The notes under the pieces were generated by a model, which saw only the letters and a program-made list of their open reading frames with translations, was not told the origin of the DNA and ran no database searches. A stretch of DNA of 47,897 nt, filler included, from Catajapyx aquilonaris (taxonomy: Eukaryota), in assembly GCA_000934665.2 (NCBI GenBank). It is 2 parts of 2 records of this genome, joined end to end, with 100 filler letters (N's around TTAATTAATTAA, not from the genome) between each part and the next. Parts side by side here need not be neighbours in the genome. Positions count along the whole stretch, not along the records: positions 1 to 23,891 come from JYFJ02005607.1; 1 more part is not named here. The stretch is one strand, 5' to 3'. The stretch's first letter is position 1. Each line of letters opens with the position of its first letter. Positions 1 to 47,897 of this stretch are shown here, one piece after another. The position numbers were made by a program, and so were the translations under genes.

Positions 1-1033
1 CATTTATCGGTGTCCACCACGTCCCACCTCGTCTGCCAAGCATCTAGAGCCGCTCTGAAGTGTCGCGATCGAACCGAGGAGGGACACTCCGGCAGGAGTG
101 TGGGTGCTGGAAGCCGGGGTCGGGCTGGGGCTGCGTCCCGCGGCCGTGGGGGGGCCAGCCGGCGCCCCTACCAGAAGAAGAAGACCCGGTCATCACCTGC
201 CCTGGTGATGACTGTGGTGGAGGCGGGGGAGCCTCCAACCTATCCCAAGATGCTGCTGGCCACCTCTCGGGACATCTGCCAGGGGGTGGACCTGCACACC
301 ACTCCCATTCCATTTGGCAGGAGGTCGGCAGGTACGAGTTACCTGCCGGCTTCTGAGGAGGAGGAAGCTGCAGAGGGGAGCCCCATCCTCTTGGCTCCGG
401 TCGACCCGGGGGAGCCGCTAGTCAGTACCTCTCCCCTGCTGTATACCTCCGGGGACGACGGGACCGCCAGCGGGTGGAGAAGAAGAGACTGGAGCAGGTG
501 GCTAGGGAGGAGGCACTACGGCTTGAAAGGGTGGAGGCGTCGGCTGGCGTCTCCGCCGAAGCGGCCATATCCATCTTGGCGGACTCCATCGCCCGCCTGC
601 AGTGGCAGGAGGCATCGCCAAAGGTTCCACAGGGACAAGTGACGCAGGAGGCACAGGACATGGACGAATAGTGCCGGATTTTCTATGATATTGTGGAATT
701 CCCCTCACCCCCGCCATATCTGTTGAATTGTTACTTTTTCTTTTCCCATACTTTTACGCACACCTTTCACTTGTTTTTTCCCACTCACCAGGGGGTTGGG
801 CTGACCCAGTTCTTCCCCCCCCCCCCCCCCCCCGGGGGGGGGGGGNCCCGTGGAAGAAGGAGCCCCTTGCTCCTTCCTTTTTTCCCCTCCCCTCTGCTGT
901 ATACACACTATTTCAAAAACAGTTGTACTCCAGCCCCTTTTGGGGACAGTTCAATAAATACCTGTGTGCTACGGAACCTACTGTGTCTCATTGAGTATAG
1001 CCGGTACTGACGACGAGCCAACGTCGTTACACA
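1..1033 (+). mobile_element. GC-rich ORF remnant followed by poly-C/poly-G tract and LTR-like 3' end (possible LTR-retroelement tail)
   Basis: GC-rich frames ending in a coiled-coil-like peptide (474-671), C/G homopolymers ~814-845, AATAAA 953-958, ends ...GTCGTTACACA at 1033. Same layout as 21435-22755. Confidence 0.35.
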
Positions 1034-1370
1034 ATGTCGAGCTCATCAAGCGATTGCATGTCATTTAGGAATGTTTAGGTTGTGGTTTTCCAATATCTGC
1101 GGATAGGTTTGCAACATACACAAATGAAACACGCGATTTATACTTGAAAGAATATCCCTGGTATGCAATGCCAGTGAGCGTTCACAAGGTGTTATTTCAC
1201 GGGAAGGACGTCATTGCCTCTTGTATTCTTCCGATAGGCCAGCTATCGGAAGAAGCACAAAAGGCCAGGAATAAAGACACTCGGAAATATCGGGAAGATC
1301 ACGAGGAAGACATCTCGTTTACACACCATCACAGACTTGGTCCACAGATCCGAAAATGGCAAGTTTGAGG
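1033..1370 (+). mobile_element. Transib (RAG1-related) transposase C-terminal fragment, decayed
   Basis: ELIKRLHVI*...ETRDLYLKEYPWYAMPVSVHKVLFHG...LPIGQLSEEAQKARNKD matches the Transib YPWYxMPxxVHKxLxHG and GQLSEE motifs. Confidence 0.85.
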
Positions 1371-1723
1371 AAGGCTCCAAAAACAAAGAGTGGGAAATTG
1401 ACACCTGGAATTTTACACTTGTTGGATGTACCTAGCCAAGAATGTGAAACACCAACTTCGGACAACAGCGACGAGTGTCACGTATCCTCCTAGATAAATT
1501 GTTGCTATTCATAATTAGCCATTATAAAGTCCAGGTAATCTTAATAGTAATTTTTATGACATCTTCTTTATAACCCCACCACTCCATTTCTTGGGGGTAG
1601 CCGAATAATTATGGGTTTGGGCAGTACAATAATGACTCAAATCACTCAATATTGTGTGTATATTGTGGATTCAAGAATTTTACCGCTGTGTAAGATTGAT
1701 TAATATTATTATTAACATTTCAG

Positions 1724-2400
1724 GTGGAGCTTGTGGAGGGCAGTCGCATTTATGTGACGAGGGCCCAAAAGGTCAACATCCAACAACTCACAGTCAGTGG
1801 GAGAAAATCGGCTGCTGGCATGATTAGAATAATTTTAAACATCTTGCACACGAAAGAAGACGGTCTAATGATCGACAAGGGCTTCCAGCTGAGGAGCTGG
1901 AAGCAATATACTGTGAGTTTAACAAATGAGATGGTGTAGTTACGAGAGCACTTAATTTTGTTGAGGCAGCATGAAGCTCATAACAAGTCATCACATGATG
2001 CAGTTAATTGTTCAACATGACAATTTTTCATCATGGATGGGAGGATCCTTTCAGAATATTAATTTGAATAGGAGTGAAAATTGTAAATTAAATCTTTGTC
2101 TACGTAAATATTGTTCCCTAAACCCATTGTGTGCCAAACAACAATGCTGTACACCATTGTGTACATGATCATCGTGGAATGTTACGGTCTTAATTTTCTA
2201 GGATGACGAGTCTAAAATTATTATGTTGACTACTGTTTGGATGGCCCATTAATATCAGTTAGTGAATTAGCAAGTTCACCAAACGTGTCCTTTTTTCCAG
2301 GCCTGGTGGAGAAGGAAGGATCGACTGGAACACAAAAACTGTCCAAATCAGATGTGATCAAAATTGTGAATGTGCGATGTGCTACTTGCAGAAGAGGTAG
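1724..2400 (+). pseudogene. BEN-domain-like fragment in two exons (1724-1912, 2301-~2398) with retained GT-AG intron
   Basis: Acceptor TTTCAG at 1718-1723; VELVEGSRIYV...IILNILHTKE, frameshift, NDRQGLPAEELEAIY; donor GTGAGT at 1913; acceptor TTTTTTCCAG at 2291-2300. The phase-1 join gives C-LVEKEG...KSDVIKIVNVRCATCRR, a BEN-like C-terminal helix. Confidence 0.55.
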
Positions 2401-2529
2401 CCTACAGTAAATTAGGCAGGGGTGGGACTAGGGACATCGCTATGGGGCCATTACATGATCACCTATGTGACATTTGTACGCGTTTTTGACCATAAATAAT
2501 TTTTAAATAAGTACTAAAACTAATTATTT

Positions 2530-3150
2530 TGACTGGCTGTTAAGTCACCCTGGCAAGGCAATCACTATTTATGAAGTAGCCGAACTTGCAGGATCTGCTT
2601 TTATTGCTTCTTTCTCAATGTCAAACATCCTGTCTGGTTTATCAAAGCCAGGAGTCTGGCCATTCAATATAAGGCTGCATTTCAACCATCAGATTTCATG
2701 GCAAAAGACACGTGTCTAGGACGAATAAAACTGAGTTACTTAGAGCATGGTCTTGGGTTGCATTTACTGCGAAGCAGCATATGTAACAGATCGCCAGGAT
2801 CCATCAATTGCTGTTGAGGTGGGCATCAGTGTTGCAAGTGGGTCGAATGACAATGACATTGACGATGTTTCTGACAGCTCCGTCAGAGTCACAGTTAGGT
2901 TTGCCACATTAGATATCTGGCGGCATAGCATCACCAGAAGATATTCGGCCATTCCCAAAGGCGCCACCACGAAAAATCTTGAGCGGTCGTGGACGTAAAA
3001 AGGGGAGGAGTCGAATTCTTACTGACACCCCCGAAAAAAACATGATTGCCGCTGAAGTCGAAGCAAAAGAACCGAAGAAACGAATAGGCTTAGGCCTACC
3101 TGCAAGACAAGGTCGAAGAAAGAAATTGTTTGCTGCAGAAAAGAAAAGAA
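2530..3150 (+). mobile_element. pogo-family (DDE_1) transposase C-terminal fragment, frameshifted
   Basis: DWLLSHPGKAITI/YEVAELAGSAF...SNILSG...GVWPFN; AYVTDR; SPEDIRPFPKAPPRK...RKKGRSRILTDTPEK. Confidence 0.8.
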
Positions 3151-3339
3151 ACTGGAATTTAATGAACGAGAGGAGAGTTCATTTGATGAAAGGTCAAGTT
3201 TCCATGTGGAAGACAGCCTATCCGACATCCAAGATGGTCTAATGGAGGAAGACGACATTCCTGATATGCCTATGCCTATTGCTGTTGGCGCTTTGGTCCT
3301 CGTAAAATTTAGTGGAAAAAAAAACACAATTCGGCGCAT

Positions 3340-4395
3340 GTATTGTTTTGTGCGAGTCGTTTCATTCTTGATGACGGTGAAGGGCAAAAATGCTGTAGTG
3401 GCTCATGTGTCCACCATATCGGAGATATGTGACAGGAAAAATTTAGTGCGGGACAAAAAAAGGAAAATCTATTTTGAAAGAGAGGGAATATTTGTGCGAC
3501 CTGTTGAGGTAAAGTTAAGTAACAGTGGTAGAAAGGTATATGTTGTACCGTTACTAGCAATGCTGGAAAATTTGTTGCAAAGCCATGAAATGTTTTAACC
3601 ATGTTTCGAGAACCATCAGCCACTCGAGAAGGTGTCATGATGGATTTTGTAGACGGCCATAGATTTTCAACACATCCTGTGGCACAAAAGCACCGGCTCA
3701 CAATAATACAACAGCTGAAGTACTTGAAATCATGACGTGGACGTGGCCAATCCTTTGGGCATGAAGCGAGGTGGAAAGGACAAGTTGTGCTTTTTTTATA
3801 AAGTCTTTTTCAACATCCCACCGTCTTTGTGCCACATTAATTTGTTGGGTACAAGGGAATCAAGTGAGCTCAAATTAACTGAATGTAAAAGAGAAATGCT
3901 GCATGATTTTCTGGAACAGGTCAACAAATTATCCACGAGTGGGCTTGTCCTGAAAACATGTGAAGGGGAGGAACTTTTTTATGGCTGTCTTGTAGCATAT
4001 ACTGGAGATTCTTTGGCTTGCCACAATATTGCTGGCTTCAAGGAGTCCTTCAGTCCAGTTGTTGTAAGACCATGCAGATCGTGTCTGGCAAACTCAAGCG
4101 ATTATTCCAGGCTGTGCTACTATGGGCAGTGCATGTTGAGGAATGACGCGCAGACACAGGAGCAACTTCATGAAATTGACAAGTGTGTAAATTCCAAAGA
4201 CAAACAAAAGCTGTCTGGAGAGTTTGGCCTCAATGGCCCTTCAGTGTTAAGAGAGGTGCCATATTTTAAAACATTTGCTATATGATCCTATGCATATAGT
4301 GTTGGAAGGGTGCGGGCCAAGGAAAATGTCGTTATTTTTTAAAAAGGCAATTTCTGAACGGCATGTGTTCACCCGAAAGCAATTTAATGTTGTCC
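3340..4395 (+). mobile_element. Animal EnSpm/CACTA transposase central fragment, frameshifted
   Basis: VYVVPLLAMLENLL; DFVDG..FSTHP; DVDVANPLG; GDSLACHNIAGFKESFS..RPCRSC; YDPMHIVLEG. Confidence 0.85.
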
Positions 4396-4439
4396 ATGAC
4401 AGTTCCAACCCTCTCTCGGTTCATCCCATTCGCAATGTG

Positions 4440-4890
4440 AAAAGATATTCACGAATGTGCAGGTACCCAAATATAATTGGGCATTACAATAGGAATATGG
4501 GAGGGGTTGACAGAGTGACCAAAATTTGAGTCTGTACCGGGTATCCATTCGAGGTAAAAAAAAAAAAAAAGGTACATTCCGGTGCTGATGTACTGCATAG
4601 ATTTGGCAGAGCAAAATGCCAGAAACACAATGAAGGAACATCAGACCATTTAAAATTCAGCCGTCGGGTTGCACGTGCCCTATTGGAGACGTTTGGGAAG
4701 GGCAGAGCCTCCCGACGTGGCAGACCAAGCCGTCGTGAAGTAATAGACTCCAGATATGATGGCAGGGACCACCTTGTAGTGTCTCAAGACAACCAGACGA
4801 GATGCAGATTTTGCGTGGCAAAATCTGCAACTCGCTGCACCAAGTGTGACTGTGGCATTCATGTGAAATGCTTCGTGGCTTGGCATAGGA
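4440..4890 (+). mobile_element. piggyBac transposase C-terminal fragment including Cys-rich domain
   Basis: PNIIGHYNRNMGGVDR; SLYRVSIRGKK; RYDGRDHLV...RCRFC...TRCTKCDCGIHVKCFVAWH. Confidence 0.9.
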
Positions 4891-5299
4891 ACAGACCAGT
4901 GGGACAGAAGTGGCCGGGACACCACTATCCTGTTATTGACCACCCGTACGAGCGGCGGGCAGTTGCTAGAGAACGACTTCCAATAGCAGATTTGGTCTCC
5001 GGCAAAAAGGAAAGTGCAAGGGCCGGCAACCGTCACGCTTTTTGGCCTCTGACCGAACTCAAGGCCGTCGAATAATATATATCACGAAAATGCCATGTTG
5101 CCAGTCGGATGTTGTCATTATAGAGGTACTCAGTCGCATTGACTACGGAGGGTTTTAAAGGCGTAACTGTTGGTCAGTTTAATGCGGGGCGTGGAACTGA
5201 AAGTTTCGCCGCTACCCCCATGAATTCTTATACGCCATTATTCCTCGGAAAGCTTGCTCATAGGTAGAATGTTGACTACTACATACACATAGGCAGTGC

Positions 5300-5840
5300 A
5301 GGGACATTATATCGACCACATAAAATGGCAGGTGACATTGACAGATTCAAAAAGGACATAACAATCATGAGAAATATAAATGGTACGTTACGCCTTTGCA
5401 TGAGACACGACACGTTATTGAATGTGATTCAGGTTTGCGAAAATCAAAATTTGAATATAGAAGTGGAACTGCAAAAAATGTTTGCAGTGGTCCTGCCGAA
5501 ATCATCAAGGACTCGTGTTTCTGTTGCATCACAGAGCTCATCGCAGTTACTCAGTATCTGGCTGGTCACTGCATGGCGTTCCGAGGACACAGGGTAAAAG
5601 GTGCAACGAACAAGGGTAACTTCATGGACCTTGTTATCCTCATGAGTCGCTCTTCGCCAGCTTTGGCATCACACCTCGCCAAGATTGAAGCCAAGGGAAA
5701 GAAGGCAACTTCCTTTGTTACGTGGGATAGGCAGAACCAACTTATTGAAAGTGTAGCTAGTTGTATCTGCAAAGAAATTTCTGATGCTGGTGTTTTCAGC
5801 ATCTCTTCGGATGCAAGTTTTGACGCCTCTAAGAGGGAGA
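5300..5840 (+). mobile_element. hAT transposase N-terminal/central fragment (ZMYM1/DUF4371-like)
   Basis: YLAGHCMAFRGH...NKGNFMDLV...LASHL...QNQLIE...FSISSDASFDASKRE (first catalytic Asp region). Confidence 0.85.
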
Positions 5841-5844
5841 TGAA

Positions 5845-6225
5845 GGTGATGCTCCCCAGCAAATATTTTGCCAAGAAAAAACCTTGACAGCTTCTAGCGA
5901 TAAGCCTTGCGGAGGTTTAACCCTGGCAAGTGAGCAATTTTTCCAATTTCTGACAAGTATGGAGGGAAAATTTTCGATCCTCATTCCAGATTTAGCCCAT
6001 AAGGTCAGGGTTGTGGAAAATTTGCAGGCTCATTTGCCTAAGGATACACAGGGATAATTTTCATTGTGTTCTGAGAATCCCTTGGCACAACTACTGCACC
6101 TTTTCTGCAGGTTAAGAGTAATGTGGTGGGTAAGACTCAAAAACAGAGACTTGCAGGATGGTGGGAAAAAGAACAGGGAAATGAAGGATGGTGGCAGAAA
6201 TAGGAAAATGATGAAATTGTTGTAA
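5845..6225 (+). mobile_element. P-element/THAP9-type transposase extreme C-terminus
   Basis: GGLTLASEQFFQFLTSMEGKF...LLHLFCRLRVMWWVRLKNRDL...RNRKMMKLL*; one internal stop. Confidence 0.65.
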
Positions 6226-6355
6226 ATTATATATTTCATATCTACCATGTCATCCCATGAATCACTCTGGTTTCGTCGAATATTGGTAATAAATAATTAC
6301 ATCTGCGCATAATTTTGCATCAATAATAGCATTAATCCCTGGTAATACGGTAGTG

Positions 6356-6587
6356 GTTTCTCCTTCGATGGGATTACGTAATATTATGGTAATTAAGCAT
6401 TAATGTATTCGTTTTTATATGATCTTATAAAATGTAATTTACAATAATACGTCGCCAACTGTCCTCCGTAATTCTGTAGGATCTGGCCGGTTGATGTCCG
6501 TGTCGCCAGACATGTGTTTCTCCTTTGATGGGATTACGTAATGTTATGGTAATTAAGCATTAATGTATTCATTTTATATGATCTTAT
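6356..6587. repeat. Direct repeat of ~72 bp (two copies, ~6356-6428 and ~6516-6587)
   Basis: GTTTCTCCTT(C/T)GATGGGATTACGTAAT(A/G)TTATGGTAATTAAGCATTAATGTATTC...TATATGATCTTAT occurs twice. Confidence 0.9.
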
Positions 6588-6674
6588 CAAGCTACATGCA
6601 TGAACAGCTACATAGAAATATTTAAAATTCTTGGGTAGGCAAAATATTGCGCTTACAATATGATTTCTTTGCAC

Positions 6675-7165
6675 CAGCATTATTTTGCGGGTGTTGCGGC
6701 AGTGCAACGGGGCAAACAATCGTCCAACTACACAGCAGTTTCTCTACTCATCAAGGCTGCTCTCAGTGTACAACCTCGCTTTGGAAACTGCCCTACAACG
6801 GGTGTCAGTGCTGGGCTGCGTGTTTTGTCTACACTGAGCGACATTGCATGCTCGACCAACTCTGGCAAGTCATCTGTCCAATTGAGCATAGATGAAGAAC
6901 TGGACAACTGGTTAAAAGGTTGTGGTCAGAAAGAGCAGGACAACATGCCAGAGTCTACAGTAAATGACCATGATTACAACGAGGCGCAGTGGGGTGACGC
7001 AATTATATATCACACGACAGGTTATGTAATCCGCAAGGTACAACATGTCTTCCATTGTGAAGCATGCCACAAAGCACTGATTGCCTCAGAGGGGGAGAAA
7101 TGTATAGATAATATATCAGTACTGCTTGACACCCGTAACAGGGGGTCATTAATTAAGCCCTCACA
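6675..7165 (+). mobile_element. P-element/THAP9-type transposase C-terminal fragment
   Basis: VLRQCNGANNRPTTQQFLYSSRLLSVYNL..GNC; DAIIYHTTGYVIRKV..HCEAC...RNRGSLIKPS. Confidence 0.8.
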
Positions 7166-7329
7166 ATGTGAGTGGCCCTGCAGCACAAGTTAATCCCTCT
7201 TCTCAAGCATCTACACCTCCATTTACACCTATAGTTCGGCACAATTCAGAATGATGTAGAGAGAATAGTTTTCAAAGTAGGACCTTATCAGTTGAAACTT
7301 GCATATTTAAAAACACTGGAACCACCAGG

Positions 7330-8038
7330 AAACTTATTACCAGATGAATTGGCAATGTTGAGGAAGGAGGTGAATGATTAGTGTCTTTTTTGAAAGAAAA
7401 GCTTGTGGCTGTAAACATTGGCATACCTCAAGATTTTCCCGAGAAAATACGAGTAAAAAAGCTACTTGCAGATGGATCACTGGAAGAGGTGAATGCGACT
7501 CCAGAGGAACTTTGGAAACTTGACGTTTTCTGTGTTCTCCTGGACAGTGTCATTTGGGAACCTAAAGGAGCGTTACAAGGCTGTTCATGCGATATATGAG
7601 ATGTTCAGTTTCTTATGGAATTATTCCGATTTGTCCAAAGAAGAACTGGAGCAGGAAGTGAAAAGATGGGCGAAAATTTATCTGATGTTTCTGCAGAGGA
7701 CATGGATCTTGAAATGGACCATCTCAAGACTATCCAACCAGCGAACTTTAAGAGTGACTTAACTGTTGAACTCAATTACTCACCAGAATCTTACCAATCT
7801 GTTCCCAAATATTTTCATAGCATTGCGCATATTTTGTACATTACCAGTTACTGTTGCTGAAGCAGAAAGATCGTTTAGCTTGTTGGCGCGTGTGAAGAAC
7901 GTGTTTCGCGCAACAATGACCCAAGATAGACTGTCAAGCCTGGGGACCTTAGCTTTGGAAAGCAGTCTTGCGTGCAAGTTAAATTTTGAAGAAATAGACT
8001 GTTTTGCTAAAGTTAAGGCAAGAAATGCTCCATTATAG
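7330..8038 (+). mobile_element. hAT transposase C-terminal fragment with hATC dimerisation domain
   Basis: LFPNIFIALRIFCTLPVTVAEAERSFSLLARVKNVFRATMTQDRLSSLGTLALE; upstream frameshifted segments. Confidence 0.9.
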
Positions 8039-8104
8039 ATTACTGAAAAATCTGAACTGTTATGATTCATGTCCCCCTAAGTCAGTGTGTGCCTGCATCT
8101 AAGT

Positions 8105-8467
8105 TGTGAGAATGTCCGAGTGTCCTTCCTAGTGCAAGCTGATGCAGCATTCTTGAAACAATACGTCAGACCCGTTCTAAGTACATGCAGCTGCAGAGCA
8201 TTCCACCACTACGCGGTGTAGGTGGCCAGCCTTGAATAACGCGGAGTTCAGCACTACTCCTTCCGGGTAGTTTCCTTATAAATAGGGGCGTTTTGCCCCA
8301 AGATAGCGGAGAGAGACGCGCGGAGACCACCGAAGACCACCAGAGACCACGGAGAAGACCGAGAGAATCCAGAGAGACGACAGACACTTCCCAGGGCACC
8401 ACAGAGTAGGGAAAAGACACACGTTTCTCCCATAAATCAGCTCAGACGTTGATTCCCGCACACCACA
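8105..8467 (+). mobile_element. Possible solo LTR
   Basis: TGT...ACA ends, TATAAATA at ~8277 followed by a purine-rich GAGA tract; only a 3-bp AGT flank match, no clear 4-6 bp TSD. Confidence 0.4.
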
Positions 8468-8477
8468 AGTAAGAGTA

Positions 8478-10382
8478 CACTCTTAGTCCTGTGCCTTCTC
8501 GTCCTTCACTTCAGAAGGCACATACAAAAAAAGAGTGTTTTTAGAAGGCACACCCCATTGCATTGCTGCATGAGCTCCAGAAGGCACGAGTCATCCTTTG
8601 TGGCTGACTCAGAAGGCACTAGCCGCTGTGCCTTCTCCAAGGATTCAGGTGTACATTCTGAAATGATCGCGGCATGCCTAGTGCCTTCTGGAGCAGTCCA
8701 AGTCCTTGTAGCAATTCGAATCTGGCCGTGTGCTAGGCCTAGTTGTGGCATGGCGGTTTCATTGGTGATATGCTCATAAATCGTTTATTAATGCTTCAGG
8801 TGAAAAAAAAGTCAACAACTTCAAGACTTGACCATGGGTTTTGACAGACAGAGGTTCCTGCGAGGAGCCTGCCAGGAGTGTGAGTGCACTGACTTTGATG
8901 TACCCACAGAAGGGAACCAATGTGACTACTGTGGTTATCGCCCAATTGACCATTCCACCGCAGTACAAGGTACAGTATGATAATGGCACCATAAAGTTAT
9001 GCACTTTAACAATATTGTGAAAATATTTTTTAAACATGGAGACCACAGTTTGCTCTTTTGTGTTAGCTGCACTGCATTCACTGGAAACTGTTTCCTTTTA
9101 GACATGCGAAGAGACTCTCAAATTGATGTAGGAAGGGCTGTAGCCATTTCCCTAAATGTAGGCGCCACTGGAGATGTCCCACAATCCAGAATCTCTATGG
9201 AATATGAAGGTAAATAGCTTTTTGCATATCATATAAACTGGCAGTTGCAGAGCTAACCAAGGTTCACTTTTCCCCAACCAAGATATGAAGCAGAATCAAA
9301 AGTTTTCATGAAGAACCTAAGGCCAAGCGCAAATCATGCAATGTCGGTGCGATGTTGCTATGTAGGAGATAGTGTACGTACTAAAAGATTTTAAAGATGG
9401 AGTGAGGATGCAGTCCCATCCTGTTGCAATAGAACACCCTCAAAACACCATTGCCATGTTACTGTACTGTGATGACGTAGAACTTGCCAATGCACTAGGT
9501 ATGAAAAGAGGGACTCTCTGTACATTACATCTCCTTTCTAAATATCCCACCAACGCATAGGTCCAAGTTATCAAACATTTTTCTGTTAGGAGTTGGTCAC
9601 TCACAAGTTTGTGAAGTTACCTCGGAAACACCATGTATAACAAGTAGTTCCATTGTGTATAGGAGTGTATGGCTATGTATACATGTATTGTTTGATCAAA
9701 CGGCTGTTTGAAGTAACTTATGAACTATTCTACATTTCCAGGGAGGAATACCAGATGGTGTCACGCCAGGGCCACAGCTTTTTGGGCAAGACCATCAAAA
9801 AGTTATATATGGCAACACTGATGGACATCCAACATCCATTCAGCTCAGCATAGATGAGACTCTGAACAGGGGGGCTATCATGTGCCTTTGCACCTACTAT
9901 ATTTTAGATATTTCCTACCCGTCAGCATTTGGCCAGTCCCTTGGCTTCCTGCAGAACATTTTTCTGCCAAGGGACAAAACGTTTGTACGAGGGCACATGT
10001 CCAGCAATTTGAAGGAAGTTTTGGACATGCTGCACCCGCGGAAAAAGAAAAAGAAGCAGCGAAGCGCCAGCCAGACTCATGTCAGCACCAACAAAATAAT
10101 GTTAACCTCAGACCTGTTGTATTATAGTATATGGATTTTGTATGGGGGGACTTCTTTAGGGAAATTTGTTTAGTAAATGTGTCTGGCATCTCTGTACACC
10201 AATTTATTCTTCCCCACACCCTTGACCCAATAGCCACATCAGTGATCTAAAATTGCATCTGAGGGGAGGGAGTTATAAATATTAGAATATGAAGCAAGGG
10301 GTGACAGAAAAAGGTGGGTTGTGGGTGGGAGGGGAGGCTCCATGAATGTGCCTTCTCCGGAGAGGGCACAGGACTAAGAGTG
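8478..10382 (+). mobile_element. Internally deleted EnSpm/CACTA element with both TIRs
   Basis: 22-bp TIR CACTCTTAGTCCTGTGCC(T/C)TCT at 8478-8499 and 10361-10382. GTGCCTTCT/AGAAGGCAC subterminal repeats at 8491, 8513, 8543, 8579, 8611, 8628, 8681 and 10348. Internal transposase piece DFKDG..SHP..LLYCDDVELANALG (9372-9610) and second-ORF piece TYYILDISYP..LGFLQNIF (9880-9970). Confidence 0.85.
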
Positions 10383-10490
10383 ATAACATTGCTTTAACCT
10401 TGTATCTTATTCTTTATACTGCACCAACACCTAACCTGTAGCTTTTGAGCCAAACTGTGTACTAGTAGTAAAGCGTACGGGTTTTGGACG

Positions 10491-11205
10491 GTGAATCCAA
10501 AAACACATCAGATGCGGGAAAAACGAGCACTTGGATCCACTGTCATGAACCAGTTCAAACTCATCAGGAACATGAGCGTCCTACATAAGTTTGAGAAGAA
10601 GATGAACTCTGTGAACATGGCTGTTCTGAGCATGTTTAAGGAGAAAGCAGCAGCAGGTGCGACTATTCACGACCGCACTTTGAGGATCTGGGCTATGGGC
10701 TAGAAGAGGGAGATCGATCCGGAGAACAAGCTCACCTTTAAGGCCTCTCCTTCATGGGTGTGCAGGTTCAAGAAACGGAACAATATTAAGCATCGGGCGG
10801 TCACACACAGGGTCAGCAGGAAGTGGAGAGACAAAGAAGCTAATCTCCAGCAACTGGCTGATGGATTCGTCGAACAGACGCGGAACCTGATCATCACAGA
10901 TGAATACGCACCAGGACAGGTGCTGAATGCAGATCAGGGTCGGTTTGAGAAGGAGATGCACGTCGGACATCGAACACTTCGGACGAGGGGAACAAAAGTC
11001 GTCCGTCAAGTCGTAGGATCAGTAGCTGCCGCAACACACAGTTATATGATCATGCCAGTTGTCTCTGTGGACGGTGAGATCTTTCGACCAATGCATGTTC
11101 TGATTTCCGAATTTAGTGGCGAATTCCCGGCATCGAAGCCAGCAGATCCTTCGAACATCAGATCGTTTGCCGGGAAAACAGCGAACATGAGCAAAAAGGC
11201 GAGAG
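10491..11205 (+). mobile_element. pogo/Tc5-like transposase fragment (CENP-B-type HTH plus start of DDE)
   Basis: IHDRTLRIWA*..FKASPSWVCRFKKRNNI; VLNADQGRFEKEMH.GHRTL..GTKVV; ATHSYMIMPVVSVDG. Confidence 0.85.
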
Positions 11206-11254
11206 AGAGGCTCTTGGTGCTGCCAATTATTACCATCATATTATTATAACCGAC

Positions 11255-11315
11255 CGAAGCAGTGGTAGCGGAGGGGATATGGTATCCGATTGCTAATCGG
11301 GAGGTCCTGGGTTCG
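11255..11315 (+). mobile_element. tRNA-derived (SINE head) fragment, truncated in the T-arm
   Basis: A-box-like TAGCGGAGGGG, anticodon-like stem-loop CCGA-TTGCTAA-TCGG, then GGTCCTGGGTTCG. Confidence 0.55.
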
Positions 11316-11319
11316 TTCG

Positions 11320-11442
11320 CCCTTTCCGGATGAAATTTGGCTCAAGATCTTCTCCCACCTCGACCAACGCGACCTCCTGCACTGCGTAGCCGGCGTCTCC
11401 AAGCAGTGGAACAGGTTGGCGCACGACGCGTCCTCCACATAG
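11320..11442 (+). pseudogene. F-box motif fragment
   Basis: PFPDEIWLKIFSHLDQRDLLHCVAGVSKQWNRLAHD, a full F-box consensus; no ATG, stop at 11440-11442. Confidence 0.85.
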
Positions 11443-11540
11443 TCAAATTGGAGTCGGCGGCCTAACAAAAACAAACTCGGTGATTGGTGACGTAGGTTCG
11501 CACCCCGGGGGCCGCTGACCCTGACCGTGGTTTCCCATCT

Positions 11541-11740
11541 GAATGTCATAAATATTCTGAGAGTTATATGAAGCACAAAATGGCAGAATTGTTTGGTGAT
11601 AAAGTAATATTTACAAATCTGAGAGGACAAGTTAATGTTGCAACATTTCCAGCAAGTGCGTCCGCAATAATTCTTCAGCAATACCACAATATTTTCCAAA
11701 AGGAGATAATGTTGAGGCAGAAAAGAAGCGAATCATTGAA
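11541..11740 (+). mobile_element. Academ-type transposase fragment
   Basis: YSESYMKHKMAELFGDKVIFTNLRGQVNVATF..ASAII..YH...EAEKKRIIE; family assignment from recalled motifs. Confidence 0.55.
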
Positions 11741-11920
11741 ATTGACAGGGAGGACCTACGCAAATCTTTTGACATCTGGACTTCTACCCGCCATCGCCAA
11801 ACTCCGCCCGAATTTGGCAACGGGCTTCATCCTGCATTAACGACAACGCCCTGCCACATCGAGCTCTCCAGGTGAAGGATGTGCTGAAGGACTACAACAT
11901 AGAGCTCTTGCCACCCCCCC
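11741..11920 (+). mobile_element. mariner transposase DDD-domain fragment
   Basis: TYANLL..LLPAIAKLRP..GFILH, frameshift, DNALPHRALQVKDVLKDYNIELLP-PP (LHDNARPH...LPHPP motif). Confidence 0.8.
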
Positions 11921-11934
11921 TTGTCCTTTATCAT

Positions 11935-12925
11935 TATATACATATGAGGAGAGGTACCTAACACTTGAGTTACTGAACCGCCGCGTCCACAGCTTTAACT
12001 ACGGCTTCACAGAGAAGAAAAACAAACCATTCTCTGCGAATTCATCTGCGAATTTTATGGAAAAGTCATCGCGCAATCTTGCTGACAATAACTTAAACAG
12101 AGAGCCCAACAGTCCTGGTGCTTATTCAGGGTATTGCCATTTCTTCTTGCTGACAAAGTACCATCAGGCGACCAATACTGGCAGCTCCTTTTATTGCTGC
12201 TGAGAATTTCTGAAATAGTTTATGCACCAGCTGTAACCGATGTTGTACTTGGAACACTTGATCAAAGAACACCACACTCTTTTCCGGCGACTTTTCCCTC
12301 AGAAGTAGTTAATCAACAAGCATTACCATTTGCTTCACTATCCTAGCAGCATAAAAAAGTGTGGTCCTATGATTGATCAATGGTGCATGAGATACGAGGG
12401 CAAACACAACTTCTTTAAAGTGTTTTCAGGCATAGTGTGCAATTTTAAGAACATTTCAAAAACACTGGCACATAAGCACCAAAAACAGCTTTGCGCATCC
12501 TGGAGCTTAGGAAAAAAGTGGAACAATGTGGAATTCAGGCCTACGAACTATGTAGTTGGACAAAGTGGATTTCGGCAAGAACTGGTAGCAGAGGGTCTCA
12601 GAGATGATGATGACCCAGATTGTTTGTTTCCATGGCACTAAGATACAGAAAAGGCACTTTTGTATGCACAAAGGGCAAGTCCAATGAAAGTGGACTTCCC
12701 TGCTTTGCAAAAATTGTGGACATTGCAATTTATCAACAAGCAGAAGCTTTCTTGATTGTGAAACCATATTGCACAGAATACTTGTATGAGAAGTTGCATG
12801 CATACGCAATAGTATCCAGCCAACTGCCTCTAGTGGCCAAGATAGCAACTGATTTGGCTCATCACATTGCACTTGACATTTGGCATGCATATAAAGACAG
12901 CACAGACTACATGACTGCCACTTGA
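11935..12925 (+). mobile_element. Animal EnSpm/CACTA transposase C-terminal fragment
   Basis: FNYGFTEKKNKP; WCLFRVLPFLLADKVP..YWQLLLLL; KHYHLLHYP..IKKCGP..WCMRYEGKHNFFK..CNFKNISKTLAHKHQ. Confidence 0.9.
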
Positions 12926-12959
12926 CACAACTGCTGGTGGCTGCATCAGCCGATCTGGC

Positions 12960-13201
12960 CACAGTATTACCTCCAGAATTTGATTGGAACATTTGCTGTA
13001 TTTGCCAAAAAGGTGGCGGCAAATTGACATGTCCAATGAAACAATCCTGTGGAAGCTAGACGAAGCCTTGGATATGCATCACTTGCTGCAAATCTGGAAC
13101 AATTGAAGTACTTCAATTACAAGCTGTCATGTGGAAGGGACGTCTGCGTGCTTGATGATGGTGACGTAATTCTTGCATGTTTTTTGAAGCATGCAGCTAA
13201 G
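12960..13201 (+). mobile_element. Academ-type transposase N-terminal fragment
   Basis: FDWNICCICQK; GYASLAANLEQL; LDDGDVILACFLKHAAK. Confidence 0.5.
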
Positions 13202-13240
13202 AATGTCTGAAGAACCATTCTTGGAATTACTAACCAAAGT

Positions 13241-13460
13241 GGAACAAGGAGGAGGAAACACTAATGATGGCAGTATGCCAGACGCTTTTTTGACGACCCC
13301 TTCACTTTCTTCAGAAATTACTGGCATAGACGCGAAAGTGATTCGCAGGATGAGGGTCCTTTTGCAGGCAGTGTCAAGTGCCAAGCCCATTGACACGAGC
13401 GCATTCAAGAAGTATTCTCTGGAAACGGCAGAGCTGCTGGTAAGCTATTACCCGTGGTTG
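13241..13460 (+). mobile_element. Transib transposase fragment (second, divergent family)
   Basis: QGGGNTNDG...PSLSSEITGIDAKVIRRMRVLLQAVSS..ID..AFKKYSLETAELLVSYYPW. Confidence 0.85.
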
Positions 13461-13846
13461 GTACGTCTTGTCTTGGAGAAAAAGAGTAGGGAGCAAAAAA
13501 TAAATAAATCTACAACCAAAGCTGATGTTGGAAAATGTAAGTAGCCACATCTTACACTGTAATTTCTCTGGTGAATATAATTAATAAGTAACTACTGGGC
13601 TGATGATGTGAATGAATTATTGTGCTTATGGTTTTCTTAGGCCCGTAATTTTGACATGCCATTTTCACTTACAATAGGCCCCGAATAAGTCCAGCCTAAT
13701 ACTCTGAATGACACTGATGCACGTAGTGTGTCCAAAGGCCCTGATGATGCATCCCCTTGGCCACGTTACTCTGCCCATCAACATCGGTGGACAGGTCATC
13801 ATGAAGCGACTCCTGGTCATCCACGACCCTCTGATCTTCCCCACAC

Positions 13847-13975
13847 AAGAATGTCTGAAGAACCATTCTTGGAATTACTAACCAAAGTAGAACCACATAT
13901 TCATACAGATGCAGACCAACAACATAAGAAAGAGCCTTCTTCCTCGCGCCACACCGGCCCCGGGACTACCCTCAG
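13847..13975 (+). mobile_element. Harbinger-like transposase N-terminal fragment; first 42 nt duplicated at 13199-13240
   Basis: RMSEEPFLELLTKVEPHI...TLR resembles Harbinger RMSxxxFxxLLxxVxPxI; exact 42-nt copy upstream. Confidence 0.5.
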
Positions 13976-14004
13976 GTCACCAGGCTGCAACCGCAGATGC
14001 ACCT

Positions 14005-14092
14005 TCATGGAGTTTGGGAGTTATTATTGGCGAAAAAAAAAACGCGTAAAGTACTTTATGCCTCAGTCAGCAAGAAATTTGGCTTCGTGTGC
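14005..14092 (+). mobile_element. Mutator-like (MULE) transposase micro-fragment
   Basis: GVIIGEKK/TRKVLYASVSKKFGFVC resembles GxIIGxxTxKVLxxxVxNKxCxxC. Confidence 0.45.
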
Positions 14093-14669
14093 CCCACGTG
14101 GTATTGGTAAGGCAAACTCACCCAGCCGCATCATACCCAACGGTCGTGCCCCACGTGGTTGCAACTCACCGGGTGAAAGGAACTCCGCTGCAGGACCCTC
14201 CATACAGAGAGGGGCTCCGAGAGGAGAGGGTAAAAGATGGCCAGCCGCAGAGTGACGGCACACTACTGAACACACACCCCTCATCACGTTGGTGTCCCAT
14301 CCCAGCCCTATTCGTCCTTGCCGTCATGTCCAAAGATACACAGAATAATTTGCAACGTGCCAAGTCTCACGCCATCTCAGGAAAACAAGAAGTCAGAGAT
14401 GATGACAGTGTGTATTAAAAACCATATGAGGAGGTTAAAAGCAAAAACCGATAACTCCAGTTTTGGCGGGAAACGAGATTGAAAGTGCGGTGTGACTTTG
14501 AATGAAAAGAAGAAAAAAAACAGGTCAATTTCGCCATCTGTTGGCTCAGCTTTCAATTATCACAACAGATGAATACTTGTCATTTCAGGCTAAATGGGAC
14601 GGCGGAGCAGATGCCGGTCCCTGTATGACGAGAAAGTGCCCCAACACAGCAGCCGGGGGCAACAGCAGA

Positions 14670-14800
14670 AGGGACCAGCCCGTGAGGAGGAGAAGCCGGT
14701 ACCCAACGAAGCCCCAGAATGTGAGGGACTTTGTTTTGTAAATTGTTCTTGAAATAATCGTACAACCATGTAAAAATTTATGGAGGAGGAATATTATGCA
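14670..14800 (+). mobile_element. LTR-retrotransposon pol tail plus polypurine tract
   Basis: RRRSRYPTKPQNVRDFVL* (RRSxRxxKPPxxLxDYV-like), then GGAGGAGGAA at 14782-14791 followed by TATTATG (decayed TGT start). Confidence 0.45.
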
Positions 14801-15997
14801 TCCTGTCAGCCATAAGGCAGTAGTTGAGGTCACACATGTTAGCACCCACTAACCGACCTTTTCTCAGTTCTCCCTTGCCGTTACCGAATCCTTCTCCACC
14901 AGCCTGCCTGCCTAGCCCTTCAGACGTATCCCCCAGAATATGCCACCCTAACCCCATCACCTTACCCTAACCACCTCAAGGATCCAAAAAACCCCAGTCG
15001 CTTCCCCTCTCAGGAGTATCATTAACCGAACCCATGCAAGACGACCACATGACAGGGCGGACGAGTGCTGGACACCGTGCTGGACACCGTACTGGACAGC
15101 AAGAGTCCCTTTGGCCATATCTTGCTAGATTCCTTCAGAAGTACAAGGTATTATTTAACGAAAATAAATTTCAAAATGTTTCTCACAAACAAATTTTTTA
15201 TGCAATGTGTTTCATATCCTAGGTACTCCCTCCACATTAGCGGAAGCCGACATTTGGTGATATCACAGCTACTTCTGTGCCTTCAGAAAGATTGTTTTCC
15301 AAGGCAGGAAATCTCATCACAGAACAGAAATGAGGAACCGACTTTGCCCTGAGGGGGCCTCAAAATTGCTCATTTTGGGGGGAGCTCATTTTTAATATGC
15401 ATAAATACCTTGTGGCATGCACGTGCTTATACACTATATTTCATATACTCAGCAGATAGCCTCTGTGGTAACCTGTAATGTGCCTTTTGAGAAAAAACCA
15501 GTTTGATAGCCCACCTGAAAACAATCATGTACATCGGTTGGTCAAAGTTATAGCAAAAGGTTGTCTGCACAACATTGCTAAAAAGCAAACATTGCTGTTA
15601 CAGCCAAAACGCATAAGAAGTTGATTTTATTTCAGCACCAGCCATTTATGTGCATTTTCATTATGGAAAAGTTTGTGATACTTCCTTTTGTTTCTTTTTG
15701 TATGACTACCACAAAATCTCTTACCTTCCATCACACAAGTGTTTCATCCGTTACTGTAGCTCTAACAAGTGTCAGATGCATCTATGGTAGTGGAAAGGGC
15801 AACATGTAAAAACGAAAATAATCAAGTTCGTCTCTCAGGATAAATCTGGCGCTCCTTTTCTGGCAAAGAGGGCAGTTGTCTTGATCTTCCGGCAAAGGAG
15901 AGCCAGTGCGGTGGGAGGAAGATGTATTTCCCGCGGAGTTACGCAGATACCATATGCCACGACGGAACTATTGTTGAGGGAGAGGGGCAGAAACGTA

Positions 15998-16209
15998 CAC
16001 CCGCGAGCATAAAGATGGAGACGGCAGGCCCTCACCTTCGGCAGGATACTCTGTCAATCTCAGCAATTACGGTATCAAATATACTGTCATAAATACACGA
16101 ACAGACGCCTGAAGCAGCAAACTCGGTCCAAAAAAAAGTTCATTAATTTGTGTCGGATAAAGAAAGGTCAAAAAAGGGCCAGCCGTCTCCATCTTTATGC
16201 TCGAGGGGG
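15998..16209. mobile_element. Tc1/mariner-type MITE, TA flanks; related copy at 40249-40451
   Basis: TIR core CGAGCATAAAGATGGAGACGG / CCGTCTCCATCTTTATGCTCG; TA at 15996-97 and 16210-11. Confidence 0.85.
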
Positions 16210-16332
16210 TACATCTCCACAGGAGCTGCTGGATTTAGGCTCAACCCATGCCGGGACATTTTCAACCCTAGCAGCACAAGTTCGCAAGTCATTTGCAGAA
16301 TGTTTTTCATCCGCAGTTGGTGAGGTATCATG

Positions 16333-16585
16333 AAAGCTGCCGTTGGAGATGCTTTTCTTCATCAGTTGAAGGAAGCACATAAGGCAACCGGGTCTGGAAA
16401 CAGAGTCAAGAGAAAAAGAATAATGGTTCCCATTGAACCGGGAAAAAGCATATCGGTAGAAGAGATAAAACAGATCAAGGAGCGACCGAAGAAGGTATGA
16501 AAGAAGCAAGTCAGTTCCAGGTCGAGTGACAGTTCAGGAAGTGTGGAAGGGGTGTATGCATCTGATGGGCAGGAGGAAGAGTCAA
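16333..16585 (+). mobile_element. pogo-like transposase C-terminal fragment
   Basis: AVGDAFLHQLKE...KRKRIMVPIEPGKSISVEEI followed by an acidic/Ser-rich tail. Confidence 0.5.
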
Positions 16586-17229
16586 ACACAGTGGTAACAA
16601 TATACTGGCTAAATTGAAATAAGGTGATTTTGTGATAATTGAGTATTGAAAGTAGTAGACCGACAACCACTTCCCAAAATGTGCCCATATCTGTTCCAGA
16701 GTCCTTTGGTAATGCTCCAGCAGTGCCTCCTAATGTAGAGTCTAGACTATCCTCACTCGATTCAGCCCTTGCGAAAATTTCAGGCATTCTCAGCAAGCCC
16801 CACATTCAAAAGTGGTATAGCACGCGCAGAGAGCAAAAGTAACGAATTACTTTTGGGCCTTCAGGCTGTTGACAAACAATGTGAACAAGTATTTCTCTCC
16901 TCTGCGCCTCACTTGGGAGTCAGAAGTCAAGTTTCATGGACGGGAGGAGCTGAAACTGCAATCTTCCACTGCTGGAATATACCGGACCTCTAAAAAGTAC
17001 ACTGCAATTCGTCCTTTGACCAAGCCGCCAGAGAACGAGACTGAAAAAAATCTCAAATGTTACTGGAAAGTGCAAATGATAATGTTGCATTCCTGAAGTA
17101 CAAGATTTTGCTCCAATAAATGTGTGATGCTGTTTCCCTTAATCAGAAAGCAATTACTGTCCTTGGCATACAGATATATTATGTCTAGCATTTTAAGAGC
17201 CTTGAGCATTGAGCACTCCTTACATAAAA

Positions 17230-17515
17230 ATGAACTTGCTCTTGTCAAATCCAAAGATGCTGATTATACAGTAGAATGGCTCTATCACTGCATAATAATA
17301 GAAGCCTATTTGAAACGACTGGAATTCACTTACACAAATACTCTTGAGGGAGATGCCAACCTGATGCCAACACATTAGATTATCATTACAAACCATGCAA
17401 TACGACCTTTAGAAGATTATTAGGTGCCAGGAAACCAGAAAACATTAATCTTGTGTTGTTGCCTACGTGTATTAATGTTAACCATTGGGTGTTGCTAGCA
17501 GGTCATGTGAAGGGA
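17230..17515 (+). pseudogene. Ulp1/C48 SUMO-protease-like fragment
   Basis: EWLYHC/IIEAYLKRL (WLxDxIIxAY-like); NLVLLPTCINVNHWVLL (catalytic His motif). Confidence 0.6.
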
Positions 17516-18009
17516 GATATGACCATCTTGGATGTTAACATACTACTGTCAGTAAGTAACAAAAATAAAGCTAGGCCCAGGCGGAGAAGGCGGGAAAGGG
17601 CGTCTCTGCTTCGACACGGAGGAAGAAAAACACAATGACGGAAAAATTCAGGCTCTCTCTGACTCCCTATGAAAGCGAGGGACAATTCTTTTTGGACTGT
17701 TGATACACTATGCAACAGCAGAGATAACTGGATAGCTACTTTTATTTTCTACTATCCGTAAAAATGTTCTTGCAGGTATTCCCGAACTCCCACCGAATAA
17801 GAGAGACACACAGTTTGCCTCTATGCCGATACAGGCAATACATCAAATGTATTCGTTTTTTTGCACTCGCAGTGGGGTACATTAGTTCTGTAAACAGCAG
17901 TAAACTACTGTATGAAAACTACTGAAAATGCATATAAGGGAAGTCTCCCTGTATATACCGTAAGGTGCTCAGAGATAATAAACATCTATCTGTCACTTTA
18001 TCAAGAGAG

Positions 18010-18562
18010 TCAGTAACAACCTCCTTGTTCACGACTACGTGATCAATGGCAATATGGCGTCATGGACACACACTTCCAGTCTCTACTAGCTGGATCAGCG
18101 AGGAAGCGTCCGAGAAGTTCCCAAGCTGACTGACAGGCACGTCAGATCATGTCAGCTACAGAAGATGTCAAGTTGGCGACGCAAGAGTTCAGCAATTCGG
18201 TGTCAAGCGCGCTGATGACACTGTGGCGAACTTTTGCAAGGAGATGAACGACCTGTTCGACATCCTGAATAGCAAGCCACTGTATGACAGCAATCCGTAC
18301 TGTTGCGCTCTGTCGGATGACAGTCCTGAATTGGAGGCTTTGTTGGAATCGAAGCTCACTTGGGTGTCAAGGTGGGCCTTGGCGGACAAAGCGACTCCGC
18401 CTCCATGCGTCAAGGACCTCCAACTGACAATTTCAGCCGTGCTGCACCTTCATCGTGCACTGCGGATGGAGGGCGTGTCAGCATACACCCTGACAGCACG
18501 CCTGAATCAGGGCCACCTGGAGAACCTGTTCTCCTTCGTCAAGAGGCACGGTGGACACAACT
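18010..18562 (+). mobile_element. P-element/THAP9-type transposase catalytic fragment
   Basis: NNLL...WTH..LY*LD..R.VPKLTDRHV..QKM/VKLATQEFSNSVSSAL; FCKEMNDLFDILNS; TARLNQGHLENLFSFVKRHGGHN. Confidence 0.9.
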
Positions 18563-19394
18563 GGGCCAATAGCTCCAGTATATCGCTAGCTATTGGCTGG
18601 GAATGTACAAGTACTGTCGTTGCAAGTGATGAGAAGATGAGGTACCTGGAAGGCTTTCTCCGCAAAATATCAAGAAAAGTGCAATACACATCAGTCGCAG
18701 TACGGGACTATTGGACACAACTTGAATCCCAGCGTCATGCAGTTCAGGAGGATTGTACAGCAGATTACTGCCATGAGCCTGACGGTGCCTCCTTGAAAAT
18801 TCTCCTATTGCAAGTGACAATGCATGTGTCATTTGCCAAGCTCCATATGTGGCTGTGGGACATTCACCACGCTTCCTGACAGTGCACCGATTGATGCATA
18901 TTGCAGGGCCAAACTGTGGCTGCCGAAAGAGAGTCGCCGCCGCTGCAGCTTACATTTGTCTGGTGGTGTCTTCCTGGATGATCAGACTTTCTGACAAGTG
19001 CTTTTTAGTGGTGATGACACTTGTTTATCTCTGGAGGATGCCACCTTCAAGCCAGATGGACGCACATTTAGCAGCTCTGATGAAGGGTATATCCCAGCTG
19101 CATTTACATCAATTTTTGACTGTCCATCAAATCTGACTAATTAATTACATAGACTGATGGCTTTTTTTTTTCTTTCATAGTGGCTTGGTTTAGTTGAGTT
19201 TACTTGGGTAAATTAATGGCCTATTTGATTGTTCATGTTTAATGTAACTTTAATGTGACAATACATTTGTTCTGAAATTAAATTCCAGTGATTATTTTTC
19301 CATTAACACAACTTAAAGGAGCTACATGTGACGGTGAGTGCATCCCGATCAGGAGGAAAGACGGTTAGTATGGCAACACGAAGAAATCATCTAC

Positions 19395-19900
19395 TACAAC
19401 ACACTTTGACGCTGACGGCCAAACTGACAAGGACTACCTGACCTTGACAGGTCTCACCAAGGACCAAGTTGAGACTGTTCTCTCAACCCTACATGGTCAG
19501 ATAGATAATATACACCAGCACGTTCTGCCCGCACAACATTGGCATATTCCTAATGAGGCTGCGCATGGCTTTAACCCAAGAACAACTGGCCACATTGTCC
19601 AAAACTGCTCTGATGAATGAGTTTGTCCCACGGCATTCGGGGCTGAAAGTTGCTACAATGAACGTGGTCATGAAGCAACACACATCCATTACGGCCCCAA
19701 ACTTGGTTTGCTGGTGGTAGGTCAGACATTGGCATTTTCGTACTAGGTAGCACATATACTGTATAATAGATATTATGTATATAGAGAAATCCTCAGATTA
19801 TTCTTCTGCACGCCACACTTACTCCATGCACAAACACAGGTGTCTCGTGAAGCCCATGATGGTCACCACGACAACAGGTTACATTGTGGATGTGTTTGGT
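19395..19900 (+). mobile_element. ISL2EU/Harbinger-clade transposase fragment
   Basis: DYLTLTGLTKDQ; RLRMALTQEQLATL; ALMNEFVPRH; YIEKSSDYSSARHTYSMHKHRCLVKPMMVTTTTGYIVDVFG. Confidence 0.75.
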
Positions 19901-21434
19901 ATGAGCATCATTATTCAAAGACTCTGACCTCCCAGGGTTTCCCAAGGAGGCAGAAGGCCCCGGACAATTTAAGCTTTTGCGTTGGAAGAAATTTGCACTC
20001 TTGCAAAGTTTTGATTGAACAACCTTTGGCCAACAGCAGTTGTATCTCCTAACAATTCATGAAATAATAAATGAAAAGTTTGGAAAGAATTTCATCTTTA
20101 CCTCTTACATGCTTCAGAAGAATTGAAAAATTACTAAAAATATATATAAACTTTCAGCAGTGCTTAGCAGTATTGCATATTTTTAAAAAAAATGGTCTGA
20201 GTGGAGGTCCCGTAGAATGTTTCTTGAAAAATACAATATATTCACGATGAAGAAATTAGTGCCATGGCCATAACCTTCACTTTGCCCTATCTATCTCATG
20301 TGTGGTCTGAAATGTTTCGACTCTTCCAGAAAGATGGCCATGGGGTTTTATTTGCTCCTGGGAGTCCAGTTTACCAAGAACTTGCATTTATGTATATTCC
20401 AATCACATTCCATCATCTTTTTAGAATTTGACAACATAAAGAAAGAGGTTAAAGAACATGAAAATATTGACACACCAGAAAGTGACGATGATCTCGGCCA
20501 ATCACTTCCTGCTCGTGATGCCAGCCCATCATGTTCTGCTGAGGGTGACATGGAATAATTTGGAGCCTTGTTAACCAGGTGCAATGATGTCCGCGAGTTT
20601 TTCTCCCGCCAACAGTGTGCCAGGTGCGGGTGATTTGGGCGCGTGACTCACTACGCTTTCCTCCCACCTTAGACTTCGTGACACGTGCTCGATTTTTCAT
20701 GAGGGGGTGCTGATTAGGCGAGGTGGGGGCGATGGTGGGAGGGGGGAGAGAGAGATAAACACTTGTGAATGAAAGGCAGATAGTAGCTGCATTTTGCCTT
20801 AAATCTAAGTTGCAAATGCAAGGTCCTTCCCTCTTTTAAACAAGCCATATGGGGCTTGGCGCGTCTTCATTGTTAGCGTGAAAGCTGACATGTGTAATTA
20901 TTCAGAGCCGTTTTAAATAAAGGCGCCGGGCGACACATCACTGTAAACTGGACAGCAATATTTTTATTGATATGTTCCTATAAAATGTCACTATATATTA
21001 CATAAAATTGCATCAAGCCCATAAAAGTATTGAGGTCTGCAGCATCTTTCCTCAATAAAATTAAGGCCATTTCACAAAAAAAATGTCGCGCGGCAAACGG
21101 CGCGCGTTGCGGCATATTTCTTATTGCCAATAATTAATAACAATTGGCGGGGCACGCGTTTGCCGCTTGCCGCTGCCGCAAAATCTTTTTGTGAAATGGC
21201 CCTTATGCAACTTGAGTTTATTGAAATTTTCAGTAAAATTAATGTTCCCGTGGAGACGGAATAGAGAAAGCACAATTATTGGGTAGCACGGCAGTGCGTC
21301 CGCCAAGTCTCCTTCCACCCTCCCTCCGCCCTCCTCCCTCCACCCGCACTGCCCTACCTTTACACGAACCCCCTAGTTACTCTACACACGAGCCCCTTGT
21401 AACTCGGGACTGGGTAAGACTGGAGGTCTGAGAT

Positions 21435-22755
21435 TTGCATGGCTTGGTCTCACAGCGGGACGGACCCCATTTAAAAAAAAATCGTGAAATTTGGACAAAC
21501 TGTCTCCGGTTTATAAGGTACCCCCCCGTGTGTTGGCCCCCCTGTGTGTTGGCCCCCCCGCCGAGGTACCAGCAGGAAGTGGACAGGGGCTCGGCTGGTG
21601 CACACATCTGGCACGTGGACCGCTGCTGGGCACCGTGGCCGATGCGGTATACTCCTGAAGCCCCGAGGGTGCTGCTGCCTTCGGAGGTCCCTGCAATTGG
21701 GTCCACCCGGCCGCTGCCGACGCGACGCCTCGCTGGGGATGGATCCCCCCGCCCGGCCACAACGAGGAGGGCGCCAAAAAAAAACCCTCCGGTGGCGCCT
21801 GTGGCCCCGCCTGAAGACGTCGCGGAGATGGTGCCTAGCCCGGCGGAGGACGTGCTGCTGGCCAAGGTGGCCGCACTGGAGAGGGAGGTCGCCATGCTAC
21901 GAGCGGTAATGGTCAACGGTCTGCCCCAAACCGGCGTGGTCGCCGCGGCACCTCAGGACAACGACGCGGCTGGTGATGAAGCAGCCGCAGTGAACGGGCC
22001 TGAGGAGGCCAACCTGGTAGCTGTTGCTGATGGTGGCTCTCCGGCAGAGACGGGTGGGGCTGCTATGGACCTGCGCGAAGCAGATGAGCCGGGACTGTAG
22101 CCACCGTGCAATTTTCCTTCCCGTTTTAACCCCCCCCCCCCTTTTTTTTGTTTTGTCCTTTTTACCGGGCGTTTTGCCAGTGGTGGGGTGGGTTTTAGTG
22201 GGAAAGTTGTTGCCTNGTTTGGGTGCCCCCCCCCCCCCCATTTTTTGGTATGTGTGCATTTTTTTCTTCTTTCTTCTTCTTTTTGCTCTCAATGTTGGTG
22301 TTTGCCAGGGAGGGTCCCCCACCCTTTTGGGACCTCTTCCTGTGGAATTTGTTGGCTTCCCCCCCTCCCCGTTGGGGGTTTGCCACCCAGTATTGGTATT
22401 ATTTGGTATGCAGATTTAGAATGATGTTCATCCATAGTTTGCTTTTGGTAGTGGGTTCAAGTTCGCTCCCCTTAGTCGCGAGCTGGCAGGGGGAGTGATG
22501 CCACGGGTTTGTAAGAGTGTTGAATTGGCCGCCCCCCTCCATGGGACACCTGGCAACCCTGGTGGGTGTTCCCGAGGGGGGGGAGAAGGGTAGAAAAAGA
22601 CAGTGAGAGCAGCTTGAGCGATAGAGAGCAGCGGATGCGAAGCCAGGAGCTCCCCAGTTTGTGTCGGAGGCGTTTCCGTGAGTGTATTTATCCTGATAGA
22701 AATAAAAGGTGTTTTGATGGTGACTCGTCTTGTTACTGAAGGTAGACGGTAACCA
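21435..22755 (+). mobile_element. GC-rich ORF (21435-22100), homopolymer-rich UTR, PPT and LTR-like end
   Basis: 221-aa Pro/Ala-rich ORF with coiled coil LAKVAALEREVAMLRA; AGGGGGAG at 22488-22495 then TGATGCC; AATAAA at 22701; ends GGTAACCA at 22755. Confidence 0.4.
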
Positions 22756-23377
22756 TTGTTGTAGAAGAAGTTTAAAAAATAATGAAGAACCTGAGAGGCA
22801 CCCACCACCAGGATGTAACAGATACCGGTGCAAAAGCCAAGTTGGACATGATGACAGTGTTTAAGGACGTATCTCAGCAGTTATAACCGACTCCACAAAA
22901 CAGAGCATTGAAATATTAGCAGGAGGAAGGAAAGCTGAGGTCAAGAAGAAAGGAGGAAATCAGAGGAGGAAATCAGAGGCGGAAACTATTGCTCACATTA
23001 GTAAGTTTCCCTGCCCAATCACCATCTCGACCCAGGCAGCCAGGCTACACAACATCCTGTAGAAAGAAGCAGCATGACAAGCCTCCATGTCTTCATCAGT
23101 CATTCCAGTTCTTACTAATCAAGTAAGAAGCAACTTGCTCTACTCTCTCCCTGCAGCTTCTGGGCTAGATTCGGTTGATATCCATCTCCCCCACCACCTG
23201 GGATGTGTGCCCAGTCTGCTGCTCCTGATACAGCATTAGTTGAAAGTCACCAGTCAAGGAGTCCTCACACTGTTATACCCAGGCGAAGAAAAGGTAATAC
23301 ATGGGAGAGGACCTCTTCAGGGTCAATTATTTTACCAGTCTTCAACTGAACAACATACATCTTCAGGTCTCATCTCC

Positions 23378-23695
23378 AGTTATCCAAGGGTGTGTGGTAA
23401 TTGAGACAGGTAGTATCAGAATGTGAATTCTTTCAGGAAGCACCTAAAAGATAAATGTACACAAAATTGTGTCTCTGTGTATCCGAAATTGTGCAGGAGT
23501 TGTGGCAAGCAGTACTCAAATAAGGAAAATAATTGCTGCCGTAATAGCAATTACGGCCATCAGCCCAACAGTAGTTCTGGTAATAATATACCTAGGCCAA
23601 ATAGTGTTGCCTCCATATATCCAAGGCTGTGCGAGAGGTGTGGTAAGACGTACCAGAATAAGAGTTCATATAGTAACCATATGGAAAAAAAACAA
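23378..23695 (+). pseudogene. Three degenerate C2H2/C2HC zinc-finger-like repeats
   Basis: YPRVCGN*DR*YQNVNSFRKHLKDKC; YPKLCRSCGKQYSNKEN; YPRLCERCGKTYQNKSSYSNHMEKK. Confidence 0.6.
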
Positions 23696-23891
23696 TACAC
23701 TAATATGCAACCAATCACTGCCCTCAGCTTGATTACAATATCTCTCCGAATATTTCTGAAAGCCCACCCTCCACTATTAGTCAGAATGCTACAGAGATGG
23801 CAGTGCATGAAAATGAGGTGGTGACACACCCGAGGGAACAAGTTGATGATGTCCAGATTCTGAGGTTTGATTCATTTGATGACTTTATGAA

Positions 23892-23991
23892 NNNNNNNNN
23901 NNNNNNNNNNNNNNNNNNNNNNNNNNNNNNNNNNNTTAATTAATTAANNNNNNNNNNNNNNNNNNNNNNNNNNNNNNNNNNNNNNNNNNNN
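23892..23991. other. Artificial assembly linker with six-frame stop spacer
   Basis: 44 N + TTAATTAATTAA (23936-23947) + 44 N = exactly 100 bp. Confidence 0.95.
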
Positions 23992-24793
23992 TTTTCTTTG
24001 TTTCAAGGCAAAGGCGAAGGGACTCAGCCAGAGAAAACCGACATCCAGCACAACCATGTCCCATAGTAACGGAAATTAATGTAAAAATTGCAATTTATTA
24101 ACATTTTTTGTATTCATTGCGCCAAAATTATAAAATGAGCCTTTTTTGCCATGAATGCCACGCATTTCCTCTTCAGCACTGTTAGTCATCCCATTAGACA
24201 GTGTCTATTTAGATAACTCTGTTCATGCATCATTCTGGGACTGATTAGGGCCTATATTTGGCCCCATTGCGTACTTTCAAGGCGCACATGCGTTCCTTCA
24301 AATGCAATTATTTTCCTTAAATCAAAAAACTCCTCCTGAGATTTTTTTCTATGTCAGGGAAAGGGTCTGAGTTGCAACATATTTAAAAATCGGATTTTTA
24401 AATTAGGCGGATTTTCTTTTAAAAAAAATGTAAATTTTGAAAATGGGACAAAATTTTCAAAAAAGTCACAATACAAATTTTCAATCCTTAGTCAGATTGG
24501 GCTCTCGAATCTCTTCAAAGGGAGCGGTCTGCGACGTCTGTAGCTCAATTGGTTCACGAGATATGACCGATTTCTGAAACCCTACCTTCCGAAAAGGACG
24601 TTTTTTTTCGGTGGGCCTATCTCCGGGGAGGGGGGGTAAATCTCAAAACCGCGCAAATGGTATTTTGGAAAGACGTAATTAAAGCGATTCGCCGATTTTC
24701 GTCAAAATCTGACAACCCAAGGGTCAATTTTCCTTAAAAGCTCGGTGAATTGACATGGAATGACCCACTCAATTAAATATTTCAAGGGGTTAC

Positions 24794-24872
24794 CCACTCG
24801 ACTGTAAAGTGTACCAACTTCAAGGAGTACCTGGGAGTATCACTGCAGGTGTACACCGGAGTACTAAAGTGG
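24794..24872. mobile_element. Short copy of the TTAA-flanked element at 47018-47563
   Basis: CCACTCGACTGTAAAGTGTAC...CACTGCAGGTGTACACCGGAGTA...GTGG then TTAA. Confidence 0.7.
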
Positions 24873-26127
24873 TTAACAATTTGAATGAATTTTTTTACGT
24901 TACCCCGTGATAGGGCCTTCTAGGGGGGTGGAATACCACCACCACCCTTCAATATTTCTGTAGCCCATTAGAATATTTGATATCACCAGTAATTCCCGGC
25001 TGAATTTTTGTTCTAAAAATGTTCAAAATATATTTAAAAATGTGGTTAGGTTCTAAACCATGGTGCCAAAAACCACAGCAAACACCTGCACTTCTAGCCC
25101 AACCCCCAATGCAGTATCTCAACCCAATAATTTTTTGCTCCCATATCTACTCAAATATTAACAGGTGCTGCTCTATCCCTCTGCATAACTGCATAGGAAA
25201 AAAGGGGGTATTCCAAATACCTCCATTTTTTTTTTATCCAACCCAAGAAAGATCGATGTTTCAGATTCTGGCAGTACACACGAACCTCACGTGCCAAACA
25301 CCGCTGGGAGCAACCAAAAAACCCCTTGCATATTTCATCAATCTCCCCCAAGACTGAATAAACGCCTCTACCACCAGGGAACCCATAAACAATCCATCCC
25401 CATATACCCCCCCTACACCATATTCAATTAGCAGCATCCATGGTCGCGTGAATGAATGAATGAATGACTTCATTTTCTCTAATTGCCCGCTGTTTTCCGG
25501 ATAAATAGCTCGTCACCATTTCGATGCCTTTTCATAATTTTAGTACCAGAACCTCTGGTAAAAGCCACCGCCTCATTTGTCATTGTTGTTATTTTTCATG
25601 TGGTTGCCCNNNNNNNTCCCCCCCCCCCCCCCCCAAATTAGTGCTCGTTTCGCATAAACTATACCTGGAAATGACATTTTTTTTCGCCTTTTTGCTAATG
25701 AGCGACCTTGTACAGTACTGTATAGTAGCAGTAGGCGAGATGTAATTAAGGTTGTCCTGGACCCAGTTTTTGCTGCACTTGAGTTGTTCATGTCCGACGG
25801 AGCGAATTGCTGGGGCCTGAATGTGAATAATTGTGGGACCATGCGAGGCATGTGCGTAGCAGTTGTGAAACTCCCCTGAGGCGTCGAAGTTTCTGGGAAA
25901 TTATGCCACACATGCCTTAAATAGGATGGGGACGTGGGAGTTCACTTGTGCGGATACCTCGTGTATAGTGACGGTATTTCGCTTGAGATGGTACGGTACG
26001 GTGTACTGAGCAGTTGGAACAATGCATATTGAATTGAAAAAAATTTTTAGCATATTTTTGGTACATTTCATATTAATTCATGCGTGTCATCAACCTCATA
26101 CGTTAATTAAATTACTACACTTCAAAA

Positions 26128-26942
26128 ATTAGAAATAGAGAATATACATAAAATAGAAAATATGAAAAATAGAGAATAGATACTGTGTGTAAATAGAAAT
26201 AGGAAAATAGATACGGTATGTAAATAGAAATAGGAAAATAGATACTGTATTTGAATAGAAATAGGAAAATAGATGTATAAGTAGAAATATAAAAATAGAT
26301 GTATAAGTAGAAATATAAAATAGATATGTAAGTATAAATATAAAATAGGAAAATGAGATGTAAATAAAAAATAGAAAATAGATTTTCATCTATTATCTAT
26401 TTTTCCTCATTCCTATTTCGATTGAAAATCTATTTTCTATTTTTATTTACACATCTAATTTTCATATATCTAATTTTCATATTTTCCTACTTCCACTTAC
26501 ATATCTATTTTCATATTTTCCTACTTCTACTTACATATCTATTTTCCTATTTTCCTACTTATACTTACATATCTATTTTTTATTTGCCCTATTTTCTATT
26601 ACTATTTACATATATATTTTCTATTTGTCCTACTTTCTATTTCTATTTACATACCTATTTTCTTTTTCTATTTACATACCTATTTTCTAGTTCATTGACA
26701 TAATTATGTCAATGAACTAGAAAATAGAAATATAAAATAGAACAAATAGAAAATAGATGTGTAACTAGAAGTAGAAAATAGGACAAATAGGACAAATAGT
26801 TATGTAAATAAAAATAGACCATAGATATGTTAATAAAATATGAATTAGGGCAAATAGAAAATAGTTATAAGTATAAATAGAAAATGGATACATAAATAGA
26901 AACAGAAAACTGATACATAAATAGAAATGGAAAATAGAAAAA
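26128..26942. repeat. AT-rich AAATAG-based minisatellite with two orientation flips
   Basis: AAATAG blocks 26128-26382, CTATTT blocks ~26383-26690, AAATAG again 26717-26942; perfect palindrome 26680-26727. Confidence 0.85.
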
Positions 26943-27516
26943 TTATCGCGACATTTTCCCAAAATATTCAGAAAATAGTGCAATAAGGTGGAATTAAATT
27001 TATGACACATTGCAATTCAGGTTTTTCCAGATTTATGGGACAAACGTTCATTACGCTGAATTCATGTAAAAATAATACGGCATTGAACCGGATTTGTTCT
27101 GATAAATATATCACGTGGGTATATTGTTATTTTAGATACAGTAGTGATGTACAAAATATCCATATGAAGTTGATTAAATTTATTTATTTATTTCCCCCCA
27201 AAATAGTTGATTGAATTCATATCGTTGTCTTCATGTATTTACAATGATTTAATTTGCTGTATTCAATTACACCAGGCATTGTATGCTACAAAAATAGGCC
27301 TAGTGTGTTATTCAATACCCGTTATGTATGGCATGTGTCACGGTACTATTGATATACCGGTAACCAAATTTATTATTCATTGCATATGTACTATGAAATG
27401 CTCAAAAGACAATAGTCATGTTATAAGAATACGATTTTGCTACCTTGAGAACATACGCTCAATATGTTCATACCCCCCCCCCCCCCCAAAGGAAAGAAAA
27501 TCACTGGTAACCTTAC

Positions 27517-27607
27517 CTTTCTCGGCGAACGACGAGATGACAATGAGATGTACCACAATGGCAAGTCCTAGCAGCGAAAAGGTCCTAGAAAGCACCCACT
27601 GGACCAT
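27517..27607 (-). CDS. First coding exon of a probable secreted/membrane protein (signal peptide)
   Basis: Kozak GCCATGG; MVQWVLSRTFSLLGLAIVVHLIVISSFAEK + G, then phase-1 donor AAG|GTAAGG at 27516. Confidence 0.65.
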
Positions 27608-27852
27608 GGCTATCGAATTGTTGCTACTACTGCTGTGGCTGGCAGCCAAAGTGCCCAGAAACATTTGGGGGAGGTTCGCACCAACCCCTTGGAAGAAGTA
27701 ACCCAACACACTCACACACACTCAGCCTCCTTCTTCTTCCATTCTTTCCATTCCGTCTTCAATAGAACACGTTGTCCTCTTCAACCAAAAACACACGCGC
27801 GCACAAAAAATATAGCTTTGGAAACAACGACTATTGTACGACACCACGGATG

Positions 27853-27897
27853 AAGTGACGTCAATAGCCTGCTAGCTGTGCAACAGCCCCTTTATAG
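27853..27897 (-). promoter_or_regulatory. Candidate Pol II core promoter for the 27607 exon
   Basis: CTATAAAGGGG on the - strand (27887-27897); Inr-like CTATT ~30 nt downstream; palindromic TGACGTCA (CRE) at 27856-27863. Confidence 0.5.
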
Positions 27898-27964
27898 CCG
27901 CAATAAACGGATAATGAGCTGGTGTTATTATTCGCGTTCTTTGGCCTCCAACAGAAAGGAAAGC

Positions 27965-28516
27965 GTGTCTCGACAGATCTGAACAGGTCTCGACAGGTTC
28001 AAGCAGGTTTCGACCGATCCGAGCAGGTTTCGACAAGTCCGGACAGGTCTGATCAGGTCCGGGCACGTTTAGGGCAGGCCCGAGCAGGTTTAGGGCAGGC
28101 CCAAGCAGGTTTAGGGCAGGTCCGAGCAGGTCTCGACAGATCCGAGCAGGTTTAGACAGGTCCGGTCAAGTTTAGGCCAGGCCCTAGCAGGTTTAGACAG
28201 GTCAGGGCACGTTTAGGGCACGTTTAGGGCAGGCCCAAACAGGTCTCGACAGGCCCAATCCAGTTCGGGCAGGTCCGGGCAGGTTTCGACAGGCCCGGGC
28301 AGATCTCGCCAAGTCCGGACAGGTCTGGTCAGGCCCGGGCACGTTTAGGGCAGGCCCGAGCAGGTTTCTACAAGTCCGGGCACGTCCGGGCACGTTTAGG
28401 GCAGGCCCAAATAGGTCTCGCCAGGCCCGGGCAGGTCTCGGCAAGTCCGGGCAGGTCTGGTCCGGGCTAGTTTAGGGCAGGCCCGAGATGGTTTCGACAG
28501 GTCCGGACAGGTCTAG
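27965..28516. repeat. 10-bp-period GC-rich minisatellite (CAGGTCTCGA/CAGGTTTAGG/CAGGCCCGAG variants)
   Basis: Clear decamer periodicity; related array in opposite orientation at 45220-45870. Confidence 0.9.
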
Positions 28517-29169
28517 TGCGTCTCTTACGACCGATAGTACATCGTGGTCGCGCATATAGCCTATAGAAATCCGCACACGCAACTGTTGAGGTCACTATTG
28601 GCCAGTAACATCCCAAAGGAATCAATTCCACGTAGTCCTTCACGTGCAACTGGTATCCACCCTCACATGGTACCTGCAAAAAAATGGGTTACATTAGATC
28701 AACGCAATGACACGTCTATTCCTAGACACTAATTGATGTTCGACTTCCGGGCAGGTGACGTTACACACACAAAAAAAAAGATGGCGCGGAAGTCGAATTG
28801 GGTTACGGCAGGTCAAAGGCTCGCGTGGGGTTTGCAAAAATAGGAACCTGTCCCTCGTAAGTCTGTTTCTACATCCGTTTGGTACGACGTCGAGGATTGG
28901 AACTGTCATTTTGGGTACCGGAGCATCAGCGGAAGTGTAAATCTAGGATCCAGCCTGCTGTGCACGGGCCACGGATTATATTCGACGTGGGGGTGCGGAT
29001 ATGGGGACTTGGGGGCATGGTTCCAAAAATGGAACCAGGCCTGCATGGTCCCAAAAAAAATTTCGTAATATGATTGGTCGGTGGAACATACTGTCTGCTA
29101 TAAAAATTTTAATCGACATTTCAACTGCCTAATAAATTCAAAATTTTAAAAAAATGTTACACATGTGTT

Positions 29170-30272
29170 ATCAAACGAAATTCGATGTTCGACGATATAT
29201 TGAAGTTAATGACGATTGGTTTGTAGAACAATCTGCTATAAAACATTTTAATCACCATTTCAATTAGTATTTAATAAATTGACAAAATTTTGAACTGTTT
29301 TGAACACACTTACAGTATTATCAAGACAAGATTCGATGTTCGACGATAAGTTATCGATATTCAACGATAGATCGAAGTTATCGATATTTGACGATATATT
29401 GAAATAAACTATATACCGTACAATGATATATTGAAATAAACGATATACCGCACAATGATATATTGAAATAAACGATATACCGCACAATGATATATTGAAA
29501 TAAACGATATACCGTACAATGATATCTTGAAATTAACGATATATCATACAATGATATAAACGATATAGGCCTACCTTATAATGAATGATTTAAATTAACG
29601 ACATTCAACGATAGATTGAAATTAACGCTATTAGACGATACATCGACGTTAACGATGTTCAACTGTACTATGGGGCTCAAATTGTTTAGGCCACTTTATC
29701 CTGGTCTTGAAGCTACCCTTCGCACAGGCCCCATGTTGAGCAGGTGTGCATGTGTGTGAAGGGTTGCTTCAAGACCAGGATAAAGTGTCCAAAACAATTT
29801 GAGCCCCATAGTACATCTAAGTTAATATTCGACGATATATCATATCGAAATTAATGACATTTGATGCGATTGAAGTTAACAATGTTCGACGATATATCAT
29901 ATCGAAATTAATGACATTTGATGCGATTGAAGTTAACAATGTTCGACGATATATCATATCGAAATTAATGACATTTGATGCGATTGAAGTTAACAATGTT
30001 CGACGATAGGTCGAACCTATCGATATTTGACGATATATTAAAATTAACGATATTCCGTACAATGATAGATTGAAATTAACGATATTCAACGATACATAGA
30101 AGTTAACGATATTTGACGATATATTGAAATGAACTATTTTCGGCGATATATCGAAGTTAACGATATTTGACGATACATAGAAGTTAACGATATTTGACGA
30201 TACATAGAAGTTAACGATATTTGACGATACATAGAAGTTAACGATGTTAGACGATAGATCGCTTTAACGATA
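29170..30272. repeat. Tandem array (27-33 and ~59-bp units, TTAACGATAT core) interrupted by a MITE
   Basis: AAGTTAACGATATTTGACGATACATAG repeated at ~30160-30245; three near-identical ~59-bp units at 29820-30000. Confidence 0.85.
29668..29811. mobile_element. 144-bp Tc1/mariner-type MITE, TA TSD
   Basis: TA|CTATGGGGCTCAAATTGTT...AACAATTTGAGCCCCATAG|TA; second copy at 47116-47259. Confidence 0.9.
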
Positions 30273-30816
30273 TTACTGCTAACTAGGACTTCCTAGATAT
30301 TCACTTACTGATCGCCTAATATATAATGCAGGTCCACTACGGGCAAAATTACAGAACCTCATGTGTGGCGGGCTCCCAAAATATTCGTGTCACGTTTTCG
30401 GTGTGCGAAAGCGGAACGCACGCAACTCGTTTGGCCCCCTGGGATGATGAGCCAATTTATTATCACTGTCTACCAACGTCAATCAAAGTCTTCCGGTGCC
30501 TCCCCAATGAAGTGTGACAAATCTTGGTAAAGTGTCGTGCCATCTTTTTTCGGGGGAGGGGGGGGGGTGCTCAAGGAAGTCTCCGTCATGTTTAAAGACA
30601 AGTTGGAACTGTGTCAAAAAACTAGGGTGTATTTTAAAAATTTCGGTTGTAATTGTGACATGTCTCATGCCGAGGCTCGTGTATGTTTTTTTTTCCGGTT
30701 TCTGACATGCACGGTTGGCCATTTGAAACCGAAATTAAGCCACTCGTGCGCCATTCTGCAAATCTGATATTGCACAAAATATCGCAAGTACTACGTGGAA
30801 TAGTGAGTGACCACTA

Positions 30817-30963
30817 AAGTCCTTTAAGCGAAAGAACTATCTGACGTCACTACAGCCGTTTTCTGCGCATGCGCAGTAGTAGGCTTGCAGAGAGGATGTC
30901 GGCGATATGATTGGAAGGGAAAGACGGGCGTGACGTCACATCTTTCTTTGGCTTAACGGACTG
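30817..30963. mobile_element. 147-bp MITE, TA flanks
   Basis: Imperfect TIR AGTCCTTTAAGCGAAAGAA..TGACGTCAC / GTGACGTCACATCTTTCTTTGGCTTAACGGACTG. Confidence 0.75.
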
Positions 30964-31464
30964 TATGCAGAATTATTATCAAAATAAGGCTGAAAATATT
31001 GGCAAGAATATTTATTTACTTGTTATTTATTTAATTGAATAAGTACATTTATTAAATTTTATTTTCGCCTTTTAAATGGAGATGTACTCTGAGAAATTTA
31101 TGTAAATTTATTTATTTTATTCAAATAGATTTTTTTATAATTTCTAGCAAATGAATGTTGTAAAAATACTGCAAACAGCATTATGCCAAATATTTACTAA
31201 ATTAAATTTTTTGGGCATATTTAAAGGTGGAAATTCTCTCAGATTTTGTCACTTTGTTTATTTTACTCATATTTTATTTTAAAGAAATTAATGGATAAAT
31301 ACAAAATGTAGTTCATAATTGGAAAATGCAAAATGAACATAATGAATGCATGAATTAAGTAATAATGTGTAGGCCTAATATACTGGTAATGTAAAGAAAA
31401 ATTAAAATGTAAAATATAAAATAAACAACCAGATAAATAAATAATGCACACTATAATAAATCAA

Positions 31465-31970
31465 TACTGGAAAATAAAATAAATATAAATAATGGAAAAT
31501 AAAATATCTAAATAATGGAATATACAGTAAATAAATAAATAATGGAAAATAAAATATCTAAATAATGGAATATACAGTAAATAAATAAATAATGGAAAAT
31601 AAAATATCTAAATAATGGAATATACAGTAAATAAATAAATAATGGAAAATAAAATATCTAAATAATGGAATATACAGTAAATAAATAAATAATGGAATAT
31701 ACAGTAAGTAAATAAATAATGGAAAATAAAATAAATATAAATAATGGAAAAATATCTACATAATGGAAAATACAGTAAATAAATAAATAATGGAAAATAT
31801 AAAGACAAATAAACAAACAAACAAGTAAATAAATAATGAAATAAATAAATAATGTAAAATATACCGATAATCGTGTATAAACGAGCAAATAAAAATATAA
31901 AATAACCAACGAAATAAATAAATAACGGAAAATATATGAACAAACAATTAAATAAATAAATAAATAAATA
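31465..31970. repeat. AT-rich ~49-bp minisatellite
   Basis: AATAATGGAAAATAAAATATCTAAATAATGGAATATACAGTAAATAAAT, about 4 near-exact copies plus decayed ones. Confidence 0.9.
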
Positions 31971-32961
31971 CACTGCCATGAATTCTTCAGAGCAGTTCAT
32001 CCTTTAAAGGGACCAAAACCAACGAATGGGAACTTCTTGGAGGCCCATGTTCCCTACCGAGTTCCCTGAAACTTTATCTCATGTCTGCAATCTGAGAAGT
32101 GTTCCAAAAAGGCGGTTCCAACGTGGAAAAGCAAGCGGGGCGGATACAAACCGTCATTCGGATGGATGCATTTGGCGGTCGTCACCTGCTAAGATCAGTT
32201 AGTTTCTTTTAATAGTGATGGGAGTTCCCCCCAGATTCCCAACTGTGACTTGGAGAGGTGAGTACTAACCTTCTACTAAAGTGGAGGGAGGCTTTTCTTT
32301 GTCTGTCGACAACTCGTTTGCAAATCGGATGGATCTTAAGCCTTGTTTTTGGCTGCCAAGGAGGGGTTACTTGCTAAGTAGGGATCTAGAAAGTGTCATG
32401 TAGTTCCCCCCAGAAGGAGATGTTTTAAATATTTAAACAAATTTTCCATTCTTAGCGGTGTAATTATACACTTCCTGAAGGGCTCAGAAGGCGACACGAA
32501 ACGTGAGGTGTACACGGAAACCTGCTATTTATAGTCCTACTCTTCAATTTTGCAACGTGTTAATTCAACCGCTTATTATGTTACTCCAGGCGTTAATGAC
32601 ACCAGTACAGTATTTTGCAAAAAAAAAATTTGTCTTTGTGAAAAAAAGTGGTATTTACGTTTCCAAAATGAAACTGGACTATTATGCTGTGTAGTTATAC
32701 ACATCACTGCTCTTTGTCCGAGCGTTGTTGTCTTTGCTTCGGGGCGTTTTTCTGTTGTGTATAATGCGAGGGCTGAAAAAACAAACCTCTCTACTTTTTC
32801 ATAGTTGGTTCAGTTTAAATGTCTAATGGTGTAATCACTGTAATGTATGAAGGTGTTTAAAAATATGTGAATGTTACTGAAAAGGCCATATCAATGGGTT
32901 ACCCACTCTTCTAAACAGGGTACATCATGATTACCATAAATTACCTTATTATTACCCTAGA

Positions 32962-33580
32962 TCTGCCGTCCCAAGAAGAAACACCCTAACTACAAAACTA
33001 GTAAGGGTGAAAGTCGCGTGCATGCACTGCAATAATCCCACCTGGCCAAGTGCAGGGCATGCACGCGACTTTCACCCTTACTGGTTTTGTAGTTAGTGTG
33101 TTTCTCCTTGTGACGGCAGAGATTACCTTATAATTATTATAAGGTAATCTCTGCCGTCACTACACTCTTAACCATTTACCTTCTCTAGAGAGGGTAAGAA
33201 AGTGGCCATTTTTACCTTACATTGTAGGCCCTTTTTTACCCTCTATTTTCTAAGGTAATACATGCAAAATTTACCTTAGAATCAATTTACCCAAGAATAT
33301 TTACCTTACAATGTAAGGTAAAAAATGGCCACTTTCTTACCCTCTTTAGAGAAGGTAAATGGTTAAGAGTGTACTTTCACCTGGTTTTGTAGTTAGTGTG
33401 TTTCTCCGTGTGACGGCAGAGATTACCTTATAATAATTATAAGGTAATATCTGCCGTCACAAGGAGAAACACACTAACTACAAAACGAGTAAGGGTGAAA
33501 GTCGCGTGCATGCCCTGCACTGGCCCAAAGGGGATTATAGCAGTGCATGCACACGACTTTCACCCTTACTAGTTTTGTAT
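32962..33580. mobile_element. Three tandem copies of a ~160-bp palindromic element separated by palindromic spacers
   Basis: TCTGCCGTC...GACGGCAGA at 32962-33120, ~33150-33420 (deleted, interrupted) and ~33450-33580; spacers GATTACCTTATAA..TTATAAGGTAAT. Confidence 0.8.
33163..33371. mobile_element. EnSpm-type MITE (CACTCTTAACC termini), TA flanks
   Basis: Long TIRs CACTCTTAACCATTTACCTTCTCT...; internal TTACC repeats; other copies at 38608 and 47290. Confidence 0.9.
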
Positions 33581-34654
33581 TACCCTAGACCTGCCTTATA
33601 CTTACCTTATAATTACCCTAGATGTACCTTATGATTACCTATGATTATCCAGATTACCTTATAATAATATAATCATATAATATTACCGTATGATTAACTT
33701 GTTATTTTCTATGATTACGTATACAATGATTATCATGATTACCTATGATTGCTGCATGATTACCAGAATTACCAAACGAAATGTATATACTACATTACCA
33801 TAGTGGGGAACATCTCGGGTCATATGTTCATCAGTTGCTACTACTACAAAATTAATTTGCCTCATGATATGTACACTATCGATACTTATGTTTAAAAAAT
33901 TCAATCAATCTCATTCTAAAATAGTTAAGCGATACTACAGTTTCAAATGCAGTTTGAACGCCTGATAAGCCTTGCATACTGGCCCATTATGTGGCGTCAA
34001 CATTTCCACCGCAACTACAGCCATTTGCAATTGATTTTGTGTAAATTATCTGGGAATAGGTCTAGGTGCCACGTTGCCCTATGGTTACGCTATTTGAAAA
34101 AATCCGTCAGGTGTTTATGACCCACCCGTTACAACTTCTTATACCGGACATCACAAATCATTTTTTTCAGTCGATACGACGATACTAATTCATCGGCCTT
34201 TACGGTCCTACAACCACCATTCACCTATGCAAACGTTATAAATAATACATCAGAGTCTCACCTCGACAACTAGGTAAAAAATTCCACATAAAAAAGGTCA
34301 ATCGATCTTATCACATGATGTCACACCATATTCTCCATGCCCTGATATCGATCTCGAAGAGCTGTCATGCACAAACTTTTCTTTTCTTCTCCACTATGTT
34401 CATATCCGGAACTCAGGTGTACACAAGAGTCCTTTTGATTCCCCGCAGTCATGAAACCTGGGAAGCCCGGATCTCCCTACAGTATGGCACCCTCCTCCCG
34501 AACTACTAGGATCGGGTGTTTATCTTCTATCATGGAAGTGAAGGGAGGCCGCATTTCTCCACTGTTTGTTTTCTATTAAGTGAGAAGGCCCACTTGAAGT
34601 AAACCGGGGCCTTACTAGGTGCCCTTGTTCCTCCAGATATGATTACACCTCCGG

Positions 34655-35625
34655 CGATAGATGATAGTATCGCAATCTGGGTCAAGGCGCTCTTCTACGT
34701 ATGATCTCTATGAAGAAGCATCATGTTACATTTAAAATATTTATTTATATAAATTAATGAAAATAAAGTCTCACGGAACGAGTGCGCCGAGTAGTATGTT
34801 GATGATAGTATCGAAATCCGCTCAAGGCGCTGTTTCTTCTATGAGGATGCATCATATTGTAGCATCAGAATATTTTTTATGAATCAGTGTTTCATTGAAC
34901 CGGTTGTGCCCAGAATCTGTTTGTTTAGACAAACTCTCCAATGACAGATGATAGTATCGAAATCTGAGTCAAGAGGCTCAATTCCACATATTCTACGAGA
35001 TCTACCATTTGTACTTGTACTAATTTTTCGTAGACTGGTTAAGTAAGCCGAGAAGCAATTTGTGTACCTCACTCCAATTCAATAGTATCGTCCAGCCAGG
35101 TGTTTCACATTTTGATTATTTTTATAATATTTAAAAATTATTAGTTAGTTTAGGAATGAACCAAAATAATGTCTCATTGAACCAGTTGAGCTGAGAATCA
35201 GTTTGTTTACCCCATACCCCACGCCAATTTGATAGTATCGTCAGGCATGTGTTTCACCTTTTAATTTATATTATATTTTACATCATTTTAATATGATTAG
35301 TTAGTTTAGAATAAACCAAAATATTGACTTCATTGAACAAGTTACGAATCTGTTGGTTTACCTCCAATCTGATAGTATCGTCCAGGCAGGTGTTTCACCT
35401 TTTATTTTTATCATTTAATTAGTTTAGAAATGGATCAAAACAATGTGTTTTTGAACCAGTTCAGCCGATAAGCAGATTGTTTACCCCCTCCCCCCCAACT
35501 CGATGGTATCGTCCAGTAAGGTGTTTCGCATGGTATTTTTAAAGTTTTTGTCATATCAGTGTAGAAATGGATCAAAACAATGTGTTTTTGAACCAGTTCA
35601 GCCGATAAGCAGATTGTTTACCCCN
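34655..35625. repeat. Degenerate tandem repeat of ~130-145 bp (GATAGTATCG core)
   Basis: GATAGTATCG-like core recurs near 34662, 34804, 34949, 35082, 35231, 35371 and 35502 with shared flanks. Confidence 0.75.
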
Positions 35626-36344
35626 NNNNNNNNNNNNNNNNNNNNCCCCCCCCCCCCCCCCCCGACCCTGGCCGCATGCGATATTAATGAGAATTAGGAG
35701 TCCACGGCCTGCTCAGGAGGCTTATAATAAATGCAGGAACCAACACAAACAGGAATACAGGTCCATCCATATTAATCGTCTCGTGACGGGAAGTCTCAAA
35801 TTCCACAGGGGTTGGCTTGAACAAGGGAACGGAACGGGTTGCACGATGGTCGATCCATGGTAGGTGGTCACGATATGGAGGATGCCTAATGTATAGTTTT
35901 TGGTATGTTAAATTTACCAAAAAACAACATTAGACTTACTATAAAATCATATGAAAAAGTACTATAATTGTGAAAAAAATTGTCATATTTCAAGTCGGTA
36001 CTATCTTGAAGTACGGTCACAAAATTTATTCTGAAACAGGCTCTTGAAAGCCCTGCACGTCCCATGCATATTTCACAAATTAGACAGCCTAATGTCAATA
36101 AATCATACTGATGAAGAGTTATCAATTCACGTGCTCTAATTATAATTTGATGAGACTATCATTAACGTCACACTTTGTGATGTAACTGATGGTTGTTTCA
36201 CTGTATAAAGGGGGAGGCGGGCAGTATGCCTATTCGATTCATATTTTGCTTTAATGAGGTCGAAATTACCTGTCGTTTTCATAGTATCGCCAGAAGGAAC
36301 AGGAAACTAGGAGTGTTTCTAAAAGCAGTTGAACTAGCCTTTCA

Positions 36345-37025
36345 TGTGCACACACATTATGATCGATACTATCAGGTCAATGTACTAAACACTATGAAAT
36401 TTGTTTATAAGGAAAAATGAGCCTCGTAAATCAAATGAAGCGTGCACATTATGATCGATACTATCGGTTCGATGTACAGTGCTCGACATATAAGCCGCCG
36501 CTGAATGTTTTTTTTCGGCAGCGGCGGCGGTGGCGTTACCTGGCAACCCTGTCCGGCGGGCCAATTCAAACATCAGTCCATGGAGAGCGCTTCCATTGTT
36601 GCCACTGTTTACAAATCGAGTGAGTGACGCGGACGACCCAGCGACGGGTCTCTTCTGCCTGCGCACTCACTCACTCGATTTGTAAACAGTGGCAACAATG
36701 GAAGCGCTCTCCATGGGCTATTGTTTGAATTGGCCCGCCGGACAGGGTTGCCAGGTAACGCAGCGCCGTCGCCGACGGAAAAAAAAACATTCAGCGACGG
36801 CTAATTTGTCCAGCACTGTACTAAACACTATGAAATTTGTTTGTAAGGAAAAATGAGCCTTGTAAATCAAATGAAGCGTACAAATTATGATCGATACTAT
36901 CGGTTCGATGTACTAAACACTATGAAATTAGTTTGTAAGGGAAAAAATCAGCATTGTAAAGCAAATGAAGCGTACATATTATGATCGATACTATCGGTTC
37001 GATATATTAAACACTGAAATATGTT
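36345..37025. repeat. ~95-bp tandem repeat hosting a MITE
   Basis: ATTATGATCGATACTATCGGTTCGATGTACTAAACACTATGAAAT repeated about 4 times. Confidence 0.85.
36477..36818. mobile_element. 342-bp Tc1-type foldback MITE, TA TSD
   Basis: TA|CAGTGCT...AGCACTG|TA; ~150-bp inverted arms; empty site TTCGATGTACTAAAC visible in the neighbouring unit at ~36904. Confidence 0.9.
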
Positions 37026-37495
37026 TACTGAGAAAATTTTAGGTTGAGATTCAGCCTTGTAAAGCCATGTCGACACGAAATGGGAAGGGTCAAAATGGTT
37101 TATGAGCAAGACCCAATCCGAAAGTCGTGTGGGACGGTCGCTAATGAACGCTGCAGCCCATCATAACCCTCCTTTTACCACGACATTCCGTATGGTATTG
37201 ACGCTCTGCAAGGCTAGGAATTGGTCGCATTTTCTCTCTCGCTCATATAACGACTGCTTCAACTCCACGCTTTTCAACTTATGGGAACGCTTTACTTGCC
37301 TTTGATGTGTATTACAGTTTGGGAAGGCTAAGGTATTGCAATATTTTGGATGCTGTACAAGAAAGTTGGAGCAGGAATTTTGCGAATTTGTTTCATCCTG
37401 GCATGATGCAACCCAACGAACATGTATTTTACAAGAAAATAATAAGATTAGCTTAATCTACTTCAAAGATATGATGAAATTAACAATTGTAGCCA

Positions 37496-37962
37496 TTTTA
37501 GACCGTTTCTAGAAAAAAGCCTTACGGAACGGCTGTCTGTCTGTCTGTGGACAAGTATCAGACAAACAGACAGCCGTTCCGCCCCTTCCCCCTGGCTGCC
37601 CCCTCCCGCCACCGCCCCTTTCCCCCCTGTCCTCCCAGTCCCCCCACCGTCCCCTCCCCCAGATCACCCTTTCCCCCTCCCTCCTCCTACCCCATGATAC
37701 CTGTCCACAGACGGACGGACGGTCAGAGACCTTTTCCGATTTTCGGGTTCCGGGTTCACTCTATCCGCCCCTTCCCCCNNNNNNNNNNNNNNNNNNNNNN
37801 NNNNNNNNNNNNNNNNCCTCCCAGTCCCCCCACCGCCCCCTCCCCCAGATAACCCTTTCCCCCTTCCCTCCTCCTACCCCATGACACCTGATACCTGTCC
37901 ACAGACGGACAGACAGAGCCGTGATATGAGACTTTTTTCGATGGATATTAAAATGTCTAAAA
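37496..37962. mobile_element. Element with inverted ends carrying (GTCT/GTCC)n microsatellites and a C-rich internal duplication
   Basis: TTTTAGAC..GAAAAAAG..ACGGCTGTCTGTCTGTCTGTGGACA.GTATCAG on the left, with an imperfect reverse complement at ~37888-37962; reminiscent of DINE-1/Helentron-type non-autonomous elements. Confidence 0.45.
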
Positions 37963-38087
37963 TATGGGTTTGCTAGGATAGATTTTAGGGGAAAGGGGCG
38001 GTCTGGGGGGTAGGAGGAGGGAGGGGGGAAAGGGAAAGTCCACTTTTGGCCGAAAATGAGTTATAGGTGGTTTCAATTTCAGTCCCA

Positions 38088-38403
38088 GGGAGGCATGGTG
38101 GTCTAGTGGTTACGCCACTGGCCAGCCAAGCGGGAGGCCGGGGTTCAAATCCCGTCACCGTCACCTCTGTTTGGTTTGGTCTTTTTCCGCTTTTCACCCG
38201 ACATGCCGGGGCAGAATTGCACTCCCTATTCTGACCAGGGCCAGGGTGTATTTCAGAAAGTCAAAAATTACTAAAAATTACACCTCCCTTGGGAACTTCC
38301 CCTTCCCCCCTAGAGGGCTCCGCCCGATCACGGGGTATTTTCTTTTTAAATCAGTCCCAGTCCCGTCATAGACGTTGGGGACAATAGCAGTAAATATGAA
38401 AAA
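38088..38403 (+). mobile_element. tRNA-derived SINE
   Basis: A box TGGTCTAGTGG (38099-38109), B box GGTTCAAATCC (38142-38152); body shared with 46797-46962. Confidence 0.8.
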
Positions 38404-38607
38404 GTCTACTAAAATCACGCTCACTTTATTTGCCAATCTTGTTTAGTTTTTCTAATGTTAATGAAAAAACTACATTACCCTTTGACAGTTTCATCCTCGG
38501 ATGATGCAACCCAACAAACACGCATTTTACTAAGCTTAATCTACATCAAAAAATGAGATGAAATTATCGCCATTTTTCGTTTTTCTAACGTCAAGGAAAG
38601 AACAGTA

Positions 38608-38833
38608 CACTCTTAACCATTTACCTTCTCTAGAGAGGGTAAGAGAGTGGCCATTTTTTTTTACCTTACATTGTAGGGTAAATATTCTTGGGTAAATTGA
38701 TTCTAAGGTAAATTTTGCATGTATTACCTTAGAAAATAGAGGGTAAATAAGATCCAAGAATATTTACCCTACAATGTAAGGTAAAAATGGCCACTTTCTT
38801 ACCCTCTCTAGAGAAGGTAAATGGTTAAGAGTG
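38608..38833. mobile_element. EnSpm-type MITE, TA flanks
   Basis: CACTCTTAACC...GGTTAAGAGTG with TA on both sides. Confidence 0.9.
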
Positions 38834-39666
38834 TATGACCCTTTGACATTTTAATTTGCATGTTATTTTACACTGATGACCCCAATCCGCAGACCCAGCA
38901 CAATGAACTTTGCTTCACTATACCTGTAGGACATTATGAAATTCCGAATAAATATTACAGCAACCCAACACACTGTACGCCTACTCAACCATACATTATT
39001 AACTACTTCAAGAATAATACATACACCAACTGCTATAATCTCCACTTTAAACAGGGTTTGCTCTAAATTAACCCTATGTTTCACAGTACGGTGATCTACT
39101 ACCTCAGTACATCAAATATTGACATATTGGTTCTGATCAAAACCTAACTGTACAGGTTTCATTTATTTAAGACCAGTTTCTATCTCTAGGATTTTAGCTG
39201 GGGGTACTATTTAGATCAGACTGTTAATCAGGTCTGGCTTTGCAATTGCCAGACTCGCCATTTGTCTTTTCCTAGAACGCCACGCGCCGTCACCGTTTCT
39301 TTCACCGCAAAATTAGAGCTTGCCTAAGCCACAAGCTAGGGGAAGGTGACTTAATAGGATGATTAATTGCCAGCATCTTATACCGTCCCATGTGACTAAT
39401 TCGGCGACAATCCTAGATTTTCTCGGTTGGAAACTGGGAAGGTGTCACTTCCCATATCTACTAATGTTCTAAGGGGTTTCAAAGGCCGTTATTTTCTGGA
39501 GATGTCAAATGGGAATTAGTAAATTTTTAGGGCATGAAATTGTAAAGGATGGTGTTCATAATTATAAGACTGGTTCTGACGACAATATAAAGCAGAACGT
39601 TTGTTGGTATTCCTGTATGTCCGGGCTACCTAACTCATTTCCAGAGTACTGAGAGTAAACAAGTTT

Positions 39667-40013
39667 GTCTCTAAAAATCGGGCAAAAAATCCTGAATCCG
39701 AAGGTGCAATCCGTTTTTCTCTATGCGGAACGGTAATCCCAGGGTGAGGGGTCAAAGTGGGGAAATTCAAATAGTGCGCTAGAAGCTGGCCGTCCGCCAG
39801 CGACGCCCTCGGAACCTTGGGAACTGGAGGGCTGCTCCCGCCTTAGGTCCATCCCAGAGCGGTGCAGCCCTCCAGTTCCCCTGTTCCCCGCGTGGCGGCG
39901 CCGCTCATTAGCAGACCACACATTTTGACACCTCGCCCTGGGATTACCGTTCCGCGTAGCGAAAAACGGATTGAACCTTCGGATTCAGGATTTTTTGCCC
40001 GATTTTTAGAGCC
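39667..40013. mobile_element. MITE with ~85-bp TIRs (possibly PIF/Harbinger-type)
   Basis: CTCTAAAAATCGGGCAAAAAATCCTGAATCCGAAGG... and its reverse complement ending TTTTTAGAGCC|TAA; TSD not conserved. Confidence 0.8.
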
Positions 40014-40248
40014 TAACATGTTTTTTGAGTCGAGTTGATTATGGAAACAATGCCTAAAACAGCACTTTTTAAAGTAAATACCCAACATTTATAATTTCAT
40101 GGTGTTTTATTTATACCCCATTGGGAGAACTGGCGCTCCATTAGGGGGGTTGAATACCACTATTGGATATGTGATATGTGTAATTTTGTTTCATATGCAT
40201 CGTGCACTGGATATGCAAAACTTCTTTTTTTTTCAATATTTGCATGTA

Positions 40249-40451
40249 CAGTTCCGAGCATAAAGTTGGAGAGGCAGGCCCTCCCATTCGGCAGGGTGGG
40301 CTGCCAATCCCCACCATTACGGTATCAAATATATGGTTATAAATAATATACGAACAGACGCCTACAGCAGCTAACTCGGTCCGTTAATTTGAGTCTGTTA
40401 AAGAAAGGTCATAGAAAGCCCGAAGCGTCTCCAGCTTTATGCTCGGGATTA
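40249..40451. mobile_element. Tc1/mariner-type MITE, same family as 15998-16209
   Basis: CGAGCATAAAG.TGGAGA..GGCAGGCCCTC..TTACGGTATCAAATATA..CGAACAGACGCCT..AAAGAAAGGTCA..CTTTATGCTCG; TA flanks. Confidence 0.85.
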
Positions 40452-42079
40452 TACATAAGTTCTATTATTCGCATAATGTAAGCAGTCATTATGTCATTAT
40501 TATGTCATATTGAAAATTCATCACTTACGAATAATTTCAATCTCACTTACTTTTATTATCATAATACTGCTGTAAGCATACCGCAAATCCATATTTATAC
40601 ACATGCTGATACAGTATGTTACATATGCATACTTTCAACAATCTAGTCCAATGCAGGATGAGCTGTATTGTTTGCTCTACAGTATACACAAGGATATACG
40701 AAGTACAGTGCACATATTTTCCATGACATCTAACCAGATAGTACAGTATACACGACACTGTACATGACAATCAACATTTTCCACACATTATCTCCAACTC
40801 TACTTAATATAACTATTATAACAAGAACGACCCTCTAATTTTTTAATTAACTCATCCCAGGTGTCTCCTACCAAAATCCCAATTAGACCTCATCGTGACG
40901 TCACTATGTCCGTGATTTTCTATCACCCCGCCATAAAAATGGGAGCCAGTGTCGGCTTGGCTGCATAATAAACAACCGCATGTGCAATTCTCGCAACAGT
41001 GGCCCCTAACGTCATTAAATACGGTACATGACTAGAATATATGGGAAAAGAGCGCATTTATGGAACACTCTTTAAAACCTATAGTTTGAGCTGGATATAA
41101 GATTGTTAAAAAATGTAGGCAGTTTTAACACCCGCTGTACAGTACTGATAGACATTTTTATAGTGTAATATTGTGGCTTTACACACACTTTTAGTAATGT
41201 GGATTAAACATTTATGGAGTACCTGTAGAGATGTCTATACGGATTTCTTTTTTAAAAAATTGTAATATATTGACGATACAGGTATCTTCCGCAATGTTGC
41301 CCTTTTTTGCACCCTATATCCACGCTATTGTTTATGCAGGCATGAATCACGTTAACGTGGTTCTAATCATACCTCTTGCGTTATCAAACTTTGTAAACTG
41401 CCATTATGCAAAGTTTGCGCTCTCAATTACAAGCTGTAAATAAATTTTCGGCAACTGATACGAAACCACCGGTATCGAAATTTCATGAAAAAGTCCGCCT
41501 CCCCTGATAGGGGTAGGTTGTTAATAAATTAAAAACCGGTTCCGATAAGCGATGATTAGTGTTGATACCTGTAGGTACCCACCTGAGAAGAATCGATATC
41601 CTCTTACAACAATGTCTTTTTAAAACGATGACAATCCAATTCACTAAATCACCACACGTGCACTACACTAGTCACATTCTGAGACACCCTGTGGGTTGGG
41701 GCAGTACGGTTTTGGAACATCCGAAGTGTTGAGTCCGTAGCATCGGTCTCCCCGGTACCCTGGGCCCACCGACTGAAATTTGGATCTTCCCTCCGCGACG
41801 CTCGACGGCGCACTGACTTTGCGCCGGCGTCGCCATACAGCTCCAAGGGCTTTAACAACCCCCCTCCCCAACAAAAACCCTCCCCCCCACCCAATACCCT
41901 ACACAGCACATGGTCAAGAACATATGACACACAACATGACGTAACCCGCTTTGGCAAAAACCATTGTTGCCTGCATAACATAGATTAGAGATAAGCGCAT
42001 TTAGATCTGAAAGGTGCATATTCTTGTCTAACTACAGCTGTTTTCAATCAGGTTCTTTTGTAACAGGCTGTAGTTTAAT

Positions 42080-43085
42080 AATACAGTACAAAGGATCAAA
42101 CACTACTGTGAATAATGGAGTTAATTGGAAAAGTACTGTGAGAATACAGTAACAAAATTACCCAAATGCAGAAGAAAATACAGCATCAAAATTACCCAAA
42201 TTAGTAGAAATACTGTATAAAAATTAGTAGAAATACTGTATAAAATAAGTAGAAATACAGTATCAAAATTACCAAAATACAGTAACAAAATTACCAAAAT
42301 ACAGTAACAAAATTACCAAAATATAGTAACAAAATTACCAAAAATATACGTAGTAACAAAATTGCCAAAATACAGGAGAAAATGCAGCATCAAAATTACC
42401 AAAATTTACTAGAAATACATTAACAAAATTACCAAAATATAGGAAAAATACAGGACCAAAATAAAGTGTCAAAATACGGTAACATAATTATTAAAATACA
42501 GGAGAAAATACAGCATCAAAATTACCCAAATTTAGTAGAAATGCAGTAACAAAATTACCAAAATAGAGGAGAAAATACAGCATCAAAATTACCCAAATTT
42601 AGTAGAAATACAGTAACAAAATTACCAAAATAGAGGAGAAAACGCATAACCAAATTAAAGTGTCAAAAAACCAACACAATATAGTAGAAAACTGTCAAAA
42701 CAGTAGAAAATACAGTGCCAAAAATATAATCGAAAAACGTTATCAAAATTACCAAAATTGAGTAGAAAATATAGTATTTAAAAATTACCAGAATTCTATA
42801 GAAAATATATTTAAAATTTACCTAATTTCAGTAGAAAAGACAGTAACAAAATTACCAAAATACAGGAGAAAATACAGTACCAAAATAATGTGTCAAAATA
42901 CTCACAAAATACAGTAGAAAAAGCTACTAAAATGTACTGTAGATAATACAGTAAAAGTACATTGTCAAAATATAATATCATCTAAATACATTATCGAAAT
43001 ATATCATCGAAATACATTATCAAAATGTATCATCGAAATACATTATCAAAGTATATCATCGAAATACATTATCAAAAATGCAGTA
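42080..43085. repeat. AT-rich minisatellites (22-bp AAATACAGTAACAAAATTACCA; ~25-bp ATCATCGAAATACATTATC)
   Basis: Obvious periodicity. Confidence 0.85.
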
Positions 43086-45219
43086 ATGTAATAAATAAAG
43101 TGTAATAAAATGAATAAAAAATAATAGAAGAGTAACGCGAACAGTAAAATTACAGGAAATAAATAAAACCGTACTGTACATATTATACCATTAAAACCAG
43201 TCGAGTAAAAGGAACAGTACGGTACAAATTCGTTAGGGTTGCCCCTGTAAAGTACGGGCCGTTTTATACAGACGAACCCCTTGGGTTGCCCAGACAGCAG
43301 GATATCGTCATGCTGTACAGACATTCCTTTTGTTGAAGCCCCTCCTCAACCCCTCGCGTTTCTTCCCCCAATCCTGCGACAGCTGCGAATCGTGTGAAGA
43401 AAACGAAACGAAGGGACCAAACGCGAGTTTCATTTCCACGTCACATCAGGCCCGTAATGTCGGCCTCATTGTGCCCAATCACGGATGGCTTCGTGTTTAC
43501 AGTTCTGACTGCGCTGATGCCAAGTTACCTTCCCATCAACGGACTTTCTTTTGCTGACACCGCTGTACTTGATTGGGGTGTCAGCTTTTGTTGTACCATT
43601 GACATGGTCCCATTGAACTTGACCGGTTTTAGTTGTTAAAATCGGTTGTAATCTGATTCGATTAAGATTTTGAGCCGATGAAATGATATTAATCGTGTCA
43701 ACTAGGATTACTCAGCTGATTTGATTATTTGCGAATACGCAATGGGTATTATGTCAAGGATTATTAACAATCAGCACATTATTAAGAAAATTAGCGAGTA
43801 ATAGAACAATTAATTAGTAAACAAATAAATTGAAGAATTGATTGCGAATTTGTTTAACGTTCTGTAATCATTTGAAAAATGCTGAAAAATTAGTGAGAAT
43901 TGATTGAAAATAGCTTCTTTATGAGACAATGGACAAGAAAGAACTATTAGCAATTAGTAAAGCCTCTTCCTTCATACTGATTGGACTAACGCAATTATTG
44001 ACACAGACTCCAAGATACTTAATATTTCGGCCATTACCTTCTTCTGAAAGGACACAAGCTTCATCAGTGTATCTCCGGCAACCCTGTCCGACAGCTAGAC
44101 AAACTGGACTTCCTCGAGGGAGGAAATGAAGAGGAAGAAGGAATAGGCCAACTGAAGGGGAAAGAGGAGTATAGAAGAAGAGGGGTGAGAAGAGGTCTGG
44201 ATTACTAGACCTCTACTGCAAAGATGGTGGAGAATTCCCGATAAGTATCTCCTCAGAGAGAAAAAACCCCTTCTTGAGTGGTACTTCATGATAGGACATT
44301 GCACCTGAGGGACGTAATTCCCAAGCTGATGATAAATTGGTGGCCTCATTGTTTGGAGAATGCCTGAATGAGCATGTAAACAACAGCCACGCGTTGCATT
44401 GCGGGCTGGAGGTAAACATCATCGGTTTTGTCCTAACAGTATAGTGTCCACCTCAAAAGATGGGACTCTGAACCATTTAATTAACCTGCTCATCGACCAA
44501 TCAGCAGTTTTTTCATCAAATCAAGTTCATTGAAACTGTTAAAGACGCCAGTTTCAATGAACTTGATGAACTCTTTTTTTCTCTTACCTTCTATCCGTCC
44601 GGACGGATAGAAGGTAAGAGAGAAAAAAAGAGTAGAACTCTGATTATTATAAAGGAACGAGGGTGGGGGCGAAAAATTGAATTACGGTAAAAGGTAAGTT
44701 TCAAGCCCCAAGAGAGGGGCGTTCTAAGCAAGGGCTCCCCCCCTAAAACTGCCGCCATGACTGCCACGCTGCAAAATATTTTATACCGACGCAGGGGAAA
44801 ATTTCCTAGCAAAGTGAATATGAACGGTAATGGGAATCAAGAACTCGACGCATTTGATGCAGTCGGACGTTCCACCGGTACCTCCCCGTTCCTTCAATTT
44901 GTGCCCGGAGTGTGGCGACAAAGGAAATTTAATCGAGAGACTTTGTAAAGGAGGCGATGTATTTCGCCTAGGCTTGGGTTATGAGCTGTAAAATCCATCA
45001 ACAGGCATTGTGCACCGTCTTTTAATCAGCGTTGTCTTGTACTGCAGTAATGAAGGTACACGCAATGCCTTATCTGGCTGGGGTTTAAAAGGAGAGTCGA
45101 GATTTATCGGCTTTTGTCAGGGTCAGCAGGAACGTGGTGGAACAGTGTAGATGGACTTAAGCTTGGATTGGAAAATGGTAGGCGGTTTATAAATGGCGAT
45201 TTTACGCAATTATCTTGTA

Positions 45220-45870
45220 GAACTTGCCTGATCGTGCTTAGACTTGCTCGAACCTGATCGGGCATGTTTGAACCTGCTTGGACCTTCCTAAACCTGCCTA
45301 AACCTGCTCGGGCCTTCTCAGGTCTGCCTGAACATTCTGGAACCTTCCTGAACCTTCTTGAACCTGCTCGGACTTGCCTGAACCTGACCATATATTATGC
45401 CCGGACATGCCCGGACATGCTCAGACCTGCTCGGACTTGTTTAAACTTTCTCAGGCCTTTTCAGTCCTGCTTTGACTTGCTTAGGCATGCTTCTGTCTGA
45501 ACCTGCTTGGACCTGGCTAAACCTGTTCGGGCCTTCTCAGGTCTGCTTGAACTTGCTTGAACCTGCCTGAACCTTCTTTAACCTGCTCGGACTTGCCTGA
45601 ACCTGACCATATATATGACCGGACATGCTCAGACATGCTCAGACATGCTTGAACTTTCTCGGGCCTTTTCGGTCCTGCTTTAACTTGCTTAGGTAACCTG
45701 CTTGAATCTGTCTGAACCTGCTCGGATTTGCCTGAACCTGTCCGGACTTGCCCATACATGCTTGGTCCAGCACGGACCATCTCGGACCTTCTCAGGCCTT
45801 CTCGGGCCTGCTCGGTCTTGTCTGACAATGTCCGTACATGTTTAGACATGCTTGGGCCGGCTCCAACCTG
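45220..45870. repeat. 10-bp-period minisatellite (AACCTGCTCG variants)
   Basis: Reverse-complement relative of the 27965-28516 array. Confidence 0.85.
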
Positions 45871-46796
45871 CGAGTAGCTCAATTCTACAATCGGCGTTCT
45901 AAAGAGTGGAACAAATTCCGGTACCGTTCATCGGTATAACCATGAAAAGACGGTACGCTTCCAATTTGAAATCCATAATTATGAGTGGCAGCAGCTAGAT
46001 AACGATTTGAGCACTGATGTATGGCAGTATGGGGATCTGTGTATGCACATGCACAAGTGCGCACATGCGGTGCATCGATCGGAAAGCACATTTTTTCACA
46101 AAAAAATAACGATACGGATTAATCTTCAGAGAGGGCAATTTATTTCCGCGGTTCTTCGTCAATGGTGCTGAGTTTGTTTCCTTTTCGTGAAGCGATGAGC
46201 CACTGGCATAAATTGATACTCCAAATGTAGATTAATGTGCCGTACTTGACACACTCGCCGTCCAAATGCGGATTAAGGACGACGTGTACTAAGTAATCAC
46301 GCTGCCCGATTCCATGCTAGCGTCATATGTCACGCAAGGGGGCAGGATGGGGGGAACAGTTCACATTTGTATTAATCACTGATATGGCGAATGTGGTGGG
46401 TAAAATTGCTCTTGATATGAAGACAAAGATTTCATTGTTGGAAACTGTTCGTAACTTTACTTGACAGTCGCTCTAAAAACATCAACATACAGCAAAACCT
46501 GTGAAGTTGGACACCCTAATAAGTTGGAACACTCAGTGTACAACATAGACAAGTTTAACTGTATTTTTTTTGCCAAATATTGGTCTACTATAAATCAATT
46601 TTTCGTTTGCATCATATCCTCAAGATGGCTGCTTCATTGTTCATTGACTCACCCAATACCGAAGTCAAAGTTGTGCCAAAGTTTTATCGAAATATTGACT
46701 ACCCAAGGGGCAAAGTTCCATTTTCAAATTGTGCATTGTGTTACAGGGTGTGAGAAAACTTGCCATTGACGTACAGTATGATTAAGTCTATATTTT

Positions 46797-46962
46797 TATT
46801 TCCGCTTTTCACCAGACATGCCGGGGCAGAATTGCACTCCCTACTCTGCTCGGGGCCAGGAGAAAAGGTCTGATATATTTCAGAAATGACTATAATTACA
46901 GCGCCCTCCGTTGGGAACCTCCGCCCTATCATGGGGCAATTTTTTTAATAAATAAAAAATAA
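46797..46962 (+). mobile_element. 5'-truncated copy of the 38088 SINE
   Basis: TTCCGCTTTTCACC.GACATGCCGGGGCAGAATTGCACTCCCTA shared; A-rich tail. Confidence 0.8.
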
Positions 46963-47115
46963 ACTAGATATTTTGCATAGCTGTGAATAGCACACAAACA
47001 ATATGTCAAGGCGTTAACCACTCGACTGCAAAGTGTACACTGGAGTACCAAGGAGTGCCAAGGAGTACGTGGGAGTACCTAGGAGTATCTGGGAGTACCT
47101 AAGACGCTAAGAGTA

Positions 47116-47259
47116 CTATGGGGCTCAAGTTGTTTTGGCCACTTTATCCTGGTCTTGAAGCAGCCCTTCGCACAGGCCCCACGTTGAGCAGGTGTGTGTA
47201 TGTGTGAAGGGTTGCTTCAAGACCAAGATAAAGTGGCGAAAACAATTTGATCCTCATAG
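47116..47259. mobile_element. 144-bp MITE, TA TSD (copy of 29668-29811)
   Basis: Same length and sequence; inserted at GTAC. Confidence 0.9.
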
Positions 47260-47289
47260 TACCTAAGGAGTACCGAAGAGTGTGTACCA

Positions 47290-47482
47290 CACTCTTAACC
47301 ATTTACCTTCTCTAGAGAGGGTAAGAAAGTGGCCATTTTTTACCTTACATTGTAGGGTAAATATTCTTGGGTAAATTGATTCTAAGGTAAATTTTGCATG
47401 TATTACCTTAGAATCAATTTACCCAAGANAAAAAATGGCCACTTTCTTACCCCTCTCTAGAGAAGGTAAATGGTTAAGAGTG
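47290..47482. mobile_element. EnSpm-type MITE with CA TSD
   Basis: CA|CACTCTTAACC...GGTTAAGAGTG|CA; removal restores GTACCACTTCAGGTGTACAC, matching the repeat at 47522. Confidence 0.9.
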
Positions 47483-47897
47483 CACTTCAGGTGTACACCG
47501 GAGTACCGAAGAGTACCTGGGGTACCACTGCAGGTGTACACCGGAGTAGGCCTACCTGAGTGGTTAACCCCTTGCGTTTTGTTGTATACTACTGTAGTCG
47601 TATGTAGAGATAAAACCCAGTTTACATTGGACTGACCTAAAGTGATGTACCTACACCTATGTGGATATATGCCACCAATTTAACCATGTCCTACACTATA
47701 CACACCCAATCCTACAGTGCAAAACACAAGCCACTTGTTCTCTAAAACACGACAATCGCGTTCCCATTCGCGTCTCTCTGTTACACATTTAAGCACAGGC
47801 CACCCTCTATTTTTTTATAGAACCCTCCCCTCCTACCCTAGCCTTTTCTCTCCCGCACCATTTTGCAGCCGGAGGCGGAATAAGCCCGGTTGTATCT

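Follow-up and report, generated by a model that had tools for sequence, protein, structure and literature searches.

A one-sided graveyard of DNA-transposon fragments in Catajapyx aquilonaris, possibly a unistrand piRNA-cluster-like locus

The window (the whole stretch of Catajapyx aquilonaris DNA that was analyzed, 47,897 nt including filler between its two parts) contains, from its start to about 20 kb, the low-copy remains of DNA transposons, old and broken copies that belong to five or more superfamilies, along with a SINE and an F-box scrap. Searches with Pfam, PDB and tblastn identified 11 robust coding fragments (E ≤ 1e-4), all on the plus strand: two of Transib, three of an unnamed ~750-aa family, two of hAT, two P/THAP9-like, one pogo and one F-box. 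Five further, weak matches are likewise on the plus strand, so that 16 of 16 detectable pieces agree; the first-pass annotation had claimed one strand for all of its more than 20 pieces. The features, in order, are:

1081..1308 (ORF 1069-1365), plus: Transib fragment A, C-terminal part (PDB 6pqn, HzTransib aa 358-434, E = 1.6e-17)
3323..4394, plus: unnamed-family piece 1 (P0001 aa 75-441; tblastn 1.8e-60)
4413..4517, plus: weak piggyBac candidate (piggyBat 9c0f, E = 0.24)
5489..5848 (ORF 5342-5884), plus: hAT-associated DUF4371 (Pfam 8.7e-6)
6682..7163, plus: P/THAP9-like fragment 1 (TNP-like_RNaseH_C 7.5e-5 in ORF 6664-6834, then a weak THAP9_C match, 0.086)
7793..7963 (ORF 7763-8035), plus: hAT C-terminal Dimer_Tnp_hAT (Pfam 1.7e-9; read-through 4e-8)
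8126..8212 (ORF 8081-8218), plus: weak SWIM zinc-finger remnant (Pfam 0.0044)
9378..9609, plus: unnamed-family piece 2 (P0001 aa 184-264; tblastn 1.9e-24)
10683..11246 (ORF 10704-11246), plus: pogo/Tc5-type piece (HTH_Tnp_Tc5 9.4e-6; read-through 6.9e-6)
11253..11560, plus: very high-copy tRNA-derived SINE (read depth ~28000; B-box-like sequence at loose ends)
11326-11430 (ORF 11269-11439), plus: F-box (F-box-like 1e-11)
12249..12536, plus: unnamed-family piece 3 (P0001 aa 524-617; tblastn, best 3.4e-9)
13199..13460 (ORF 13188-13541), plus: Transib fragment B (HzTransib aa 308-385; 6pqn, E = 3.3e-14) and a 47-nt segment
15990..16217, no strand: high-copy MITE-like insert (43-nt inverted ends; read depth ~13700)
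18196..18558 (ORF 18130-18876), plus: P-element fragment 2 (aa 424-543; 6p5a 6.7e-7, TNP-like_GBD 0.0012)
19547..19897, plus: weak Harbinger/PIF candidate (HTH_Tnp_4 0.16, DDE_Tnp_4 0.067)
21601..22100, no strand: CpG-island-like stretch (GC 0.69, CpG o/e ~0.9), the only one in the first half of the window
23630..23689 (ORF 23414-23821), plus: weak C2H2 remnant outside the polarised block (zf-C2H2_4 0.0045)

The unnamed-family pieces were located with six homologues of ORF 3728-4282, run by tblastn against both strands; the family is transposon-like and lacks a Pfam domain. Piece 1 is the largest in the block and carries six in-frame stops in 315 codons and a frameshift. The piggyBac-like piece follows its end after a gap of ~20 nt and shares an open frame with it, and is itself followed by a possible Cys-rich tail, recognised by eye, reaching ~4900. 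The 47-nt segment, which forms an in-frame fusion with Transib fragment B, has a second copy at 13847-13893 (98% identity, 648 nt apart), and 3' of the same fragment lie GTACGT and an intron-like stretch, GTAAGT...TTTTCTTAG. The pogo/Tc5-type piece comprises the end of HTH_Tnp_Tc5 and then an open frame up to the SINE. The SINE is split at 11316-11494 by the F-box-coding fragment of ~180 nt, which has the 6-nt duplication GGTTCG on either side and lacks terminal repeats. The two weak matches of the Harbinger/PIF candidate are adjacent and ordered as expected for this transposase, and were not recovered by read-through Pfam at E ≤ 0.1.

Several of the pieces may not be independent. The DUF4371 and C-terminal hAT pieces share a reading frame, and thus possibly derive from the same decayed copy, with P/THAP9-like fragment 1 sitting between them; unnamed-family pieces 1 and 3 could also be a single copy, while piece 2 is a separate one because its protein range overlaps that of piece 1. 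Treating each pair as one copy leaves ~9 independent pieces and a two-sided p of ~0.004, in place of the 2e-6 calculated earlier on the assumption of 20 independent pieces, of which 9-11 are supported. The overlapping protein ranges (Transib A with B, unnamed-family piece 1 with 2), together with the several unrelated superfamilies, nonetheless point to repeated independent arrivals.

No piece is intact, in agreement with the first reading of the sequence. The longest stop-free frame in the block is 249 aa, and with this length and the stops in the largest piece an intact or domesticated transposase gene was not identified. The robust pieces cover 3230 nt, and the recognisable share of the 20-kb block is ~16%, so the described back-to-back arrangement is not borne out; the count of more than 20 pieces was not confirmed, with 11 robust and five weak ones found. 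The focus on transposase-coding sequence may be an effect of ascertainment, because protein similarity recognises only coding remnants. Among the groups named previously, Transib, hAT, P, pogo, F-box and SINE were recovered, and Academ, mariner, ISL2EU, BEN and LTR tails were not found with any of the tools used. The proposed MULE is reduced to the weak SWIM match and piggyBac to its one weak match, and for Ulp1 neither the PDB search nor read-through Pfam gave support. No further family came from read-through Pfam on six short, broken stretches, the PDB sequence search returned nothing for 17348-17635, 4530-5072 and 10704-11246, and a word-index protein search found no match for the P piece or for ORF 9724-10170.

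Lacking on the minus strand is any credible transposon fragment (Pfam on both strands of 1-24000, PDB and tblastn). The Pfam scan took all 356 stop-to-stop ORFs of at least 40 aa from both strands of 1-24000, for which ~3.6 matches at E < 0.01 are expected by chance; eight plus-strand ORFs matched at this threshold. Two minus-strand ORFs did so at E 0.005-0.01, both to prokaryotic-type families (MC6/DUF4145 and GlnE). Transposase-associated families at E ≤ 1 in ORFs of at least 55 aa were found in 8 of 107 plus-strand ORFs vs 0 of 111 on the minus strand (Fisher p = 0.003). Reverse transcriptase (RT), integrase, gag and env domains were not identified on either strand of 1-24000, even in the E ≤ 1 scan, nor was a Rep/helicase domain (Pfam, same range). 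Host exons were not detected by Pfam on the minus strand anywhere in the window. The best minus-strand candidate, ORF 16365-16805 (147 aa, ATG start), was rejected as coding because its sole matches among 1.84 billion representatives are two "proteins" that are both translated tandem repeats.

The polarity is also apparent without annotation. Across 1-19000, purines exceed 0.5 on the plus strand in 29 of 31 windows of 600 nt, and in 23 of 31 the plus strand carries the longest open frame (p = 0.011); the polarity spans unannotated sequence too and breaks off abruptly near 19 kb. Neither measure is biased in 19001-23891 (purine > 0.5 in 5 of 8 windows; longest frame 4 plus vs 4 minus) or from 23992 to the end (17 of 36; 17 plus vs 19 minus), and none of 231 ORFs in the second half of the window has a credible Pfam domain. 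The polarised block thus runs from the start of the window, with its left end beyond it, to ~19-20 kb, and falls short of the 1..23891 given originally. CpG o/e is 0.61 in the block vs 0.85 elsewhere in the window. The CpG-island-like stretch lies just to the right of the block, where, speculatively, a leftward (minus-strand) transcript might begin. Rfam and tRNA scans gave no match. A tandem or segmental duplication was considered as the origin of the block and rejected because, on self-comparison, the first half proved nearly free of internal similarity. Repeat-spacer or cassette architecture is likewise absent: no k-mer of at least 12 nt outside low-complexity sequence occurs three times, no repeat family of at least 25 nt flanks the pieces (self-comparison), and no motif recurs at their junctions. 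The block differs in this from CRISPR- or integron-like arrays, as no short motif recurs between its units.

Unistrand piRNA clusters are recognised at the sequence level by co-oriented, decayed transposon fragments; in such clusters a long single-stranded precursor with a discrete promoter at one end is the source of abundant small RNAs of 24-32 nt with a 1U bias, which derive from one strand and are antisense to transposons. Flamenco-like loci conserve their position in related species as their content changes. Our best reading of the block is that a unit with minus-strand transcription has retained insertions according to their orientation, i.e., that it is a unistrand piRNA-cluster-like locus, although we hold this tentatively and would not put it as high as probable. 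Between 1 and ~19.9 kb lie remains of autonomous DNA-transposon copies whose sense strands are all on plus. The putative minus-strand unit would span the block and, like unistrand piRNA clusters, would keep only those insertions that run antisense to its transcript; its precursor would then be antisense to each of the families represented there. Minus-strand transcription, piRNA processing and a silencing role are predictions drawn from the sequence. The predominance of one orientation (16 plus vs 0 minus, and the polarity windows) is as expected of such a cluster, and the CpG-island-like stretch occurs where a minus-strand promoter would be. However, the numbers of AATAAA and TTTATT (14 v 9) give no sign of poly(A) signals having been cleared from the minus strand, and a p of ~0.004 is to be set against the very large scan from which the window was picked, where a chance run may turn up.

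The closest known systems are the flamenco (flam) and flam-like clusters of Drosophila, in which, according to PMC10643416, fragments lie opposite to cluster transcription. The block resembles them in its dense decayed fragments, near-uniform orientation, sharp boundary and candidate promoter-side CpG-rich end. That paper gives 227-1085 kb for flam-syntenic clusters and a strand bias driven exclusively by Gypsy LTR elements, whereas the block is visible over ~20 kb, is known from its sequence and carries DNA transposons without RT, integrase or gag; the enrichment of env-carrying Gypsy/LTR elements seen in flamenco was not found (no RT, integrase, gag or env match in Pfam). Mosquito core piRNA clusters, as summarized in bioRxiv 10.1101/2022.08.22.504762, are one-strand source loci with antisense endogenous viral elements, a layout like the one proposed for the block, with captured foreign fragments antisense to cluster transcription. 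In that summary their cargo is non-retroviral viral sequence and their expression is demonstrated, while the block holds transposase remnants.

We consider it unlikely, although deserving some weight, that the block is a neutral graveyard in which chance, non-independent pieces of single copies broken up by later insertions and a modest preference in nested insertion produced the shared orientation. The spacing of the two hAT pieces fits one copy with a P insert, which with the possible union of unnamed-family pieces 1 and 3 gives the ~9 independent pieces noted above, and very large scans surface extremes. Nested human transposable elements show a sense preference of up to ~2.6-fold for some pairs (PMC2836564, Table 3), and if each piece agreed with a probability of 0.69, the chance of 8-10 more pieces doing so would be 0.02-0.05. 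However, the bias reported in that table concerns mainly retroelements, the purine and open-frame polarity includes unannotated sequence and stops sharply, all five weak pieces agree, and no transposase-type match appears on the minus strand even at E ≤ 1. Sense-oriented transposons bring splice and poly(A) signals, and if the block sits in an extended intron or in an untranslated region of a minus-strand host gene, they could have been purged and the antisense ones left, with no role for small RNAs; this we regard as rather improbable. The low CpG o/e of the block would fit germline-methylated transcribed DNA, and an excess of one orientation, there antisense and attributed to transcription-linked purifying selection, is documented in mammals for intronic LINEs and LTR elements (PMC3088655). 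The analysis described in that source left out DNA transposons and its biases are partial, not all-or-none, whereas 16 of 16 pieces agree in the block, where no minus-strand host exon was detected; under a 2:1 bias, the probability of 8-10 more pieces agreeing is 0.02-0.04.

Some joints resemble repair or templated events more than transposition, which raises the possibility, again a rather poor one, of a composite made by Helitron-type capture, by RT template switching between transposon mRNAs or by replication-based templated insertion; the way the pieces were joined would then have produced the co-orientation as a side effect. The F-box scrap in the SINE, the twice-occurring 47-nt segment with its in-frame fusion to Transib, the abutting unnamed-family and piggyBac-like pieces, and the excess of A-runs over T-runs of at least 7 nt (15 vs 5 within the first half) all favor such an origin. 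Helitron/Pack-type arrays place short, unrelated coding scraps side by side in one orientation, and Helitrons are marked by a Rep/helicase gene or by 5' TC and 3' hairpin-CTRR termini; the scraps in the block are, unlike those of such arrays, mostly transposase and not host genes, and Rep/helicase and RT domains were not found by Pfam on either strand. Chimeric retrocopies are marked by intron-less pieces, 3' poly(A) and a target-site duplication. In the block poly(A) is inconsistent at piece ends (an A15 run at 4556-4570 is internal, and terminal poly(A) was not seen), and the intron-like stretch after Transib fragment B speaks for a DNA, not cDNA, source there. The same repair-like joints and the block-wide purine bias keep alive a further, very unlikely explanation: a directionally built archive in which scraps of transposase, occasionally of host genes, were captured in sense through RNA- or repair-templated events and would be read as guides from the opposite strand. 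Such an archive would parallel flamenco but be specific to DNA transposons, with orientation set by capture and not by selection after random insertion. Least credible of all is an assembly artefact, a short-read contig wrongly threaded through low-copy repeats. The assembly is gapped and short-read, with single Ns at homopolymer runs and N runs of 44 nt at 23892-23991, and independent contigs are at most ~2 kb, none spanning the stretch. However, misjoins would not bring orientations into agreement, reads cover 30 of 30 bins (15 of them at depth ≤ 60), and several junctions are bridged. Three runs each yielded error-free contigs containing the junctions between unnamed-family piece 1 and the piggyBac-like piece (4238-4999) and between unnamed-family piece 2, pogo and SINE (9326-11279); these runs are from one sample and are probably the window's own assembly data.

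If small-RNA data confirm the piRNA-cluster-like reading, this would be a unistrand source locus with oriented cut-and-paste DNA transposons of many superfamilies, in contrast to the Drosophila flam-like clusters studied so far, for which PMC10643416 describes an orientation bias for Gypsy retroelements only. The "antisense trap" logic would then reach beyond retrovirus-like elements, and the block would offer a compact locus for dating and testing DNA-transposon trapping. A silent locus would instead be a caution that ~10 co-oriented fragments can accumulate without function.

Read depth across the block is low and even except at the SINE and the MITE-like insert. A 2022 run of unspecified type contained high-copy repeats and only a few short, low-depth contigs. 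Reads join the SINE from 11314/5 to 11504-11517, and a related copy of the MITE-like insert is present at 40262-40421.

All stop-to-stop frames of 40 aa or more, taken from both strands of positions 1-24000 (356 ORFs, the strand not being chosen beforehand), were scanned against Pfam. With a cut-off of E<0.01, eight + strand ORFs match families (DUF4371, TNP-like RNase H C-terminal, hAT dimerisation, SWIM, Tc5 HTH, F-box-like, TNP-like GBD and C2H2). On the - strand, two ORFs match prokaryotic-type families only (E 0.005-0.01), which is chance level, since 356 queries would give about 3.6 such matches by accident at this cut-off. Transposase-associated families at E<=1 (ORFs of at least 55 aa) occur on 8 of 107 + strand ORFs versus 0 of 111 - strand ORFs (Fisher p=0.003). 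Reverse transcriptase, integrase, gag and Rep/helicase domains were not identified on either strand.

Six proteins of 663-869 aa are homologous to ORF 3728-4282(+), none with a Pfam domain; one cluster is present on 40 contigs. A tblastn search with the six against both window strands recovered three pieces of this unnamed transposon-like family, on the + strand only. These are listed with the matches from PDB sequence searches.

Transposase and transposon-like protein fragments in the first half of the window
1069-1365, + strand, Transib transposase fragment (PDB sequence search, 6pqn aa 358-434, E=1.6e-17)
3323-4394, + strand, unnamed family, piece 1 (tblastn, aa 75-441, 1.8e-60)
9378-9609, + strand, unnamed family, piece 2 (tblastn, aa 184-264, 1.9e-24)
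12249-12536, + strand, unnamed family, piece 3 (tblastn, aa 524-617, down to 3.4e-9)
13188-13541, + strand, second Transib fragment (PDB sequence search, 6pqn aa 308-385, 3.3e-14)
18130-18876, + strand, Drosophila P transposase match (PDB sequence search, 6p5a aa 424-543, 6.7e-7)

The Transib fragments are separate copies, since their protein ranges overlap while their sequences differ. In the one at 1069-1365(+), aligned to the solved Transib transposase, K replaces the reference E in the conserved SEEA-E-ARNK stretch, at what we take to be the third catalytic acidic residue; the change would fit an inactive copy.

The first-pass annotation described more than 20 back-to-back pieces, all on the + strand and none intact. 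Orientation and decay were borne out: all 11 robust pieces (E<=1e-4) are on the + strand, as are all five weaker ones (piggyBac-like, E 0.24; SWIM; HTH_Tnp_4/DDE_Tnp_4 neighbours, 0.16 and 0.067; THAP9_C; C2H2), no stop-free frame exceeds 249 aa, and the largest piece (unnamed family, 3323-4394) carries 6 stops in 315 codons plus a frameshift. The number and the packing were not confirmed, as the 11 robust pieces sum to 3230 nt. The labels Ulp1, Academ, mariner, ISL2EU, BEN and LTR tail found no support in the searches run, and that of piggyBac retains only its weak + strand match. The idea of a locus centred on transposase coding sequence is inseparable from recognisability, as coding remnants alone can be recognised.

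Strand polarity was also measured independently of annotation, in non-overlapping 600-nt windows. Of the 31 windows over 1-19000, 29 have a purine-rich + strand (mean 0.527), and in 23 the longest open frame lies on the + strand (p=0.011). Over 19001-23891 the corresponding counts are 5 of 8 and 4 versus 4, and in the second half (from 23992) 17 of 36 and 17 versus 19. Thus, the polarity belongs to an entire block up to ~19-20 kb, beyond the nameable 16%, and stops far short of 23891, where the annotation had put the boundary.

The best - strand candidate, beyond the antisense of + strand pieces, is ORF 16365-16805(-), of 147 aa with an ATG start. It was rejected as a coding gene: among 1.84 billion representative proteins its only two matches are long translated tandem repeats. 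These suggest a repeat family that makes satellite arrays in other genomes.

The block may be a - strand-transcribed, piRNA-cluster-like locus, the reading that we tentatively favour over the others from its sequence layout. A unistrand piRNA cluster transcribed leftward from ~22 kb would give this arrangement: many unrelated families that came in repeatedly and independently, one shared orientation, decay, and a sharp edge with a CpG-island-like stretch just past it (21601-22100, GC 0.69, o/e ~0.9). Strand bias is part of the definition of flam-like clusters (PMC10643416). In size, as far as is visible in the window, the block departs from them, and its content differs too: Gypsy elements alone carry the bias in Drosophila (PMC10643416), whereas here DNA transposons are oriented, with no retroelement protein signal.

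Chance or a modest mechanistic bias could also produce shared orientation. The hAT pieces (DUF4371 and the dimerisation domain) share one frame and could be one copy enclosing the P fragment, and unnamed-family pieces 1 and 3 could likewise be one copy, leaving ~9 independent robust pieces. The two-sided p for unanimity is then ~0.004, against 0.001 for 11 pieces and 3e-5 for all 16. Human nested insertions show orientation preferences of up to ~2.6-fold for some retroelement pairs (PMC2836564), and a partial intronic antisense bias is reported for LINEs and LTRs (PMC3088655). If each piece agreed with a chance of 0.67-0.69, the probability of 8-10 additional agreements would be 0.02-0.05. Chance is compatible with such odds because the window came from a very large scan; it is nevertheless the less likely reading, since polarity is block-wide and the weak pieces are unanimous. 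That the block is an intron of a - strand gene, a setting to which the reported antisense bias pertains, is more doubtful still.

We give a similarly low probability to a composite built by capture or template switching, although some joints look more like repair products than clean transposition. A 47-nt direct repeat (13199-13245 and 13847-13893, 98% identity, spacing 648 nt) joins in frame to the second Transib fragment at its first copy; the second continues in frame into another stretch, whose motif may be akin to a Harbinger N-terminus. This junction looks like the work of repair or template switching. An F-box-coding scrap of ~180 nt lies within a tRNA-derived SINE (11253-11560), flanked by a 6-nt GGTTCG duplication; SINE copies elsewhere in the reads lack it, joining 11314/5 straight to 11504-11517. 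The SINE is very abundant (summed contig depth ~28000). The end of unnamed-family piece 1 and the piggyBac-like piece are at most ~20 nt apart in one open frame. Downstream of the second Transib fragment, a GTACGT and a GTAAGT...TTTTCTTAG stretch resemble intron ends, which disfavours a purely cDNA origin for that fragment. Internal similarity in the first half is nearly nil, so this half is no duplicated unit, and no k-mer of at least 12 nt, low-complexity ones aside, occurs there three times; spacer-repeat or cassette-site structure is therefore absent.

Misassembly is very improbable. Four public runs from one sample contain 0.87-0.91 of sampled window words, and they cover 30 of 30 bins over 1000-20999 (summed depth <=60 in 15, 60-300 in 11, >900 in 4). 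Two of the four deepest bins match the SINE (~11253-11560) and a MITE-like insert (15990-16217). Three runs each have error-free contigs that span the junction between the unnamed family and the piggyBac-like piece (4238-4999), and also the stretch linking piece 2, pogo and the SINE (9326-11279). The runs are probably the assembly's source data, so this support means consistency rather than independent proof. Long C and G homopolymer runs at 815-846 and 22130-22239 (C19 then G12; C12; C14) adjoin single Ns (positions 846 and 22216). Both segments are GC-rich, carry long ORFs of low complexity on either strand, and are likely trouble spots for sequencing or assembly.

The results come from the window itself, from protein libraries and from a single set of public runs. 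The N runs at 23892-23991 divide the window into dissimilar halves: the first has a CpG observed/expected of 0.61 and nearly no tandem repeats, while the second has one of 0.85 and abounds in minisatellites and short inverted repeats. A Pfam scan of 231 second-half ORFs (at least 45 aa, both strands) identified no credible domain. The minisatellites (24000-47897) have periods of 10-137 nt (e.g., 26133-26935, 27967-28457, 29348-30274, 31433-31861, 42143-43077 and 45269-45815), and short inverted-repeat families are common to 33.0-33.6 kb, 38.6-38.85 kb and 47.1-47.5 kb. The MITE-like element at 15990-16217 has very high read depth (~13700), and its ends are inverted copies of 43 nt (88% complementary); a relative lies in the same orientation at 40262-40421.

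What the first reader, a model, noticed from the sequence alone, without database searches (positions are those of the whole stretch)
11205..12000. Six unrelated donors spliced end-to-end in ~800 bp with no termini or TSDs: capture rather than transposition?
Seen: pogo DDE -> tRNA/SINE head (61 bp) -> F-box (~120 bp) -> unassigned -> Academ (200 bp) -> mariner (180 bp) -> EnSpm. Junctions fall in mid-CDS with essentially no spacer (e.g. Academ ...KRIIE|mariner LTGRTY... at 11740/11741). Nested insertion normally leaves TIR/LTR ends at the junctions. Inference: pieces were acquired as short internal segments (templated insertion/repair, loosely like spacer acquisition), or repeated deletion removed everything except coding cores under selection.
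Basis: partly seen in the sequence, partly recalled or inferred. Interest (0 to 1): 0.8.

Follow-up and report, generated by a model that had tools for sequence, protein, structure and literature searches.

The report
Patchwork of dead transposon fragments
A real, single-copy 0.8-kb stretch of an animal genome is stitched together from short pieces of several unrelated jumping genes and one host gene, most simply the scar tissue of one SINE insertion and a few sloppy DNA-break repairs inside a one-way array of transposon remnants.

Summary
The mosaic exists, but it needs corrections. Tools confirm a pogo/Tc5 DNA-binding piece, an F-box piece and a very abundant tRNA-like SINE. The "Academ" and "EnSpm" pieces are real fragments of conserved transposon-like proteins, but their superfamily names could not be verified. 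The "mariner" piece is a sharply bounded fragment of a low-copy repeat (11743-11920) with no Pfam or PDB match.

Two points in the finding are wrong:
- The SINE keeps its own 5' end, at 11253.
- The SINE is one copy split by a 179-bp two-donor insert (F-box piece plus a 67-bp low-copy segment). The insert is flanked by a 6-bp repeat (GGTTCG). The "unassigned" stretch is that segment plus the SINE's continuation.

Apart from the SINE, the stretch is single copy in contigs of four runs, so it is not a recurring Helitron/Pack-type cargo.

All 8 recognisable coding remnants in the first 20 kb lie on the + strand.

Best reading (0.5): a one-way transposon-remnant array, resembling a piRNA cluster, in which one SINE retroposition and about two multi-piece filler/end-joining repairs made the mosaic. 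Oriented "capture" is not excluded. No RNA, allele or sister-species data were available. Interest is modest.

The parts
10449..11249 (+). 5' part of a pogo/Tc5-like transposase gene: one reading frame, 267 codons, one in-frame stop at 10701
   Evidence: HTH_Tnp_Tc5 E 9.4e-6. ORF list. The DDE part is not detected by Pfam at E<=10.
11253..11315 (+). SINE, part a: its own 5' end plus the tRNA-like head, up to the T-arm GGTTCG
   Evidence: Depth about 204,000-245,000 against about 33. 49/51/43 contigs diverge before 11253. Other copies continue past 11315 with an AATCCCGGGG-type B-box sequence.
11310..11315 (+). Left copy of the 6-bp direct repeat GGTTCG
   Evidence: Read. In the joints, 5-6 letters fit either side.
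11316..11431 (+). F-box fragment (host-gene-like), single copy: first piece of the 179-bp insert
   Evidence: F-box-like E 1e-11, profile positions 5-38 of 47. Depth 33-80.
11432..11498 (.). 67-bp low-copy segment: second piece of the insert. Its match overlaps the SINE's GGTT(CG).
   Evidence: Other contigs (136, 607 and 608 nt) match only 11432-11498/11501, with 4-6 differences, and run on unlike on both sides.
11495..11537 (+). SINE, part b: the right copy of GGTTCG and the continuation of the same SINE, cut off at its 3' side
   Evidence: Joints 11309/11315 -> 11495/11517 in other copies. Loose ends before 11495 read as SINE head. The tRNA-like fold is restored when the insert is removed.
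11538..11740 (+).
   Evidence: phmmer: 10 real hits. tblastn E 3e-15 to 5e-5 starting at 11538-11565. Long relatives of 1382-1505 aa.
11743..11920 (+).
   Evidence: A second copy about 91% alike is bounded at 11743 and 11920. Read-through. No Pfam or PDB hit.
11921..12091 (.). A/T-rich spacer and unassigned sequence, possibly the start of the next piece
   Evidence: Read. No homology found.
12092..12928 (+).
   Evidence: P0001 61% identity. tblastn places P0001 residues 5-257 on 12203-12928. DUF4218 only at E 0.076.

Best explanation
This is dead, non-coding DNA: a single-copy patchwork inside a transposon-remnant array that points one way.

Most likely history:
1. A tRNA-derived SINE retroposed into an A/T-rich spot of a pogo-like element. 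Its 5' end at 11253 is intact.
2. A break in the SINE's T-arm was repaired by end joining. The repair filled in 179 bp copied from two other places, an F-box gene piece and a 67-bp low-copy segment, and left a 6-bp repeat with 4-7 nt of microhomology.
3. One or a few further deletion-plus-filler repairs removed the SINE's 3' part and the rest of the pogo element. They joined what was left to short internal pieces of an Academ-like and a mariner-like element, and to the 3' part of an EnSpm-like element.

The uniform orientation of the remnants in the first 20 kb suggests the array is, or was, a one-strand piRNA source read from the minus strand. That is not needed for the repair history.

Shown: the piece boundaries, the copy numbers, the split SINE, the 6-bp repeat and the orientation. 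Inferred: the order of events, the repair pathway, and any piRNA role.
For: - Split SINE. Other copies join 11309/11315 to 11495/11517 with 5-6 shared letters. With the insert removed, ARAGORN calls a 75-nt cloverleaf at 95% of its default threshold. It calls none on the sequence as it stands, and none in 0 of 300 random slices.
- Intact SINE 5' end, with variable A/T-rich flanks in other copies.
- The insert is composite. The F-box homology ends at ~11430 and the 67-bp segment starts at 11432, with its own copies elsewhere.
- Fragments are internal and abut without spacer. SINE part b ends at ~11537 and protein homology starts at 11538. The mariner-like copy is bounded at 11743 and 11920.
- Junctions are far denser than small lesions: 6-7 junctions in 0.7 kb, against 4 frameshifts and 1 stop in about 2 kb of recognisable coding remnants. 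This fits a few complex events better than slow decay.
- Orientation. 8 of 8 recognisable coding remnants in 1-20 kb lie on +. Five of these are strong, 5 of 5 on +.
- Truncated nested transposons in one orientation are the described make-up of flamenco-type clusters (PMC4131230, passages read). Templated insertions at end-joining junctions are described in Drosophila (PMC2943611, abstract read).
Against: - No RNA evidence, so the piRNA reading is untested.
- The orientation count is small. Three of the eight pieces are below Pfam's curated cut-offs, and 5 of 5 gives only p = 0.06 two-sided.
- Described templated insertions at end-joining junctions are usually a few to tens of bases, not 60-200 bp pieces from dispersed donors.
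- For the F-box, pogo-like, Academ-like and EnSpm-like pieces no second copy at >=80% identity was seen. Their donors, and so templating itself, are not shown.
- The region was picked because it is extreme, which inflates the contrast between junctions and small lesions.
- All supporting contigs come from one sample, which may be the one the assembly was made from. No listed exact contig covers 11280-11310 inside the SINE head.
Confidence: 0.5

Rival explanations
1. Oriented capture by template switching. A polymerase or reverse transcriptase hopped between transcripts or DNA of active transposons, a SINE and a host gene. It wrote short sense-strand pieces head to tail into this locus, repeatedly, much as virus pieces are thought to enter mosquito piRNA clusters.
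For: - All pieces with a readable frame have the same sense.
- Junctions have no spacer. The SINE's 5' end is intact and directly follows an internal point of the pogo gene, whose own piece runs back to its N-terminal part.
- There is microhomology at one junction.
- A sharply bounded 47-bp piece recurs 650 bp away with unrelated flanks.
- There are precedents. LINE template jumps fuse up to three transcripts (PMC2104539, abstract read). Virus-LTR hybrids sit in one orientation in unidirectional clusters (10.1101/127498, passages read).
Against: - No poly(A) tail or flanking target duplication was seen around the mosaic.
- No reverse-transcriptase or LTR remnant was found by Pfam in any scanned ORF.
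- Known chimeras have 2-3 parts, and their 3' part is a LINE or SINE 3' end.
- The orientation bias extends over 15 kb, so it is not tied to one event.
Confidence: 0.22
2. Plain decay. Whole elements inserted into one another over time, and many independent deletions removed everything except short internal pieces. No filler or capture is involved.
For: - The SINE is cut at its 3' side, which retroposition cannot do. The pogo-like and EnSpm-like elements are each cut on one side only.
- Truncated, nested transposons are usual in such regions (PMC4131230, passages read).
Against: - The two SINE halves meet at the same 6 bases around a two-donor insert. For two independent truncations that would be a coincidence.
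- Large junction events outnumber small frame-breaking lesions about 4 to 1 per kb.
- No element ends were found at any junction except the SINE's 5' end.
Confidence: 0.15
3. Assembly chimera. A short-read assembler walked through shared repeats (the SINE head, the 67-bp segment, the mariner-like copy) and joined pieces that lie at different loci.
For: - Contigs break exactly in those repeats.
- 11280-11310 is covered only by repeat contigs in the rows listed.
- The window holds an N44-TTAATTAATTAA-N44 join at 23892-23991, a sign of a stitched draft assembly.
Against: - Exact contigs at single-copy depth cross most junctions: 10200-11279, 11311-11461, 11472-11772 and 11863-12800.
- The repeats are shorter than a read.
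- A chimera through the SINE would not place the two SINE halves in order around an insert.
Confidence: 0.07
4. Cargo of a single-copy Helitron or Pack-type transposon that captured gene and transposon fragments in one orientation.
For: Several unrelated fragments lie side by side in one orientation, including a host-gene piece.
Against: The stretch 10200-12800 is single copy apart from the SINE and two low-copy pieces. No terminal repeats or carrier ends were recognised. Ends were not searched for specifically.
Confidence: 0.05

Closest known systems
Unistrand (flamenco-type) piRNA clusters of Drosophila and the flamenco-like cluster of Aedes aegypti
   Same: Dense truncated, nested transposon remnants that almost all point one way (PMC4131230, passages read; PMC7161354, search listing and start of abstract only).
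   Different: Here the recognisable remnants are DNA transposons and a SINE, not gypsy-type elements. Pieces are very short (40-200 bp). Only about 15 kb of the window shows them. No small-RNA or transcript evidence exists.
Filler DNA / templated insertions at end-joining junctions (SD-MMEJ, polymerase-theta type repair)
   Same: An insert copied from elsewhere, a short direct repeat and microhomology at the junction (PMC2943611, abstract read; PMC2567098 and PMC4056370, search listing and start of abstract only).
   Different: The insert is 179 bp from two dispersed donors, much longer than the usual few to tens of bases. The donor of the F-box piece was not found.
Chimeric retrogenes made by LINE reverse-transcriptase template jumps
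   Same: Copies of different transcripts fused directly, in one orientation, often with a small RNA or SINE part that has an intact 5' end (PMC2104539, abstract read).
   Different: No poly(A), no flanking direct repeats, no LINE part. There are six or more pieces, against two or three.
Virus-LTR hybrid capture into mosquito piRNA clusters
   Same: Foreign pieces interspersed with transposon fragments in one direction. Copy-choice recombination is proposed (10.1101/127498, passages read).
   Different: No LTR or reverse-transcriptase remnants and no viral pieces were found here.

Membership tests
Unistrand piRNA cluster | Truncated, nested transposon remnants | tested here: met
   Piece map. 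hAT pieces lie with a P-element-like piece between them.
Unistrand piRNA cluster | Remnants nearly all in one orientation | tested here: met
   8 of 8 recognisable coding remnants on + in 1-20 kb. Only 5 are strong. None was recognised in 20-47 kb.
Unistrand piRNA cluster | Source of piRNAs antisense to the transposons, from one long transcript | not testable with these tools
   No run on record as RNA holds the stretch.
Filler DNA / templated insertion at break repair | The inserted sequence has a template elsewhere in the genome | tested here: inconclusive
   Met for the 67-bp segment and the mariner-like piece. Not met for the F-box and Academ-like pieces, which show no second copy at >=80%.
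Filler DNA / templated insertion at break repair | Microhomology or a short direct repeat at the junctions | tested here: met
   GGTTCG at 11310-11315 and 11495-11500. The 67-bp match reaches 11498-11501.
Filler DNA / templated insertion at break repair | An empty-site allele or orthologue without the insert | not testable with these tools
   No genome is held. Contigs show no alternative form at this locus.
LINE template-switch chimeric retrogene | 3' poly(A) and flanking target-site duplication | tested here: not met
   None seen on reading 10800-15400.
Helitron / Pack-type carrier | The same cargo in several copies with defined ends | tested here: not met
   Single-copy depth of about 33 over 10200-12800, except for the SINE and two low-copy pieces.
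tRNA-derived SINE | High copy number with a defined 5' end | tested here: met
   Depth is about 7,000 times the flanks. 49/51/43 contigs diverge before 11253.
tRNA-derived SINE | tRNA-like head | tested here: inconclusive
   No call by ARAGORN at default or by Rfam. A cloverleaf is called at 95% of the threshold once the insert is removed, with 0 of 300 random controls.
pogo/Tc5 transposase | Tc5-type HTH followed by a DDE_1 domain | tested here: inconclusive
   The HTH is met. DDE_1 is not detected at E<=10.
mariner transposase | Match to mariner transposase models or structures | tested here: not met
   No Pfam or PDB match, with or without read-through. The resemblance rests on recalled motifs only.
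Academ | Academ transposase / XPG-type nuclease proteins | tested here: inconclusive
   Relatives of 1382-1505 aa, two labelled 5'-3' exonuclease by JGI. No Pfam family at E<=0.001. DUF6589 is faint at E 0.0028. No PDB match.
EnSpm/CACTA | Match to CACTA transposase domains | tested here: inconclusive
   The only relative found, P0001, has DUF4218 at E 0.076, under the cut-off.

The most novel reading that the evidence does not exclude
The locus belongs to an array that takes up short, sense-oriented copies of the transcripts (or DNA) of currently active transposons, SINEs and an occasional host gene. Uptake would work by template switching during repair or reverse transcription. The result would be a directional archive that works like spacer acquisition for the piRNA system, here for DNA transposons and without any LTR carrier.
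Probability: 0.12. Interest if true: 0.8.

Novelty: new member of a known kind. Interest (0 to 1): 0.35.

Why it matters
If the reading holds, this is an ordinary transposon graveyard. It is useful mainly as a clean, datable example: a SINE whose consensus is known, split by a two-donor filler insert, shows that break repair can write 60-200 bp pieces of other loci into arthropod DNA. It would matter more if small-RNA data showed that the array is a one-strand piRNA source, and if many SINE copies in this genome carried similar inserts. Then the way such archives gain new sequence, which is not understood for unistrand clusters (PMC4131230, passages read), could be studied from breakpoints.

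Tried and rejected
- No whole genome is held for the window, so donors and orthologous loci could not be searched.
ORF references were used instead.
- Pfam at E<=10 on the 'Academ', 'mariner' and 'EnSpm' ORFs found nothing useful.
- The word-based homology search with the 114-aa ORF found nothing.
- PDB sequence searches with the mariner and Academ ORFs gave chance hits only. The read-through gave none.
- The Atlas search of P0014 gave no usable feature hit, and structure rows had TM under 0.5.
- Earlier-findings look-ups by place (near and relatives) and by sequence gave nothing.
- No RNA holder was listed for the stretch. Run X5, from another sample, covered only the SINE. No statement on expression is made.
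- The literature search for Academ plus XPG was swamped by the word 'academic'.
- In-window repeats do not include the mosaic.
- Three hits (P0005, P0009, P0010) were dropped as repeat proteins matching by composition.
- Minus-strand Pfam rows at E 0.005-0.01 (MC6, DUF4145, GlnE) were treated as chance, being below their cut-offs.
- Not scanned by Pfam: 10 of the 310 ORFs of 60 aa or more (45.5-47.9 kb); 3 of the 153 ORFs of 40-59 aa in 1-21 kb; all ORFs of 40-59 aa beyond 21 kb.
- The idea that the mosaic is a coding chimeric gene was dropped. Frames differ between pieces and each piece is cut mid-domain.
Full report
**What the window is.** The window is eukaryotic and rich in repeats. No whole genome is held for it. 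ARAGORN finds no tRNA and Rfam finds no family at gathering score. There are few long ORFs. The second half is made of satellites and MITE-like inverted repeats. Earlier notes of this scan call the genome arthropod-like. One of them (e1-7506408) reports a one-way array of transposon remnants on another piece of the genome.

**Checking the six donors.**
- pogo: Pfam confirms a Tc5/pogo DNA-binding domain in the ORF 10704-11249 (E 9.4e-6). The downstream 'DDE' part gives no DDE_1 match even at E<=10.
- F-box: Pfam confirms an F-box in 11269-11442 (E 1e-11).
- 'Academ', 'mariner' and 'EnSpm': their ORFs give nothing in Pfam or against PDB sequences. The word-based homology search with the 114-aa ORF also found nothing.
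- 'Academ' by exhaustive phmmer: the ORF 11496-11837 returned 13 proteins at E<=1e-3. Ten share a conserved motif over query residues 12-69. I dropped three as repeat proteins.
- 'Academ' boundaries and relatives: tblastn places this homology at 11538 to about 11690, and a second frame carries it on to 11740. Longer relatives are 1382-1505 aa, and JGI labels two of them 5'-3' exonuclease. They have no significant Pfam family, only a faint DUF6589 (E 0.0028), and no PDB match. The piece is therefore real and transposon-like, but 'Academ' is unverified.
- 'EnSpm': the ORF 12309-12638 found one relative, P0001, at 61% identity. It aligns to 12203-12928 across two frameshifts. Its only hint of CACTA is DUF4218 at E 0.076.
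- 'mariner': read through its frameshift, it still matches nothing in Pfam or PDB. That name rests on recalled motifs.

**What the reads add.** Contigs of three runs of one sample and one run of another were laid at 80% likeness or more.
- Copy number: depth is about 33 over almost all of 10200-12800, so the mosaic is single copy.
- SINE head: the bin 11244-11330 reaches about 204,000-245,000. In the three runs, 49, 51 and 43 contigs diverge just before 11253. This is the intact 5' end of a very abundant SINE.
- Split SINE: other SINE copies join 11309/11315 directly to 11495/11517, and 5-6 letters fit both sides. So 11316-11494 is a 179-bp insert inside one SINE copy, flanked by GGTTCG (11310-11315 and 11495-11500).
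- Two-donor insert: the F-box homology ends at about 11430. A 67-bp segment (11432-11498) has its own copies elsewhere, embedded in unlike flanks, and its match runs 4-7 nt into the SINE's GGTTCG.
- Mariner-like piece: it has a second copy about 91% alike that matches only 11743-11882 and 11776-11920 and then runs on unlike.
- Bridging contigs: exact contigs cover 10200-11279, 11311-11461, 11432-11501, 11472-11772, 11743-11882/11776-11892 and 11863-12800. Among the rows shown, none covers 11280-11310 exactly.

**tRNA-like head.** In a script I removed the insert. ARAGORN then calls a 75-nt cloverleaf spanning the junction at 95% of its default threshold, but not at the default. The sequence as it stands gives none at 90-95%. 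None of 300 random slices of the window gives a call at 95%, and 13 of 300 do at 80%. This supports a tRNA-derived head that the insert splits in its T-arm.

**Corrected anatomy.** The pieces in order are:
- a pogo-like 5' part (10449-11249: one frame, one stop)
- SINE part a (11253-11315)
- an F-box piece (11316-11431)
- a 67-bp low-copy piece (11432-11498)
- SINE part b (11495-~11537)
- an Academ-like piece (11538-11740)
- a mariner-like piece (11743-11920)
- an A/T-rich spacer
- an EnSpm-like C-terminal part (12092-12928)

'No termini' fails for the SINE, and the 'unassigned' stretch is explained.

**Context.**
- What was scanned: Pfam on 300 of the 310 ORFs of 60 aa or more, and on 150 of the 153 ORFs of 40-59 aa in 1-21 kb.
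- Transposon-related hits, all on the + strand: DUF4371 (5342-5884), TNP-like (6664-6834 and 18130-18876), the hAT dimerisation domain (7763-8035), the pogo HTH, and the host-type F-box.
- Orientation count: with the Academ-like and EnSpm-like pieces this makes 8 of 8 on +. Only five are strong, since three Pfam rows lie below curated cut-offs. Two-sided binomial p is 0.008 for 8 of 8 and 0.06 for 5 of 5.
- Retroelements: no reverse-transcriptase or LTR remnant was seen.
- A local repeat: a 47-bp piece recurs at 13199-13245 and 13847-13893 (97.9%) with unrelated flanks.

**Mechanism.**
- Junction density: the recognisable coding remnants carry 4 frameshifts and 1 stop in about 2 kb. There are 6-7 junctions in 0.7 kb. 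Gradual decay should give many more small lesions than large joins, so a few complex events fit better. The region was chosen for being extreme, which weakens this argument.
- Most economical history (inferred): one SINE retroposition into a pogo-like element. Then one break repair that filled a two-piece insert into the SINE. Then one or a few deletion-plus-filler repairs that joined the SINE remnant to the Academ-like and mariner-like pieces and to an EnSpm-like element.
- Precedent for the repair: templated insertion with junctional microhomology is described for Drosophila end joining (PMC2943611, abstract read), although the inserts there are much shorter.
- Orientation: the one-way orientation fits the make-up of flamenco-type clusters (PMC4131230, passages read).

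**Rivals.**
- Oriented capture by template switching fits the same-sense, spacer-free joins and has precedents (PMC2104539, abstract read; 10.1101/127498, passages read). It lacks a poly(A), target duplications and any retroelement remnant.
- Plain decay must accept a coincidence: two SINE truncations at the same 6 bases.
- An assembly chimera is unlikely, given exact single-copy contigs across most junctions. But all contigs come from one sample, and the window holds an N44-TTAATTAATTAA-N44 join.
- A Helitron/Pack-type carrier is not supported by copy number.

**Verdict.** This is a new member of a known kind, and the interest is modest. No RNA, allele or sister-species data could be brought to bear.

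Noticed in passing
window 13199-13245 and 13847-13893: A sharply bounded 47-bp direct repeat (97.9% identity) that starts a few bases before an ATG and reads MSEEPFLELLTKVE. The flanks are unrelated. The second copy continues as a Harbinger-like N-terminus (recalled resemblance), the first does not.
   Followed up: partly
window 23892-23991: 44 N, then TTAATTAATTAA, then 44 N: an all-frame stop linker between runs of N. It looks like an artificial join of contigs in a draft assembly.
   Followed up: no
window 5342-8035: hAT-type pieces (DUF4371 at 5342-5884, dimerisation domain at 7763-8035) with a P-element/THAP9-like piece (TNP-like_RNaseH_C, 6664-6834) between them. All lie on the + strand: a second patchwork of the same style.
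   Followed up: partly
window 18130-18876: The longest ORF of the window (249 aa, + strand), with faint TNP-like (P-element transposase) matches below Pfam's cut-offs.
   Followed up: no
window 11253-11315 and 11495-11537: The SINE family is extremely abundant. The head has about 7,000 times single-copy depth in three runs, and it is also the only part of the stretch seen in a run of another sample.
   Followed up: partly
window 32946-33580, 38604-38835, 47113-47413: Several MITE-like elements share 50-170-nt inverted arms (for example 33161-33228 against 38768-38835 at 100%, and 33248-33372 against 47289-47413 at 98%).
   Followed up: no
window 26130-26935, 27970-28540, 29350-30280, 31390-31980, 42130-43080, 45210-45840: Six separate satellite-like tandem arrays with periods of 10-130 bp. 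Their composition differs strongly: G+C runs from 0.19 to 0.56 per kb.
   Followed up: no
proteins P0015-P0032 (relatives of window 11538-11740): A family of 1,380-1,505-aa eukaryotic proteins with no significant Pfam domain and no PDB relative by sequence. It shows only a faint DUF6589 and a C-terminal CXC-like signal. It is probably the large protein of a poorly described DNA-transposon superfamily.
   Followed up: partly
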